Of a stretch of 64,000 nt of DNA, positions 1 to 64,000 are shown piece after piece. The stretch lies in the NCBI GenBank assembly GCA_965263035.1, contig OZ253580.1, forward strand, positions 2,048,001-2,112,000, written 5' to 3'. Both the position numbers and the translations under genes were made by a program. The DNA comes from Acidobacteriota bacterium. Lineage in GTDB: Bacteria; Acidobacteriota; UBA6911; RPQK01; JAJDTT01. Within the stretch, counting starts at the first letter, position 1; the number at the start of each line of letters is the position of its first letter. The notes under the pieces are model-generated. The model was not told the origin of the DNA and made no database searches. It worked only from the letters and a program-made list of their open reading frames with translations.

Positions 1-414
1 GGGCTCCATGACCGAAGTGCAGTAGAGGACGGAGCCGTCCGCGAGCAGGGTCAGATTGACGTTGTGAACTCCGCCGTAGTCGACCGGGACCGGAGTTCCC
101 CAGGTCTTTCCTCCATCACGGGAACTGACGACGAAGTTCTCCGTTTCGATGTGTGTGTGCTTGCGGGCGGCGGCGGGATGCCTCCGGAAGGCCAGCAGGA
201 TCTCACCGTCCGGGAAGATGACGGGAGAGGGGCCGGGACCATAGTAATAGTGCGGGTTTTTCCGAATGTCGAATTCCCGCACCTTCTTCAGTCGCCCGGG
301 GCCGGCTGGCGCACTTCCCAGCGCAGTCGCGGGAAGTGCGCCAGCGGGCGCCCAAGCGAGGGCGGCGGCGCCGAGTCGCGACGCGTCTCTCAAGAAAGTT
401 CGTCTGTCGGGCAG
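1..414 (-). CDS. Tat-exported BNR/Asp-box (sialidase-like) protein, 5' part only (runs off window start)
   Basis: Manual minus-strand translation: DRRTFLRDASRLGAAALAWAP (twin-arginine signal) ... VVSSRDGGKTWG (Asp-box). Not in the ORF track; no nearby in-frame ATG, so the start is uncertain. Confidence 0.7.
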   Translation of the reverse strand, partial: MPDRRTFLRDASRLGAAALAWAPAGALPATALGSAPAGPGRLKKVREFDIRKNPHYYYGPGPSPVIFPDGEILLAFRRHPAAARKHTHIETENFVVSSRDGGKTWGTPVPVDYGGVHNVNLTLLADGSVLYCTSVMEP

Positions 415-505
415 TGACGATCCCGACGCCGACGAGCGTGCCGATGTGCTCCCAAGGGCGGGACCGCTCGAAGACTCGATCGATGGACCCGACGGGCCGG
501 AGGCT

Positions 506-1165
506 TCAATCGATGGCGAAGCAGTAGTACAGCCCATCGCCTCCGGTACCCTGCAAGTTCTCCTGGCTGCAGCCCCGAGAGCCATGCGCCGAGTTCCACG
601 AGGTGGGATTCTTGCCCCCACCGGTGCGGTCGTGGTGGCCGACCTGGGCGCTGCCTTCGCCGTGACTCGTCCAGTTTCCGCAGGTGGTGTCGTCGCTGCC
701 CGTGAAGGCCGTGCCGTCCAACTGCGAGCCGGTCAGGACATCGTGCCGGTTGGGACTGTCTCCCCGTCCGTTGACCATCCTTCCGTACTCGTTCAACTGC
801 GTCTCCTTGGTCAGATTGTTTTTGTCCGAATGGAGATCGTCGACGTCGCTGGCGATCTGGACGCCCTTGGCATTGAACCAGGGCCCGCTGCCGATCCGGT
901 CGCGGGCATTGACGGCGGCCTGCCCACCCGAGGCGGTCGCGCTCAGATACGCGCGCCAGGTGCGGCTGCCGGCCCCCACGGCTCGAGCCAGCATCTGGCA
1001 GCGGCCGTCGGCTCCGGCCAACCCTCCCAGATCGGCTCCGTTCCCGGGACCCGAGCTGACGATGAAGAAGCTCATCTTGGGATCCGCATTCTGAGCCGAC
1101 ACCGGGAGCGCAGCGAGTGCACCCACAAAGATCGCAACAATGAGAAGGGGGACTGTCTTATTCAT
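506..1165 (-). CDS. Secreted endostatin/C-type-lectin-like fold protein
   Basis: Signal peptide MNKTVPLLIVAIFVGALAALPVSAQ; motifs GADLGGLAGADGRC, WRAYLS, TCGNWTS, GLYYCFA. ATG at 1165 preferred over the ORF-track start. Confidence 0.7.
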   Translation of the reverse strand: MNKTVPLLIVAIFVGALAALPVSAQNADPKMSFFIVSSGPGNGADLGGLAGADGRCQMLARAVGAGSRTWRAYLSATASGGQAAVNARDRIGSGPWFNAKGVQIASDVDDLHSDKNNLTKETQLNEYGRMVNGRGDSPNRHDVLTGSQLDGTAFTGSDDTTCGNWTSHGEGSAQVGHHDRTGGGKNPTSWNSAHGSRGCSQENLQGTGGDGLYYCFAID

Positions 1166-1374
1166 CTCTATTCTCCTGCGATTTGGGACTTGGAAGCTTC
1201 GTGGAATGGTATCACTTTGCCCTTTCGAACGGAGCAAATGGGGGAACGCCGTGCGGAGCTTCAGGAGTTCCCCCAAAAAATCAAATCAAATCTCCGCAAG
1301 TGGTTGAAAGCACGAGAGTCAGAAGATTCGACAAGTGGAATCAGTCGAATTTACCAAAAATGGGAGAAGCCCTC

Positions 1375-1457
1375 GTAGGGGCGACCCTTGTGTGGTCGCC
1401 CTCCCCGGGCCGAGCAGTGGGGGGGCGACAGCGGGCACCCACAAGGGGTGCCCCTAC
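1375..1457. repeat. GTAG-family REP doublet (inverted pair, REPIN-like)
   Basis: GTAGGGGCGACCCTTGTGTGGTCGCCC ... GGGCACCCACAAGGGGTGCCCCTAC: two GTAG-tagged hairpins in inverted orientation, intergenic. Confidence 0.75.
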
Positions 1458-1602
1458 GTCGCGATCCTCGTTCAACCCTGCTTCCCCTGTCTCCCGAACT
1501 CCCAGAAAAATGGAGAAAGTCCTGGCGGAGCTTCGGTTGAAGTGATCCGGGAAGAGAGGTTAATCTCCTTCGCACCGTTTCCGAAACAGAGGAGGAAAGA
1601 CG

Positions 1603-2763
1603 ATGAGGAATCAGCGAGTGGATCTGGTCGCAGTTCTGGTATTGGCCCTTGGGTGGATGTTCGCGCCAGTGCCCCAACATCTGGCGGCACAGCAGGAGTC
1701 CGGACAGTACGAACACATCGACGGCGCCGTGATCTACGATCATGACCCGTCCACCAAGCTGGGCGATGACGTCTTCGGCAACGTCATCGCGGATTTCGAG
1801 AACGATGTGCCCGGGCGTTGTTCCCACGGAGGGCCGGTCTGCCTGGAATACCCCAACGGCAACGTCGTCGCGTTCTATGCCAACACCAGCGACCACAACC
1901 TGGACGGTTGGAGCGAATATGCCGTCAGCGGGGACCGGGGCAAGACCTGGAACCGCTACAACCGGGTCCCCTACTCCTTCGACGCCTACATCAGAAATCA
2001 GAAATTCCCGGTCTGGGTCGAGGAGGGTCTGGTCACGGAACGGGGGACCATCGTCCTGTTCCTCACCCACTTTGAGATCGGGAGCGAAGCATCCCGGATC
2101 CGGCTGGGCACCATCCGGAGCTACGACAACGGCGGCACCTGGACCGATTACGAAACCCTGGATGGGAATTTCGTCGGTTATCCCTGCTCCACGGCCGTGT
2201 CGGGCGAAACCAACTACGTCATGGTCGACAGCAGTGCGGGTCCCCATGTCCTTTACGTCAGCACGGATGACGGACGGACCTTCAGCAAGAGAAGCACGAT
2301 GTCGCTGGACGACGACAAATGGTACGGAACCATGACCATCATGGCGGACGGCCGACTGCTTGCCGGCGCCTATACCCATCACGACGAGGATCACTTCTAC
2401 TACTGCATCAGCAAAGACCAGGGACGCAGTTGGGGACCTCAGCAGAAAGCCTTCGTGGACAAGATGATTCGCGACCCCGAGCTCGCCTATCTCGGCGGCA
2501 AGTACTACCTGCATGGAAGGTCGGGGCATAACGGAGAGGGGAGCCGCCGGTTCGTGCTCTACCAGTCGGACGACGGCGTCAACTGGGGGAACGGCATCAT
2601 CGTCAGCGGAGATAAGGAACACCCCGACGGCTACAGCCAGAACTGCGTCATCAACACCTACGACGATTCGGTCGCGGACGAGCTGATGGTGGTCTACAGC
2701 ATCGTCTACAAGGGCCGCGACACCAACGAATACGTGTTCTTCATCCGCCCGGACGGAAAATGA
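1603..2763 (+). CDS. Secreted BNR/Asp-box exo-alpha-sialidase-like protein
   Basis: Signal peptide; five Asp-boxes (SGDRGKTW, SYDNGGTW, STDDGRTF, SKDQGRSW, SDDGVNW); GAGGAGG RBS. Confidence 0.85.
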   Translation: MRNQRVDLVAVLVLALGWMFAPVPQHLAAQQESGQYEHIDGAVIYDHDPSTKLGDDVFGNVIADFENDVPGRCSHGGPVCLEYPNGNVVAFYANTSDHNLDGWSEYAVSGDRGKTWNRYNRVPYSFDAYIRNQKFPVWVEEGLVTERGTIVLFLTHFEIGSEASRIRLGTIRSYDNGGTWTDYETLDGNFVGYPCSTAVSGETNYVMVDSSAGPHVLYVSTDDGRTFSKRSTMSLDDDKWYGTMTIMADGRLLAGAYTHHDEDHFYYCISKDQGRSWGPQQKAFVDKMIRDPELAYLGGKYYLHGRSGHNGEGSRRFVLYQSDDGVNWGNGIIVSGDKEHPDGYSQNCVINTYDDSVADELMVVYSIVYKGRDTNEYVFFIRPDGK

Positions 2764-3134
2764 AGCCGGCGCGGGTCCCTTCCGGAGGAGCTTCGCCGCG
2801 ACCTCGCGCTTCCGGTTGCTCCGGGTTTTCCGGCGGCCTCTTCCCGTAGCGCTTCGATTCGCTCCGAGTCGGGAAGTGCCCCCTTTTGGAGGTTGTTGTT
2901 CACCCTGAAACGGAAGCCATTGGAGAATAGTTTCTGAGGCTCACGAAATGGGTCCCCGCGGCGGCGCTGTTCCTGACCTGTGTCGCTGGGCACGCGGGAG
3001 AGTTCACCCGTGGCAACCCGTGGCAAAAGTCCTCACGGCATTCAACGGTCCGTGTTCCCAGGACGCCTCTGGCCCCTACCGGCACGGTACCGGGGACCAT
3101 TGGCAGCGTCGAGAAACACAGCCGGCGGGTCGAA

Positions 3135-4439
3135 ATGGTGGTGGCGCCCGCGGGCACACCGGACAACATCCTGATCATCACAGTTGACAACCTCGGCTAT
3201 GGCGACCTGAGAAGCTACAACCCGGACTCCCCCATGATCACCCCCAGCCTCGACAGGCTGGCCTCCCAGGGTGTCCGGCTGACCAGCTTCTACACGGCTT
3301 CCCCCACCTGCACCGTTTCCCGCGCCTCGCTCCTGACCGGACGGGTCCCCCAGCGTCATGGCCTGACCGAGCAGTTGGCCGGCGTCGCCGGAAATTACGG
3401 CGTCGGATTGAGCCAGAACGAAATCATGATTCCGCAGCTCCTGACGCGGGCGCCGATTCCCTACGCCACCGGTTGCTTCGGCAAGTGGAACATCGGATTC
3501 GCCCCCGGCTCGCGACCCACCGAACGCGGATTCGACGAATTCATCGGCCATGCCTCCGGGAACATCGATTACTACCGCCACAACTACCGTCAAATGCACG
3601 ACCTCTACGAGGCCACCCGCAAGCTCGACGGCGAGGGGCGCTACGCCACCGACCTGTTCGGAGACGCGGCGATCGACTTCATTCGGAGGAAGTCCAAAGC
3701 CTCGCAGCCCTGGTTCTGCTACCTGGCGTTCAACGCGCCCCATTTCCCGGTGGCGGGAAACAAGCGCCCGGGACAAGCCAATGCCTGGCAGGCGCCGGAC
3801 TGGGCCTTCGAGGCGTGCGGATCGAGTCCGGAGGATCCCGACCCGGCCACCCGGTATGGTGCCGTGGTGTTCGCCCTCGACCACGCCATCGGGCGCGTCC
3901 TGGAGGCGCTGGAGGAGACGGGTACGGCGAACCGCACCTTCGTGTTCTTCATGTCGGACAACGGTGCTTTCCGGCTCGGGCGCCAGGGACTCGACGTGGG
4001 CGTCAACACCCCTTTGCGCCAGGGCGGCGTGACCTGCTGGGAAGGCGGCCTGCGGGTGGCGGCGATGGCTCGCTGGCCGGGCCGGATCGAGGCGGGCGCC
4101 GTCGTCTCGGAGCCGCTCTGGTCGCCCGACCTGCTGACGGCCTGCGCCAGGATCGCAGGAGCCGCCCTGCCGGGAGAGGTCCGATTGGACGGCAGGGATC
4201 CCCTTCCGGTCCTCACCGAGGGGGCACCATCGCCACACGAGTCATTCTATTTCGAGTACCGGAGCCACGCCGCCCTGCGCCAAGGGGATTGGAAAATCGT
4301 GCGCGAGCGACCGGAACAGCCCTGGCAGCTTTTCGATCTGGCCGGAGACCTGCCCGAATCCAACGACCTGGCGGAGCGGTACCCCGGCCGAGTCGCCGAG
4401 CTCGAGGCCGAAATCCAGCGCTGGAAAAATTCTTTCTGA
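3135..4439 (+). CDS. Formylglycine-dependent sulfatase (S1 family)
   Basis: NILIITVDNLGYGD, CTVSRASLLTG (CxxxR), FGKWNIG, SDNG, WEGGLRV. The frame is open upstream to 2931 and encodes a signal-peptide-like stretch there. Confidence 0.92.
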   Translation: MVVAPAGTPDNILIITVDNLGYGDLRSYNPDSPMITPSLDRLASQGVRLTSFYTASPTCTVSRASLLTGRVPQRHGLTEQLAGVAGNYGVGLSQNEIMIPQLLTRAPIPYATGCFGKWNIGFAPGSRPTERGFDEFIGHASGNIDYYRHNYRQMHDLYEATRKLDGEGRYATDLFGDAAIDFIRRKSKASQPWFCYLAFNAPHFPVAGNKRPGQANAWQAPDWAFEACGSSPEDPDPATRYGAVVFALDHAIGRVLEALEETGTANRTFVFFMSDNGAFRLGRQGLDVGVNTPLRQGGVTCWEGGLRVAAMARWPGRIEAGAVVSEPLWSPDLLTACARIAGAALPGEVRLDGRDPLPVLTEGAPSPHESFYFEYRSHAALRQGDWKIVRERPEQPWQLFDLAGDLPESNDLAERYPGRVAELEAEIQRWKNSF

Positions 4440-4706
4440 CGCCGGTTCAAGGGTCACCCGGGACCTCGTCCGGAAACCTCATGGACGAAGCGGGCGAACC
4501 CGGCGCTTCCGCTTGCGGGCTTCCGTCTCCGGCAGGATCGTCTGCTCGCCTTGTCCGGTCCCAGGAGCGGCCATACAATCAAGAGCAATGCATGAGGCCG
4601 CCCGCCGGCCGCATGCATTCGCTCCCACGGCCGGGATGCTGAAGGCGTTTCAACTCGGAGCCCGGATCAGGGCCGAACCTCATCCTCACGATTGGAGGTA
4701 CGAGTC

Positions 4707-6305
4707 ATGAGTCCCAAACGGAGTCGTCCTGCGTGGTTTGCGGTCCTCTCGACCCTGGTCCTGGCCCCAGTGCTGTTGGGTCAGGCCGGACCCGTTCCTC
4801 AGGAGCCGGTCGAGATCGGAACCACCCCCCAGTTCTTCATCGACGACTACATCGTCGACAATCGATGGGCCCTGAATTACCGGCGCGAGTCGCCCGAGAT
4901 GGTCCTGCGGGTCTTCCACCCCATGCAGAAGCATCCGGAAAATCCCCTGATCGATATGGGCAAGGACGGCCCCAGTTGGCCCTCGATTCTGAGAGATCCG
5001 GACACCGGCCGGTTCCGCCTCTGGTATCAGGCCAACCTCCTGGTCGACAACCCCAAGCCCGGCGCCGGCGGCGTCTACCGGGTGGGGATCGCGTACGGAG
5101 AATCGGACGACGGCATCCACTGGCGCCTTCCGAACCTGGGCATTCTGCGCGGCCCCCACCCGGGGTCGGTGAAGAGGGACGTCTGGAAGGGGAGCAAGGA
5201 GAACAACTTCGTGTGGCGGGGCGTCTCCCGGCGCCGGGGCACCGGGGCCTACGTCCCGGACGCCACCCAGATTCCGCCGGAGGCCCGCCGGGGGTACAAG
5301 TACGTCATGTTCAATCTGGATCTCGACGGGGGGCACCTGGTGGGCTCCCACGACGGCATCCACTGGGACCCCTCCAGCGACGTCCGGCTGTTCACCATGC
5401 ACAGCGACTTTCCCAACTCCGTCATCTACGATCCCGACCGGAAGGAATTCGTCCTCTACTGCCGTGCCAAGCACATCTACCGTGCCGGACAGAAAGGGGG
5501 CGTTCTCAACACCGGAGCCTCTCGCCGCATCGCCCGCATGGCCAGCAAGGAACTTTGGACCGAGTGGAGGTCCGAGCCCCAGACCATCCTGATCCCCGAC
5601 GAGCTGGACAATCGCGAAGGCTTCAACTTCTTCTACAACATGACCGCCTACCGTCACGCCGGTATCTACTGGGCCTTTCTGGGTCCCTTCAAGTGGAACA
5701 CCGAAATCCGGTCGGAGCTGGCCTTCAGCCGCGACAGCATCCACTTTCAGCGCCTTTCCAGCCGTCCCCAGGTCCTTCCGTTGGGAACGGAGGGGAGCTG
5801 GGACAGCGACATGATCTTCCCTGCCTACCAGTGGGTCGAGGTGGGCGAGGAGTGGTGGATGTACTACTCCGGTTGGAACGGGCCCCATGGGGTGCGGGAG
5901 AACCTGGAGAAGGGAGTCTGGCGCACCGGCGGCATCGGCCTGGCCACCATACGCAAGGAGGGCTTCATCTCCATGCGGGGACCTGAAAACGGCGGTGTGA
6001 TCGCGACGAGGAAGATCCGTTGGCCCGGCGGCCGGCTCTTCATCAACGCCGACGCTCAAGGAGGCGAGTTGAAGGTCCGCGTCAGCGACTCCAGGCGCAA
6101 ACCGTACCCCGGGCTGGACTACCGGGACTGTGCTCTCTTCAACGGGAACGAGGTCTCCCACGAGGTGAGCTGGGAGCACCGTTCCATCGAGTCGCTCACC
6201 AACCAGATCGTCCGGCTCGAGTTCCTCCTCACCAGGGCAGACCTCTATACCTTCCGGTCCGGCGGCGGGTCCACGGGAGGCAGTCCCGCCTCCAGCCAGG
6301 ATTGA
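4707..6305 (+). CDS. Secreted 5-bladed beta-propeller glycoside-hydrolase-like protein
   Basis: Signal peptide; QFFIDD, KHPENP, AYGESDDGIHW, GSWDS, EGFIS, ADLYTFR; paralogous to 14140-15621 and 15692-17206; GGAGG RBS. Confidence 0.75.
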   Translation: MSPKRSRPAWFAVLSTLVLAPVLLGQAGPVPQEPVEIGTTPQFFIDDYIVDNRWALNYRRESPEMVLRVFHPMQKHPENPLIDMGKDGPSWPSILRDPDTGRFRLWYQANLLVDNPKPGAGGVYRVGIAYGESDDGIHWRLPNLGILRGPHPGSVKRDVWKGSKENNFVWRGVSRRRGTGAYVPDATQIPPEARRGYKYVMFNLDLDGGHLVGSHDGIHWDPSSDVRLFTMHSDFPNSVIYDPDRKEFVLYCRAKHIYRAGQKGGVLNTGASRRIARMASKELWTEWRSEPQTILIPDELDNREGFNFFYNMTAYRHAGIYWAFLGPFKWNTEIRSELAFSRDSIHFQRLSSRPQVLPLGTEGSWDSDMIFPAYQWVEVGEEWWMYYSGWNGPHGVRENLEKGVWRTGGIGLATIRKEGFISMRGPENGGVIATRKIRWPGGRLFINADAQGGELKVRVSDSRRKPYPGLDYRDCALFNGNEVSHEVSWEHRSIESLTNQIVRLEFLLTRADLYTFRSGGGSTGGSPASSQD

Positions 6306-6554
6306 GGGGACGAGGCACCCTCTTAACGCCGTCCTGGGATCCCGAGTATGGGCGCCACGACGATCTCGTCATTGTGGACAACCCGCAAGGAAAACAAATT
6401 CTCCCAATTTTGACAACGACTAGCTTCTATGCTACCAAGGTCGCAAGAAACCAGCCTTTCGGAATGTTCTTCTGAGGCTTGTCGATTTGTTTTTCTCTTC
6501 TATGTTCAGACCAGCGCTTCACCGCTCGGTCCGGTTCCGCTCCCGGAGGTGTCT

Positions 6555-9500
6555 ATGAGTATCGATCGTTTCACGACTGCACGACCTGATTTCCGGTCCG
6601 GCGTTCCGGGAATCCTGGTTCCGATCCTGCTGGCGTTGGCTTTGGCGGCCCCGCCGGCCTACGGACAGAGCACCACATTCTCCCAATTGGTGGGGTCGGT
6701 GCGGGATCAGACCGGAAGCGTTATTCCGGGCGTCGAGATCTCGGCGTCCATCACTGAGATCGGTTTGGAACGGGGCACCGTCACCAACGATCAAGGCTAC
6801 TACGTGATCGACAAGCTTCCCGCCGACGTGTACGAGGTCAAGGCGACTCTTCCAGGATTCAAGACACAGTTGGCCCCTAACGTGGAGCTTCGCGGCGGAC
6901 AGAAAGGCCGCGTGGACTTTCTCATGGAGCCGGGAGAGATCGTGGAGAGCATCACGGTCATCGACGCCATCGCGACCATCGAAACCGAGACTCCGGACAT
7001 GAGCTCCACGCTCCGCCAGAGGGAGATGCTGGACCTTCCCTTCTCCGGCAACACGGGCCGCGACCTGATCCACTTGGCGGAGTTGGCTACGGGGGCGGTG
7101 ACCGTGCGCTTCGCCCAGGATTCCCGCTTCGTCCGCGACGGCGGCGGACTCCCCGCAGTCAACGGCCTGCGACCCGACGCCAGTAGCGAGATTCAGTACG
7201 ACGGGGCCCGTAATCAGACCCTTTACGACCAGAAGGCGGCCGTCAAACCCACGCCGGAAACGGTGAAGGAGTTCAAGGTCGTCACCAACACGGTTTCGGC
7301 CGAGTACGGCAAGGTGGGCGGCACCGTGGTGAGTATGGTCAGCAACAGCGGCTCCAACGAGTTCCACGGCCACATCTGGGAGTACTTCCAGAACGAGGGC
7401 ATGAACGCCAACGGCTTCTTCGCCAACCGTTCGGGTCTGGGAAAGCTGCCATTCACCTCCCACAACACGGGAGCGGCGGTCGGTGGGCCCATCATCAAGG
7501 ACAAGACATTCTTCTATTCCGCCTACGAATTGTTTTACAACGACTTCGCGGTTCCGGGAGAAATGGAGGTCCCCTCGCTGGCCGAGCGGCAGGGGGACTT
7601 CAGTCTGGGAGACGGTGCCTGGGGACTGCAGACCATCTATGACCCCTTCAACGTGGTGGATGGGCAACGGCAGCCCTTCCCGGGCAACCGGATTCCCCAG
7701 GAACGCATTCATCCCGTCTCCAGACGGGTGATGGATCTGGTCCCCTATCCCGAGCCCAACAGCTCGGAAATCCCCAATTACAACTATCAGCACGCCACGA
7801 ATCGGAGGATCAACAAGTTCTCGACCCGCCTCGACCACAACTTCGAGAGCGATTCCAGCATCTTCGGCCGCTTCTCCTATCAGACGGATCCTGCGGTCTC
7901 CCACGGTGGGGCCCAGAACTTCTATGGAGGCGGGAATTTCTCCAGCTACACCGGCCGGGGACGAGTGGGTGTCCCGGGCATGCTCAACGGTGTCTACCAG
8001 TCCAATTCCACCAACGACAACGGGTGGCAGACCATGGGCGGCTGGGTGAAGCCCTTCGGCGCCCGAGTGGTCAACGAGCTGAGCGTGAGCGGCTGGTGGT
8101 TTCGAGGCCATCGCTACACCGAGGACCAGACCAACTGGGTGCAGGAATTCGGTTACGACATCGCGGACAAGGTGTCGCTGGTCGCCGAGGACGGTGGAAG
8201 AGGCCCGGGCGGTCTGCCTGATATTCGCATCGAAGGTTACGGGCGGATCAGCGGAGAAACCGACGGGCGGCGACAGGATCGGGGCCTCAACCTGAAGGAC
8301 ACCCTGGCTTGGCAGCAAGGAAACCACTATCTCAAGTTCGGATTCGAGCATATCCGCTACTACGACAACCAATTGCGATGGGTCCCGTCCGGAAGCGCCA
8401 GCAACCGCTTCGACGGCTACCTCACGGGTCAGATCCTCCAGGACGGCGAAGGCAACGTCACGGGTTCGACCCGCGGGCAGCCCTTCGCCGACTTTCTGTT
8501 GGGAGCCTCCTCCCGTGTCGACGCCAATATCCTGGGAGGCGGGGGCTATGGAACCGGCAGCATCCGCGGCATCGACACCATGTCGTTCTACGCCTTCTTT
8601 CTCCAGGATGACTGGAAGGTCAATCCCGACCTGACCGTGAATCTGGGCGTGCGCTGGGAGATCCCCCTTCCCGGCACTTGGTTCATGGACAAGACGACGT
8701 GCTTCTTCGACCTCTCGGGAGGCCGGTACGACGCCGTTCAGATGGTGCCCAAGGGATTTCCCGTCGACTCGGACATCGTCACCGGCGGTGACCGCTCTCT
8801 GCTGGTGATCCCACACGTGGAGCGGAACAGTAGAGCCTGCGTGGATCCCCATTACAAGGACATCGCTCCCCGAGTCGGTTTCGCCTGGCGGATGTTCGGC
8901 ACCAACAGGACGGTCCTGCGCGTGGGCGCCGGCGTCTCCTTCGACCAAGTGATCGGCGCCTGGTACGGCGGCACCGGCTGGCTGGGGCATTACGCCGGAA
9001 AGGTCAGCAGCACTCACCAGCGGGGAACCATGCCCGACCTGTTCCTGGGCACCTACCGGACGGTCCCCACCGTTGCCGCATCCAGGATCCACCCACCCGG
9101 CTATCAGCACGACCCGTCCTCCTCCCAGACCGGCCAGATCTACAGCTACAATCTCTCGATCCAGCATGAGTTGATGCCGGGCACCAAGCTGGAGATCGCC
9201 TATGTGGGCAATCAGGCCCGGCACATGAGGTCCAGCCGTGGTTGGAACGTGGCCCAGCCCGAGGGGAAGGCGATGTTCCTGCAGACGGGCGAGCGCCTCG
9301 TGGCCACGGGCTCACGGCAGGAGCGCAGGCCCTATCCCCAACTGGACGGAAACCTGACCACGTTCTTTGACGGCAGCAGCAACTACAACTCCTTGCAGGC
9401 GAAGGTGGAGCGGACCCTGCGGGACGGCCTTTCCTTCTCCACTGGATGGACCTGGGGTGCCGCCTTCATTTCCAACACCCACGGGGCCTACTTCTCCGGC

Positions 9501-10091
9501 GTCCAGAATGAGTTCGCCAGGCACGAACTCAACGGCCGGCCGCGCTACAACCGGACCCACAGCCTCTACGCCACCCTGGTCTATGAGCTGCCCTTCTTCA
9601 GACAGGCCAAGGGTCTGACCAGAACTCTCCTGGGGGGTTGGGAGACCACGGGCATCGTCACTCTGGCCAGTGGCGCACCCTACGGCGTGCAGGTCAGCAG
9701 CGACCTGAACGATGTGGGGCGGCGCCGGTTGTTGCTTCCCAACCGGACCTGCAACGGGAACCTGGGTGAGAGTCAACGGACGGTGAACCGCTTCTACGAC
9801 ACCAGTTGCTTCCAGCCGGCGCCGCGCGGTGAATGGGGCAATTCAGCCATGTTCCCGCTGGTGGCGGACGACGTCCACATGTTCGACATCGGCATCCACA
9901 AGAAGTTCGTCATGGGAGAGGAGAAGTCTATCGACGTGCGGTCCGAGATGTTCAACGCCTTCAACCACACGATCTTCAACACGCCGGGTGGAATCGGCGG
10001 TCAGGACTCGGTGGACCGCTCCAGCATTGGCCGAGTCTCAGGGGCCACCTCGGCGCGGCAGATCCAGATCAGCCTGCGGTTCTCCTTCTAG
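6555..10091 (+). CDS. TonB-dependent receptor with N-terminal carboxypeptidase-regulatory-like domain (Acidobacteria type)
   Basis: GSVRDQTGSVIPG, SAEYG, SGSNEFHG, FLQDDWKV, NLGVRWE, APRVGFAW, C-terminal RQIQISLRFSF; GGAGGT RBS before ATG 6555. Confidence 0.93.
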   Translation: MSIDRFTTARPDFRSGVPGILVPILLALALAAPPAYGQSTTFSQLVGSVRDQTGSVIPGVEISASITEIGLERGTVTNDQGYYVIDKLPADVYEVKATLPGFKTQLAPNVELRGGQKGRVDFLMEPGEIVESITVIDAIATIETETPDMSSTLRQREMLDLPFSGNTGRDLIHLAELATGAVTVRFAQDSRFVRDGGGLPAVNGLRPDASSEIQYDGARNQTLYDQKAAVKPTPETVKEFKVVTNTVSAEYGKVGGTVVSMVSNSGSNEFHGHIWEYFQNEGMNANGFFANRSGLGKLPFTSHNTGAAVGGPIIKDKTFFYSAYELFYNDFAVPGEMEVPSLAERQGDFSLGDGAWGLQTIYDPFNVVDGQRQPFPGNRIPQERIHPVSRRVMDLVPYPEPNSSEIPNYNYQHATNRRINKFSTRLDHNFESDSSIFGRFSYQTDPAVSHGGAQNFYGGGNFSSYTGRGRVGVPGMLNGVYQSNSTNDNGWQTMGGWVKPFGARVVNELSVSGWWFRGHRYTEDQTNWVQEFGYDIADKVSLVAEDGGRGPGGLPDIRIEGYGRISGETDGRRQDRGLNLKDTLAWQQGNHYLKFGFEHIRYYDNQLRWVPSGSASNRFDGYLTGQILQDGEGNVTGSTRGQPFADFLLGASSRVDANILGGGGYGTGSIRGIDTMSFYAFFLQDDWKVNPDLTVNLGVRWEIPLPGTWFMDKTTCFFDLSGGRYDAVQMVPKGFPVDSDIVTGGDRSLLVIPHVERNSRACVDPHYKDIAPRVGFAWRMFGTNRTVLRVGAGVSFDQVIGAWYGGTGWLGHYAGKVSSTHQRGTMPDLFLGTYRTVPTVAASRIHPPGYQHDPSSSQTGQIYSYNLSIQHELMPGTKLEIAYVGNQARHMRSSRGWNVAQPEGKAMFLQTGERLVATGSRQERRPYPQLDGNLTTFFDGSSNYNSLQAKVERTLRDGLSFSTGWTWGAAFISNTHGAYFSGVQNEFARHELNGRPRYNRTHSLYATLVYELPFFRQAKGLTRTLLGGWETTGIVTLASGAPYGVQVSSDLNDVGRRRLLLPNRTCNGNLGESQRTVNRFYDTSCFQPAPRGEWGNSAMFPLVADDVHMFDIGIHKKFVMGEEKSIDVRSEMFNAFNHTIFNTPGGIGGQDSVDRSSIGRVSGATSARQIQISLRFSF

Positions 10092-10132
10092 CGCGACCGG
10101 GCCTCTGGCCGGTAATCCTTCGGTAATCCTTA

Positions 10133-10164
10133 AGGGGCCGCCATCCGGCGGCCCCTGTTTTTTT
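10133..10164 (+). terminator. Rho-independent terminator
   Basis: AGGGGCCGCC-ATCC-GGCGGCCCCT hairpin followed by GTTTTTTT, downstream of the TonB receptor. Confidence 0.85.
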
Positions 10165-10172
10165 GGCGCTAA

Positions 10173-10191
10173 GAGTCTGCGCGGTAGAATG
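10173..10191 (+). mobile_element. Solo end of the YTAR-targeting MITE
   Basis: CTAA|GAGTCTGCGCGGTAGAATG matches the left end of the elements at 13173 and 19910. Confidence 0.65.
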
Positions 10192-10196
10192 TTCCG

Positions 10197-11840
10197 GTGA
10201 ACTGGGCAGAGTTCCCTTTGTCGGCGCTGTTTGTCGCCTCGGCTTCCGCCTTGGCCTTCGGGGCCGACACCGGCCGCCCTCCGTTCTTCGTCGACGTCAG
10301 CGAGAAGGCGCAGCTGTCCTTCCTGCACGCGCCCAGGGCCGAGAGTGAGAGCTGGATGGCCAAGTTCATGGTCATCACCATGGGGTCCGGCGGGGGATTC
10401 TTCGACTACGACAACGACGGCCGTCTCGATGTCTATCTGGTCAACGGGGTCGAACCCAATCGGCTCTTCCGGAACCGGGCCGACGGCAGTTTTGCCGATG
10501 TCACCGGGGAAGCGGGGGTGGGCGATACCTCGTATGGGATGGGGTGTGCGTTTGCGGACTATGACAACGACGGCTTTCAGGACATCTATGTCAGCAATCT
10601 GGGTCCCAATGTCCTCTACCGCAACAACGGGGACGGCACTTTCAGCGACGTCAGCACCAGGGCCGGGGTGGGAAACCCGCTCTGGAGCACCAGCGTGGCC
10701 TTTGGCGACTACGACCGGGATGGGCACGTCGACCTCTATGTGTGCAACTATCTGAAGTTCTCCTTCGCCAGCCATCGCAACTGCTACTTCGGCGATATTC
10801 CCATCTACTGCTATCCCCACAGTTACGACGGCGTCCCCAACACGCTCTATCGCAATCGGGGTGACGGCACCTTCCGGGACGTCACGGCTCGAGCCGGCCT
10901 TCGGGAAGCCGCCGAGTTCAGCAAGGGGCTGGGCGTGATCTGGCTCGACTTCGACCTGGACGGCGACCTGGATCTGTTCGTGGCCAACGACACCACCGCC
11001 AATTACCTGTTCGAGAACCAGGGAGACGGCACCTTCGAGGACGTTTCTCTGGTCTCCGGGACCTCTCTCAGCGCCATGGGAGTCGCTCAGTCGGGAATGG
11101 GCGTGGACGCCGCCGATCTGGACGGCAAGGGGCGCTTTCACGTCATCGTGACCAACTATTCTCTCCAGAACAACGCCCTCTACTGGAACGAGGGCTTCGG
11201 ACTCTTCAGCGATCGTATCGTCCGGACCCGCCTCGCCGGACCCGGCTTCGTCCCGCTGGGTTTCGGCGTCAACTTCTTGGATTACGACAACGACGGCCTT
11301 CCGGATCTGTTCGTGGCCAACGGGCACGTTCTGGAGCAGGCGGGGACCGTCAATGCCAGCACCGGCTACCGGCAGCCGAACCAACTGTTTCGCAATGCCG
11401 GCGAAGGTTTCTTCGAAGAGGTCTCGTCTCGGGCCGGCGATTACTTCAAGGTCGAGAACGTCTCTCGCGGATCGGCCGTCGGAGATTTCAACAACGACGG
11501 GAGGCTGGATCTGTTGGTTTCCAACAACGGGGGCAAGGCGGATCTCCTGGAGAACAGGACCGGGTCCGAAAACAACTGGATCAAACTCAAGCTGGAGGGA
11601 ACGCACTGCAACCGAAACGCCATCGGGGCGAAGGTCTTCGTCGACGCGGGAGGGGTTCGACAGTTGCAGGAGGTCCGCGCGGGAAGCAGCTACCTGAGCC
11701 AGAGCGATCTCAGGATCCATTTCGGCCTGGGGAAGGCGACCCGGATGGATTCGATTCGAGTCGACTGGCCCTGCGGCAATAGGACCCGGATCCCCGCCCC
11801 GGGAAAGCTGAACCGGATTCTGGAGATTCGGGAAGAATGA
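10197..11840 (+). CDS. CRTAC1-family FG-GAP repeat / ASPIC-UnbV protein
   Basis: Many DYDNDGxxD repeats; C-terminal NRNAIGAKV ... SYLSQSDLRIHFGLG. Confidence 0.92.
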   Translation: MNWAEFPLSALFVASASALAFGADTGRPPFFVDVSEKAQLSFLHAPRAESESWMAKFMVITMGSGGGFFDYDNDGRLDVYLVNGVEPNRLFRNRADGSFADVTGEAGVGDTSYGMGCAFADYDNDGFQDIYVSNLGPNVLYRNNGDGTFSDVSTRAGVGNPLWSTSVAFGDYDRDGHVDLYVCNYLKFSFASHRNCYFGDIPIYCYPHSYDGVPNTLYRNRGDGTFRDVTARAGLREAAEFSKGLGVIWLDFDLDGDLDLFVANDTTANYLFENQGDGTFEDVSLVSGTSLSAMGVAQSGMGVDAADLDGKGRFHVIVTNYSLQNNALYWNEGFGLFSDRIVRTRLAGPGFVPLGFGVNFLDYDNDGLPDLFVANGHVLEQAGTVNASTGYRQPNQLFRNAGEGFFEEVSSRAGDYFKVENVSRGSAVGDFNNDGRLDLLVSNNGGKADLLENRTGSENNWIKLKLEGTHCNRNAIGAKVFVDAGGVRQLQEVRAGSSYLSQSDLRIHFGLGKATRMDSIRVDWPCGNRTRIPAPGKLNRILEIREE

Positions 11841-13087
11841 TTCGCTGGTGGAATGCCGGCTTCTGCGTGCTGGTCTGCCTCACGACCGCTGCCCTGTGCC
11901 GGGACGCCGACTTTGAGCGGGCTTTGAGAATGATGGGGGAGTTGGACTATCCGGGAGCGCTGGCGGCGTTTCGTCAGTTGGCAGAGCGCCCCGATCCCGA
12001 TCCCGCGATCTACTTTCAAATGGGAGCCTGTCAGACCGTCCTGGGGCAATACTCCGCGGCTTTGGAGAGCTTCCGGCAGGCGACGGAGGCTGGATTGGCG
12101 GAGAGCTGGCAAATCTGGTCCGCTCGAGGCATCGCTCACTTCAACCTGGAACGATTCCCCGAAGCCCGGCGAGAATTCGAGCGAGTCCTGGGTCAGGAAC
12201 CGGACGAGTTCACTTCCTTGTTCTTCTTGGGCCGGTTGGATCTGGAGGGAGGCGAGTTGGACGCCGCGGAGGCCAGGTTCCGCCGCGTGATCCAGCTTGA
12301 ATCCAGCTACGAGCCCGCATTCTACTATCTCGGACGCACCTTGATCCGCAAAGGAAAGACCGCGGAGGGGAAACGGATTCTTCGATACCACCAGCGGCGG
12401 GAACACCTCCACAACCGGCTCCGCACCCTCACCGATCTGGCCAGATCCGAGAATACGCCGGCGGAGATCTACGCTGAGATGGCCGGAGTCTATCTCGATC
12501 TGGGAATTCGGCAGCAGGCCCGGAAGGCTCTACACAAGGCGGAGGAGATCGCTCCCGCTACCGAGTTGACCCGGCTGGTTCGCGGCCGGTTGAGCTACCT
12601 GGACGGTAACTTCGACCTGGCCGAAGAGCATCTGGCGGCTTACCTGAAGATCGAAAGTCAGAAGTGCGATGCGCACCACTTCCTGGGTCTGGCCCTGAAG
12701 GCTCAACGGAAATTTTCGGCCGCGGCGCGAGTCCTGCGCCGCGCCTCGGATCTCTGTCCTCCCGAAGTCTCCCTGCTGGCCTCCCTGGCCGAGGTGGAGA
12801 TCCAGAACCGGAATCTGCTGGTGGCGCTGGCGCTGGCGGACAAGATCACCAAGCTGGACCCGGCCGCGGCGGAGGGTCCGTTCCTGAAGGCCGTTTCCTC
12901 CCTGTACCGTCATGATCTCCAGGGAGCGGAGAAGTGGGCGCTGCGCGCCCTCCACCTGGAGCAGGAGAATCCCGAGTATCACCGCCTTCTGGAAGCCATT
13001 TATCGCAACCGGGGCGACACCGAAAAAGCGGACCTCCATCGGAAACAGATGGAAATTCTGTTGTCCGACCGGAAATCATCGGAATGA
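11837..13087 (+). CDS. Tetratricopeptide repeat protein
   Basis: Signal-like N-terminus; repeated TPR helices; ATGA overlap with the CRTAC1 gene. Confidence 0.85.
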   Translation: MIRWWNAGFCVLVCLTTAALCRDADFERALRMMGELDYPGALAAFRQLAERPDPDPAIYFQMGACQTVLGQYSAALESFRQATEAGLAESWQIWSARGIAHFNLERFPEARREFERVLGQEPDEFTSLFFLGRLDLEGGELDAAEARFRRVIQLESSYEPAFYYLGRTLIRKGKTAEGKRILRYHQRREHLHNRLRTLTDLARSENTPAEIYAEMAGVYLDLGIRQQARKALHKAEEIAPATELTRLVRGRLSYLDGNFDLAEEHLAAYLKIESQKCDAHHFLGLALKAQRKFSAAARVLRRASDLCPPEVSLLASLAEVEIQNRNLLVALALADKITKLDPAAAEGPFLKAVSSLYRHDLQGAEKWALRALHLEQENPEYHRLLEAIYRNRGDTEKADLHRKQMEILLSDRKSSE

Positions 13088-13172
13088 TCCGGCCGTCCGG
13101 GCGTCAGGCCTGAGTCCGGAAGACCGGCCGTGGAACCGCTTGCTCCCCTGCCGCATCCATGACCTCCGCTAG

Positions 13173-13331
13173 GAGTCTGCGCGGTAGAAATGATCGTAGC
13201 GAGACAGTGGGGAATCGAGGCCAGATTTTCCCGATTTGGAGGTGCATAGTTGTTCTATTCGCCGAGAAATCGAGGAAATATGGACCGATTCTACCGCTTT
13301 CGCAGTAGATCCATTTCTGCCGCGCAGGCTC
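13173..13331. mobile_element. MITE (159 bp) with terminal inverted repeats and CTAG target duplication
   Basis: CTAG|GAGTCTGCGCGGTAGAAATG ... CATTTCTGCCGCGCAGGCTC|CTAG. Confidence 0.8.
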
Positions 13332-14123
13332 CTAGCGCGTGCCCAGACCGTACAGGTTCAACAACTCGATGAATTCCTGACGGTCACGAAATCGGTCGAA
13401 CGCCTGCTCTGCGGCCAGCCGCTCCTGGTCCAGGAACCCGACCGCCAACGCCTTCGCCAGATAATTCAAGCATTGCGCCAAGTTCTCCATCTCGGCAAAG
13501 AGGCGCGCCAAGTTGTAGTGCGTTTCCGGATCCAATCCCCTTGGATCCGAATAGGTGACACGGGTTCCGCTTCTCTGGTCGAAGGCCTGAGGATCCAGGT
13601 CCATGGCTTTGCGGTAGGCTCGACGGGCCAAGTCGTAGTGACCCCACAACATTTGACCATATCCCAGATTGACGTAGAAGAACGACTGGGGATCGATGGC
13701 AATCGCTTGTTCGAAGGAGCGAGCCGCCTTCTCGTATTGTCGGTTCGACAGCAGGGCGATTCCCAGCGTGTTGTGGGCCGGGGCGTACCGCGGATCGAGT
13801 CTGATGGCGTGTTCCGCCGCCTTTCGTCCCTGCCAAAAGCGTCCGGTCCGACAATACGCGATCGCCAGTTTGTTGAAGATGGCCTCGTGATACGGATTCA
13901 AGGTCGTCGCCTCAAGGTACTTGAGGATGGCGAGATGATCCTTTCCTTCCTCCAACATCTGGTCGGCCTCTCCCATGAGGCGGTAGGAGGCGAGGACGCT
14001 CTCGCGAGGCACCGGGAGCTTCGTGATCCGGGAATGACCGCAGCCGAGGAGGAACCCCGTGAGGAGAACGATCGCGGTTCTCGAGGCCATCATGGGATCC
14101 ACGGCGAGAAAGGCGGAGTTCAT
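13332..14123 (-). CDS. TPR-containing lipoprotein
   Basis: Lipobox FLLGC; TPR motifs (AHNTLGIALL, FYVNLGY, THYNLARLFA). Start uncertain (14093-14147). Confidence 0.8.
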   Translation of the reverse strand: MNSAFLAVDPMMASRTAIVLLTGFLLGCGHSRITKLPVPRESVLASYRLMGEADQMLEEGKDHLAILKYLEATTLNPYHEAIFNKLAIAYCRTGRFWQGRKAAEHAIRLDPRYAPAHNTLGIALLSNRQYEKAARSFEQAIAIDPQSFFYVNLGYGQMLWGHYDLARRAYRKAMDLDPQAFDQRSGTRVTYSDPRGLDPETHYNLARLFAEMENLAQCLNYLAKALAVGFLDQERLAAEQAFDRFRDRQEFIELLNLYGLGTR

Positions 14124-14139
14124 GAGAAGAGGCATACCC

Positions 14140-15621
14140 TCAATCAATGAATTGGAAGGCGTACAGGTTGCCGTCCCGGAGCTGGAACCGGAGCCGGAGA
14201 GCCCGATTTCTCAGAACCCCCAGGTCGGCGCTTCCGTTCCAGCTCACCCGGTGGCCCAGCGAGTCCCCGCTTACCGGGTCGCACGCCTCGCTGGTGAATC
14301 CCGACAGGGGACGGCCACCGGTGTCCAGGATCTCGACTCGCAGATCGCCCCCCACGTCGGCGTTCAGGATCAACCGGTTCCCGGACATCCTGAGGTCCCG
14401 GGTGGTCAGCCGGCCGGTCTGCTCCCCGGCCTCGAAGGAGACGAAACCGTCGCGGCGAAGGGTCGCCAGACCGGTGGCCCGCTGTCTGCGCTGTCCCTTT
14501 TCCACCCATCCAGCCTGGACCTTCCGGAGATCCGTCCCGTAGGGGAAGTTCTCTCCCCAATAGTAGACCCGGATCCGGTCCTGATGGACCACCGGCGCCA
14601 CGGGAATGCTCAAATGACTGTCCCAGGCGCCTGCCTCTCCGCGCCCCAGGATGAACTCTCCCGGGAAGATCCGTTGCCAGCGGACGCCGTCGGGGCTGTA
14701 GGCCAGTTCCGCATCGGCCCGGACCCAGCCCTCGTCGCCCCGCTCGAAGACCCAGAGCCATCCCAGGTACCGACCTTCGTACAGGAATGCGGACAAGCCC
14801 TTGAAGTGCAGGTTGGACTCGTCCGGACCCGGCACCAGGACCGGCTGGGGATCGGACCAGGTGACGAAGTCGGGACTGCTTGATCGCCCCACCGAATTCG
14901 GCGACCCCGGCATCCGGACGTAGAAGACGAACCTCTCGATCCGGGGGTCCCAGCCCAGCAGGTTGGCACTGTGCGCTCGCCGGAACCAGGGCTTGCCGTC
15001 GGCGTTGAGCTTCCAGTGGACGCCGTCGGCCGAGTGACCCTTGGTGATGGCGGACTTGCCGTCGAAGACATCCACATAGGTCATCTTGAAGCGCCGATCG
15101 GGGTCCGGATCGCGCGGATCCTGGATGACGTTGGCCCGGCGCATCCAGCGAGTGCCCCAGGGAATGATGTTGTTGCTGCGTGAGCCCTGCCATTCCACCA
15201 GACCCAACTCGGGCTTGGTCCAATGGACCCCGTCCTTGGAGACGGCATACCCGACCTTGTACCGGATCCCGCGATGCGCCGCATCGTCGACCAGGGACGA
15301 CATGTACCAGATCTTGAATTCCCCACTCTCCTGATCGAACAGAACCGGACGGCCATTGGGATAGGTCGTCCAGCGTTCCCAGGGAGTGTCTCCAACGATG
15401 ACGGGGTTCGCCGGATGCCGTTGGAGTCGATGCAGTCTCCGCTTCAGATTCCGGGTGGAAGCGACGACGCCATCGTCCAGGAACAACTGGCGGGCGGTGC
15501 CGATCTCCAGGATCGGCGCCGTCTGCTTCCGCGCCTCACAGGCCCCTGCCGCCAACAAGGCTCCCAGAACCGCAAGTCGCAGACTTCGAAGGCGCCACCG
15601 GACAATTATCTGATAGGCCAT
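14140..15621 (-). CDS. Beta-propeller glycoside-hydrolase-like (lipo)protein
   Basis: RQLFLDD, RHPANPV, YAVSKDGVHWTKP, GAWDS, LRRDGFVS, NLYAFQF; possible lipobox AAGAC. Confidence 0.75.
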   Translation of the reverse strand: MAYQIIVRWRLRSLRLAVLGALLAAGACEARKQTAPILEIGTARQLFLDDGVVASTRNLKRRLHRLQRHPANPVIVGDTPWERWTTYPNGRPVLFDQESGEFKIWYMSSLVDDAAHRGIRYKVGYAVSKDGVHWTKPELGLVEWQGSRSNNIIPWGTRWMRRANVIQDPRDPDPDRRFKMTYVDVFDGKSAITKGHSADGVHWKLNADGKPWFRRAHSANLLGWDPRIERFVFYVRMPGSPNSVGRSSSPDFVTWSDPQPVLVPGPDESNLHFKGLSAFLYEGRYLGWLWVFERGDEGWVRADAELAYSPDGVRWQRIFPGEFILGRGEAGAWDSHLSIPVAPVVHQDRIRVYYWGENFPYGTDLRKVQAGWVEKGQRRQRATGLATLRRDGFVSFEAGEQTGRLTTRDLRMSGNRLILNADVGGDLRVEILDTGGRPLSGFTSEACDPVSGDSLGHRVSWNGSADLGVLRNRALRLRFQLRDGNLYAFQFID

Positions 15622-15691
15622 GGGTCCATCACTGGGCTCGACGGACCGAATTCCTCATTGCGCTTCGGCCGATGTCGGAGTCCAGCCTGAA

Positions 15692-17206
15692 TCATTGAAA
15701 TCGAAAAGAGTAGAGATCCGCATCCCGCAGCACGAATCGGAGGCGAATCGGCTTCCCGGCGAGCGTGCTGAGGTCGGTTCCCGACTTCCAACTGACTCGA
15801 CGCTCCAGTTCGTCGCCGAAGATCTCGCTGGACTGATCGATCGCATATCCCGGCAGGACGACGCCCGAGGCCTCCTGAATCTCCACCCTCACCGAGCCCA
15901 CGGCCGAGGTGGAGTAGTTGAGGTAGAGGGAGCTCCCGGCGAACGTCAGCGGCGGCGTCACGAACTCACCGCCCCCGCTGGACGCGTGGACCGAGACGAA
16001 ACCGTCGGGCCGGATGGTGCAGCGCCGGAGCCGGCAGCTCTGCTGGTGGTAGTTTTCCGTGTAGTACATCGAGAGCTCGTCGGGAGCCGTCCGGAGGATG
16101 CCCTGTCCCATGATGATGGCCCGATCCACCCAGTTTCCGGGATCGAGGCCGGGGCGGATGAAGGCCTCCAGAAAGATTCGATCCCAGCGGACGCCGTCAC
16201 GGCTGGAGAGGAAGACGATGTCCGCAACGCCGTTGCTGTAGGTCCAATCGGGGTGAAAAGTGCGCCCGGGGACAAAGCGCATGGGAAACATCAGATAGAC
16301 ACCCTTGGCTCGACGATAGGGGACGGCTGCGTTGGTATACAGATGGTCGAGAGGCTCAGCCGGGAGGTCCAGGAGCTTCAACGGACTCCAATTTACGAAG
16401 TCGCCGGAAGTCGCGTAGCGGAGCCGGCGCACGATCGCGCCCCGCTCATGCTTTTCCCGGTCGAACTCGACCTTCAGGTCCTTGTGCACGAAGCCCCGGC
16501 CATAGTAGCGATACCGTAGGGTCCATGGATCCTGGAAGACGACATTGTGGGAGTCGAAGGGCCCTCCCGTGAGAATGGGCTCTTCTTGAACCAGGCGCCA
16601 GCGCAGTCCGTCGGCAGAGACCAGGCCCCATGCGTTCCTGCCCCGGGTGACGGCCTTGTAGCGCTGGTCGCCGGGCACGCCGGGGCGTTCGTCCTTGAAG
16701 ACCGATATGTTGCCGCCAGGCCCGTCCCACACCAGATTGTTTTCCCTGGAACCCTGGAAGTCGATCAGTCCCAGGGCGGGGCGTTCCCACAGGACTCCGT
16801 CGCGGCTCTCTGCGTAGCCGGTATGGCCCCATCCCGGCTTCACCCCGACGCCGGATTGGGCCTGGTACCACATCCGGTAGCGGTCGCCGTCCTGCAGGAC
16901 GCTCGACGCCCATGAGTTGCCGCCCTCCCAGGGACGGTCGAAGTCGAGCACCTCTTCTCGGAGCCGGGGTGGGTGGAGCTTCAACTCGAGCTGACTCATC
17001 TCCGAGATCAAGGTCTTGTCGATGAACAGTTGTCGTTCCGAGCCCACTGCGGTCTGGGCCCTGGACATCCCCGACAGCACAAGAGAGGCGATCGTGAGGG
17101 CGTATACGAAGCGATGACCGAGCCGGCGACGGGGACTTGCGTCGCCGCGGCGACTCGAGGGTTCATCCGGCCGGTTCCGCCGCCTGTTCCCATGGCGAAT
17201 GCTCAT
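15692..17206 (-). CDS. Beta-propeller glycoside-hydrolase-like protein
   Basis: RQLFID, YAESRDGVLWERP, FDSHN, RPDGFVS, ADLYSFRF; GGAGG RBS before ATG 17206. Confidence 0.75.
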   Translation of the reverse strand: MSIRHGNRRRNRPDEPSSRRGDASPRRRLGHRFVYALTIASLVLSGMSRAQTAVGSERQLFIDKTLISEMSQLELKLHPPRLREEVLDFDRPWEGGNSWASSVLQDGDRYRMWYQAQSGVGVKPGWGHTGYAESRDGVLWERPALGLIDFQGSRENNLVWDGPGGNISVFKDERPGVPGDQRYKAVTRGRNAWGLVSADGLRWRLVQEEPILTGGPFDSHNVVFQDPWTLRYRYYGRGFVHKDLKVEFDREKHERGAIVRRLRYATSGDFVNWSPLKLLDLPAEPLDHLYTNAAVPYRRAKGVYLMFPMRFVPGRTFHPDWTYSNGVADIVFLSSRDGVRWDRIFLEAFIRPGLDPGNWVDRAIIMGQGILRTAPDELSMYYTENYHQQSCRLRRCTIRPDGFVSVHASSGGGEFVTPPLTFAGSSLYLNYSTSAVGSVRVEIQEASGVVLPGYAIDQSSEIFGDELERRVSWKSGTDLSTLAGKPIRLRFVLRDADLYSFRFQ

Positions 17207-17229
17207 GTCTGGATTCCTCCAAGGTTTAG

Positions 17230-17247
17230 GAGTCTGCGCGGTAAAAG
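17230..17247 (+). mobile_element. Solo end of the YTAR-targeting MITE
   Basis: TTAG|GAGTCTGCGCGGTAAAAG, just upstream of the RBS of the 17206 gene. Confidence 0.6.
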
Positions 17248-17449
17248 TCGTCACGGCATTCGACCGTCCCTGCGTCCCGGCGGACTGCGTTGCGACTCGG
17301 TCACATCCTCCCGGCATGCTCCCTCCGTTGCGCCTTGTCCGGCGGGCGCAGGACCGGTCTCGGTGCTCGCGGGACTTTCACCACGGACTGCCAGTTGCGC
17401 CGGGCCGAGAGCCACGGTGCAGCCGATCACGAACGGTCCGGCGCCGAGT

Positions 17450-19120
17450 TCAGCCGGAGACGATCTTGAAATCCGCCGGTTCGATCAACGACTGACCCGA
17501 GATCTCATCCACCACCCGAAGCACGATCCGGTAGGAGCCGGGAGGGAGTTCCTTGAGCTCCACGTCCTGAAGCAGCACGACGCGGTCCGCCAACTCGATC
17601 ATCCTGGGCTCATCCGCCCGAATCCGCTCCTTGCCTCGGAAGAGGAGAAGCTGTGCCCGGACCAGGGGCGCCATGAGTGATTGATCGACCTTCAGTTCAT
17701 AGATCTCGGTGTACAGATGCAGGGTGGCCCCGGCGCGGAACCGCCGGTTGATGTTGGGGTAGACCTTGAGGCCACTCGGTGTGTTAAAGGGAGACGAGAG
17801 TGCGTCGTCTCGGCCGGAGGAGGCCAGACCATCGGCCAGGATGAGGCTGCTGGAGGCCAGATTCCCCATCTCCGGCTCGACCACGTGGATCGAGGTGGCC
17901 GCCTTCGAGACCCGCCCGCTCCGCTGGTCCTTGGCCACCAGGGTGAACTTGTAGCGGCCCGGCCGGATTGGAATTTGTTTCTGGTAGAGGAAATGGGTGT
18001 CCGTGGTGAGGATCTCCTCCGCGCCCTTTTCCCCTGCCAGCACGTCCTCGAATTCGTACACCGCCTCTCCCACCAGATTCTCGACCTTTCCGTAGATCTC
18101 CACCATTGCCCGCTGGCCCGACTCGCCGAAATCCTCGTAGGAGAGTTCAGTGGCCGGAATCTGGACGGTCAGGGGCACCAGGAAGGCGTTTTCGCCGACC
18201 CGGTAGGCGGCGGAGGTCACCTTCAGCGGCATGGGGTTGTAGTGAACCAGGGTCTCGACCTCGGTCTCCACTCTCTCGAACCTGAACTCGGGGGGCTTGC
18301 GAAGATCGAAGTATTGCCGCACGCGGTCGAAGGGCTGAGCACCTCTCATGTACAGCGGCTCGCCCTGTAATCCCAGATGGCGCATGGCGAGATCGGAGAG
18401 CATGGTCCCCCCCCGGGTGGCCAGACCCATCTGCTCCCAGTTGGTCGGCCCGCCGGTGCTGACCCAGAGGGCGTCCTTCTCGGAAGGTCTCAGGGCCAGT
18501 TTGTATTCTCCAGTCTTGCTGGCGTCAACGAACTCGATCTCGATCCCCGAGCCGATGCCCGGAATGTAGTTGTAGAACCAGCGCTGGAAGGCGTAGGTGC
18601 TGGTCCAGCCGCCACCCTCCTCGGGCCGGCGCCGGTACACGCCGCCATTGTGATCGTCGATGGTGTTGGGAGGACCGAAAGCGATGTAGATGCGCCCGCG
18701 GTCCGTATACCACCCCTCGACACCGGAAGCGAAGCGCTCGTTCACGTAGGCGATCCGCCGGTAGTGTTCTTCCTTGAATTCGTTGTAGGCCGTCCTGGGA
18801 TCCGGGTCGCGCCGGCGCCAGAACTGCTCGATGAAGGCATCGCGCTCGTCGTCCGTGGTGAGCTTCTCGAAGACCTCCCGTTCTTCACGGGCGATGATGT
18901 AGACGACGTCCTCGGCCAACCATTTCTTGTAGTAGTCCTGTTGTTCCTCGAGCCTCATCTGTCGCTGTCGGTCGTCATCGTCTTGTGAGGTGACCACCGA
19001 GCAGAAGAGGCTACCCAGTAACAGGGCCCGGATCAGCCCTGTGGACCACTGGATCAGGATGGGAAACACTGTCGTCGAGTATAGCACAGGGGCTCTCGGG
19101 CGCGGCTGTTCCGCTCCCAT
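17450..19120 (-). CDS. GWxTD domain-containing protein
   Basis: YYKKWLAEDVVYII, FIEQFWRRRDP, EEHYRRIAY, EGWYTDRGRIYIAFGPP. Confidence 0.92.
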   Translation of the reverse strand: MGAEQPRPRAPVLYSTTVFPILIQWSTGLIRALLLGSLFCSVVTSQDDDDRQRQMRLEEQQDYYKKWLAEDVVYIIAREEREVFEKLTTDDERDAFIEQFWRRRDPDPRTAYNEFKEEHYRRIAYVNERFASGVEGWYTDRGRIYIAFGPPNTIDDHNGGVYRRRPEEGGGWTSTYAFQRWFYNYIPGIGSGIEIEFVDASKTGEYKLALRPSEKDALWVSTGGPTNWEQMGLATRGGTMLSDLAMRHLGLQGEPLYMRGAQPFDRVRQYFDLRKPPEFRFERVETEVETLVHYNPMPLKVTSAAYRVGENAFLVPLTVQIPATELSYEDFGESGQRAMVEIYGKVENLVGEAVYEFEDVLAGEKGAEEILTTDTHFLYQKQIPIRPGRYKFTLVAKDQRSGRVSKAATSIHVVEPEMGNLASSSLILADGLASSGRDDALSSPFNTPSGLKVYPNINRRFRAGATLHLYTEIYELKVDQSLMAPLVRAQLLLFRGKERIRADEPRMIELADRVVLLQDVELKELPPGSYRIVLRVVDEISGQSLIEPADFKIVSG

Positions 19121-19156
19121 CGCACTCGCTTACTCCGAAAGTAAGGGGACTCTTCG

Positions 19157-19579
19157 TCAGTGTACCCGGCGACCGGCGAAGGGATTGACGATCTGGACGC
19201 CCGCCTTCGCAAAGTCTCTGCCGTTTCGGGTGGCGACAATCAGGCCATGGACCAAGGCCGTGGCGGCGATGAGACTGTCTTTGATGGGCATGGTCCGACC
19301 GGATGCGCGAAGCTCTGCCAGCAGCCGAGCGCAACGTAGTCCGCTCTCCGCTTCCCACGGGAGGCATTCAATGCGCTGAACGCCCGCTCGGAACCATCGT
19401 TCGAGCCTCCGGCGGCTCCTCCCTTGCGGAAGCAGGAGAATACCGAATCTGACCTCACCAAGGACTATGGGATCGACCACGATGTCCCGTTCGTTTCGCT
19501 TGAGCCATTCGACGACACCGGTGTGGGGGCTTCGCTTTGTCGGTTCACTCAGGACATTGGCGTCGACGAGATACTTCAC
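19157..19579 (-). CDS. vapC: VapC-family PIN toxin
   Basis: YLVDANVLSE, KDSLIAATALVHGLIVATRNGRDF. Confidence 0.92.
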   Translation of the reverse strand: MKYLVDANVLSEPTKRSPHTGVVEWLKRNERDIVVDPIVLGEVRFGILLLPQGRSRRRLERWFRAGVQRIECLPWEAESGLRCARLLAELRASGRTMPIKDSLIAATALVHGLIVATRNGRDFAKAGVQIVNPFAGRRVH

Positions 19580-19806
19580 AGAGTGTCAGTCGATTCGGAT
19601 TCGATGGGAGTGAAGAACCCTTTCTCGGGACAACTGAGCAACCAATCGACCAGACCCTCGTTCGGCGGTTTCGTCCGCCGAACGAATCGATACTCCCCTC
19701 GGTCCAAACGCTCGACGTCGAACTCCTGACCAGCCTCGATCTGGTCCTGTTTCCGGAACTCGGCCGGCAACACAATCTGACCCTTGGAAGATATTGTGGT
19801 CTTCAT
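19576..19806 (-). CDS. vapB: AbrB/MazE/SpoVT-family antitoxin
   Basis: MKTTISSKGQIVLPAEFR; 4-nt overlap with vapC. Confidence 0.9.
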   Translation of the reverse strand: MKTTISSKGQIVLPAEFRKQDQIEAGQEFDVERLDRGEYRFVRRTKPPNEGLVDWLLSCPEKGFFTPIESESTDTL

Positions 19807-19843
19807 GACAGGTAAGATATCGACTTACTTTGTAAGCCGTCAA
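19807..19843 (-). promoter_or_regulatory. vapBC promoter with palindromic operator, probably leaderless
   Basis: Minus strand TTGACG-N18-TATCTT-N7-ATG; CTTAC-AAA-GTAAG palindrome (19824-19836) between the boxes. Confidence 0.6.
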
Positions 19844-19909
19844 GCCCGGGAGTCGTTCGCTCCCTTAACAAGATCGGGGCTGACCCACACCTCCGCCAAC
19901 GGCTGCTAG

Positions 19910-20004
19910 GAGTCTGCGCGGTAGAAATGATCGTAGCGAGAAAGTGGGAAATCTGGGCCGATTCTACCGCTTTCGCAGTAGATCAATTTCTGCGGCGCAG
20001 GCTC
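19910..20004. mobile_element. MITE (95 bp, internally shorter copy) with CTAG duplication
   Basis: CTAG|GAGTCTGCGCGGTAGAAATGATCGTAGCGAGA ... ATTTCTGCGGCGCAGGCTC|CTAG; same ends as 13173-13331. Confidence 0.8.
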
Positions 20005-20472
20005 CTAGTGCCAGTACTGCAGCTCGACGATGTTGTCCTCGGGGTCGGTCATGTAGATCAGGGTGAGACGGCCCTCTTCCGGGATGTCCAGGGTCGTGAT
20101 GCTCCCCAGATCCGCACCTCCCCACTCCAGGACCTGAAGCCGCTTCTCTTCCAGGTCGTCCACCTGGAACGCGATGTGGGCGAAGCCGGGCCGGTTGAGA
20201 GCCGGGACCGGCCGTCGGGCGTTCTCGTCGAATTGAAAGATTTCCAGGGTGGGGCCGCCCGCGCCAAATCCGGGTAGCTTCAGATGAACGCCCTCCATGT
20301 GGACTCCCTTGAGTCCGGTGAGGGCATCGATGTGTGCGCCCCGCCGATCCCGTTCGATCCCGACCGGACGGCAGTCGAAAACTTCCACGTAGAATTTCAC
20401 CATCGCTCTCCAGTCGGCGGCGACCAGATTGGTGTGAGCGTACCGGATGCCCCGGCGTCGTCTTTCAGGCAT
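20005..20472 (-). CDS. VOC/glyoxalase family protein
   Basis: YAHTNLV, FYVEVF, TLEIFQF, GFAHIAFQVDD, YMTDPEDNIVEL. Confidence 0.9.
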   Translation of the reverse strand: MPERRRRGIRYAHTNLVAADWRAMVKFYVEVFDCRPVGIERDRRGAHIDALTGLKGVHMEGVHLKLPGFGAGGPTLEIFQFDENARRPVPALNRPGFAHIAFQVDDLEEKRLQVLEWGGADLGSITTLDIPEEGRLTLIYMTDPEDNIVELQYWH

Positions 20473-20757
20473 GTTCTCACGTCTCCTGCGAACAGAGAGT
20501 ATCAGGCGAGGCTGGACTCGACTTCCCTCGTCACCCCTCAAGTCCGCCACCGATGTCCGGTTCGCGAGTGGATGAGACAATCGTGCGATCGACCTCTACA
20601 CCGTCTGCGTGATCCCAAGCTTGGGTCAGGGTATTATTCCAGCGTCCGGCACAGACGGCCCATCCCGCCAGGATAGACTCCAAGACTCTGTCAAACAGAT
20701 GAGAACGCAATCGAGACGATCGTCTTCCACGCCGCGGACGGACGGGGGAACTGTCCC

Positions 20758-22380
20758 GTGAGACTCCACCTTGCCGATCACCTGATCCTGGTCGCCTACC
20801 TCATCGGCATGATGTTGCTGGGCTGGCGGCTGTCCAAGCGGCAGCATACCGACGAGGAGTATTTCCTGGGCGGGCGCCGAATGCCTTGGTTTGCCGTCGG
20901 GGTGAGCCTGATCGCCACTCTGCTCTCCAGCGTCGCCTATCTGGGGACCCCGGGGATCGTCTGGCGCTTCGGCTTCGCTGTCTTCCTGAACACGCTGGTG
21001 GGGATTGCCATCACCGTCGGTTTGATCCTGTTCGTCACCATTCCCTTCTTCGTCCGTTTCCGCTTCACCACAGCCTATGAGTATCTGGAACACCGGTTCA
21101 GCCTCTCGGTGAGGCTCCTCGGCGCCTCCATGTTCCTCCTGTTCATGACCATCTACATGGGTGTGATCGTGCTCCTCTCCGCCCGGGCGCTGGCCGTCGC
21201 CACCGGACTGCCCCTGCTTCTCGTCATCGTCAGCGTCGGGACCGTCGCCACCCTCTACACCATGATGGGCGGGATTCGGGCCGTGATCTGGACCGACGTG
21301 ATCCAGGTGGCCCTGCTGGTGGGGGGAGGCCTTTTCGCCATCGCCTATGTCGCCTGGTCCACGGGTTCTGGACCCCTGGACTGGATTCAGGCCGTGAACG
21401 CCCGGGACAACGAGAGCATGCCGCTGGCTTCGTTGGACCCCACCATTCCCGCCACCGTCGTCACCCTCATCCTGGGAGCCTGCCTCTGGACCCTGATGGC
21501 CCATACCGCCAACCAGACCATCATGCAGCGTTACTTCTCGACGGGGGACATGAGGGCGGCCAAGCGAAGCTACCTCACCAGCGCCGCCGTCGACGTCCTG
21601 CTGCTGGTGGTGCTCACGATCATCGGCGCCAGCCTGATCTATTACTTCACCGAAGGTCCCGGAACGCTTCCTCCAGACCTGGACCCGGCCAACGGCCGGG
21701 GTCGGGACGGCATCTTTCCCTTCTTCGTCGCGACCCGGATTCCCGCCGGACTCGCTGGCGCCATCTTTGCGGCTCTTTTGGCGGCCTCCATGTCCACCAT
21801 CGATTCGGGCGTCAACTCCTTCGCCACCGTGGCCACCGTCGATTTCGGGCGGCTGCGCAGGAGACAGACGGCAAACCACGTGGGCCAAGCCCGCGTCATC
21901 ACTCTGGTGGTCGGGCTGGCCGTGACCCTTTTCGCCGTCTTTTTCGACCGGCTGACCGGCACCGCCGACATCCCGACGATCCTCCCCAAGACCTTCAACT
22001 CGCTGGCGGGCGGGATGGGAGGATTGTTCCTGGCGGGTATGCTGATCCCCCGGGCCGGCAGCCGGGCGGTCTGGCCCGCGGCCCTGGTGGGTGTCGGCAC
22101 CGCGCTCGGCGTCGCTTACTCGGGAGAACTGCTTCGGTATCTGGGACCTTCGGCCATCGATCTGGTGGGCGGCTGGCTAAGTCCGGAGTTCGCGCGCCGG
22201 CTGGCGGACCAAGGGATGGGCTTCACCTGGATCATCCCCTCCTCCACCGCGGCCAGCCTGGGAACGGCCTGGTTGCTGAGCTTCGTCGTTCCCAACCGGG
22301 ACCCGGATCGAATCCGTGGACTCACCTGGTCCACGCGCCGGGAACCCTCGTCCCTTACGGCCCCAGGGACTTCGGGCTGA
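20758..22380 (+). CDS. Sodium:solute symporter (SSS) family transporter
   Basis: EYFLGGRRMPW, YEYLEHRF, GGIRAVIWTDVIQ, MQRY, AASMSTIDSGVNS; many TM helices. Confidence 0.93.
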   Translation: MRLHLADHLILVAYLIGMMLLGWRLSKRQHTDEEYFLGGRRMPWFAVGVSLIATLLSSVAYLGTPGIVWRFGFAVFLNTLVGIAITVGLILFVTIPFFVRFRFTTAYEYLEHRFSLSVRLLGASMFLLFMTIYMGVIVLLSARALAVATGLPLLLVIVSVGTVATLYTMMGGIRAVIWTDVIQVALLVGGGLFAIAYVAWSTGSGPLDWIQAVNARDNESMPLASLDPTIPATVVTLILGACLWTLMAHTANQTIMQRYFSTGDMRAAKRSYLTSAAVDVLLLVVLTIIGASLIYYFTEGPGTLPPDLDPANGRGRDGIFPFFVATRIPAGLAGAIFAALLAASMSTIDSGVNSFATVATVDFGRLRRRQTANHVGQARVITLVVGLAVTLFAVFFDRLTGTADIPTILPKTFNSLAGGMGGLFLAGMLIPRAGSRAVWPAALVGVGTALGVAYSGELLRYLGPSAIDLVGGWLSPEFARRLADQGMGFTWIIPSSTAASLGTAWLLSFVVPNRDPDRIRGLTWSTRREPSSLTAPGTSG

Positions 22381-22523
22381 GACGGGCCTGGATCTACGTC
22401 CTGAGTACGTCGGACACCCGTTCCGCCACCAAATATTTTTAAATCTCCATAAATAAAGAATAATTTAGGATTTAGGGAAAATAGATATCACTTTAAGGAT
22501 CAGAAGTGATACTGAGCGGTCGG

Positions 22524-22874
22524 CTATTTCCTTGCCAGAAGCCCCGACATGGCCAGCACCTCAGTGACGGCCACACCCCCGGTGACTAGCTTTTGGAACG
22601 CTTACGCCCTTCCCGCCAAATTCAGCGGACAGCTGTCGAATTTCAGGCTCACGTCCCCTTCCAGCTTCAGCACCAGTTCATGCTCCAAGAGCCGAGCCAG
22701 CGGTAATATGGTGTTCAGGCGCCACCGCCTTTTCGCCTCCCGTTGAGCCGTCCCGTCTGCGTCGAGAAACAAACTCGGAGGAGTTCTGCACGCTGCCAGC
22801 ACCGACCGGCTCACGTCCTCATGGAGCGTACACAGTGCCTCCGGTGAACCCGGCCCGAGCTTGGACAGAATCAA
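22524..22874 (-). pseudogene. Phage portal protein C-terminal remnant
   Basis: VLAACRTPPSLF..DGTAQREAKRRW..TILPLARLLEHEL..KLEGDVSLKFD; the frame continues past an in-frame TAA (22602) as AFQKLVTGGVAVTEVLAMSGL. Recognised from memory of portal C-termini. Confidence 0.55.
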
Positions 22875-23803
22875 TCCTTCTGCAAAGATCCACGGCGTCC
22901 CTCTCCCCAGCGGGTAGCCGTCGTCTAGACCAAGGCCAGTCCTCCGCCCAGGGACTTGAAATCCGCCTACATGTCTGCAAGAGGGTCCGGTTCTTGGTCC
23001 TGGTCGGCATCCTCGCCCTGGGGAACCGGGAGCAAGAATCCGGTAAGAGTTGAAGACTCAGAAGCTAGCGAACTCTCCAAGGCCGCAACGAATGTGCCAG
23101 TCTGGTCTGCTACCTCAAGCGGCCCCTGTCCCTTCCATGGATTCGCAGGATCGACGGCCTACTGGCTCAGAGCCACGGAATCCCAGGGAACCATCCGGGG
23201 AGAGTCCGTGTCCGGTCCGCACAGATCCGCCGCGAAGCGCCAGGACGCGGGAGACGGCCCGCACTTCACGTCTCAACTTCCAACCGGCGTCAGGATCCGT
23301 CGCCCGTGTTCGCAGCTGATCAGAAACAAGACTTCTCCGGTGCGGACCAATTTACATTCTATCGGATTCAGGACCGATGGAATCGGCACCTGCGCTGGTT
23401 TCCTGACCCGCTGTGCCCCTCAGCCGGCTATCCAGATGAATGTCGGGGGCGTGCTTGAACCGAGTCAATCGCAGAAGCTGAACTCTGGTGTGCATCGCAT
23501 TGCGCGGCGGTTCCAGGTCCATCCTGGCCTCCTCTGTGTTGGGAAGAAAGCTCATCCTAACCTCGCCCTGAATGGAGCGGACAGATCACATGATAACGAA
23601 ACTCTGAGCGGTTGGGACTTGTCCCGGGGAGGCCAATCGGCTACTATCGGGTGTTCCTAGGCGAGCCCGCCGAGTGCTTGAACACCCGGCAGGCTCTATG
23701 CTCACTCGTCCTGCGTCTGAGGAAGAGCCAGCCTAATCGGTATTCTACCCGATTTTCACCGCTGCCTGAGTCCGGCGCAGGACACCCTCTTGGAGGACCT
23801 GCC

Positions 23804-24205
23804 ATGTCGCAGTCAAATCTCACCAAAACCTCCGCTGTCTTGTTGGGTGCCCTTTTCTTGCTGGCTCACCTGTACCTACCGGGAGCTCCGCTACTCACCA
23901 AAACCCAGAAGTCCATGGCGATTTCGGCTATCGAGCAAAACCCCGAAGTTCTGGACGCTGCCATCACGCAGAAGAACGATGTTCTGAGTCTGGCTATAGT
24001 GGCCTCCTACAGGACCTCAGAATCCAGAGCCAAGAATCTTGCTGAGAGCTTTTTGCGGATGGTCAAGACACTCGGTCCAGACACCAATCCTGGAAAGGAC
24101 GTTGGCCGGGGTGTGTACGACTACCACCTTGGGGTGTACTTCTCCAACGAGAAGAACCTTGTTCGAGGATTCAAGGCAAGCTCCAACCACTGGATCACTT
24201 GGTGA
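23804..24205 (+). CDS. Hypothetical exported protein
   Basis: GGAGG RBS, N-terminal hydrophobic segment, 133 aa with natural composition. Confidence 0.65.
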   Translation: MSQSNLTKTSAVLLGALFLLAHLYLPGAPLLTKTQKSMAISAIEQNPEVLDAAITQKNDVLSLAIVASYRTSESRAKNLAESFLRMVKTLGPDTNPGKDVGRGVYDYHLGVYFSNEKNLVRGFKASSNHWITW

Positions 24206-24561
24206 ATCCCGACAAAGAGGCAGGAGTCAGTACTGCGAGCGACGGTCTGCTGAAGCCTTGCAGGGAGTGTAAGAACCCGGTCTCGATTACAGCGGGGTTC
24301 TGTCCCAAGTGCGGAGCGAAGAAACCGGCACTGTCAGCGGCTGGACCCCTGCTAGAGAGCATCGGTCAAGGCTTGATGGGCGTAGGCTGCCTGTTGACCA
24401 TCCTGATCACAATCCCCGTCCTCGTTTTCCTGCTCGTCCTGGGAGCCTGCCAACATTGCTCCTGCCGTTCCGGCAATCTGAGAGCGGACGGGCAGAAAGA
24501 CCGTCTGTCATTAGCACGTCAAGTTGACCAGTTTTTTACACGTGATCTGTCCCGCCGTTGA
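24199..24561 (+). CDS. Zinc-ribbon + transmembrane hypothetical protein
   Basis: CRECKNPVSITAGFCPKCG followed by a hydrophobic helix; the 3' end runs into an IS-like end. Confidence 0.65.
   Translation: MVNPDKEAGVSTASDGLLKPCRECKNPVSITAGFCPKCGAKKPALSAAGPLLESIGQGLMGVGCLLTILITIPVLVFLLVLGACQHCSCRSGNLRADGQKDRLSLARQVDQFFTRDLSRR
24506..24560. mobile_element. Probable IS21-family terminal remnant
   Basis: TGTCA start followed by two related subterminal motifs (CACGTCAAGTTGACCAG / CACGTGATCTGTCCCGC). Confidence 0.4.
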
Positions 24562-25233
24562 AAAATCGACCTCCCGTCATGTCGCTTGGTGACCGTCGGT
24601 CGCCCTCCCGGTTAGTCCTGGCCGGAATCTTGATTTCGGCCATTTCAGCTCTTCACATCCTGGGCGATGTCGGCTCACCCAAAGGACGTCGCTAATCCAA
24701 GGAGCCGCAGGGTTGACTTGGTCCACCCTGGACGTACGCTGCTGCTTCGCCCACCTCCCGCCTCGACCGACGTGGATGCCGATCCATCAGATTTTCCTGT
24801 AGCTGAGGGGAACACTTAGAGGGCGGTCGCGTGGGGCATCGTCTTCTTGTCCTCGGCGGCATGTAAACCTTGCCCACTTGGGCCAAGAACAGGAGAGGGT
24901 TTTATGCCCGGACAGATTCGGGGCGTCGTCGTTTTGCTCTGCTTGAGCGCTCCCACGGAGGCCAGGGAAGGGTGTGAGATCCCCGGTTATCCCAGTCCCC
25001 CCGGTGGCGTGATGAACTTGGGGCTTTCCTGGTGTCCCGCCAACATCGGCCTGCCGGTACGCTCGTTGGCCCTCCACACCGCTGGCGCGCACTGGCCACG
25101 GGCAGATCTTCCACTCCGGAGCAGATCCAGCCGAGGCGTCAGGACATCCAAGCTGCCTGCGACGGACTCGCCGCCTTGGATATCTCCATATGCCAATGTC
25201 CACCAGGACTCCTATCCGTCCCCCTGCCCCCCG

Positions 25234-25713
25234 CTCCCACCGGAGATCCAGCTGGATCGCTATCTGTTAGGCGCGGAAAAGCTGATGGCCCAAAAAGACC
25301 ATCAGGCCGCTCTGGACATAGTGGGCAAAATTCTGGCTCTGCAAAAAGACCACCAGCTGTCCTTACCCGAGGAGTTCCACTTCACACACGCGGAACTGGC
25401 GTTCGCTGCCGGGTCGTTCCAGGCGGCACTGGAGGCAGTGAACAAGTATCTGATGAGAGCCGGGAGGGGCGGAGAGTTTTACCGAGAGGCGCTGGATTTG
25501 TTGGATGACGTGGAGACGGCCCTACCCGAGCGGAACCGCTGCACCGGCCAGCCTAAGGGATCGGAATGCTGGATGGCGTTAACCGACAGGCCGGGATGCT
25601 ACGTCTGGGATCCTAACTTCCAGCCGGACGCGACTGTGACCTGGACCACCGAGTGTCCCGAGGGCCTGGGTGGCGGCAGATTCGGGGTCGGTCGGGTTGG
25701 CGGATTATCATAG
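25234..25713 (+). pseudogene. Truncated secreted protein (TPR-like N-terminal domain + Cys/Trp-rich module)
   Basis: LPPEIQLDRYLL...FYREALDLL then CWMALTDRPGCYVW..VTWTTEC; becomes low-complexity at about 25670, next to the dif-like site. Confidence 0.55.
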
Positions 25714-25738
25714 AGCGATAAAGTACATTATCGGACGG
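25711..25738. other. dif-like tyrosine-recombinase site (11-6-11)
   Basis: TAGAGCGATAA-AGTACA-TTATCGGACGG. Confidence 0.55.
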
Positions 25739-25743
25739 GCTCT

Positions 25744-25860
25744 TTCCGGGGATGGGGGGAGCTTCCGGAGACGGGGGAAGCTTCGGGAAGAACGGGGATC
25801 GTTCGGAAGAGCGGGGGGCGTTCGGAATGAGGAGGACGCTTTCCGAAGAGCGGGGGGGCG
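25744..25860 (+). repeat. Six degenerate 19-20 bp tandem direct repeats
   Basis: Units start at 25744, 25763, 25782, 25802, 25821 and 25841; consensus about TTCsGrAGAnnGGGGrnns. Confidence 0.6.
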
Positions 25861-26219
25861 GCTCAAGGCGGGGACCCGACCCTCACCGGGCCCGGAAGGG
25901 GCGGCGCCGCAGCACCCGCGTGGAACGGACCGCGGAGGCTCGACCTCAGCCGCCGGGCCGGGCAGCGGAGGGGACCGAATCGGACGCTCGCCCGCTGGCG
26001 GGGGGGTGCGCGCACCGCGAGGCGGCGCTCCCAGGAACTCCGAGCCCCCGCGCCGGCGCCGGGGGTCTCTAAGGCCGTCGATAACTGCAACACACTCGCC
26101 CGGGGGTGTGTTGCACTCGCTGGGGTCGCTCACTATCTTTCATTTATCCCTGCGGGCAGGTCCGGACGGGTAGGAATTCGAGGGTCCGGACCGGGAGGAT
26201 CGGAGCCGGAGCCCCCCCC

Positions 26220-27002
26220 TCAGCGAGGACGGGGCAGCGAGCTTTTGATGGCGACGTCCTGAATCAGCGACCGGAGCGCGTCGCTCGCCCACAGCGACGC
26301 ATGCCGGGAACTCATCGAGGGCAGGCCCAGCACCCGGGTCCCGGTCAGATACCCGGCCCCGGCGTAGTAGTTCCCCTTCAGCCGGCCGAGCTTGACCCGC
26401 CGCGACGTGCGGGAGTCCGGATCCACTCTCCACTCGCCCACGATCTCCATCCCGAAGGCGCTCTTGACGGCCGCCCAGGGGGAGCGGCCCGGGCCGTTGC
26501 CGTCACACAGGATCCACTCCGGGGCCACCGAGATCAGCGCCTTCGCCAGCCAGTCGACACTGTAGACCCAGAGCTCGAGAGGGAGATCTCCCACCCGGGC
26601 CGTCCGGTAGGCGCAGACATTGAAGCAGGCCGTGGCTCGAAGCGCCCCTTCCCACTCGGACCCGTAGAGAGTCTCGAACAACCGGTGCACCCGCTTTTGA
26701 TGGGGAGAGTACGGGTCCCCGTCCGGCCAGCGCTCATCCAGATGGGCGTTCCACGGCGGCTCCCGCCGTTCATAGGGCGCCCCCAGATAACCCTCGTCCC
26801 GGTCGTGCGCCAGGGCCTCACGGCCACCTGAAGGGTTGACGCCGAGAAAGACCACGGAGGAGCCCTGCTCGATGCAGCGGGCGTCCCCGGACCAGCACTT
26901 GAACCCATGGAGGTTCCGAGGGGACTTCGTCAAGAGCACCCGGGCCATCCGTTCCAGCATGGCCGCAGCCAGAAAACCCTTCCTCGAGATCCGTTTCACC
27001 AT
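26220..27002 (-). CDS. Uracil-DNA-glycosylase-superfamily protein (260 aa)
   Basis: AAGGAGG RBS; VVFLGVNPSG (motif A-like), CFNVCAYRT, PEWILCDGN, VLGLPSMS (motif B-like). Confidence 0.6.
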   Translation of the reverse strand: MVKRISRKGFLAAAMLERMARVLLTKSPRNLHGFKCWSGDARCIEQGSSVVFLGVNPSGGREALAHDRDEGYLGAPYERREPPWNAHLDERWPDGDPYSPHQKRVHRLFETLYGSEWEGALRATACFNVCAYRTARVGDLPLELWVYSVDWLAKALISVAPEWILCDGNGPGRSPWAAVKSAFGMEIVGEWRVDPDSRTSRRVKLGRLKGNYYAGAGYLTGTRVLGLPSMSSRHASLWASDALRSLIQDVAIKSSLPRPR

Positions 27003-28201
27003 CGTGCCCATCCTCCTTGCGGAGCCCACAAAAGGGAGAGAAGAGCCGAATTGATCGGCTTCGCCGGCTCGAACGCCCTCGAGGGTAGCTGGATACCTTC
27101 TCACAAGTTCCTGCCTCGAGCGGGCCGGACCGGATCCGCACCGGCCGTCGTTTCCGCCTCTAGAACCCATCGGGCCGCAAGAAGATTCCCCGCCGTAACT
27201 CCGCCCGGCGGGCTCGACGTCCCTGACTTCCGCGCGCAGGGACGTCAGAAGGTCCCGGATGCTGTCGAGCCGGGCTCCTCAGCGCCAGGAGTCGGTCCGT
27301 TTTGCTCTTGTCGGGCCGATTCCGAGAAAAAAGACCTCCGTAGAGGGCCTATGTTGGCCTCGCGCGGGAGGACGAAGGGTTGGATATAGGCCCTTGGGCG
27401 GCGCCCCGGCTCCCGCCGCTCGGGCCCGCGGAAAGAGGATTTCTCAAACCGCCCCCGGCGGTTGTATGGTCAATAGTGGATCCGGGCCTGTACGGGGAAA
27501 ATCCGCCGTCCCGACTTCCGGAACTCGCCGGGCAGTGTCGTGTATTCGGTGGAGTTTGCGGAACACGATAATCGGCCGGCTGAACGAACAATCTCCGATC
27601 TCGGACTTGATACACAGGCCACCGGCGGTCCGCCGCCGCCGCGGGCAGTTCGACTCTCTCAGAGGAGAAGCTGGCCCCAGCCGGTAGAAGGAGAGGGCAA
27701 ATGCAAGACCTGCGAGGGCCGAGGAAGATCCGGTCGGGGCTGGTGATGGTGTGGCCCCACCCTTCGAGAAGCGAGCGCGGCCTACCGGAGCCGGGCCGGC
27801 CACGGCCGCGGGGCCGAGATCCGGCCGAATCTCGCCGCCGTCGGGTGGCTGGTGGAGTTTCAGCCTGGACGGGAAGCCGTTGCGCGCCGTGGTGGTGTCC
27901 ACGGACGAGGAGGCCCACGACGTGGCCCAGGAGTACGTGGACACAGGACAGGGTGACAGGGACACTCCCTAGGATGATGCAATTCTTCGCTGTACGGAGC
28001 ACAATATGTGGGAAAATGATTCGCTGGAATTCCCGATCACGCTCCAAGATCCCATGGCTCCAGGTGTTGCGCGGCAACATCCCAGGGGTAGACACGAGAA
28101 ACGGTCCGTCGTCGGGTCCACCCTCACCATCAAGGGAGAGGTGAGTGGAGGAACGGAGGAGCGGGAGTGACGAGGAACGGAACGGGGTGCCGCTGAGCCG
28201 G

Positions 28202-30556
28202 ATGGACAAGCGAGGTCTCTCGGAGCGCGATATCTGCACGAAGTTCATTACGCCGGCCCTGCGCAGGGCCGGGTGGGACGAGATGTCGCAGATTCGCGAG
28301 GAGGTGAGCTTCACCAAGGGCCGCATCATCGTGCGCGGCAAGCTGGTCACACGCGGACGAGCCAAACGCGCCGACTACATTCTTTACGTCAAGCCGAACA
28401 TCCCGATCGCCGTGATCGAGGCGAAGGACAATTCCCACAGCGTCGGCGACGGCATGCAGCAGGCGCTGGATTACGCCGAGACCCTGAACGTTCCCTTCGC
28501 GTTCTCTTCGAACGGCGACGGCTTCGTGTTCCACGACCGTACGGGGGCCAGCACACCACTCGAGTCGAACCTTCCTCTCGAAGGCTTTCCGTCACCGACC
28601 GATCTGTGGGCGCGCTATCGGGCCTGGAAAGACCTGACGCCGGAAGCCGAGAAGATCGTCCTTCAAGACTATTTCGAGGACGGGAGCGGCAAGACGCCGC
28701 GCTACTACCAGGCCAACGCCGTCAACGCCGCGATCGAGGCCATCGCCAAGGGGCAGGACCGTATCCTGCTCGTCATGGCCACGGGCACGGGAAAGACGTA
28801 CACCGCCTTCCAGATCATCTGGCGGCTGTGGAAGGCGCGGCGCAAGAAGCGCATCCTGTTCCTCGCCGACCGAAACGTGCTCATCGACCAGACGATGGCG
28901 AACGATTTCCGTCCCTTCGGCGGCACGATGACGAAGCTCTCGCGCCGCATCGACACCGCCTACGAGGTCTATCTCGGACTCTATCAGGCGATCACCGGGC
29001 CGGAGGAACACCAGAAGGCCTACCGGAAGTTCTCGCGGGGGTTCTTCGATCTGATCGTGATCGACGAATGCCACCGGGGCAGTGCCGCCGACGATTCAGT
29101 GTGGCACGAGATCCTCGAGTACTTCTCCTCCGCAACCCAGATCGGCCTCACGGCCACGCCGAAGGAGACGAAGTACGTCTCCAACGTCGCCTATTTCGGG
29201 GATCCGGTCTTCTCCTACTCCTTGAAGCAGGGCATCCGCGACGGTTTCCTCGCGCCCTACAAGGTGGTCAAGGTCCATATCGATCGCGACGTGGAAGGCT
29301 ACCGCCCAGAGAAGGGCAAGCTCGACCGCGACGGCAAGGAGGTTGAGGATCGCGTCTACAACTCGACGGACTTCGACCGGACGCTGGTCATCGCCGACCG
29401 GACGACACGCGTAGCGCAGAAGGTCACGGCTTTCCTGAAGGAGAGTGGCGATCGTTTCCAGAAGGCGATCATCTTTTGCGTCGATCAGGAGCACGCCGCG
29501 CGGATGCGTCAGGAACTCATCAACGAGAACGCCGATCTTGCCGAGGACAATTCGCGTTACGTCATGCGGATCACGGGTGGCGATGCTGCGGGACAGGCCG
29601 AACTCGGGAACTTCATCGACCCGGAATCGAAATACCCTGTCCTGGTCACCACATCGCGGCTGCTATCCACCGGCGTCGATGTCCAGACCTGTCGGTTGAT
29701 CGTACTCGACCGAGCGGTGGGGTCGATGACCGAGTTCAAGCAGATCGTCGGCCGCGGTACCCGCGTGCACGAAGACACACGAAAGTTCTACTTCACGCTC
29801 ATCGACTTCCGGCGTGCCACCGTTCATTTCGCGGACCCGGAGTTCGACGGCGAGCCGGTCCAGATCCACGCGCCGGGAGAAGACGATCCGATCGTCCCAC
29901 CCGATGTGCCGCCTACGGACGAGGACGGGCTCGGCGACGACGAGATCATGATCGATGGAGTGGATCCACCACCACCGGGTCCGGGGCCACAGAAGAAAAT
30001 CTATATCGACGGCGTCGAGGTGGCCATCATCGCCGAGCGGGTGACATACCTCGACGGGAACGGCAAGCTGGTGACCGAGTCGCTGCGCGACTTCACGAGG
30101 AAGGCCCTGCGCAGGCGCTTCGCGAGCCTTGACGACTTCCTGAACCGTTGGAACGCCGTCAAGCGCAAGCAGGCGATCATTGATGAGATGGCGGCCGAGG
30201 GCCTGCCGCTGACCGTGATCGTCGAAGAGTTAGGCAAGGATCTCGACCCCTTCGATCTCGTCTGTCACGTTGCCTTCGACGCCAAACCGCTGACCCGCCG
30301 TGAGCGGGCCGAGAACGTCAAGAAGCGGGATGTGTTCACGAAATACGGAGGTCAGGCCCGCGCCGTGCTCGACGCGTTGCTCGACAAGTATGCCGACGAG
30401 GGCATACTCAATCTCGACGACGCCAACGTCCTCAGGATCCCGCCACTCGACAGTCTCGGCACACCGTTGGAACTGGTCCGCGCCTTCGGCGGGAAGCCCG
30501 ATTTCGACCGGGCCGTGCACAATCTTCAGTTCGCTCTCTACCGGGAGATTGCCTGA
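28202..30556 (+). CDS. hsdR: Type I restriction enzyme R subunit (EcoAI/EcoEI-like, type IB)
   Basis: SERDICTKFITP, ADY..IAVIEAK nuclease motif, MATGTGKT, DECHRG, LTATP, QIVGRGTR, EcoEI-type C-terminus. Confidence 0.96.
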   Translation: MDKRGLSERDICTKFITPALRRAGWDEMSQIREEVSFTKGRIIVRGKLVTRGRAKRADYILYVKPNIPIAVIEAKDNSHSVGDGMQQALDYAETLNVPFAFSSNGDGFVFHDRTGASTPLESNLPLEGFPSPTDLWARYRAWKDLTPEAEKIVLQDYFEDGSGKTPRYYQANAVNAAIEAIAKGQDRILLVMATGTGKTYTAFQIIWRLWKARRKKRILFLADRNVLIDQTMANDFRPFGGTMTKLSRRIDTAYEVYLGLYQAITGPEEHQKAYRKFSRGFFDLIVIDECHRGSAADDSVWHEILEYFSSATQIGLTATPKETKYVSNVAYFGDPVFSYSLKQGIRDGFLAPYKVVKVHIDRDVEGYRPEKGKLDRDGKEVEDRVYNSTDFDRTLVIADRTTRVAQKVTAFLKESGDRFQKAIIFCVDQEHAARMRQELINENADLAEDNSRYVMRITGGDAAGQAELGNFIDPESKYPVLVTTSRLLSTGVDVQTCRLIVLDRAVGSMTEFKQIVGRGTRVHEDTRKFYFTLIDFRRATVHFADPEFDGEPVQIHAPGEDDPIVPPDVPPTDEDGLGDDEIMIDGVDPPPPGPGPQKKIYIDGVEVAIIAERVTYLDGNGKLVTESLRDFTRKALRRRFASLDDFLNRWNAVKRKQAIIDEMAAEGLPLTVIVEELGKDLDPFDLVCHVAFDAKPLTRRERAENVKKRDVFTKYGGQARAVLDALLDKYADEGILNLDDANVLRIPPLDSLGTPLELVRAFGGKPDFDRAVHNLQFALYREIA

Positions 30557-30559
30557 GAG

Positions 30560-32011
30560 ATGTCCGTCAGCACCCTCGTCAAGTCGATTCAGAACATCAT
30601 GCGCCAGGATGTGGGCGTCGACGGCGATGCGCAGCGCATCAGCCAACTGTGCTGGATGTTCTTCCTCAAGATCATCGACGATCAGGACCAGGAGCTCGAA
30701 CTTCTCAAGGACGGCTACCGTTCGCCTGTTCCCGTCCGTCTGCGTTGGCGGAACTGGGCCGCCGATCCGGAAGGCATCACGGGCGAGGAACTGCTCGACT
30801 TCGTCAACGGCGATCTCTTTCCGCGGCTGAAGGGGCTCCCGCCCAGGGCCGGCCCTCGCGCGAACGTCGTGCGCGACGTGTTCGAGGATGCCTACAACTA
30901 CATGAAGTCCGGCCAGCTGATGCGGCAGGTCGTCAATAAGATCAACGGCATCGATTTCAACAACCTGGCTGCGCGCCGGCACTTCGGCGACATCTACGAG
31001 CAGATCCTGAACGACCTGCAATCGGCCGGCAACGCGGGCGAATACTACACGCCGCGCGCCGTGACCTCGTTCATGGCGCGGATGATCGACCCGAAACCGG
31101 GTGAGACGCTGTTCGATCCGGCGTGCGGCACCGGTGGGTTCCTCACCTGCTCCATCCGTCATATGCACGAACGCTATGTGAAGCGGCCCGAAGATGAAGC
31201 AAAAATGCAGGCCTCACTGAGGGCGGTGGAGAAGAAGCCGCTTCCCCACATGCTGGCCGTCACGAACATGCTCCTGCACGGCATCGAGGATCCGTCCTTT
31301 CTGTGCCGCGACAACACGCTCGCACGGCCCTACATCTCGTGGGGCCGGGACGAGCGCGTGGACATCGTCCTGACCAATCCACCGTTCGGCGGCAAGGAGG
31401 AGGACGGCATCGAGTCGAACTTCCCGAAGCACTTCCAGACGCGCGAGACGGCGGACCTGTTCCTCGCTCTGATCATCCGGCTCCTGAAACCCGGAGGCAG
31501 GGCTGCCGTGGTCCTACCCGATGGCTCCCTGTTCGGCGAGGGTGTCAAGACCCGGCTCAAGGAGCATCTGATGGAGGAATGCAACCTTCACACCATCGTG
31601 CGCCTGCCGAACTCAGTGTTCCGTCCATACGCCTCGATCGGGACGAACTTGTTGTTCTTCGAGAAGGGCGAACCAACCAAGGATGTCTGGTTCTGGGAAC
31701 ATCTCGTTCCCGAGGGTCAGAAGGCCTATTCCATGACCCGGCCCATCCGGTTGGAGCATCTTGAGGACTGTGCCGCTTGGTGGGGCGGGGCGCAACGCAA
31801 GAGCCGCGAGGAAGGTGGCTATGCTTGGAAGGTGACTGCCGAGGAGATCACGGCGCGCGGGCACAATCTCGACATCAAGAATCCTTATACGGAGGAAGAG
31901 GACTACGGCGATCCCGAGACGCTTCTGGAGGAGTTGATGAACGCCGAGGCCGAGGTGATGTCAGTGCGAGACTGCTTGAAGAGAATCCTGGCCGAGGCGC
32001 TGTTGCGGTGA
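30560..32011 (+). CDS. hsdM: Type I N6-adenine methyltransferase M subunit
   Basis: GEYYTPR, FDPACGTGGF, NPPF. Confidence 0.96.
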   Translation: MSVSTLVKSIQNIMRQDVGVDGDAQRISQLCWMFFLKIIDDQDQELELLKDGYRSPVPVRLRWRNWAADPEGITGEELLDFVNGDLFPRLKGLPPRAGPRANVVRDVFEDAYNYMKSGQLMRQVVNKINGIDFNNLAARRHFGDIYEQILNDLQSAGNAGEYYTPRAVTSFMARMIDPKPGETLFDPACGTGGFLTCSIRHMHERYVKRPEDEAKMQASLRAVEKKPLPHMLAVTNMLLHGIEDPSFLCRDNTLARPYISWGRDERVDIVLTNPPFGGKEEDGIESNFPKHFQTRETADLFLALIIRLLKPGGRAAVVLPDGSLFGEGVKTRLKEHLMEECNLHTIVRLPNSVFRPYASIGTNLLFFEKGEPTKDVWFWEHLVPEGQKAYSMTRPIRLEHLEDCAAWWGGAQRKSREEGGYAWKVTAEEITARGHNLDIKNPYTEEEDYGDPETLLEELMNAEAEVMSVRDCLKRILAEALLR

Positions 32012-33699
32012 AAGCCGACCGCCTGCTCGCGCTCTACGACCGCGTTGCGGACGCGCCGGACGCCGTTGGCCGCCTGCGCCGGTTCGTGCTGGATCTCGCC
32101 GTGCGGGGGAAGCTCGTGGAGCAGGATCCGGCGGATGAACCGGCGTCGGAACTGCTGAAACGGATTGCGGCCGAAAAGGCGCGAATGGTGAAGGCGCGGG
32201 AGATCAGAAAACCCCGCAATTTGTCGAACGGCGAGGACTTGGTGGCACCCTTCGAGATTCCGGCCACTTGGTGCTGGCGCCGCCTCGATACCATTGGAGC
32301 AATCGTCGGTGGTGGCACACCATCTGCTGGCGATCCCAGGAACTTCTCGGAACCGGGAGAGGGTATCGCATGGCTAACACCGAAAGACCTCGGCGGTTAC
32401 GGCAACCGATACATTGAACGCGGCAGCCGCGATCTATCGGCGAGAGGCTTGCATTCATCGTCGGCCACGCTCATGCCCGCAGGAACCGTCCTCTTTAGTA
32501 GCCGTGCGCCGATTGGTTACGTGGCAATCGCGGCAAACCCAGTTGCGACGAATCAGGGGTTCAAATCCGTCATCCCGTATGTGTCTGATTGCTCTAGGTA
32601 CGTCGCTTTGGCGATGCAGACATTCGCGCCTGAAATCGAGGTCAACGCGCCGGGCACGACATTCAAGGAGGTTTCAGGAAGGATCGTCTCCGGCGTGCCT
32701 TTCCCGCTTCCACCCCTCACCGAGCAGCACCGTATTGTCGTCAAGTTCGACGAACTCGTGGCTCTTTGCGAGCGGCTGGGAGAAGCGCGCACCGCGCGTG
32801 AGGACACCCGCGACCGGCTCACCAAGGCTAGTCTGACCCGTCTGAACGCACCCGACGTAGACGTGCCGACATTTCGTTCTCACGCACGTTTTGCCGTCGA
32901 TGCCCTGCCCGCGCTGACCGCCCGTGCCGATCAGGTCAAGCACCTGCGCCAGACGATTCTCAACCTCGCCGTGCGGGGAAAGCTGGTGGAGCAGGATCCG
33001 AACGCCACTCCAGTAGGACCCCTATTGGCGCACCAGAGGATACCGATTTCGGATTCGAAATGGTTTGAAATCCCTGCGTCATGGGCTTGGGTAAGTGTCG
33101 GAGCGGTGGCCGAATCACGCCTGGGTAAAATGCTCGACAAAGCCAAGAACACAGGCAGCCCGCGAAGATACCTGAGAAATGCCAACGTCAGATGGTTCGA
33201 TTTCGATCTGTCGGACGTTCTGGAAATGAGATTCGAAGACACGGAGCTTCCGGAGTTTTCGCTCCGACCGGGGGACGTGCTGATTTGCGAGGGGGGCGAA
33301 CCAGGTCGAGCTGCCGTATGGGATGAGCGCGAGGACGACATCTACTTTCAAAAGGCGATTCACAGAGTTCGTTTCTTGGACATCGTAGATGGTCAGTACT
33401 TCGTGGACGCGCTTCGATCCAGTGCCGATGATGGGCGGTTAGCAGAGTATTTCACTGGGACCACAATTAAACACTTCACGGGCACGGCCTTACGGGCGTA
33501 TGTGTTCCCGCTGCCACCCGTTGCTGAGCAGCGCCAAATCGTCGCCAAGGTCGATGAACTCATGGCGCTCTGCGATCGTATGGAGGCCGGTCTCGCTGCC
33601 GAAAATGGCACCCGCGGTCGCCTTCTCGAATCCCTTCTTCATGACGCGCTGGCATTCGCCACATGCGAAGCTGGGACCACCAAGAGGTTTGAGGGATGA
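32008..33699 (+). CDS. hsdS: Type I specificity subunit
   Basis: GTG overlapping the hsdM stop; two AVRGKLVEQDP and two PLPPxxEQxxIV conserved regions flanking two TRDs. Confidence 0.95.
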   Translation: MKADRLLALYDRVADAPDAVGRLRRFVLDLAVRGKLVEQDPADEPASELLKRIAAEKARMVKAREIRKPRNLSNGEDLVAPFEIPATWCWRRLDTIGAIVGGGTPSAGDPRNFSEPGEGIAWLTPKDLGGYGNRYIERGSRDLSARGLHSSSATLMPAGTVLFSSRAPIGYVAIAANPVATNQGFKSVIPYVSDCSRYVALAMQTFAPEIEVNAPGTTFKEVSGRIVSGVPFPLPPLTEQHRIVVKFDELVALCERLGEARTAREDTRDRLTKASLTRLNAPDVDVPTFRSHARFAVDALPALTARADQVKHLRQTILNLAVRGKLVEQDPNATPVGPLLAHQRIPISDSKWFEIPASWAWVSVGAVAESRLGKMLDKAKNTGSPRRYLRNANVRWFDFDLSDVLEMRFEDTELPEFSLRPGDVLICEGGEPGRAAVWDEREDDIYFQKAIHRVRFLDIVDGQYFVDALRSSADDGRLAEYFTGTTIKHFTGTALRAYVFPLPPVAEQRQIVAKVDELMALCDRMEAGLAAENGTRGRLLESLLHDALAFATCEAGTTKRFEG

Positions 33700-33808
33700 A
33701 GTACTTGGCCCGGGAGGGCACGGAGGGGACACACTCTAACCAGGAGCTTGACTACTGCGGTGCGCCCCACGTCCGGCCCAGCCGGGATGGTGTCGCGAGG
33801 ATAAGGCC

Positions 33809-34957
33809 ATGATCCGCGTCCCGGTGCCCCCCGAGATGCTTCGCTGGGCCTGCGAACGTGCTGGCCACGACGTGGCGCACGTTGCGGAGCGCATGCCGCA
33901 GCTTCGGGCTTGGGTCCGGCGCGAGAGACAACCGACGCTGAAGCAGCTGGAGAACCTAGCCAAACTCACGCATACGCCCTTCGGCTACCTGTTTCTGCCC
34001 GAGCCTCCCGACGAGCGCCTCCCGGTTCCTGACTATCGCACCGTGGCGGGCTCCGCCGCAGCCAAGCCGAGCCCCAACCTGCTGGACACGCTGTACACGA
34101 TGCAACGCCGACAGATTTGGCTGCGGGAGTCCCTCGTCGAGAACGAGGCGGAACCACTGCCCTTCGTGGCAAGCGCCAGGCTTGCCGATGAGTCGGGCGA
34201 TGTGGGGCGGGAAATGCGACGGGCGCTCGGCCTCGATGGTGGATGGGCCGCGGGAGTCCGCAATTGGCAGGACGGGGTGAGCGAGCTTCGTCGTGCGATC
34301 GAGCAACTGGGTGTGATGGCGGTGATCAACGGTGTGGTGGGGAACAATACCCATCGGCGGCTGAGCGTGGAGGAGTTTCGCGGCTTCGCGCTCACCGATC
34401 CCTACGCGCCGCTGATCTTCGTGAACGGCGCGGATGCGAAGTCGGCGCAGATGTTCACGCTCGCTCACGAGCTGGCGCACATCTGGCTCGGCACGGAGGG
34501 GCTTTCGGGCTTTGAAGCCCTACTCCCCGGCGGTACGGACGTGGAGGACTGGTGCAACCGGGCCGCGGCGGAGCTCCTCGCACCAGCACAGGAGCTCAGA
34601 GCGCGCTGGAGGGAAGTCAGGCGGGAGGCGAGCCCCTTCGAGGCGCTCGCCCGGGCGTTCAAGGTGAGCCCCGTGGTCGCCGCCCGGCGAGCTCTCGACC
34701 TGAATCTCGTTGACCGAAGCGCCTTCTTCAATTTTTACGAGCGCTACGTCAATCAAGAACGCAAGGGGGGGACGAAGCCGAGCGGGGGAGACTTCTACAA
34801 CAACCAGAACACGCGTGTCGGCGAGCTGTTTGCGATCCAGGTTCTGCGCGGAGCGATGGAGGGCCGGATCGGATTTAAGGAAGCCTATGATCTCACAGGG
34901 CTGCGTGGTGGAACCTTCCAGAAGTACGCTAGGAGGCTGGGGATGGATCTCCCATGA
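33809..34957 (+). CDS. XRE-HTH + ImmA/IrrE-family metallopeptidase
   Basis: N-terminal HTH (QPTLKQLENLAK), FRGF, FTLAHELAHIWLG (HExxH), EDWCNRAAAELL. Confidence 0.9.
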   Translation: MIRVPVPPEMLRWACERAGHDVAHVAERMPQLRAWVRRERQPTLKQLENLAKLTHTPFGYLFLPEPPDERLPVPDYRTVAGSAAAKPSPNLLDTLYTMQRRQIWLRESLVENEAEPLPFVASARLADESGDVGREMRRALGLDGGWAAGVRNWQDGVSELRRAIEQLGVMAVINGVVGNNTHRRLSVEEFRGFALTDPYAPLIFVNGADAKSAQMFTLAHELAHIWLGTEGLSGFEALLPGGTDVEDWCNRAAAELLAPAQELRARWREVRREASPFEALARAFKVSPVVAARRALDLNLVDRSAFFNFYERYVNQERKGGTKPSGGDFYNNQNTRVGELFAIQVLRGAMEGRIGFKEAYDLTGLRGGTFQKYARRLGMDLP

Positions 34958-35478
34958 TGATGGATCGGACCTACCTCGTCGATTCGGATGTATTCATCAC
35001 GGCGAAGAACCTATATTACTCGTTCGACATCTGCCCCGGCTTTTGGAAGAGCGTGCTTCATCCCCACCGGGAGGGCCGAGTCTTCAGCGTCGACAGGGTT
35101 CGCGGCGAACTACTCGCGGGTCGCAAGACGGAGGATCTCGTCCGGTGGGTGAGGGACGAAGTCCCGGAAGGGTTCTTCGTCCCAGTGGACACCGACGTGG
35201 TGGTGAGTGCCTATACGGACGTCATGATGTGGGTTCAGCGCCATTCGAGGTATTTTGACCATGCAAGGGCGAAGTTCGCGACCGGTGCGGACGGTTGGCT
35301 CGTCGCCTACGCACAGGTTCACGGCACCACCGTCGTGACGAACGAGCAGAGTGCTCCGGGGTCCAGGAAGGAGATCAAGCTCCCCGACGTATGCGATCAG
35401 TTCGGAGTGCGGCGCGACAACACGTTCGCCATGCTTCGGGCACTAAACGTCCACTTCGATTGGGCGGGAGCGGGCTGA
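34954..35478 (+). CDS. DUF4411-family PIN-like protein
   Basis: YLVDSDVFITAKNLYYSFDICPGFW, ADGWLVAYA, VVTNE, IKLPDVC; ATGA overlap with the peptidase gene. Confidence 0.88.
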   Translation: MMMDRTYLVDSDVFITAKNLYYSFDICPGFWKSVLHPHREGRVFSVDRVRGELLAGRKTEDLVRWVRDEVPEGFFVPVDTDVVVSAYTDVMMWVQRHSRYFDHARAKFATGADGWLVAYAQVHGTTVVTNEQSAPGSRKEIKLPDVCDQFGVRRDNTFAMLRALNVHFDWAGAG

Positions 35479-35715
35479 GAGATCGTGTCATTTCGTGCTG
35501 CCTCGATCCGGGGCCCGCAGGTTGGTGGCGGCTTCCTCCGAACCTCGTCCGCGGGTTCAACCGAGAGCGTACTGCCCCTCGCTGCCGTCGCGTCGCTCCC
35601 CGACCCCCGAGATGCAGTCCAAGCAACTCCGTCCTCGCCACCCGCTCGAGGCCCCGCTGGCGGTACGACCGGACAGCGCGTGGGCCCGATTCGATCCGGG
35701 GGGATCGGTCATTCC

Positions 35716-35925
35716 CTAGAGAACTTGGAGTTCCGCAACCATATGCCACGGCTCTCCAAGGCCGACGCCCTGGGCTCGCTGATCGAGAAGGTCACCTCGC
35801 CCGAAGTCAACCTGAATCCGATCCTGGTGATGGCCACCGACGGCGCGGTCAAGCATCCTGGGCGCGATAACCACGGCATGGGCACGGTTTTCGAGGAGCT
35901 AATCCGGCACTCAAACCAGGAGAAC
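35716..35925 (+). pseudogene. Internal fragment of a second, different type I hsdM
   Basis: LEFRNHMPRLSKADALGSLIEK...DNHGMGTVFEELIR resembles the HsdM N-terminal domain preceding GE-FTPR. Confidence 0.65.
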
Positions 35926-36083
35926 CTCGAATTGGAGTTCCCGCGTGGCGCGGGGAGGAAGTCCGTGGTTCTCCGATATCAAATCAATCAAAGGAGTGGA
36001 GGAATTGACGTGCACAGGAGTTACAACGACAACCTCATCCGAGAAGCTATCAACATGACCGCTACTAGGTCGGAGGCACGACG

Positions 36084-38111
36084 ATGAGACTGACTCATGT
36101 GCAGGTGCAGAACTATCGCTGTGTCCGTGACACAGGGTGGTTCGAAGTGGAACAGGCCAAGACGATTCTGGTGGGGCCGAACGAGGCGGGTAAGACTGCC
36201 GTGCTTGAGGCGCTTCAGCAGGTCAATCCCTCCGCAGGAGTGAAGGAGTTCGACGCTCTGCGCGACTACCCACGCAAGCTCTACAACGCCGACATCCAAT
36301 CGCAGAAGCGAGATCCCAGCGAGATTCCCGTCGCGTCCGCTCGGTTCACGCTTGAGCCGGACGACCTCGCTCGGCTACCCGAGGGGTTCTCTTCCACCAC
36401 GGAGTACGGCTGTACGCGGCACCTCAACAATGAGCTAACGCAGTGGCTCGAAGGCAGTCCGGAGCTGGTCGTGTTCAGCGAAGAGATTCGGAAGGACCTG
36501 GTGCGTCTTGCTACGCATGTCGACAAGCGTGCCGCCGAAAACGAAGCAAATGACGGGCAGGGGCTCCGCGCAGATCTCGACAATGTCATCGCTGACTGGC
36601 AGGTTGGGAAAACCACGATCGCTGGCAATCGTGCACCTGCGTTGAGGAACTGGCTCGACTCGGCCCTCGAGTTCGTCGACGAGAGCGATGTAGCCCAGGA
36701 TCAACTCCACACTCGCCTCCTCGGTTACACACGGATACCCGAGCAGCGCGACGCAGCCCTCGCAACGCTCAATAGTCGGCTGCCGGTATTCGTCTACTTC
36801 AACAACTATTCCCGGGTTCGTCCCAATATCCACCTGCGCCACTTCGCCAACCGCGTCGATCAGGGCCGCCTTGACGATGACCGCTATGACTACGGCAACC
36901 TGTGCTTGCTCAAGCTGCTTGGCTTCGACGCCCAGGAACTCGCTAATCTCGGAGACGCCTCTGATCCGGGTGAGGATCAAGAAGCATTCGAGCGATACCG
37001 TAGCCAACTCGACAAGCGCAGCTTCAAGCTCAACGCAGCCAGCGTTCGCCTCACCGGCGAAATCCGATCAATCTGGAACCCCGATCCGACTTGTGCTGAA
37101 TCCGATACGGTGCGGATACAGGCCGACGGCCAGTACCTCAAGGTGGTGGTCGAGGACGAACTTGGCGTTCAGATCGAAGTCGACCAGCGCTCCGCCGGAT
37201 TTCAATGGCTTCTGTCGTTCTTCGTTGTCTTCTTCGCCGAAGCCGAAGACGCTCACGCCAACGCCATCCTGCTGCTGGACGAGCCGGGGCTGAGCCTCCA
37301 TGGCCTCAAGCAGCGTGAATTCCGCCAGACCATCTCACGACTCGCCGAAGGCAACCAGACTATCTATACGACGCATTCGCCCTTCCTGGTCGGACCCGAG
37401 GAACTTGATTTGGTCCGCGTGGTGGAGATGACTGACCGCGACGACGGCACCAAGGTGCACACGACCGTCACTGCCAGCGACCCGGCCGCGCTTCTGCCCC
37501 TACAGGAAGCCCTTGGGTACGATCTCGCTCAGAGTCTGTTCACCCAGCAACGCAACCTGGTTCTGGAAGGCCTCACGGACTTCTGGTATTTCGAGGCCAC
37601 TGCGCAACTGTTGCGCGACGCCAACCTAGCCGACCTCAACCAGAAGATCGCTTTGCTCCCTGCGAAAACCGCGGGCAAGGTTGTGTACTTCGCCACGATC
37701 CTTCATGCCAACAATCTCAAGGTGGCCGCTCTGCTGGATTCCGATAACGCGGGCGACCAGGCTGCCAAACAGGAAACACTGATCCACACTCTCGGGAACA
37801 AGAGTATCCTCCGAACCGGGGATGTTTGCCCCGGCACGATCACCAAGCCCGAGATCGAGGATATCCTTCGCAACACGCTCGTTGCCATGGCCCAATCCGA
37901 GCTGGACTGGGATGTGACGGAAGTGGCCACCCAGCATCCCCAGCGACCGATAGTCGATATCTTCACGGCTGAGATAAGCGGCTTCTCCAAGTACCGACTC
38001 GCCAAGGCGTACCTTCGCTGGACGCGTGAGCACAGCGCCGCAGACCTCACAGAAGACGAACGCAGCTCATGGGTGAAACTCATCAAACGAGTGAATCGAG
38101 CGCTTAGGTAG
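36084..38111 (+). CDS. OLD-family ATP-dependent endonuclease (ABC ATPase + TOPRIM)
   Basis: VQNYRCV, GPNEAGKT, RSAGFQW, LLLDEPGLSLH, TTHSPF, TOPRIM LVLEGLTD and LLDSD. Confidence 0.88.
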   Translation: MRLTHVQVQNYRCVRDTGWFEVEQAKTILVGPNEAGKTAVLEALQQVNPSAGVKEFDALRDYPRKLYNADIQSQKRDPSEIPVASARFTLEPDDLARLPEGFSSTTEYGCTRHLNNELTQWLEGSPELVVFSEEIRKDLVRLATHVDKRAAENEANDGQGLRADLDNVIADWQVGKTTIAGNRAPALRNWLDSALEFVDESDVAQDQLHTRLLGYTRIPEQRDAALATLNSRLPVFVYFNNYSRVRPNIHLRHFANRVDQGRLDDDRYDYGNLCLLKLLGFDAQELANLGDASDPGEDQEAFERYRSQLDKRSFKLNAASVRLTGEIRSIWNPDPTCAESDTVRIQADGQYLKVVVEDELGVQIEVDQRSAGFQWLLSFFVVFFAEAEDAHANAILLLDEPGLSLHGLKQREFRQTISRLAEGNQTIYTTHSPFLVGPEELDLVRVVEMTDRDDGTKVHTTVTASDPAALLPLQEALGYDLAQSLFTQQRNLVLEGLTDFWYFEATAQLLRDANLADLNQKIALLPAKTAGKVVYFATILHANNLKVAALLDSDNAGDQAAKQETLIHTLGNKSILRTGDVCPGTITKPEIEDILRNTLVAMAQSELDWDVTEVATQHPQRPIVDIFTAEISGFSKYRLAKAYLRWTREHSAADLTEDERSSWVKLIKRVNRALR

Positions 38112-38122
38112 GAGGGTGCTAA

Positions 38123-38382
38123 GAAAGGCCTGATTAAGTCAGCGGCCCTCCCGATAATTCTTCCTTCGTCATTGAGTGGAGTGATCGAGGATGGAGCAGC
38201 AGACGTTCGCAGATCTGGAATACGAGGCCAAGAAGCGGGTGACCCGTCGGGAGAAGTTTCTGGCCCGGATGGAGCGGTTGATTCCGTGGGAGCCGTTGGA
38301 GGCACGGATTCGGCCCTTTTACCCGAAAGCGGGGCGGGGGCGACGTCCCTACCCGTTGGCGACGATGCTGCGCATCCACTGC
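38123..38382 (+). mobile_element. IS5-family left end with truncated transposase
   Basis: CTAA|GAAAGGCCTGATTAAG; [33 protein letters not shown]...[15 protein letters not shown]; near-identical to 55029-55191. Confidence 0.85.
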
Positions 38383-38519
38383 GCACACGCCACTACGGTC
38401 TGCGCTAAAATGGAGTGATCGGAGAAAAACTGACCCGCCAGAGCAGTGGAGCACCTCATAGTGCCCGTTTGCAGTAACCCCGCGCTATTCGGAGCACTCC
38501 CTCATCGTTTTTCGGGGAT

Positions 38520-38738
38520 GTGAAAGGTGATGTCGTGTTCAGGAAAGTAGTCGGCGCGTTCCGCGCCCCGAAGCGAATCCCATCCTCGACGGAAGAGTCT
38601 AAGCGGGCGATCGCCAGGGACGTGGTGCGACGCACCGCAACCGGGAACGTCCGTCTGCAACTCGGCAACTTTGTCACCAAGGAAGATCTGAACCGCCAAT
38701 ACGAGCGCGTTAAGACATTTCGGTTCATCGGTGACTGA
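38520..38738 (+). CDS. Small basic hypothetical protein (72 aa)
   Basis: Overlaps the next gene by 8 nt (GTGACTGA); start uncertain. Confidence 0.55.
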   Translation: MKGDVVFRKVVGAFRAPKRIPSSTEESKRAIARDVVRRTATGNVRLQLGNFVTKEDLNRQYERVKTFRFIGD

Positions 38739-39312
38739 TTCACACATCGCCGAGTTGCGACGCCTGTACGAGAAGGCAGACAGCTTCGCTCGTGAGGTTG
38801 GCGAGTTGCGTAGCGAGGTGCCGATACCCGCCATCAACGAGCTGCGGTACGTTGGCCACCACCTTCTACAGTCCATCGACGACGACGGAACGATCGACAT
38901 TGAGTCTCTCGGTAAGGCAAAGAGCCACTGTGAGCGGGCTATGTACGAGGCCGCCGAAGCCGGGATCATGTTCTGCCTAGACTCAATCAAGGACTTCGGA
39001 AAAGACTACAGCGACATCGTGATCAGCGAAGTGATTCAAGACTATCCCCAGCGACTAGCAAGGGTGCAACAGACCCTGGGTACGATCATCAAGGGAAGGT
39101 CCGACCGCGACTCAGTGGAGACTCACGTCGATGCGTACATGGAAGAGTTTTGCGTGGTGCGCGACACTCTCCGAGTGTGCGACGCGAGCAGGGATGACCT
39201 CAACGTCAAAAGAAAGCAACAGATCCGGGAGCATCGGCGATTCGTGACCCGCATGCTGGGTTTGCTCCTGGGCGTTCTCATCACCCTACTGGGCATTATT
39301 CTATCAACGTGA
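38731..39312 (+). CDS. Helical hypothetical protein with RxxxxH motif and C-terminal TM helix
   Basis: PAINELRYVGHHLL, AKSHCERA; C-terminal MLGLLLGVLITLLGIILST. Confidence 0.75.
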   Translation: MTDSHIAELRRLYEKADSFAREVGELRSEVPIPAINELRYVGHHLLQSIDDDGTIDIESLGKAKSHCERAMYEAAEAGIMFCLDSIKDFGKDYSDIVISEVIQDYPQRLARVQQTLGTIIKGRSDRDSVETHVDAYMEEFCVVRDTLRVCDASRDDLNVKRKQQIREHRRFVTRMLGLLLGVLITLLGIILST

Positions 39313-39353
39313 ATCCTAGCCGATCGCGCGTCCGGGATCCATGGACATGGCCG

Positions 39354-40337
39354 TCAGACGGAAATCCGTTCGACGAGGTTGCGGGAGACGCGCCTTCGGC
39401 GCCGGTCGTAGATCTGGGTGGTGCGGGGGTGGGCGTGACCGGCCAGGTACTGGACGTCCTCGAGCGGCACGTTCTGACTGAGGAGATCCGTGACCACCAG
39501 GACGCGGAACGAGTGGGGCGAGAGGATCTTCGGCAACCCGGACGCCCGCAGCCGGCGCTTGAGCATCTGCTGCACGGCGAGAGGCGACATCGCCCGATCG
39601 GTGAGCGGGCTGGAGCGTCGCTGCCCGGCCCGATACAGCGGCGAGGCCTGGGGCGCGTCCTCAAGCCCGGCCCCCTCGAGGTAGGCCGAGATCCACTCGT
39701 CGAGATCATGGCGCACCGGGATCTCCCGGACCTTTCCTCCTTTTTCCGCAAACTGCAGCGACCGGTGGTTGCCGTTGTCGCGAAGATCCTGCATCCGGAG
39801 CCGGCTGATGGCCCCGACCCGGGCGCCGGTGTAGATGAGCGTCCCGAGGACCGCCCGGTCCCGAAGACCGAACACACTATCCGTCTTGATGGAGGCGAGG
39901 AGTTGACGCGCTTGGGCGACACTCACCTCGGGCGTCCGGCCCTCCCCGAAGGGATGGCGCACCCCCCGGACCGACTGAAACGGATTCAACACCGCCGCGT
40001 GCCGGGCCACCAGGGTATCGAAGAAGTGGCGCAGTCCGGCGAGGGCCTGGTTCTGGGTGGGGGCGCCACCGGGAAGCTCGTCCAGGAACCGGCCGGCCAG
40101 GCCGGGCGTGACCTGGTGCAACTCCAGCCCCTCGTCCTCGCACCAGGTGAGGAACCGGCTGACCTGGCGGGCGTAGGCGGTTCGCGTATGGGGGTTGGAG
40201 ATCCGCGCGGAGAAGAACTCGTCCGCAGCGAGGCAGGCGCTCGCGCCGGCCCTCACGAGAATGTCCGGGAAGGCCCCTTGGAGGTCCTTTTCGTCCGGCG
40301 AATCGTCGGTTCTGAGGGCGAGGTCGGTGTCGCTCAT
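39354..40337 (-). CDS. Tyrosine recombinase (XerC/D-like phage integrase family)
   Basis: N-terminal EFFSARISNPHTRTAY; catalytic TGARV (R), EKGGK (K), HSFR, LAGHA, TTQIYD (Y). Confidence 0.93.
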   Translation of the reverse strand: MSDTDLALRTDDSPDEKDLQGAFPDILVRAGASACLAADEFFSARISNPHTRTAYARQVSRFLTWCEDEGLELHQVTPGLAGRFLDELPGGAPTQNQALAGLRHFFDTLVARHAAVLNPFQSVRGVRHPFGEGRTPEVSVAQARQLLASIKTDSVFGLRDRAVLGTLIYTGARVGAISRLRMQDLRDNGNHRSLQFAEKGGKVREIPVRHDLDEWISAYLEGAGLEDAPQASPLYRAGQRRSSPLTDRAMSPLAVQQMLKRRLRASGLPKILSPHSFRVLVVTDLLSQNVPLEDVQYLAGHAHPRTTQIYDRRRRRVSRNLVERISV

Positions 40338-40341
40338 AGTA

Positions 40342-40369
40342 GCTACGTATAATATCCTTTATCGTACTC
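40342..40369. other. dif-like site immediately upstream of the recombinase start codon
   Basis: GCTACGTATAA-TATCCT-TTATCGTACTC, 4 bp from the ATG. Confidence 0.6.
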
Positions 40370-40586
40370 TAGCCCCCGCCCCTGACTCCCCCGTTCCCGG
40401 CGGCGGCCCCTTCTTTCTCAATCCGGTGATCCCATCGGGGTCAAAAACGAGCCCAAGACCCGATCCGCCGAGTCGGTGGCCCTTTCTACAATTCGGCCAG
40501 AAGGAATTCTCCCGCATCAGTCAATACTGTTGCAGGCGCTATCGTCTACCTGGAGGCCTCCAGGGACAAAATTACCGCCGATAATT

Positions 40587-42308
40587 CTAGTTAACGGGTA
40601 CGGTGGAAAAAACACGCCCCGTGAACCGGAGCCCAATCATCGAAAAATCCGAATGGGCGGAGGACCGGACCTTCAGGAGATATACAATCCCCGAGACCGG
40701 AGGCGGAGAAATCAGCTCGTTGACGAATCCGGCTACGTTCGAGTGCGCCGCCACGGCCACGGATCCTGTGCCTACCGTACGACCCGCCGAGTCCTGCAAT
40801 GTGAGGTCATAAGTTCGCGAGAGATTCGTATTGTTCGCAATCGCCAGCCCGAGTTGAGCTCCGTCCCGACCGTCAACGATGATGCTATAGCTTGAGGACT
40901 CAACCTCCGTCGGAAACACCGTAGCTTCTGCGACCTTCGTTCCGAATTTGTCATAGGATGAATAGGTGAGTTGGCCGGATACAAGTGTGTCACAGTCTAC
41001 CGTTGCATAGCCGGTCTGGATTCGGCCAGTGCCCGTCGTTCTTGCCGACACGAAGCTACTGCCTGGAACGGTCACCGTGAACAAGGATGATCTTCCGTAA
41101 CCTCCAAAGTTCGCGTCCATGCCGTACAATTTCAGGCGGCAGATGGCGTCGCCACTCCTCGTGCGTGTCAGCGAAATCGTGGTTCGATAGAATGCGCCGT
41201 CGCTGAGAGCTCCAGTGGCAACCTGTGGGAATATCATGAGCGCGTTGTCATTGTTGGGAGGGAGAGGGGGATTCGCGGTTTCGAGGTTCCAGTTGAGGAC
41301 GATGTTGCCCGTTGCAGTTCCACTGCTGCCACTGAAACCGGCGACTCGAAACCTGTAGACTGTCCCCGCTGTCACGTCCAGGATCACACGGCTTTGCAGT
41401 CCGACGTCATCATCGCTTTCCGCAAGTGTCCTCAGCGCATTGACCCTCGTTCCCGTGTACACACCCAGAGTCGTGTCGAAACTGCTGGCCACCGTGTCAA
41501 CCGTCGCCGTCCCGCTCGAAATAGGGCGCCATTGCCACCACACTGACGAGGCCCCCTGGCCCGGTTCACCAGTCTCTACGGTGGCTCCGACGTTGCTGCC
41601 GATCGTCCTTCCCGTCGGCCCCGAAATCGCTAGTGCGTTCGAAAACATGTCGTTCGGCGGCCGGGTTTCTCCAGGCGGCGGCCGGGTTTCTCCGTATAGC
41701 TCGGCGACCCCGGCAATATCATCGACTTGTGGCGCTACGATGGTGCTTCCGAGGCGCTGGAATGTGGCCATGATGGCGGGGACATCGTCCTCGTGGTCCA
41801 GCCCAAGTGCATGGCCGAGTTCGTGTACGGCGAAACGGCGGAAGTCCACTACCCCCACCCAGTTGCCTGTCCCATACGGACCATCATAGACGTTCCAGGA
41901 ATACGCATTGTTGAAGTGAATATTTGATTGGAGCTTTCTTCCTTGCCTCGACCACCAAGTCGTATAAGCAACGATATTTTCACCAAAGGCATCACCACAA
42001 ACATCGCTCGCAAAACCCACTCCATTCTCAAAGTCTCCGGCGCTGGTTTGTGTCGGGAGGCCGTCACATGGATTCTCGAAAGTGTCGCGCCTTATCCTGA
42101 ATGCGAAAATGGTCGCGGCATTCCAGCGGCCCATCGCTTGCTCGAAGGCCGTATTCCACAAACCATCGGCCCCGGGTAGGTCCACGTTAAAGGTTGTAGT
42201 CGCGGAAGGCCACCTATGGTCGTGGAGGACATAGGCTTTGACCGCCGCCGCAAAGATGACGGCCAAACTCAACATCATCCACACTAGCAGTACAGACGGG
42301 CTCCTCAA
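40587..42308 (-). CDS. Matrixin (M10)-family metalloprotease with C-terminal beta domains
   Basis: Signal peptide; HELGHALGLDH, Met-turn AIM; PPNDMFSNA pre-peptidase-like domain. Confidence 0.88.
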   Translation of the reverse strand: MRSPSVLLVWMMLSLAVIFAAAVKAYVLHDHRWPSATTTFNVDLPGADGLWNTAFEQAMGRWNAATIFAFRIRRDTFENPCDGLPTQTSAGDFENGVGFASDVCGDAFGENIVAYTTWWSRQGRKLQSNIHFNNAYSWNVYDGPYGTGNWVGVVDFRRFAVHELGHALGLDHEDDVPAIMATFQRLGSTIVAPQVDDIAGVAELYGETRPPPGETRPPNDMFSNALAISGPTGRTIGSNVGATVETGEPGQGASSVWWQWRPISSGTATVDTVASSFDTTLGVYTGTRVNALRTLAESDDDVGLQSRVILDVTAGTVYRFRVAGFSGSSGTATGNIVLNWNLETANPPLPPNNDNALMIFPQVATGALSDGAFYRTTISLTRTRSGDAICRLKLYGMDANFGGYGRSSLFTVTVPGSSFVSARTTGTGRIQTGYATVDCDTLVSGQLTYSSYDKFGTKVAEATVFPTEVESSSYSIIVDGRDGAQLGLAIANNTNLSRTYDLTLQDSAGRTVGTGSVAVAAHSNVAGFVNELISPPPVSGIVYLLKVRSSAHSDFSMIGLRFTGRVFSTVPVN

Positions 42309-42889
42309 GGTAGGCGGCCAGAGTATCGACGGACCGCCTGCTTGAACTGGAACACCGTTACGGCAGCCGGTGACCTTCCAGCTTTGTCTAGAGATAGCCC
42401 GCGCGCGATTCCATCACTCAATCTTTCGGCTGGCAGCTGATCGTCGGAGCTCAGTCCAGTCACAATGCGTCTATTCCGAGTGGCCATGATTCGTTGACCA
42501 TTTGATTCAAGGATCAAGAAGTGGCCCTGGTCCATGCCGTAGAGTGGATTGACCTGAAAACGTTCCAGCGATTCTACAAAGTAGATGCCCATCTCTCCTG
42601 GTTTTGGCATCGTTGAATCCGCAACATGCAGGCTGATCTCATCGACCGTGCCCCCTAGGAACCGCAGCGTGATTTTCGTTTGGCTGTAGGCGCCTTTGAT
42701 CACGTCAAACACGCGAAACGTGACGTAGGTGTGAATATTGGTTTGATTGGCATCGAAAGTCGAAGTCACGCCGATGACTTCACCTTCGAAAATAAGTTGG
42801 GAAGATGTGGAGAGTTGTTTCAGGCTGACCGCCAAGACGCTGGAAGAAGCTGCCGCGTCCGCACAGACACAGAGTGTCAGTGCAATCAT
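42305..42889 (-). CDS. Secreted hypothetical protein, partner of the matrixin
   Basis: Signal peptide; LIFEGEV, IHTYVTF, KG, LRFLGG, YGMDQGHF; 4-nt overlap with the protease gene. Confidence 0.75.
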   Translation of the reverse strand: MIALTLCVCADAAASSSVLAVSLKQLSTSSQLIFEGEVIGVTSTFDANQTNIHTYVTFRVFDVIKGAYSQTKITLRFLGGTVDEISLHVADSTMPKPGEMGIYFVESLERFQVNPLYGMDQGHFLILESNGQRIMATRNRRIVTGLSSDDQLPAERLSDGIARGLSLDKAGRSPAAVTVFQFKQAVRRYSGRLP

Positions 42890-43027
42890 GACAATGAAGC
42901 GCTTTCTAATCGACTATGTCCCCCGCGCTGAACCGCCCCTGATTTTCTGAACAGAGTGAGGTCATAGTAAATCAATCTGCTGAATTATTCGCAATGCTCG
43001 GATGCGCCGCCAGGTAGGCTCCCCTAG

Positions 43028-44786
43028 CCCGGAAATCTCAACAGAAAGATAGATAAAGGCCGAGTATTCTGCTATAAGTGTTGTGATATCAATAACTTAC
43101 AAAGCAGAAGGAACGCGACCTTATGAACGCAGAGTGTACCAGAACAAAGCTCAGATTTCAGGGCCTGGACGGACGGGACGTCGTGGGCCGGTTCGACGGT
43201 GGCGAGATTACCTCTGACGCCGGTGGCGTGCTCTTGCGCGAAGTGGAGCAGCGGACCCGGATTCTGGGCCGGCTGAGCGAGTGCTTCACCGACTATCGAG
43301 ACCCGGATCGAGTCGAACACCCGGTGGAGGCGTTGATCAAACAGCGGGTGCTGGGGCTGTGCCTGGGCTACGAGGACCTCAACGACCACGACGAGTTGTG
43401 CCGGGACCGGCTCCTGGCGCTACTGTGCGACCGGGACGACCTGACGGGGGAGTTCCGGCGCGTGGAGTCGGATCGAGGCAAACCGCTGGCAGGCAAGAGC
43501 ACCCTGAACCGACTGGAGCGGACTCCGTTGGAGGGACCGGAGGGCGCGTACAAGAAGATCGTGGCCGACCCGGCGGGGATGGACGAGCTGCTGCTGGAGG
43601 TGTTTGTGGAAGCGCATCCGGAGCCCCCGGAGGAGGTGATCCTGGACGTGGACGCCACGGACGATCCGCTGCATGGGAAGCAGGAGGGACGGTTCTTCCA
43701 CGGCTATTACAAACGCTACTGCTACCTGCCGCTGTACGTCTTCTGTGGGGAACATCTGTTGTGTGCGCGGCTGCGCACGGCGGATCGAGGCGCGGCCCAC
43801 GGGGTGGTGGCGGAGTTGGAACCGATCGTGAGGCGGCTGCGTGAAGCGTGGCCCCAGGTGCGGATCACGGTTCGAGGGGACAGTGCCTTCTCCAACGACG
43901 AGTTGATGGTCTGGTGCGAGAAGGAAGGGATCGATTACGTCCTGGGGTTGGCGCAGAACGATCGGCTGAAGCGGAGGATCGCGACCCGGATGGAGACCGT
44001 CCGGCAGTTGCAGCGGGTGATCGGGAAGGCGGTGAGGCAGTTTCAGGAACTACGCTACCAGACGCGGGACACGTGGTCGTGCGAGCGTCGGGTGGTGGCG
44101 AAGGTGGAGCACCTGCCCCGGGGAAAGAACCCGCGATTCATCGTGACTTCGGTCCCGGTCCAGGAATGCGATGGGCGCAGATTGTACGAGGAGGTCTACT
44201 GCGCGCGGGCAGACATGGAGAATCGGATAAAGGAACAGCAGCTGGGTCTGTTTGCGGACCGCACGTCGACCCGGAAGCTGGCGGGGAATCAACTGCGGTT
44301 GTATTTCTCGGCGTTCGCCTACGTGATGATGGAGACGTTGCGACGGGTGGGACTGGCAGGGACGAAGCTGGCGCGGGCGCAGAGCTGGACGCTACGGGTG
44401 AGATTGCTGAAGATCGGGGCACAGGTCCGGATCACGACGCGCAAGGTCTGGCTGTCGTTTTCCGAGAGCTACCCCCATGCGGGGTTGTTGCAGACGGTTC
44501 TGGCGCAAGTGCAAGCCCTCCCGCTTCGCTGTTAGCGAGAACAAGCCCTATGGAAGACGCCCGGTTGGGAGTCCGCGGGACGGACTCTGCCCTGGAATCG
44601 GCTCTTGGGGGAGAAACGTCGCTCATGAGTGCCGGTGGGAGGTCAAATGCCCCTGCGCATCGCCGGATTTCGGCTTTCGTCACCGCATTCGGGTCGGCCA
44701 GACGGCTCTCGAATTCATGTAGATAAGAAAACCACTGAAATGCTGTTAAACCAACTGATTATCGTGTCGGTGTTGAGAAATGGGGG
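43028..44786 (+). mobile_element. IS1380-family insertion sequence
   Basis: Ends CCCGGAAATCTCAACA / TGTTGAGAAATGGGGG, flanked by CTAG / CTAA; contains an intact transposase. Confidence 0.85.
43123..44535 (+). CDS. IS1380 transposase
   Basis: FDGGEITSDAG, GYEDLNDHD, LDVDATDDPLHGKQE, RGDSAF, MENRIKE, NQLRLYFS. Confidence 0.95.
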   Translation: MNAECTRTKLRFQGLDGRDVVGRFDGGEITSDAGGVLLREVEQRTRILGRLSECFTDYRDPDRVEHPVEALIKQRVLGLCLGYEDLNDHDELCRDRLLALLCDRDDLTGEFRRVESDRGKPLAGKSTLNRLERTPLEGPEGAYKKIVADPAGMDELLLEVFVEAHPEPPEEVILDVDATDDPLHGKQEGRFFHGYYKRYCYLPLYVFCGEHLLCARLRTADRGAAHGVVAELEPIVRRLREAWPQVRITVRGDSAFSNDELMVWCEKEGIDYVLGLAQNDRLKRRIATRMETVRQLQRVIGKAVRQFQELRYQTRDTWSCERRVVAKVEHLPRGKNPRFIVTSVPVQECDGRRLYEEVYCARADMENRIKEQQLGLFADRTSTRKLAGNQLRLYFSAFAYVMMETLRRVGLAGTKLARAQSWTLRVRLLKIGAQVRITTRKVWLSFSESYPHAGLLQTVLAQVQALPLRC

Positions 44787-44870
44787 CTAAGAAAAACCGG
44801 CGATGGCTTGTGAAGCCTAGATTCAATTTGAATTGCCCCCCCATGGTTCCCATCCCGTCGAGGAAAGGAG

Positions 44871-45821
44871 ATGATTAGGAAATCTGCTATGAATCATCCG
44901 AAGCGCGAAATTACTGAGCCGACTCGCCGCAACATCGCTGATGAGTTGGACCTGCATGGTGTAGCTCCCTACGGTCGGCTGGACGAAGTACAGTTCTTCT
45001 CGAGAATATTCAATCTGGAGGAGTTACCAACACGTGATTACCGCAGGCACCAATTCCCAGATATGGCGGCTGATCTTTGGCAGCACCGGGTTAACAACCT
45101 CGACTGGGACGACGGTTGGTGGTGGACGGATGACCGTCTGAATTTGCTACGCGGGTCCGATGAGACGTTCCTGCGCTTCCTTGCGGAGATGGTTCATCCT
45201 ATCGTCCGTCCTGATGAGGCAGAACGGGAACTCTGTCTTGAGGTCTTCAATAGGAACTTGTCGGCAGAAGGTTGGGAGATCGGCGCCGTGAGCCGAGTCG
45301 GTGCCCATCGAATCTACGGTGGACGACGCCTTGAGCAGATGCCCCACGCCGTTACTGCCGAGGCCAGAGAGCTGGCCCAAACCCTAGGTGACTATGTCAC
45401 CCGACAGGTTACGCGCATGGAATTCGCCATCCCCAATGATCCCCATCTTGCTATCGGCACGGCAAAAGAATTTGTCGAGACCATTTGTAAAACGATCCTT
45501 GAAGAGCGCGGAATCAACATCTCGGAGAACGAGGATTTTCCTGGTTTGGTGAGACGGGCGGTGAGGAGCCTGCCGATTGTTCCCGCCAGTATTGATGACC
45601 GGAACCGGTGGGAAGGGACCATTACTCGGCTAGTGAATAACCTTTCGTCTCTAGGCAGCAGCCTTGCGGAATTACGCAATGCGTTCGGCACGGGCCACGG
45701 TCGAACGGCCGCGCATATAGGCCTCGATGTCCACCATGCACGACTCGCGGTGCGGATGGCGACTACAGTTGGTGTGTTCATGTATGAGGTGCATGAGAGG
45801 AATCCCAGTTCCGCCCAGTGA
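44871..45821 (+). CDS. AbiJ-like abortive infection protein (AbiJ N-terminal + Abi C-terminal HEPN-like domain)
   Basis: YGRLDEVQFFSRIFNLEELP..D.R, FLAEMVHPIVR, AIGTAKEFVETICKTIL, ELRNAFGTGHGR. Start may be 44889. Confidence 0.85.
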   Translation: MIRKSAMNHPKREITEPTRRNIADELDLHGVAPYGRLDEVQFFSRIFNLEELPTRDYRRHQFPDMAADLWQHRVNNLDWDDGWWWTDDRLNLLRGSDETFLRFLAEMVHPIVRPDEAERELCLEVFNRNLSAEGWEIGAVSRVGAHRIYGGRRLEQMPHAVTAEARELAQTLGDYVTRQVTRMEFAIPNDPHLAIGTAKEFVETICKTILEERGINISENEDFPGLVRRAVRSLPIVPASIDDRNRWEGTITRLVNNLSSLGSSLAELRNAFGTGHGRTAAHIGLDVHHARLAVRMATTVGVFMYEVHERNPSSAQ

Positions 45822-46852
45822 GTTGCTATTCCGACACCCTTCTTAGGGGAACTATCAAGGGAAGTTGATAGGATCCAAAAGATAGTATGAAAACACCTTG
45901 TGAACATACTTAAGCCGGCTTCCTGCTATGCACGAATCTGGGGTCATCCAATTCATAGACGGACGGGCGACCCCTTCGGACGCACCAAAAACCTTGTGCC
46001 CATCACACCTCCAAACGACATGCACTACTTCAATTCCCCGGATTCGTGATGTTCTCCAACCTCCGAATCAGGACGTAATTCACCTCCCGAGCCGGCTGTC
46101 CCGGCCTGCGTTTTGCAATCTGCATTCATGGTCGCCAGCGGGTCGTCCTCTTGGCGCGGGTCCGAATCCTTCTGTTGCTTTGCTGTGGCAAGAATCCAGT
46201 AGGGATTGAATTCTCATTTGCTAGGAAACCCTCTAAGGCTCCGATCTGGTTCGCTGTCTAACGCTGTCCACGTCTTTTCCATGGCTTGACCGGATGGACG
46301 GTCCACTCGTCATGTCCCACTCCCCGGCTGGCGTTAGCATCTGGTGCCCGTGATCAACAGTGATCGGTAACAGGACTTCTCCGTTTCGGATAAATTCGCG
46401 CTCTAATGCACTCAGGGCAGATCGAGTCAGCACCCGCGCTGGCCTCTTGACCCGCTAGCTTTTTTCGCGAAGGCCCTGGTTCGCGGCGTGGGTCGCCGTG
46501 TTGGGCAAGCTGTGGAACCTAGTGTTGGCATCCGACACGGTGGCCTTTGTCTTCCGTCTCGCCGGCGCTGGGGGCCGGACGTCAGGTTGGACTCCGGACT
46601 CGCTTGGTGCTCTCACCGCCGGGGTCGAGTTCTATCGCATCGAGCCGCCTAGACTACGCGCCCGCAACCGCGTCCGCTAGTCCATGTTCGTAATGGTTGC
46701 CTGTAACACATCGATGTCAATAGGTCCCGACCCGGAGTCGTTGGCTGCCCCCCCCTGCGACCCGGTTTGGTCGCGCCCGGGTCCGAGCCTCAGGAAGCCA
46801 AGTGTGCCAGAGGCTGTGGCCCATCCTGCGCATTGAAATTAGCTCTTCCCGT

Positions 46853-49447
46853 CTATCTGCGGCGCCTCCGAATGGTGGTAAGCCAATCATCAAGCGCGGC
46901 GATATCCGCCTCGAGAGACGCAGGCTCCGGGATGTCCGCACGCGCACCTGCTGCCTGGTCGTGGCCCGGCAGCCATCTCGAGCACTTCGTCATCGCGGTC
47001 TCAACTGCCCTGCAGTCCTGTACTGCAATGTCCGCGATCACAGTGACATGCTGCGTTTGCACGCCGGGCCTGTAGCGTTCCACGACGCCGCCGAGAAGCA
47101 CTTCTTCAAGGCCGCGCTCCCATGCCTCCCGTAGCAAACCATAAATAAAGCTGGCCTCCTTTTCGTAAGCAGCTTGATGACCGTCGCGGTGGAGCTTCTT
47201 GGCCTGCTGGAGCAATTTTCTCAGATGGCCGACGCGTTTCGAAACTTTGAGGGCTACCCACGGCAGTTCTTCGACGCAGACGCCCGCGCCTATTGGGAGA
47301 TTCCTTACATGCTGGTCGAGTTGTGCAACGCCCTTGTCCTCGGAAAATTGCTTGAGAAGGAGTAGGAACATCACATCGTGCGTGAAGACAATGACCTGCC
47401 TTGCCTTCGCCTCCTCCACCAATCGGCGTGCGACGCCCTCTCGCCACTTATAGTCAAGCGAGGACACAGGGTCATCGAACACAATCCCTGAAGGATCGTC
47501 GGCAGTGCTGAGTTCCGCGAAGAACGCGGCGATGGATAGGCAGCGCTGCTCTCCCTCGCTGACCACCTTCGGCAATTCGACGCCGGGGGCACGCGTGAGG
47601 ACAAGCTTGTGGTACAGAACACCCTCAGCTCCACCGGCTTCGTCTAGTTCGACTTCCACGTGCCGGAAACCAAGTCTTGAAAGCTCGTCCCGAAAACTCT
47701 GCTTGAGTTTCTGCGTGACCACCTCGCGCGTGACCGTGGTGCTCTTCCTCGTAATCGCCTGGGTCTTGGTATCGTCGATGCACAGGCCATAGGCGGCGTA
47801 CCTGCTCTTGCGCTCGATCTCATCGAGGACAAGCTGCATGTGCCGTGCGAGTAGCTTGCGGGCGCGCAGTTCTCGAGCTTCCACGCTTAGCCGTTTCCGT
47901 TTTTCGTCGACGGCGCTTGTACGCAGTGTCTCCGCTCGCTCCGTGATCTGGCGTGCAACCGTGTTGATGGCGCCCCCGACGGAGGCTAGGGCTGGGCAAT
48001 CCCCGGCAAGGTCTCGATCCTCGCTCAATGCCGAAACGATAACCCGACGGCGCTCTTCGGCAGCTGCAAGCGCCGTCACGAAGGTGTCCGCCACGGCCTC
48101 ATGTTCGATACGAATATCTTCAATTGTTTCGTTAATGGACTCCGTCGAGACCTTGAGGTCCATGAAGTTCCTCCGGAGTTGCGCGACGGTTTCTCGGACC
48201 CGCCGGAGTTCCCGCTCGGTGGTCGAGGCTACAAACGCCTCGAATTGCTGGAGTCTGTGGCGGGCATCGTCGTCGAGATCCTGCTGGCAGAGCACGCAGC
48301 GCGCGCCGTTCTCCACGACCGGAAAAGGCTGCTTGGAATAGGCGGACTCCTGCGAAAATCGGTGGGCGGACTCCCAAAGCGCAGCCCAGGTTTCCGAACC
48401 CGTGCCAGCCAACATCCCTGTCTGGAAGGCAGCCGCCCGAAGTCTCTTCGCCGCCTCTCTCTTGCGGCGACCTTCCGCTCGGGCATTGAATGCCGTATCA
48501 ACAGCTTCCGCTGCCAGTGCCGCTTCCACAGCTTTGAAATGCCGGGCCAACCCTTCGACACGCGAGCCGCGAAGGGTGAGCTGGCGGATCAGTTTATTGG
48601 GATCGCTTGCTTGCAGGTCCAGAAGTGACCTTTCCAGCAGTGTGAGACGGGATTCTTCCTCCGCCGAGAGATGTGCGAGCGCCTTCACTGTCTCTGGCTT
48701 GGTGAGCGAAGTGATGTTCGCCAGCAATCTTGCGACAGCGGTTCCTTCCGGTATTTGGGATTGCACGGTTGCAAGGGCGCTTAAGGCCAAGGACTGTTGC
48801 TCTCTCTCAAGCTGAACTCGGATGGCCTTGCAAGCTCTGACCAGGTGGTCGAAGAGGTCAAGTCCAAAGGGCCGGAAGGCGACATCGGTCTTTTCCGTGA
48901 GGTAAACGGCGGCGCACCGTGCGTCAAACACGCTCACACGGGAGATAAACCCGTCCCCACCCTGACCGGCCCATTCGAATGGGTCGTACTCCGTGCCGAC
49001 TCTATACCTGATTGCCACGTCGGGTGTTGGCGGCATGGTCCCCGACACGACATTGCCGAGGATTTTCTCCTGTCCGCGGGCACGGCACGCGCTCTTGAGG
49101 ATGCGGATGTAGCCGGTCTTTCCGGCAGCGTTGTCGCCATAGACTACAGTGAGGTTCGGGCCGAAACTGAGGGTCTGGCGTTCCGCAAGGGCGTTCACGC
49201 CCCGGTGATGAAATATGGATAGGAGGGAGACCGGTGGAGTGGTGCCGCACCTATCCGGCACGTGATCCTTTGTGAGCGGTTTAGCTTCTTGCTGTTCGGC
49301 GAGACCGTGCGCAGCTTTGCAGATTTCCGCGAGCGCGCGAACGTCATCTTCGAGAAGCTCGCCGTTCACAACTAGGCGTCGTAGCGTGTCAGACTGCCAA
49401 GCGGGGCGGCCATGAGACCATTCGAAGATTTCTTGCAGGACGTTCAC
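46853..49447 (-). CDS. SMC/Rad50-like ABC ATPase with zinc hook and HEPN-like C-terminus (RloC-like)
   Basis: YGDNAAGKT, long coiled coil with CVLCQQ hook, SEGEQR signature, IVFDDPVSSLD, VFTHD, C-terminal LREAWER...RWLPGHD. Confidence 0.75.
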   Translation of the reverse strand: MNVLQEIFEWSHGRPAWQSDTLRRLVVNGELLEDDVRALAEICKAAHGLAEQQEAKPLTKDHVPDRCGTTPPVSLLSIFHHRGVNALAERQTLSFGPNLTVVYGDNAAGKTGYIRILKSACRARGQEKILGNVVSGTMPPTPDVAIRYRVGTEYDPFEWAGQGGDGFISRVSVFDARCAAVYLTEKTDVAFRPFGLDLFDHLVRACKAIRVQLEREQQSLALSALATVQSQIPEGTAVARLLANITSLTKPETVKALAHLSAEEESRLTLLERSLLDLQASDPNKLIRQLTLRGSRVEGLARHFKAVEAALAAEAVDTAFNARAEGRRKREAAKRLRAAAFQTGMLAGTGSETWAALWESAHRFSQESAYSKQPFPVVENGARCVLCQQDLDDDARHRLQQFEAFVASTTERELRRVRETVAQLRRNFMDLKVSTESINETIEDIRIEHEAVADTFVTALAAAEERRRVIVSALSEDRDLAGDCPALASVGGAINTVARQITERAETLRTSAVDEKRKRLSVEARELRARKLLARHMQLVLDEIERKSRYAAYGLCIDDTKTQAITRKSTTVTREVVTQKLKQSFRDELSRLGFRHVEVELDEAGGAEGVLYHKLVLTRAPGVELPKVVSEGEQRCLSIAAFFAELSTADDPSGIVFDDPVSSLDYKWREGVARRLVEEAKARQVIVFTHDVMFLLLLKQFSEDKGVAQLDQHVRNLPIGAGVCVEELPWVALKVSKRVGHLRKLLQQAKKLHRDGHQAAYEKEASFIYGLLREAWERGLEEVLLGGVVERYRPGVQTQHVTVIADIAVQDCRAVETAMTKCSRWLPGHDQAAGARADIPEPASLEADIAALDDWLTTIRRRRR

Positions 49448-49509
49448 TGATCTGGACCGGTTTTCAAAATATCATCATTGCGTGATTCTGGCCTCTGTTG
49501 CTGGCTTCC

Positions 49510-49538
49510 CTGTTCCCCGCACACGCGGGGATGAACTG
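49510..49538 (+). CRISPR. Solitary type I-E CRISPR repeat
   Basis: CTGTTCCCCGCACACGCGGGGATGAACTG; no partner repeat at +/-61 bp. Confidence 0.75.
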
Positions 49539-49844
49539 ACGATTGGTCGTTGGTGGGTCAAAGCGTTTCGACAAGCCTCGCTACCTACTGGAACTCGACA
49601 AGGCGCCCGAACAGGTTGCAGGATGCGGTTGTAACTGTTCACGTGGATACCCCGCATGTCGGGTTTCCTGCTGAATACAACAGCCATGAACTCGGCAAGG
49701 GGTAGCGCCCCTCGCTTGTGGCGAATAGGCAGGGCCTCTCCGCGTCTGCGTGAATGGTTGCAAGGCCCGACACCTTGGGCGGGTCTTGAGCGCGAGCCCA
49801 GATCTGGGAGGGAAGCATGAATTCATGGGGGATTATATACGAAA

Positions 49845-50423
49845 CTAGTGTGGTGTCCCGGAAATACGAATGGATAATCTTTCGAGCTTGTCGAGGATGG
49901 ATTGAGCCGTGGCGGCCCACACGAAGGGTTTCGCCTCTTCATTGTATCGGTGCGTGAACTCTTCAATGGTCTTCACCAAGTGCCTCACGTTGCGGAACGA
50001 GTTGCGCTTGATCGCCCGCTGGGTAATCAAGCCGAACCAACGCTCGACTTGGTTGAGCCAGGAGGCGTAGGTCGGCGTGAAGTGTAAATGGTAACGGGAC
50101 CGCTTCGCCAACCAGGCCTTGACGCGTGGATGCTTGTGGGTGGCGTAGTTGTCGACCACCAAGTGGAGGTCCAGCTCCGCCGGCACCTCCTTGTCGATCA
50201 GCCTGAGGAAGGCCAGGAAGTCCTGGTGACGGTGACGCTTCTTGCATTGGGCGATCACGCGACCGGTGGCAATATCCAGGGCGGCGAAAAGGGTGGTCGT
50301 CCCGTGGCGGATGTAGTCGTGCGTATACCCTTGGACGTAGCCGAGACCGAGCGGCAGCGTCGGCTGCGTCCGGTCCAGGGCCTGGATTTGGGATTTCTCG
50401 TCGACGCACAGCACCAGGGCATG
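49845..50423 (-). pseudogene. IS630-family transposase, 3' half with right end
   Basis: [45 protein letters not shown]; N-terminal half missing. Confidence 0.9.
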
Positions 50424-51106
50424 TAGGAACTATGGATCGGGAAGGCGCTCAAGCTCCATAGGAACAGGCAGAAGGCAAAGCTAGTCCTATTTTTCGGCGA
50501 TCCGAACGCACATGCCGATGACTCTATCCTCGAATCGACCAGGTGAGGTCTGTCTTCCGTGGGATGGGGAGCTTCCTCCCGGACAGCCCGCTCCGTGTCG
50601 GTTTACGGACGGTTCGGGTACTACGCCTTGCCGGTACTCCATCCGCGCCAGTATCGGCTTTCCCAGCGCCCTGGTTTGGAGGGCCTTCGGCGGACGTCCG
50701 GGACGCCCGCCGCATAAGTGTCGCTGCTTGATCCCGGGTTCTTCACTGCGTGCCCGCGTGCCTCGTCCATAGCACGGCCCGTTAACCCTCGCGCCCGTGA
50801 TACGTGCCCCGATAGTATTGATCCGATCCTTAGGTCAAGTTTTGAACCCGTCTTTGGGTCACAGTCCTGTTCAAATCCTGCATCAATCCCTCTTTATCAA
50901 CGACTTGACCCAAAGACTCCGTAGAAGGCCGTAGCGCGTATCGAAGGTGCTCAGGTATGCCTCACGCCCTCTGTGTCGATCTGGGGCCGTCTGGGAGCCG
51001 GGAATCCGCACCCCAGACTCCCGTCAAACCCCCATTCCGGCTCTCCGGGTTCGGGGGGGGGCGTCCATGGTCGTCACACGGGGACGATAAATTTTGGATA
51101 GCTTAG

Positions 51107-51860
51107 CAGCCCGTGGCAAAAGTCCGGGAAGAGCCAGATCTCTGAAATAAAATGACACTATGGCCATGGGAAAGAAACCGTCTGCGGGACGGCAACGGAA
51201 GATGTGGGTGGCGGCGGAGAAACTGCCTCGGAGTCCGGGGCATCCCTTCTACGAGCGGCTGAATCGGGTGCTGGAGAAAGCGGGGTTCGACGCTTTCGTG
51301 GAGGGACTGTGCGCGCGGTTTTATGCCGACGGGACCGGGCGCCCGAGTCTGCGCCCCGGACGGTACTTCCGGATGCTGTTGTTGGGGTACTTCGAAGGGC
51401 TGAACTCGGAACGGGCCATCGCATGGCGAGTGGCGGATTCGATGAGTGTGCGGGCTTTTCTGGACTTGGATCCGGAGGAGACGCCCCCGAATCACTCCAC
51501 CTTGTCGCGCACCAGTTCGGCACGGGAGGGTTGCGTCGGATCTTCGTCCGGGGCCACGCCAACGTGCGCAAGCGACTGCTGATCCATGTCTGCGGATTCA
51601 ATCTGGGATTGCTGCTGCGCCATCTGACGGGGGTGGGTACGCCCCGCAGTCTCCCGGGCCGCGGTCAGGCACGTCTTTTTACGCTTTTGGGGGCGCGAAC
51701 CGGTCGCTGGATCGGCTGGGATCGGCTCTGGGAGCGTTTCTGGGCGTCGATCCGGCCCGATTCACTGTTTTGGGCTCCTCGGATTCATCAATAAACCATC
51801 TCAACATCAACTCACAGAAAGAACATTAGTCGGAGAAATTGGGGTTTTTGCCACGGGCTG
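51107..51860 (+). mobile_element. Internally deleted IS1182/IS5-like element (754 bp) with TTAG target duplication
   Basis: TTAG|CAGCCCGTGGCAAAA ... TTTTGCCACGGGCTG|TTAG; transposase N-terminus (GRPSL..YFEGLNSER..HSTLSRT) fused out of frame to the C-terminus (GGLRR..NLGLLLR). Confidence 0.85.
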
Positions 51861-53193
51861 TTAGTCGACCTCTCCCTGCGAACAAACCAGGTCCAAAACA
51901 CCGTGTTGAATACGAAGAGCCTGCTAACTGCTTCGCAGTTAGCCCGGGTTATAGGCGACAACCCGATCCCACCATTTCCATCGAAAGTGAGCTTCCAGAG
52001 CGGGCCCAGAAGCCCCAGTTCGGAGCCTTATGCGTAGGCCACCAGACCGTGCGAACCGACAGACACATGGCCAAACGGGAGGCCAGTACAGGGGAGAAAA
52101 GTCCCACGGGAAAAAGAGAATTGGACCCGGGAGGGGTTGGAGGTGGAAACGGGTGCTGCAAAGTTGGGACGGGTAGGGGCATCCGAACGGGCCGTTCAGG
52201 TCTTGTCCGTGCTGGCTCAGGCCGCCAGTCCGTTGCCTGATTCGCTTCGACTGCCATGCTGTGTTTCAGCGGATGCCCCCCTCTACTTATAACTTTCTCA
52301 AACTCCAGGATGATTGATAGAAGAAAATGAACGGGGAGCCATACCCCCCTGAACCCCCTTACTCCAACTTTCCTGTTTTTCCCTTTCCCAACTGGAACAG
52401 GAACCGGGGCCGGGGCCGGGGAAAGAGGGGTAGGGGTACGAAAGACCCCGTCTGCCTCTCCTCCCTTCGGTCGGAAAGCCAGAGGGGAGTCAAGATCCTC
52501 GCGCGCACGCGAGAACCGGCTCCATCTGACTTCCCTTGGTCTTTGTCCCGCTAGATCAGGAATTGCCCGCTAGCGGCAGTCCAGCACGTTTCCGTGGCGG
52601 CGATTGTACCCGCGCACCCCTCCGGCCCTGGACCCAGCTTCGGGGCAGGACGACCTGTTTACCCGTTGCCTTGGGGCTGCCGTGCGCACCGTGAGGGTCC
52701 CGTAGTGCGCCGTCGATCCCGCTGTTGGAGATCGCCTTGATCGCGCCTGGCCCGCGCATAACCCACAACGACAGGCGCAAGACGAAACTGCACCCGGAAT
52801 TGAAGTGTTCCGTGAGTTGAGTCTCATCCTGCCTGGGATTCTAAATCCCTGGGGTGACAAAGGCAGGGCACGTAGAGTTTGGATGAGACTCCGTGGTGAT
52901 GGTCGTCGCGCCCTGCCCGACTCTCTGCCAACTGTAGCAGAATCCGGTGACGCGGTTTGCAAGGGAGACACCCCCGGCTCTGAGCCTTGGCCGGGGGGTC
53001 TTCGAGACCTGGTGAGCCTGACGACTCCCGCCCAAACTCCCAGACAGACCAAGCGGAAGAACGCCTCCAGGCCCCGCCAGAGTACCACGCCGAGGTTGAC
53101 ATACTGGATCGATAAGATGGTCGCCTTGCTGCTGATCGAAGTGTTTGAAATGGCTGATCCGGGACAAACGCCAAGCGCCTGTAAGGACTTTCA

Positions 53194-53832
53194 ATGAGCT
53201 ATTGGTGTTCCCTGGTTACTTCACTTTCCAAAGCGCCAAGCAGCGAAACGATTTGGACTGTCTTGGCAATTATGGCGTCGGCTTTGATTGCGGTGGGAGC
53301 TGCGTTCCTTTCGGCGTGGCTGACGATGAAGAACGCTCGCAAGCTTCAGGACCGCGAACGCAGGCGCGACGAAAAATCAGTCGCTGCGCTTGTAAGTGCG
53401 GATCTCTACGGAAAATTGAGTATGTTAGTCCGGTTGCTGCCGCGACTGAACTTGTCACACGTAGACGTAGAACGCCTGGGACGGAGCATTATTAACCTAG
53501 AACAGAGGCTAACTGGCAGAGTGGTTCTTGAAGCCGCGCTACCAAAATTGGGCTCACTGGGCCACCGAGACACTGCGAATTTGCTCGGTGCCTTCGATGG
53601 CCTTGCGCTTGTAGTAGATGAAGCGCGCCGAGTAGTTGAAGCGAGCCGCGTAACACCTGAACCGATTCCTGTGGAATTGGTCACGCAAATGAAAGAAACC
53701 GCACACCACGTCGGTCTTGTTTTATTCTCGCTGTGGAGACGTTACGAAATAGACCGCCCCGGTCCTTTCGAAAAAACAGGGCTCGATCTGGAGTCACGCG
53801 GGCTTGAGTTCTTAAAGACTCTTGGGTTTTAG
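53194..53832 (+). CDS. Hypothetical protein with N-terminal TM helix
   Basis: IWTVLAIMASALIAVGAAFLSAWL followed by a charged helix; lower GC. Confidence 0.65.
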   Translation: MSYWCSLVTSLSKAPSSETIWTVLAIMASALIAVGAAFLSAWLTMKNARKLQDRERRRDEKSVAALVSADLYGKLSMLVRLLPRLNLSHVDVERLGRSIINLEQRLTGRVVLEAALPKLGSLGHRDTANLLGAFDGLALVVDEARRVVEASRVTPEPIPVELVTQMKETAHHVGLVLFSLWRRYEIDRPGPFEKTGLDLESRGLEFLKTLGF

Positions 53833-53849
53833 GTGTGATGGAAGAACGC

Positions 53850-53936
53850 TGGTCCCCGGCGGAGGACCCGAACCTCCACGGGCCGAAGCCCACCAGATTT
53901 TAAATCCAGCGCGTCTGCCAATTCCGCCAACCGGGG
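53850..53936 (-). tRNA. tRNA-Leu(UAA), atypical
   Basis: CCCCGGT-TG-GCGGAATTGGCAGACGC-G-CTGGA-TTTAAAA-TCTGG-long variable arm (GGGC-TTCG-GCCC)-GGAGG-TTCGGGT-CCTCC-GCCGGGG-A-CCA; 87 nt. Confidence 0.85.
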
Positions 53937-54201
53937 ACAGACATTTTCAGCTGGACTGTCAGCCGGGTTCCCCTATAATGGCTGGTCAATTATTGAGAAT
54001 CGATTGCCAATCCTGTGGTGTGTGTTGGGTCCAGGGCCTGTTAGTCCTGGTAAATGGAACGATTCGGGAGATAATGCAGTCCTCAGCATTTTTTGGGCGT
54101 CGGTTCGAAATCCTATCTTTTTGAACCCTAGCCCCCCAGGAGGGGGCAGGTCAGCTTCTCTTGGACCGTAGAACCAGAGAAACCCTCCGATATCTCCCAG
54201 A

Positions 54202-54229
54202 AAGTCCGTTAATTTCAGTTATTGGAAGG
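54202..54229. other. dif-like site (11-6-11), direct repeat of 59984-60011
   Basis: AAGTCCGTTAA-TTTCAG-TTATTGGAAGG. Confidence 0.6.
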
Positions 54230-54488
54230 CCTCCAGAGTGCGGAGAGGGGCAGCGTCGTGAAGTTCAGTGCGGATGTCCCGCGACTCGGAACGGATGGAC
54301 CGGGGTCGGGAACTCTGGGCTGCGGAGGAGGAATCGGATCCCACAAAATGCGGCGCTACACGCTTGAGAGTCCGGGCGGTTGCCCGGAGCGTGGCCTCTT
54401 GGCGCCGGCCGGGAATCGGTGTCGGTAAAGTACGTTACCCACAGAGTAATTTTGGCTGGGCAAGGATGTCAAGAGGAGGGAACCGTCA

Positions 54489-54962
54489 ATGGCTATCTGG
54501 CAAGCGATGAAAGGGGCCAACGAAAACCCAAAGCAGGAGTGGATTTGCAACGATCTCCGGCATCAGCACTTCAGCGAGGACACAGGCCGCCGGTTAAGGA
54601 AGCATGTGAAGAAAGGTGACCTCCTGCTGATTTACTTCCCCGGGCGCGTGAACAGGGTCTACATGGGTCTCCAGAGGGCCGCCGAGGATGGGCCGCGTGT
54701 GTTGGAACCTGCGGTTCCAGGGGCAGTTGACTGGCCCTGGGGACTCCGGGTGGAAGGCCATTGATGGATTCCGGTCCGACGGTTGGGGATCAGCCTCCAC
54801 GAATCGGCAATCTATTTCCCGAGAAGACCTCAAATAGTTCGATCTGGTCTGGCGCCGGTGGATCACTGGGGCTCCAGGTCGTCGATCCAAACGCTCATCG
54901 ATGAGATCCGAGAGCGAGGTAAAGACCCTTCGACTTGGAAAACGTGGCCGAGATCCCTCTGA
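54489..54962 (+). pseudogene. EVE/PUA-like domain protein interrupted by one in-frame TGA
   Basis: GAGGAGG RBS; VKKGDLLLIYFPG; the frame stays open for about 65 codons after TGA 54762-54764. Confidence 0.45.
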
Positions 54963-55028
54963 CTCGAAAAATCGAGGCCGTAGGCGGCCTGTGTTGGACG
55001 ATCTCGACCGTACCAAGGGTAGGCTTAA

Positions 55029-55191
55029 GGAAGGTCTGATTAAGTCAGCGGCCTTCACGATAATTCTTCCATCGGCATTGAGTGGAGGGATAGAGGATGG
55101 AGCAGCGGACGTTCGCAGATCTGGAATATGAGGCCAAGAAGCGGGTGACCCGTCGGGAGAAGTTTCTGGCTCGCATGGAACGGTTGATTCC
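55029..55191 (+). mobile_element. IS5-family left end with truncated transposase
   Basis: TTAA|GGAAGGTCTGATTAAG; [24 protein letters not shown]. Confidence 0.85.
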
Positions 55192-55258
55192 ATCGTCCCT
55201 GCGGATAACTCCGCCCCCTTTACTACGGCTCAGACTCTGGACTACCTGGTCACGCTCC

Positions 55259-58222
55259 TTATCTATTCCTGAGACATTCTCTCTGGAATCGGCACCATCG
55301 GGAGGGTGGTGAAGATCCGGTTGTCGGCATCGAGTTCCACGGCCACTCCGGTGAACCGGTCCGGTGCCATGCAGCGCACCGAACCCACGAAATCCGACGT
55401 ATCGGTGCGGGTGATATCTCCTCGATGTACCGGGCCTCCTGTCCATTGGCCTCCAGAGGGATCGCCACCGATTCGAGCACGGCGCCGTCTTGCATCAATT
55501 GGCAGCTCACCACCATCGCTTCCTCTCCCAGGTTGTGGATCGCCGCCGCGGTATTGATTCCTCCTGCCTGGCGGCGAGCCGGGAAGATCGCATCCCGGAC
55601 GGGTAGACTGACTCCCACCCCGGCGACTCCGATCTCCGGACTGTCAAAGCGCAAGACCCCACCTATGGGACCGTCCGCCAGGACCCGAACCGAGCCGGTC
55701 ACCAACGGCCCTCGTCCATGGGTCGAGATCGTGAGTTCCCCCAGTGGGGCAACGTCCGTCTGAACGGTCAGGGCTCCATCCGCGCGGACCTCAAGGTCTT
55801 CCCCGGCGTCCACCACCAGTTCCGGGGCAATGAGATCGCCCTGCTTGTCGAAAAAGTAGAGGGCCGGCTGGATGGGGGTGGCCGCAACATTCACGATCAC
55901 GATCTCAGACGTGGTACCGGCCCCATTGGCGAAATGCGCGAAGTCCAGGGCGTCGTCGCAGCGGTCCCGCTCCATGCCCGGCCGCAGCTGCCGTCCGGCA
56001 ACCTGGGCCTCAAAGCCCGCCTCGCACGGTGCCGCCGTCCGCCCAAACCGCGCCATCAAAGCCTGCGGCAGCGGGTCGCTGTTCCTGATCGTTCCGGTCG
56101 CCTCCGCCCTCGTGATGGAGAGCGTCTGGGACGTGTCATCGCACAGCCGTGCATTGCTGATCTTGACCTTCACGGTCTCGCCGTCGTCGTTCACCGAGTC
56201 GTCGATGATGCGGACGAAGGGCTTGTCCACCCGTTTTCCGATCTGCATCCAGTACGTGGCTTTCGGGAACTTGAGGTAGTCCATTCCTTCCGTGGCGGTG
56301 CCGCCCGAGATGGTCTCGAAGTCGTAACACACATAGTCGTCATGCTTCCGCGAGAGCCTGACTCTGAAATCGAGCCACCCGTCGTCCTCGTCCCCGGTCG
56401 CGTCTTTGATCCCAATGGTCAGACCCGGCACGTTGGTCGTGGTGGTCGGCGGCGCGGTGATCGTTCCCGTCGCCTCGGCGGTCGCGATGTTGAGCACCCT
56501 AATTACGTTGCCGTAGGCATCGAACTCGCGCGCGTTGCTGAGCCTTACCATCACCGTCTCGTCGTCGTCCTCGTCCGCGTCCTCAATGAGCGCGAAGCCC
56601 ATCTGCGTGGTCGTCTCTCCATACGGAATGACGTGGGTGTAGACGTGCGGCCAGTAGTCGACGCCTTCGGTGGCGGTGCCTCCCGAAGTAGTCTCAAAGT
56701 CGACCTTCACCGTGTGCGGCGAAGCTGGTGAGAGCGTGACATCGAACAGGAGGTGGCCGTCGTTCTCGGCGGCGCTGGCGTCCGCGATCGAGAGTCTCGG
56801 TGGCGAGCTCCCCAACACGAGACTGACCCTGACTTCCTGGCCGTCCGGCCAGACCAGGTCGGGGGGCAACTGGCCGGCGGGATAGTGCCATAAATCGCCC
56901 CTGCTGCCGTCATCCGACTCCATGTCCGTTGTAAACGTGCGCTCGCCAACGGTGACCACCGTGCCGCGCGGCACACGCGGGAAGGAGCCGAAGTAAAAGT
57001 AAGCACGGGACAGTTCCTCATAGGTGTGCACCGTCCAGACGTTGAAGTTTTCGCCGCCGTATTCGATCTGGTCGTCGTCGAGCGAGCCGAACTTGTCATA
57101 CTCATACCCGACCAAACGGCCGTCGCCTTCGGCGTCTGCCACCGTCATCGTCGCGCACCAGTCGTTGACCGCGGGACAGGGGCCCGGCAACACCACCACT
57201 GTCACTGTCCCGTTCCGGGGATACGCGTCGCTCGTGAGCGGGCCCTCGGCGTGGCCCCGGGAGTCGGTGACGCTCACCTTCACCTTGATCTGCTTGCCCA
57301 GGTCGGACGCGGTCAGCGTGTAGGTTTCGGAGGTCGCCCCGGGGATGTCGGTGTCGGTGGAGCCGTCCACCCGCACCCACTGGTAGGTGAACGTGGGGGT
57401 CGTCGGCAGCCCATCCAGGTCCTCGATGTCGTCCGTCGCCGCCGTCAGCGTCTTGCCCACCTGCCCCCCACCGGAAATCGTCGGCTGGCCGGTGGCGGGA
57501 GCGTCGGTCACAACGAGCGACACGGCGACGTCGGTCCCGGCAGTCCAACTCAGGGTGGTGTTATTCCACTTCCATTGAGTCTTGCCGCCGTTGATCTGGT
57601 TGGCCTCCTTCAGAACGAATTCCTCGCCGTCAATCACCAGTGTCAGACCCTGTGTGGCGGCTGTGGCACCCGTATTGAGCCTAAATAGCAAGACGCTGTT
57701 CTTGGTAAAAAATTTAGTGACCGCGTAGGTCGTCCCGTCATCGGTGAAGTCGTCGCTCAACGTGTTCGAGTTGCTGCATTTTCTATTCCCCGTCGAGCTG
57801 TTGTCACAGCCCAACGGTACGGGGGTCCCTGAGAATGTGGTCCTCGGCGTCAGCGTGGCCGTCCAGATTGTGGTCTGGGCTTGCGCGGGGAGGGCCGCGG
57901 CAAACAGCATGGCGAAAGCCAGGAGGAATGTGGCTGCTAGGGTGTGCCGCGCGCGGGACTCTGGCGGATTTACGCTCGGTCCATATACGACACGTACGTC
58001 GTCACGCATCTCCTTAACCAATCCAGTTTCGGCATACCTCACGTGCGAATAAGTCAATAAGAGCTCATTGCTTCCGACATCAACACCCGTGTCAACCTGT
58101 TCGCGTGGCTGCATACTCAACGACCCCCCGTGGCTGAAAAAAGAACCTGCTGTTCCAATGACCGTATTGGCGTCTCCGGCGGCGAGGTATCGGTCACCTC
58201 GACGGTGCCGGTGCCCCGGCAC
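55259..58222 (-). CDS. Large mosaic surface protein with Calx-beta domains, probably degenerate
   Basis: Signal-like LLAFAMLFAAALPAQAQ; ATGQPTISG..TYQW Ig-like domain; two Calx-beta repeats (LSIADA..FDVTLS..GTATEG.DY); frameshift near 55420. True start uncertain. Confidence 0.7.
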   Translation of the reverse strand: MPGHRHRRGDRYLAAGDANTVIGTAGSFFSHGGSLSMQPREQVDTGVDVGSNELLLTYSHVRYAETGLVKEMRDDVRVVYGPSVNPPESRARHTLAATFLLAFAMLFAAALPAQAQTTIWTATLTPRTTFSGTPVPLGCDNSSTGNRKCSNSNTLSDDFTDDGTTYAVTKFFTKNSVLLFRLNTGATAATQGLTLVIDGEEFVLKEANQINGGKTQWKWNNTTLSWTAGTDVAVSLVVTDAPATGQPTISGGGQVGKTLTAATDDIEDLDGLPTTPTFTYQWVRVDGSTDTDIPGATSETYTLTASDLGKQIKVKVSVTDSRGHAEGPLTSDAYPRNGTVTVVVLPGPCPAVNDWCATMTVADAEGDGRLVGYEYDKFGSLDDDQIEYGGENFNVWTVHTYEELSRAYFYFGSFPRVPRGTVVTVGERTFTTDMESDDGSRGDLWHYPAGQLPPDLVWPDGQEVRVSLVLGSSPPRLSIADASAAENDGHLLFDVTLSPASPHTVKVDFETTSGGTATEGVDYWPHVYTHVIPYGETTTQMGFALIEDADEDDDETVMVRLSNAREFDAYGNVIRVLNIATAEATGTITAPPTTTTNVPGLTIGIKDATGDEDDGWLDFRVRLSRKHDDYVCYDFETISGGTATEGMDYLKFPKATYWMQIGKRVDKPFVRIIDDSVNDDGETVKVKISNARLCDDTSQTLSITRAEATGTIRNSDPLPQALMARFGRTAAPCEAGFEAQVAGRQLRPGMERDRCDDALDFAHFANGAGTTSEIVIVNVAATPIQPALYFFDKQGDLIAPELVVDAGEDLEVRADGALTVQTDVAPLGELTISTHGRGPLVTGSVRVLADGPIGGVLRFDSPEIGVAGVGVSLPVRDAIFPARRQAGGINTAAAIHNLGEEAMVVSCQLMQDGAVLESVAIPLEANGQEARYIEEISPAPIRRISWVRCAAWHRTGSPEWPWNSMPTTGSSPPSRWCRFQRECLRNR

Positions 58223-58368
58223 TCTCCCGTGGAACTCCCGCCCGTGCGGCCAACGTTGTCAGCCAGCGACCGCCTCTCCTGCGACCGTTCCAGGGCAAGG
58301 CCATCGTCGAACTCTTATTTTTACTCTCAAGAATTGGACATACTTAGCGTAAATTGCGGCCTGAGTCC

Positions 58369-58383
58369 CTACCAATTTGGTAG
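58369..58383. promoter_or_regulatory. Perfect palindrome, candidate operator of the adjacent LuxR regulator
   Basis: CTACCAA-T-TTGGTAG in the AT-rich region upstream of the surface-protein gene. Confidence 0.55.
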
Positions 58384-58454
58384 TTTAGATTTGGGAGAAA
58401 AAGGAAGCGGCCGGGAACCGGGCCGCCCCGCTGAGAACGCTGGCAGCCCTACGG

Positions 58455-59591
58455 TTACCCGAACTCGGCGATCGACAGCACCAGCCGCACCAGGTCCGCC
58501 TGCCGGGAGACGGGTTGTTTCTGGTAGATTTGCTTCAGGTGCCAATAGATGGAGCCTGGGGTGCGCCCCGTGGCCTCGGACAGGTCACGGACGCTCTTGC
58601 CTTCCGCCAACCAGACCGCTACCTGGCTCTCCATCGGCGTCAGCCCGAGGGTCCTGGCCACCAAATCGGGGTCGACACGATGCTGGCTCCCCGGCTCGAC
58701 AATCAGGACCAGCGCGGCGACATTCCGCGCTCCGTAGTCCGGTTGGGGAACACCGACGGGTTTGACGTGCACCACGAACGGCGGCAAGCCGGACGGGCGG
58801 TGGAGCAGCATCGACCCGCTGACCGTGACGGCGACGGAGGCCGGCAGCGCGTCAGCCACCAACCCCTCGAGGCGGAGCTGGTCGTCCGGATTGCGGGCAC
58901 CCAGGACCCCATCCCGGTCCGACAACCCATCGCCGTGTCGAAGGATGCTACGGGCGCGGCTATTCGCTTCCATGATCTGCCCACGCCGGTCCAGGTGGAG
59001 AACACCGATCCGAGGGTTATCGAGCAGGGCGGCCACGGTCGTTTCGTGCGCCTCGGCGCGGACCAGCGCCTGCCGGACGCGGATAAATTGTCGAATATGG
59101 GGCATTAGCGCTTGGACCATCGCGATCTCGGAAGACCCCCAGCCATCCGAGGCGACGGGATCAGCGAGAGACCAAGTCATGCGAGAGCCCCCCGGCCCGT
59201 CCAGGAGCACGTTCAAGCCATTCTGATACTTGGACCGGAGTAATGCCTCGTTGTAGGTACGCGAGGTTTTCAACTCCTCGGACGTGTACAGGTCTTTAAT
59301 ATGCACCAGACGGCTGGCGGGCAGTTGCAACTGGCGCGGTATGGCTTCGTTGATGGGATGGTAGACTTCGAGGTACTCACGCTCCAGATCTTCGCGGCGC
59401 TGCCCTCGGTAGTAGAGCCCGACGAAGAGCGCCCGGACGTCGTCCTTCGGGCCTTCGCCGACCATGAGGGCGTTTCCCGTCAGGTTACAAGCCTCGTCGA
59501 TCAGCGCCGAGGTGGCCGGCCAGTGGGCATCGTCGAGCATGGCGTTGTACAACGACGCCAGGATGCGCTCGAACGTGTCTGGGTCACTCAT
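58455..59591 (-). CDS. LuxR-type HTH transcriptional regulator with GAF/PAS-like sensor
   Basis: LYNAMLDDAHW, LMPHIRQ, PAS-like GVLHLDRRGQIMEAN, LTPMESQVAVWLAEG..HLKQIYQK..RQADLVRLV. Confidence 0.88.
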   Translation of the reverse strand: MSDPDTFERILASLYNAMLDDAHWPATSALIDEACNLTGNALMVGEGPKDDVRALFVGLYYRGQRREDLEREYLEVYHPINEAIPRQLQLPASRLVHIKDLYTSEELKTSRTYNEALLRSKYQNGLNVLLDGPGGSRMTWSLADPVASDGWGSSEIAMVQALMPHIRQFIRVRQALVRAEAHETTVAALLDNPRIGVLHLDRRGQIMEANSRARSILRHGDGLSDRDGVLGARNPDDQLRLEGLVADALPASVAVTVSGSMLLHRPSGLPPFVVHVKPVGVPQPDYGARNVAALVLIVEPGSQHRVDPDLVARTLGLTPMESQVAVWLAEGKSVRDLSEATGRTPGSIYWHLKQIYQKQPVSRQADLVRLVLSIAEFG

Positions 59592-59765
59592 GACGGTCAT
59601 TCCTTCAGCAACGCCAGGCTGAACCGTACAGAAGCACTCGCCATATGCACGGCCCACTGTCCACGACACCGGAGCCTGACGGGTGAAGGTCGCAGAGGGG
59701 TTTCTTGCGGTGGAATTATAAAATGGGTCACTGACCTAACCGACAGGTCCCCTCCCTTGTTTCCC

Positions 59766-59883
59766 ACCCCAATGGGCTCACCGGGTGGGGATAGAAGAAG
59801 ACGGAGCAGGATCGCGGCTGGCGCTGGAAACGGGGGCGTCAGGGACGTGGTTTAGATTACGATAAAGTGCAATTATCGTATCC
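59766..59883. repeat. Inverted homologue of the recombinase-upstream region, ending in a TAA-N7-TTA site
   Basis: 59824-59865 vs reverse complement of 40359-40400: 34/42 identities; 59766-59797 vs reverse complement of 40410-40441: 26/32; core TACGATAA-AGTGCAA-TTATCGTA. Confidence 0.7.
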
Positions 59884-59983
59884 TGATCCCTCCTGACGGG
59901 GACAGGCCGTCTTCTTCTGACCCGTGTTTCCGGTCGGCTTGGGGCTGATTCGCACCCCCCGGCACCCTCCCTTTTTCCAGAGA

Positions 59984-60011
59984 ACGTCCGTTAATTTCAG
60001 TTAACGGACGT
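59984..60011. other. Perfectly palindromic dif-like site (11-6-11)
   Basis: ACGTCCGTTAA-TTTCAG-TTAACGGACGT. Confidence 0.65.
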
Positions 60012-60054
60012 AGAGTGTCCATCGGGGGAGCCCGACCAAATCAGAGCGGCGAGG

Positions 60055-60997
60055 GGCCCATCCCCGCCTGTGCGGGGGAAACAAGTTCGGAATACTCTGC
60101 AACAACCTGCACACCGGTCCATCCCCAACTGTGCGGGGGAAACCCCGTCGTTGACTTGCTACTTCAGGACGCGTCAGGTCCATCCCCAACTGTGCGGGGG
60201 AAACAGTCATGCGTTCCCCCATGATCTCGGCAGCGTGGGTCCATCCCCGCCTGTGCGGGGGAAACTCTCATGTGTCTTCCTCCATGCGCTCAAGCCGCGG
60301 TCCATCCCCGCCTGTGCGGGGGAAACGCGAGACGGCTATCGATGACTTCACCGACGTGGGGTCCATCCCCGCCTGTGCGGGGGAAACTCTTCCTGGGAGT
60401 GCCGGAGGACGAAGACGACAGGTCCATCCCCGCCTGTGCGGGGGAAACTCACCGTAACGGCTGTAGGGAGTGAACGTGTCGGGTCCATCCCCGCCTGTGC
60501 GGGGGAAACTCACCGTAACGGCTGTAGGGAGTGAACGTGTCGGGTCCATCCCCGCCTGTGCGGGGGAAACGCCATCCCGAGAGAAGACTTCGACCGGATA
60601 GAGGGTCCATCCCCGCCTGTGCGGGGGAAACTCAAGCCGCTTGTTGATCGAATCGAGGATGAACGGTCCATCCCCGCCTGTGCGGGGGAAACGGATACTG
60701 CCCGTAGAGATTGGGAATCTATAACGGTCCATCCCCGCCTGTGCGGGGGAAACGTCCCGCCGCTTGCTCGGCCTCATCCCTGAAGGGGTCCATCCCCGCC
60801 TGTGCGGGGGAAACAGTTCGAATTTCACTTAGTTCCCATGTTGGAAAGGTCCATCCCCGCCTGTGCGGGGGAAACACCGAACGAGTGGGACGCTTGGACT
60901 TCGCTGACGGTCCATCCCCGCCTGTGCGGGGGAAACTATCTCGTTCCGGACAACGGTTCGGTTGTTCAGGGTCCATCCCCGCCTGTGCGGGGGAAAC
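60055..60997 (-). CRISPR. Type I-E CRISPR array, 16 repeats / 15 spacers
   Basis: 28-bp repeat GTTTCCCCCGCACAGGCGGGGATGGACC (minus strand), 33-bp spacers, 61-bp period; variant repeats at the low-coordinate (trailer) end. Confidence 0.98.
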
Positions 60998-61062
60998 CCT
61001 TAGAGTCGAACTCCAAGGGTTCTTTCACTTGTGGGGCGTTCCAGCTGCGCCGTCCGTGTGGG

Positions 61063-61365
61063 TCAGCTGCGCGATTCTCGTCTTACAACATACAAGCCGT
61101 CGTATTCGACCAGGTCCTTTGGGGGTTCTCCCAGCGTCAGCACTCCCTGCCGCTCGGCGGTCTGCGGAGCGGCCCAGGTCATCACAACCGAGCCTTGGCC
61201 GTAGTATGACCACCATTCATCCAGCACTCTCCAGACGCGCTTGCGAACGGCCATCGTCATGTCAGGCTGCGTATAAACGCCCGGCGCAAGCTCCAGCATG
61301 CACGAGGCGAGAAATCCCCGAAACCGGGTCGGTACATCACAAGTCACAATCACGCACATTGGCAT
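61063..61365 (-). CDS. cas2: Type I-E Cas2
   Basis: MCVIVTCDVPTRFRGFLASCMLELAPGVY; LGEPPKDLVEYDGL. Confidence 0.95.
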   Translation of the reverse strand: MPMCVIVTCDVPTRFRGFLASCMLELAPGVYTQPDMTMAVRKRVWRVLDEWWSYYGQGSVVMTWAAPQTAERQGVLTLGEPPKDLVEYDGLYVVRRESRS

Positions 61366-62221
61366 TGAGCAGTTCCTTGATCCGATCGATCATCCGTGAG
61401 ATCAGCTTGCGCCGCCGAAATTCTCTCCCGGCGATACGGCGGACATGCCGTTCCAGTGGCACTGACGCATCGCGTTCATAGGCGCGCACGGCCCTGAACG
61501 CGACCGGCAGGGTCACGTCGCCCCGGTAGAGATCGGCAATATCGAGCACGAAGGCAATGCTTGCATCCTCGTGAATAAAGCCCAGCTGTGGCAGCGCACC
61601 GACACCGGTTACGGCTACCGTGGCCGCGGCTTCGATGGCCGTAGCGGCATGATTGATGGCTTGGTTCGGCAAATCGGCCGCCAGGGGATCAGCGCGGTCG
61701 TAGCGCCTACCTTTCCACTCTATTCCATACTGTTGGGCGATCGTTTTATAGAGCACCCGCATGCGCACACCCTCAATACCACGCAAGGCATTCAGTTCAC
61801 GGTGGGGCAGAACTTCGCCCAGTCGCCAAGCGTACAAAAGGCGGGCAATAGTGATTCGTGTTTCCGGATCTGCCCAGATGCGGACCTGGCGTCTGGCGAC
61901 AGCGGAGTCGCCTGGTCCGAGCGGAGGTGCGGTGTAGGCGCGAACGCCGTCCTCGCCGACCGCTATCAAGCAGGTGCTATGCCGGGCACAGAGCCGAAGA
62001 GCGTCGTGGCTTACCGTGCTGCCTGGCCCCAGCAGCAGAATGGATACCATCTGAAATGGAATGGCGTAGTCACCCGGCTCCAACTCACCACCGCCGGCGG
62101 TTTGGAACCGAAGCGTGCCACCTTCAACTGTCAAGTGCCCGCGCGAGAGCCAGATTAGGCCATGGCGGTCGGCATGCGGTACGCGTGCAGTATCGAGTCC
62201 TAAACGGCCTGGTAGTACCAT
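61337..62221 (-). CDS. cas1: Type I-E Cas1
   Basis: LLLGPGSTVSHDA, VGEDGVR, LRGIEG, LGFIH, FVLDIADLY. Confidence 0.97.
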   Translation of the reverse strand: MVLPGRLGLDTARVPHADRHGLIWLSRGHLTVEGGTLRFQTAGGGELEPGDYAIPFQMVSILLLGPGSTVSHDALRLCARHSTCLIAVGEDGVRAYTAPPLGPGDSAVARRQVRIWADPETRITIARLLYAWRLGEVLPHRELNALRGIEGVRMRVLYKTIAQQYGIEWKGRRYDRADPLAADLPNQAINHAATAIEAAATVAVTGVGALPQLGFIHEDASIAFVLDIADLYRGDVTLPVAFRAVRAYERDASVPLERHVRRIAGREFRRRKLISRMIDRIKELLNANVRDCDL

Positions 62222-62244
62222 GCCAGCATCGTCTCACTTGCGTC

Positions 62245-63111
62245 TCAAGCCGGCCTGAGCAGCAACATGCCGAAGCCGAAACCACAATGTCGGCCGATGC
62301 CACCAGCAAGGAGGTCCAAAAAGGCCCCTGGCTCGGCGATCTCCAGCAGGCCGGTGAAATGGACATCCGGTCGAGTCAACCACTGAGCGGAGCGGTTGCC
62401 ATTGAAGTTACGCGGACGACGCATTAACCGAACGGACCGGTACGACTCGACCCGTACCGAACCCTGTATCAGATTGACAACTTGCGCCCGGTCTCCCTTG
62501 GCTGCAAGCCACTGAGCGAGCCATTCAACATAAGTTTCTGCTCGCGTGGGGGGTCGTTCGCCCCTCTCCAGTGCTCGGATTGCGGCAAGCTGGTGGGCGT
62601 CTACCTCCTTGCCCTTGCTCAACGTCGTCGTCCGGCGCTTCGAGTTATACGGCGTCACGAGCGGATTCATCAGACGTCGCACCGGACAAGCGCGGAGGTC
62701 GAAACGTAAACGCAGATCTTTTGGCCAATGAGTCGGCATCGGCTTGGAACCTGCGCGTTCCCAATCGATCATCGTCGACAATCCCTTGTTGTCGAGTTGG
62801 GCCAGAGTTTCCAGCGTCTCCATCGGGGCCCGGGCGTAGCCAAGCAGATCCATTACGCCGGCGCGGTTCGCAGCTGCACGGCGGCCAGCACGTTGTCGCT
62901 CGCGCTGGCCCACAGGGGACCAGTAAAAGGGTCTCGGCGCTTGTCCACCGAAGAGACCGGCTAGCGCGGCATGCACGGCGTAACCGATCTCTGCGCTCCG
63001 GGGTCGACCACTGCCGTCACCGGGTGGAACCTGGAGATAGCGCCGACGAAGCGCCCAGCTCGTGAAAGCGCGGAGTTCCAATGGCAAACGGATGAGATGA
63101 AGATTCGTCAT
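62245..63111 (-). CDS. cas6e: Type I-E Cas6/Cse3
   Basis: GYAVH, LRFDLRACPVRR, C-terminal GIGRHCGFGFGMLLL glycine loop. Confidence 0.93.
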   Translation of the reverse strand: MTNLHLIRLPLELRAFTSWALRRRYLQVPPGDGSGRPRSAEIGYAVHAALAGLFGGQAPRPFYWSPVGQRERQRAGRRAAANRAGVMDLLGYARAPMETLETLAQLDNKGLSTMIDWERAGSKPMPTHWPKDLRLRFDLRACPVRRLMNPLVTPYNSKRRTTTLSKGKEVDAHQLAAIRALERGERPPTRAETYVEWLAQWLAAKGDRAQVVNLIQGSVRVESYRSVRLMRRPRNFNGNRSAQWLTRPDVHFTGLLEIAEPGAFLDLLAGGIGRHCGFGFGMLLLRPA

Positions 63112-63890
63112 TCCGCATCCTTCGCAACCGTGTCTTGCAAGGTCAACCTCCCCGCCATCACGACACGCTCGCCGCCGTGCAACTGATTCCTCCAGTCACG
63201 CTGATCAGTAACGCGATAGGTGGAGAGGCGTTCTTCGGGTGACAAGGTGCGTTCATCCGCTATCGGCCACTCAGCCGCCAACTCAGCCGCACTTTCATCA
63301 CCAAGAATTTCTCTCCAACGGTCAGGGAATCTGACAGGTACTTGGGTAAGAGCGCACTTCAGACTCTTTGTATACTCGACAATTCCGATGACCATACGCG
63401 TCGACGGCAAGCAGGACTTGCGGCCGATGAAAAGCGGACGGGCGGGTGCGTCGAGGGCTTCGGCGAGGTTGCTGAGCGTCGGGGTTTCGTCCGCCGGAGA
63501 CAGCGAAATCGCCGCCAGCACACTGGCGTCGGCACGGTAGCGACGAAAACGGATATGGGTGCCGTAGCGCGCGTCCGTGCTACCGGCACGATGTTCCGGA
63601 TGGCCGCGTGTGGTCCAGCTTGGCGAACGGAGGTGCGCTTGACCCAGGTCAACCGTCTGGTAGTCCTGTACCTCCTCGCCCTCGCAAACCAGTGCGCTGG
63701 CCAACGACAGACGATCTTGCAGCGCCTGAAGTCGGTCGAAGTCCCCGTGTCTGTAGCCGAGTGCGTTCGCGAGCAGGCCGGTGACTTGGCTGATGGTCGG
63801 GAATCGCCCTGTCGGCCCGATCTGATCCACTTGGGGGCCGCCGAAGCTCATTAACGGAGCCTGTAGATGAACGATGAGCGTCGCTTGCAT
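63108..63890 (-). CDS. cas5e: Type I-E Cas5/CasD
   Basis: LQAPLMSFG, FPT.S..GLLANALG, DYQTV, RRYRADA, PLFIGRKSCLPS. Confidence 0.95.
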   Translation of the reverse strand: MQATLIVHLQAPLMSFGGPQVDQIGPTGRFPTISQVTGLLANALGYRHGDFDRLQALQDRLSLASALVCEGEEVQDYQTVDLGQAHLRSPSWTTRGHPEHRAGSTDARYGTHIRFRRYRADASVLAAISLSPADETPTLSNLAEALDAPARPLFIGRKSCLPSTRMVIGIVEYTKSLKCALTQVPVRFPDRWREILGDESAAELAAEWPIADERTLSPEERLSTYRVTDQRDWRNQLHGGERVVMAGRLTLQDTVAKDAE

Positions 63891-64000
63891 CAGGCTGCGT
63901 CCGGAACCTCACCGACGTAAGAAGCGGCCCAGCAAGCGAGACCATCCAGCGTCACGCGATCGCCGGTGTGATCGGGTACGGGTTCAATCATCGTAGCCAG
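63890..64000 (-). CDS. cas7e: Probable Cas7/Cse4 C-terminal end (partial)
   Basis: Open frame LATMIEPVPDHTGDRVTLDGLACWAASYVGEVPDAA* with TGATG coupling to cas5; identity inferred from gene order only. Confidence 0.6.
   Translation of the reverse strand: MATMIEPVPDHTGDRVTLDGLACWAASYVGEVPDAA

Follow-up and report, generated by a model that had tools for sequence, protein, structure and literature searches.

Among the described systems that come closest to the locus analysed here, integrons recombine their attC sites, which are long imperfect palindromes, as folded single strands, Mycoplasma shufflons invert DNA between sites in 5' regions, moving a single promoter, and pdif sites alternate as XerC/D and D/C pairs with asymmetric XerC and XerD arms. 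The dif seed sequences quoted in PMC3025954 carry inner ATAA/TTAT motifs, and the review PMC5357621 places xerS immediately adjacent to difSL. Acinetobacter pdif modules, as described in the abstracts of PMC13141974, PMC6449649 and PMC12907356, are found mainly on plasmids and also on chromosomes, are moved by XerCD site-specific recombination and consist of accessory genes bounded in varying combinations by short dif-like sites. In Mycoplasma, according to the abstracts of PMC2268961 and PMC5634654, Xer1 lies beside the variable vpma surface-protein multigene family, which is switched by site-specific recombination.

Here, dif-like palindromes in the window (the whole 64,000-nucleotide stretch of acidobacterial contig OZ253580.1 that was analysed) are assigned to genome-wide families that accompany a stand-alone Xer-like tyrosine recombinase. 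On balance we lean towards the view that these palindromes are the cores of a self-contained recombinase/site system that reshuffles segments.

Palindromic sites and the recombinase gene

All five dif-like sites described in an earlier, sequence-only reading of the window are present when the sequence is read directly, with the arm/spacer/arm layout that it reported and with inner ATAA/TTAT, although its coordinates were 2-5 nt too low and a sixth site of the same kind, A3 at 54423, was overlooked. The sites belong to families of the form CGNTAA-N6/7-TTANCG with shared half-sites (A, CGATAA; A3, CGGTAA; B, CGTTAA); they are 23-24 bp long with symmetric arms of 8-9 bp, and each of the A1, A3 and B families has its own conserved spacer. 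In the window, CGATAA-N5-8-TTATCG gave 2 matches against 0.00 expected, the B 18-mer 2 against 0.01, and ATAA-N5-8-TTAT 3 against 0.21, with three or more in 0 of 100 shuffles; reversed-pattern controls gave 0 matches in the genome-wide scan. The sites are thus far above chance.

The leftmost A-type site (core CGATAA-AGTACA-TTATCG, 25716-25733, plus strand; 25678-25736 with its degenerate flank) is joined to a gene at 24847-25713 that is indeed truncated relative to two paralogues, but the break falls ~60 nt short of the site, where the conserved flank has its left edge, and not at the core. A2, TACGATAAAGGATATTATACGTA (40344-40366, minus strand), lies 6 nt, and not 4 bp as first proposed, upstream of the recombinase ATG (CAT at 40335-40337). 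Adjoining it at 40367-40556, on the minus strand, are a conserved flank (~25 nt) and a 'U' segment (~165 nt) that elsewhere separate A sites from the start of leucine-rich-repeat (LRR) protein genes. On the plus strand, a B-type site, GTCCGTTAATTTCAGTTA (54204-54221; feature 54204-54227), retains its left arm and spacer (GTCCGTTAA-TTTCAG), its right arm having changed to TTGGAA, and the A3 site, TCGGTAAAGTACGTTACC (54423-54440), forms the exact junction of two duplicated segments. A composite module at 59830-60009, also on the plus strand, comprises a flank (59830-59857), the A1 site TACGATAA-AGTGCAA-TTATCGTA (59858-59880), a 105-nt spacer and the B site GTCCGTTAA-TTTCAG-TTAACGGAC (59986-60009). 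The latter lies near the CRISPR trailer as claimed, 45 nt rather than 43 bp from the first repeat (60055) of a type I-E array of 16 repeats (60055-60997, minus strand), which has its trailer towards the B site and its leader towards cas2/cas1. The proposal that the sites fall at module borders holds for 54423, 59858 and 59986 and loosely for 40344 and 54204; at 25716 the border is the flank edge.

The gene beside A2 (39354-40337, minus strand) encodes a 327-aa Xer-like tyrosine recombinase in which the catalytic R, K, HxxR, H and Y align to XerD (PDB 1a0p, residues read from the alignment), the complete R-K-H-R-H-Y set of a simple tyrosine-recombinase system. NCBIfam cut-offs rule out XerC/D or an integron integrase: the protein scores 113 bits with the XerD equivalog model (cut-off 329.6), 111.9 with XerC (335.15), 53.2 with the integron integrase model TIGR02249 (265) and 19.9 with NF011946 (435), and far below the cut-offs of the XerS and XerA models. 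It has 12 paralogous loci or fragments in the genome, and an A-type site stands 6-7 nt before the ATG in 9/9 paralogues that retain a 5' end, one of which has been separated from its site by a MITE insertion. MITEs and IS elements abound in this genome.

The expectation that such sites would also precede homologous recombinases was borne out more widely. In relatives, A2-type 17-mers adjoin recombinase genes or remnants. An A-type site precedes the recombinase gene in five other genomes (G001, G002, G003, G007 and G035) and in 22 of 38 homologue loci, always in one orientation; these 22 come from Acidobacteriota, Bryobacterales, Vicinamibacterales, Opitutales, a Heliobacteriaceae-labelled MAG and a delta-proteobacterial MAG. 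Among the other 16, from Planctomycetota and Verrucomicrobiae, at least 7 have a perfect palindrome, TAGACAA-N6-TTGTCTA, at the equivalent position. The coupling of site and gene therefore extends across phyla, and the site co-varies with the recombinase subfamily. Judged from sequence, A2 is the cognate site of a gene-plus-site module, and it probably also autoregulates the recombinase gene. There is no second site after the recombinase stop codon, and in other phyla the 6 kb to each side of the gene yielded a single site, leaving no evident partner. Toxin-antitoxin (TA) and defence-type genes neighbour the recombinase in those phyla.

Flank exchange, variable cargo and the defence island

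Across the genome, B sites (24 nt) occur at 28 loci, after paralogous LRR protein genes and the CRISPR trailer, and A1 at about 10. Between 6.146 and 6.194 Mb, a recombinase remnant with an A2 site is followed on the opposite strand by LRR protein genes that share one orientation, with 8 B and 5 further A-type sites scattered among them, and the 14 listed sites of this array all have the same orientation.

Paralogous segments that are 96-99.7% identical stop exactly at site cores and carry their flanks in different combinations. At the A3 site at 54423, the left flank is 99.7% identical to a locus at 2914 kb and the right flank 96% identical to a locus at 6157 kb, both identities ending at the 17-nt core: the window has L1 joined to X, the 2914-kb locus L1 joined to a recombinase gene, and the 6157-kb locus a standard flank joined to X. 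The left segment, 1.47 kb long and duplicated at 2914429-2915901 of the same genome (G000), includes a tRNA-Leu(taa) gene (53850-53936, minus strand); to the right, a 91-aa ORF with a strong ribosome-binding site (54489-54764, plus strand) is the cargo of a small A3-to-A1 segment at the 6157-kb locus. Likewise, the A1-to-B unit is 98% identical to G000 6156834-6156989, and the match stops where A1 and B end on their outer sides. By eye, 17 right-sided and 10 left-sided ends among 87 alignments of at least 100 nt fall at an A site; this clustering owes something to the sites being the most conserved stretch, and short alignments covering the site alone are uninformative in this respect. For the recombinase unit, the left border is not at the A core but 20-40 nt outside it. 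No excised or inverted junctions were seen in the assembled contigs, the sole large joint (54896 to 59856) being the paralogous 6157-kb locus.

Content also differs between species at an orthologous locus. The interval from tRNA-Leu(tag) to the recombinase gene contains 13.2, 5.3 and 4.0 kb of unrelated DNA in G000, G007 and G001, respectively, and each of the three versions has A or B sites, in keeping with the suggestion that cargo varies at recombinase-anchored loci.

The proposed partitioning of the defence island into cassettes by these sites was not upheld. The island, 49.8 kb in length, has its interior from 22430 and continues beyond the end of the window as far as G000 2120217; it is flanked by an 18-bp direct repeat, GGACACCCGTTCCGCCAC, whose left copy (attL) is at 22412-22429, and carries its own Arm-binding tyrosine integrase at one end as well as AlpA. 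It is absent from 4/4 relatives checked (G002, G003, G005 and G007), which join the flanks with a single copy of the repeat. An arm-binding integrase, direct repeats and an empty site in relatives are the features of P4-type islands, and the island is one P4-type integrase element with non-dif 18-bp att repeats, which moved as a single classical integrase-driven unit. Its annotation is corrected accordingly: its mobility is ordinary and P4-type. Within it, the block of hsdR, hsdM, hsdS, ImmA-like peptidase and DUF4411 genes (about 28145-35490, plus strand; Pfam) recurs at 83-89% identity in G001 and at three places in G004, and the three motif patterns searched were absent from five loci around these four copies; the block has borders of its own, which are not A or B sites. 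No A or B site separates individual defence systems. The island is separate from the site system and happens to carry several site modules.

A proposed recombination system and its rivals

In the system that we favour, the enzyme would be the Xer-like recombinase with its 12 copies and fragments, and its cognate site an inverted repeat of 8-11 bp around a 6-7 bp spacer, with half-site CGNTAA, placed before its own start codon. Solo sites (A1, A3 and B) would have multiplied in this acidobacterial genus and would border cargo units at their 5' and 3' ends, the cargo being LRR surface-protein genes, small ORFs and the CRISPR-Cas locus. Two sites that share a spacer would recombine so as to delete, insert or exchange DNA on one side of a site, giving the recombinase-anchored loci their variable content. 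The co-variation of site and gene, together with flank exchange at the cores, suggests indirectly that the recombinase binds A and that strands are exchanged within the spacer; B may be bound by it or by a paralogue, and the system may be active today.

A serious rival, albeit a somewhat unlikely one, is that the sites are regulatory only: A would be a promoter or operator to which the recombinase, as autorepressor, or some other factor binds, B would be a 3'-end RNA hairpin of a paralogous gene family, and repeated intergenic modules would have exchanged flanks through ordinary homologous recombination or gene conversion. A stands 6-7 nt before the ATG and contains TATTAT and, on the opposite strand, TATAAT, and since the sites are A+T-rich with -10-like hexamers, a promoter/operator role would also explain their position; an A2-like site ~60 nt upstream of cas3, the joint conservation of A, flank and U upstream of LRR genes, and the placement of B ~40 nt after stop codons, where it can fold as an 11-bp hairpin (-15 kcal/mol), all suit this explanation. 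However, neither a hairpin loop nor a dimer operator requires the spacer to be the best-conserved part of B, as it is (TTTCAG is exact in 24/28 loci, the left arm in 9/28 and the right arm in 11/28, counted by eye), and the variant at 54204 keeps one arm and the spacer but cannot fold. Neither sigma-70-like nor terminator-like calls (0/6 and 0/21) overlap a core, and the 17-nt core within which the 96-99.7% identities stop is short for homologous recombination. Promoters should moreover differ between phyla, across which the site is nearly invariant, and the site follows the recombinase subfamily.

It is distinctly improbable that the A1-spacer-B unit, or B alone, is a miniature element of REP or MITE type, inserting close to the ends of genes, with the recombinase link secondary. 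The number of B and A1 loci, the ~156 nt unit with palindromic ends, the one pair of copies at 98% identity and the abundance of MITEs and IS elements are what transposition would produce, but the flanks of that pair lack target-site duplications, the unit occurs in parts (B alone, A1 alone, or A3 replacing A1) and no HUH or DDE transposase is consistently adjacent. By coordinate comparison, furthermore, the B sites of 8/8 genus relatives with matches are no more than a few kb from a recombinase gene or remnant. Least credible is that these are pdif-like sites of the host XerC/XerD, as in Acinetobacter dif modules: the inner ATAA-N6-TTAT matches dif seeds (PMC3025954) and the modules hold accessory genes, but the arms are symmetric and lack a distinct XerD-type outer arm, each A2 site comes with a recombinase gene of its own, and the array sites all point one way instead of alternating. 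A separate dif candidate that does have an XerD-type outer arm is present at G000 5,875,250, close to where the cumulative GC skew peaks (5.84 Mb).

Beyond the self-contained recombinase/site system itself, we raise as a tentative possibility that a cross-phylum family of Xer-like recombinases, each with a dif-like site at its start codon, is undescribed in the literature searched and serves in this genus as a chromosomal cassette platform, an integron analogue with simple double-stranded dif-like sites that takes up and reshuffles surface LRR proteins, small ORFs and a whole CRISPR-Cas locus. If the recombinase does exchange DNA at the sites, modular gene shuffling would have a third route in addition to integrons and Acinetobacter dif modules. 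This route would have an enzyme of its own and use very short sites that are easy to recognise; the system occurs in soil and sponge-associated phyla that have been little studied, and would account for the rearrangement there of large surface-protein families and a CRISPR-Cas locus. The compact recombinase/site pair might also yield orthogonal tools, candidate variants being A with AGTATA/AGTATG, A1, A3, B and the planctomycete TAGACAA type.

Comparison with described systems

The likeness to P4-type islands (Arm-binding integrase, AlpA, 18-bp repeat and empty site) holds for the whole island and explains its arrival, but not the dif-like sites inside. These resemble XerC/XerD-dif in having a 6-8 bp centre flanked by two arms that carry inner ATAA/TTAT, but number dozens rather than a single terminus site. 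XerS/difSL, XerH/difH and XerA/dif share with the present system one Xer-type recombinase, a nearly symmetric site and a gene-plus-site module; they have one terminus site per chromosome and serve dimer resolution, whereas here there are 12 gene copies or fragments, dozens of sites among variable genes and a separate dif candidate. Mycoplasma shufflons likewise place an Xer-type recombinase next to a surface-protein multigene family; the array sites here are direct repeats, so excision and insertion are predicted.

The suggestion of pdif- or integron-like shuffling with its own recombinase stands as a likeness in logic, but not as membership of either class, and does not extend to defence cassettes. 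As in pdif modules, dif-like sites bound accessory modules in varied combinations. Unlike pdif modules, which hold no recombinase, the present ones are chromosomal and each A2 adjoins its own recombinase gene, and the arms are symmetric with sites in one orientation rather than asymmetric and alternating. As in integrons, a recombinase gene lies by a primary site and diverges from co-oriented cargo, secondary sites stand behind many cargo genes, and content at a fixed locus varies between species; by contrast, the sites are simple duplex-type cores of 23-24 bp instead of long folded attC, the recombinase lacks an IntI-type score (53 bits vs a cut-off of 265) and the cargo consists of large genes with their own upstream regions.

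Palindromic sites of the window and their families

The observation of five dif-like sites in the window is confirmed and extended: all five are present, at true positions 2-5 nt to the right of the coordinates first given, and a sixth of the same design, overlooked in the sequence-only reading, lies at 54423-54440 (A3, TCGGTAAAGTACGTTACC). A-type sites are otherwise found at 25716-25733 (CGATAA-AGTACA-TTATCG), at 40344-40366 (A2, reading TACGATAAAGGATATTATACGTA on the minus strand, 6 nt upstream of the recombinase ATG) and at 59858-59880 (A1, TACGATAA-AGTGCAA-TTATCGTA). The B site occupies 59986-60009 (GTCCGTTAA-TTTCAG-TTAACGGAC), with the first CRISPR repeat 45 nt away, and a variant of it is located at 54204-54221 (GTCCGTTAATTTCAGTTA). 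The half-sites share one design, i.e. CGATAA in A, CGGTAA in A3 and CGTTAA in B. With the window at 62% G+C, A+T-rich palindromes of this kind greatly exceed chance expectation; compared with dinucleotide-preserving shuffles, CGATAA-N5-8-TTATCG has two matches in the window (0.00 expected), the B 18-mer two (0.01 expected) and ATAA-N5-8-TTAT three (0.21 expected).

Both families extend throughout the source genome (G000, 6.2 Mb in a single contig, with the window at 2048001-2112000), where the A1 23-mer starting at 59858 has six exact copies and several near copies besides, and the B 24-mer starting at 59986 is found at 28 loci. Conservation in the A1 and B families covers the spacers as well as the arms: by exact-match counts, made by eye from an alignment of the 28 B loci, the spacer is exact in 24 and the arms in 9 and 11. 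Matching spacers are required for strand exchange, but not for a hairpin loop or an operator. A1 and B are often separated by 128 nt, with their relative orientation constant, within a longer conserved module of G000 that consists of a ~30-nt flank, A1, a ~105-nt spacer and B. Among 41 related genomes, a tally that takes in the unpublished genome G016, which gave no match to the motifs, A2-type 17-mers are present in 14 (the reversed control gave 0 matches) and, judged by coordinates, adjoin recombinase genes or their remnants. B is present in all 9 genomes of the genus, with 2-9 copies per relative and 23 in G000 by the same search, and is absent from all 32 genomes outside the genus.

The recombinase and the site before its gene

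The window's stand-alone recombinase (39354-40337, minus strand) is a 327-aa protein that carries the SAM-like and catalytic domains of tyrosine recombinases. Its closest solved relative is XerD, with which the catalytic residues align, and it scores far under the cut-offs of the XerC, XerD, XerS, XerA and IntI models. There are 12 paralogous loci or fragments in G000, and an A-type site stands 6-7 nt before the start codon in all nine paralogues that keep their 5' end; in one paralogue a 168-nt MITE is inserted between site and ATG (G000 163783-163951). In a subfamily of 61-63% identity (two paralogues) the A3 variant replaces the usual A-type site. Homology between four paralogous loci (82-92% DNA identity) comprises the gene and ~20-55 nt upstream and ends at the stop codon, 3' of which no second site was found.

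The site also precedes homologous genes in five further genomes of the order. When the proposed scan upstream of homologous recombinases was applied to 38 homologue loci taken from a 185,579-species collection, 22 had the site before the gene, in constant orientation. Twelve loci, from Acidobacteriota, Bryobacterales, Vicinamibacterales, Opitutales and a delta-proteobacterial MAG, match the core ACGATAAAGTATGTTATCGT exactly, and a Heliobacteriaceae-labelled MAG is one base off. At least 7 of the other 16 loci, all of them Planctomycetota or Verrucomicrobiae, have a different but likewise placed perfect palindrome, TAGACAA-N6-TTGTCTA. The recombinase is the sole constant of the homologue neighbourhoods, its neighbours being TA, SIR2, HEPN, RES, AAA-ATPase or IS200 genes. 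Because the site accompanies the gene from phylum to phylum and changes with the subfamily, comparison of these loci indicates that the A-type site is best explained as the cognate binding site of the adjacent recombinase. The literature searched gives no description of this recombinase/site family, which is not proof that none exists.

Many recombinase-gene ends in Marinacidobacterales MAGs were set aside, since they belong to an unrelated repeated element. In these Candidatus Marinacidobacterales MAGs (loci L083-L109), dozens of copies of the last ~50 recombinase codons form one end of a longer repeated element that looks like a mobile element with a captured gene fragment.

Probable exchange of DNA at the sites

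The A3 core occurs with three different flank combinations in G000. To its left, the A3 of the window shares 618 nt of flank at 99.7% identity with a locus at 2.914 Mb, in which a recombinase gene comes after this flank and the A3 core. To its right, it shares 478 nt at 96% identity with a locus at 6.157 Mb, where a standard flank precedes the A3 core and the window's right flank; in every combination, flank identity stops inside the 17-nt core. At 6.157 Mb a 480-nt segment (G000 6,156,987-6,157,469) with a 91-aa ORF separates A3 from A1, in direct orientation, and at other loci the standard flank directly abuts A1 without that segment, a pattern as would be expected had a small circle been inserted at an A site to give the A3-segment-A1 arrangement. 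Between the window and 6.157 Mb the A1-spacer-B unit has 98% identity, which runs out at the outer limits of A1 and B, and the window flank to the right of B, the CRISPR trailer, is also present at 155.5 kb, with identity beginning inside B.

In pairwise alignments, 50 of 87 around 25 A sites and 66 of 92 around 28 B sites start or end at the site, against 0-6 endpoints in control windows of equal width at other offsets; endpoints cluster there in part trivially, since no stretch is better conserved than the site, and the informative cases are 27 alignments on one side only, each 100 nt or longer (A sites, counted by eye), and the near-identical pairs. Assembled contigs aligned to 40200-60100 yielded no recombination product: every joint traces to a paralogous locus, that from 54896 to 59856 being the 6157-kb locus and those from 52280/52338 to 53890/52968 the 2.91-Mb and 5.67-Mb duplicates, a result that counts neither for excision nor against it. 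The sites are very probably recombinase sites where blocks were exchanged.

A purely regulatory reading, in which A would be a promoter or operator and B a 3' hairpin, agrees with the site positions and the -10-like hexamers, and B is able to fold as an 11-bp hairpin. However, it explains neither the conservation of the spacers nor the variant at 54204, a half-site unable to fold, and it does not account for near-identical flanks that stop in the 17-nt core or for invariance of the site across phyla; furthermore, of the 6 promoter-like and 21 terminator-like calls of a simple scan, none fell on a core. Autoregulation and recombination are compatible and both are expected. Dispersal of the sites as REP- or MITE-like units is less likely.

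Several other repeats are found in the window. Segments 50416-52338 and 52968-54439, which include a 212-aa ORF and tRNA-Leu(taa), are duplicated with 95-99% identity at 2.914-2.920 Mb and 5.669-5.671 Mb. A T-arm-like stretch at 54100-54125 (GGTTCGAAATCC), to which no tRNA call was given, is perhaps what remains of a tRNA, and tRNA-Leu(taa) lies 165 nt away; an Rfam search at gathering thresholds returned nothing but the tRNA. The 168-nt MITE, with well over 100 copies in G000, lies at 13168-13335 and 19905-20011. An IS with a DDE_Tnp_1_4 transposase (43018-44655) has ~17 copies at 93-98% identity, and an 87%-identical DDE_3 fragment is located at 49835-50423. A ~265-nt repeat at 38119-38383 and 55026-55191 (166 nt common within the window, 92%) is probably another MITE, with at least 30 copies in G004 and few in G000.

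Defence island, cargo and comparison with known systems

The sites had been proposed to partition the defence island into cassettes, but none lies between single defence systems from 25716 to 40344. Genus synteny stops at window position 22429, and in all four relatives examined (G002, G003, G005 and G007) the flanking gene is joined straight to G000 2120218 onward, with the island absent. The island spans 49.8 kb (G000 2070430-2120217) and is bounded by an 18-bp direct repeat, GGACACCCGTTCCGCCAC, that is not dif-like (window 22412-22429 and G000 2120218-2120235); at its far end are an AlpA gene and the gene of a P4-type integrase that has an arm-binding domain, and its cargo comprises RM, ImmA/DUF4411, OLD, AbiJ, an AAA_13 ATPase and a complete type I-E CRISPR-Cas. 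Given the empty site in relatives, the non-dif repeat and the P4-type integrase with AlpA, the defence island as a whole is an ordinary integrative island.

The hsdRMS and ImmA/DUF4411 block (28150-35490) has one further copy in G001 and three in G004, and its sharp borders are the same there. Three motif patterns had 0 matches in five loci (11-20 kb each) around those four copies, so sites of these patterns do not bound the block in the two relatives. The gene described as breaking off at 25711 is truncated, but the break is at the left flank edge, ~60 nt from the 25716 core, and the recombinase unit begins 20-40 nt outside A2; as these breaks fall outside the core, the flank may be part of the functional site or mark a different junction type. 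The overall interpretation has partial support: recombinase sites with block exchange are very probable, but the cassettes of this island are not delimited by them.

Large genes in one orientation, on the opposite strand, come after a recombinase remnant and its A2 at 6.146-6.194 Mb, and 6 of the 9 proteins scanned have leucine-rich repeats (LRR). Among these genes are 8 B and 5 further A-type sites, in a single orientation, and many of the genes have B ~40 nt past the stop codon. A C-terminal region (~230 aa) of the window's Calx-beta protein (55259-58222) belongs to the paralogous family of this LRR array. The CRISPR-Cas I-E locus is framed alike, with B on the far side of the trailer and, shortly after the window ends, an orphan A2-like site ~60 nt upstream of cas3. 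An orthologous locus in three species, bounded by tRNA-Leu(tag) and by the recombinase with conserved downstream genes, holds essentially unrelated DNA of 13.2 kb (G000), 5.3 kb (G007) and 4.0 kb (G001), and A or B sites are present in each version. Our verdict is that the sites organise LRR-gene, small-ORF and CRISPR modules genome-wide, and not the defence cassettes of the window's island.

B was also considered as a mark designating CRISPR repeats as targets, as B, 45 nt and the terminal repeat recur at G000 155.5 kb and in G007 as solitary repeats, but such units are equally consistent with array remnants. Solitary repeats or repeat-like units outside the array lie at window 49510-49537 (minus strand) and at G000 140353, 155561, 5660583 and 2115339, those at 155561 and 5660583 directly adjoining B sites; in G007, a B site and solitary repeat are beside tRNA-Leu(tag). 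In the array itself, the neighbouring spacers 60449-60481 and 60510-60542 are identical and the three trailer-side repeats are degenerate.

The dif seeds from Kono et al. 2011 (PMC3025954) that were set beside A and B have the same inner ATAA-N6-TTAT, but the window-type sites differ from those seeds by their symmetric arms. A separate candidate dif of the type ATAA-TGAATA-TTATGTAAACT, with a typical asymmetric outer arm, is located at G000 5,875,250 and adjoins the cumulative GC-skew maximum. Hence A and B do not represent chromosomal dif; their use by host XerCD is less likely. The suggested integron likeness holds for the array logic and the variable cargo, although the system is not an integron, since neither the enzyme, which scores under the IntI model cut-off, nor the site type matches; the likeness is one of logic, in that a recombinase is resident, a primary site and an array are present, and the content varies.
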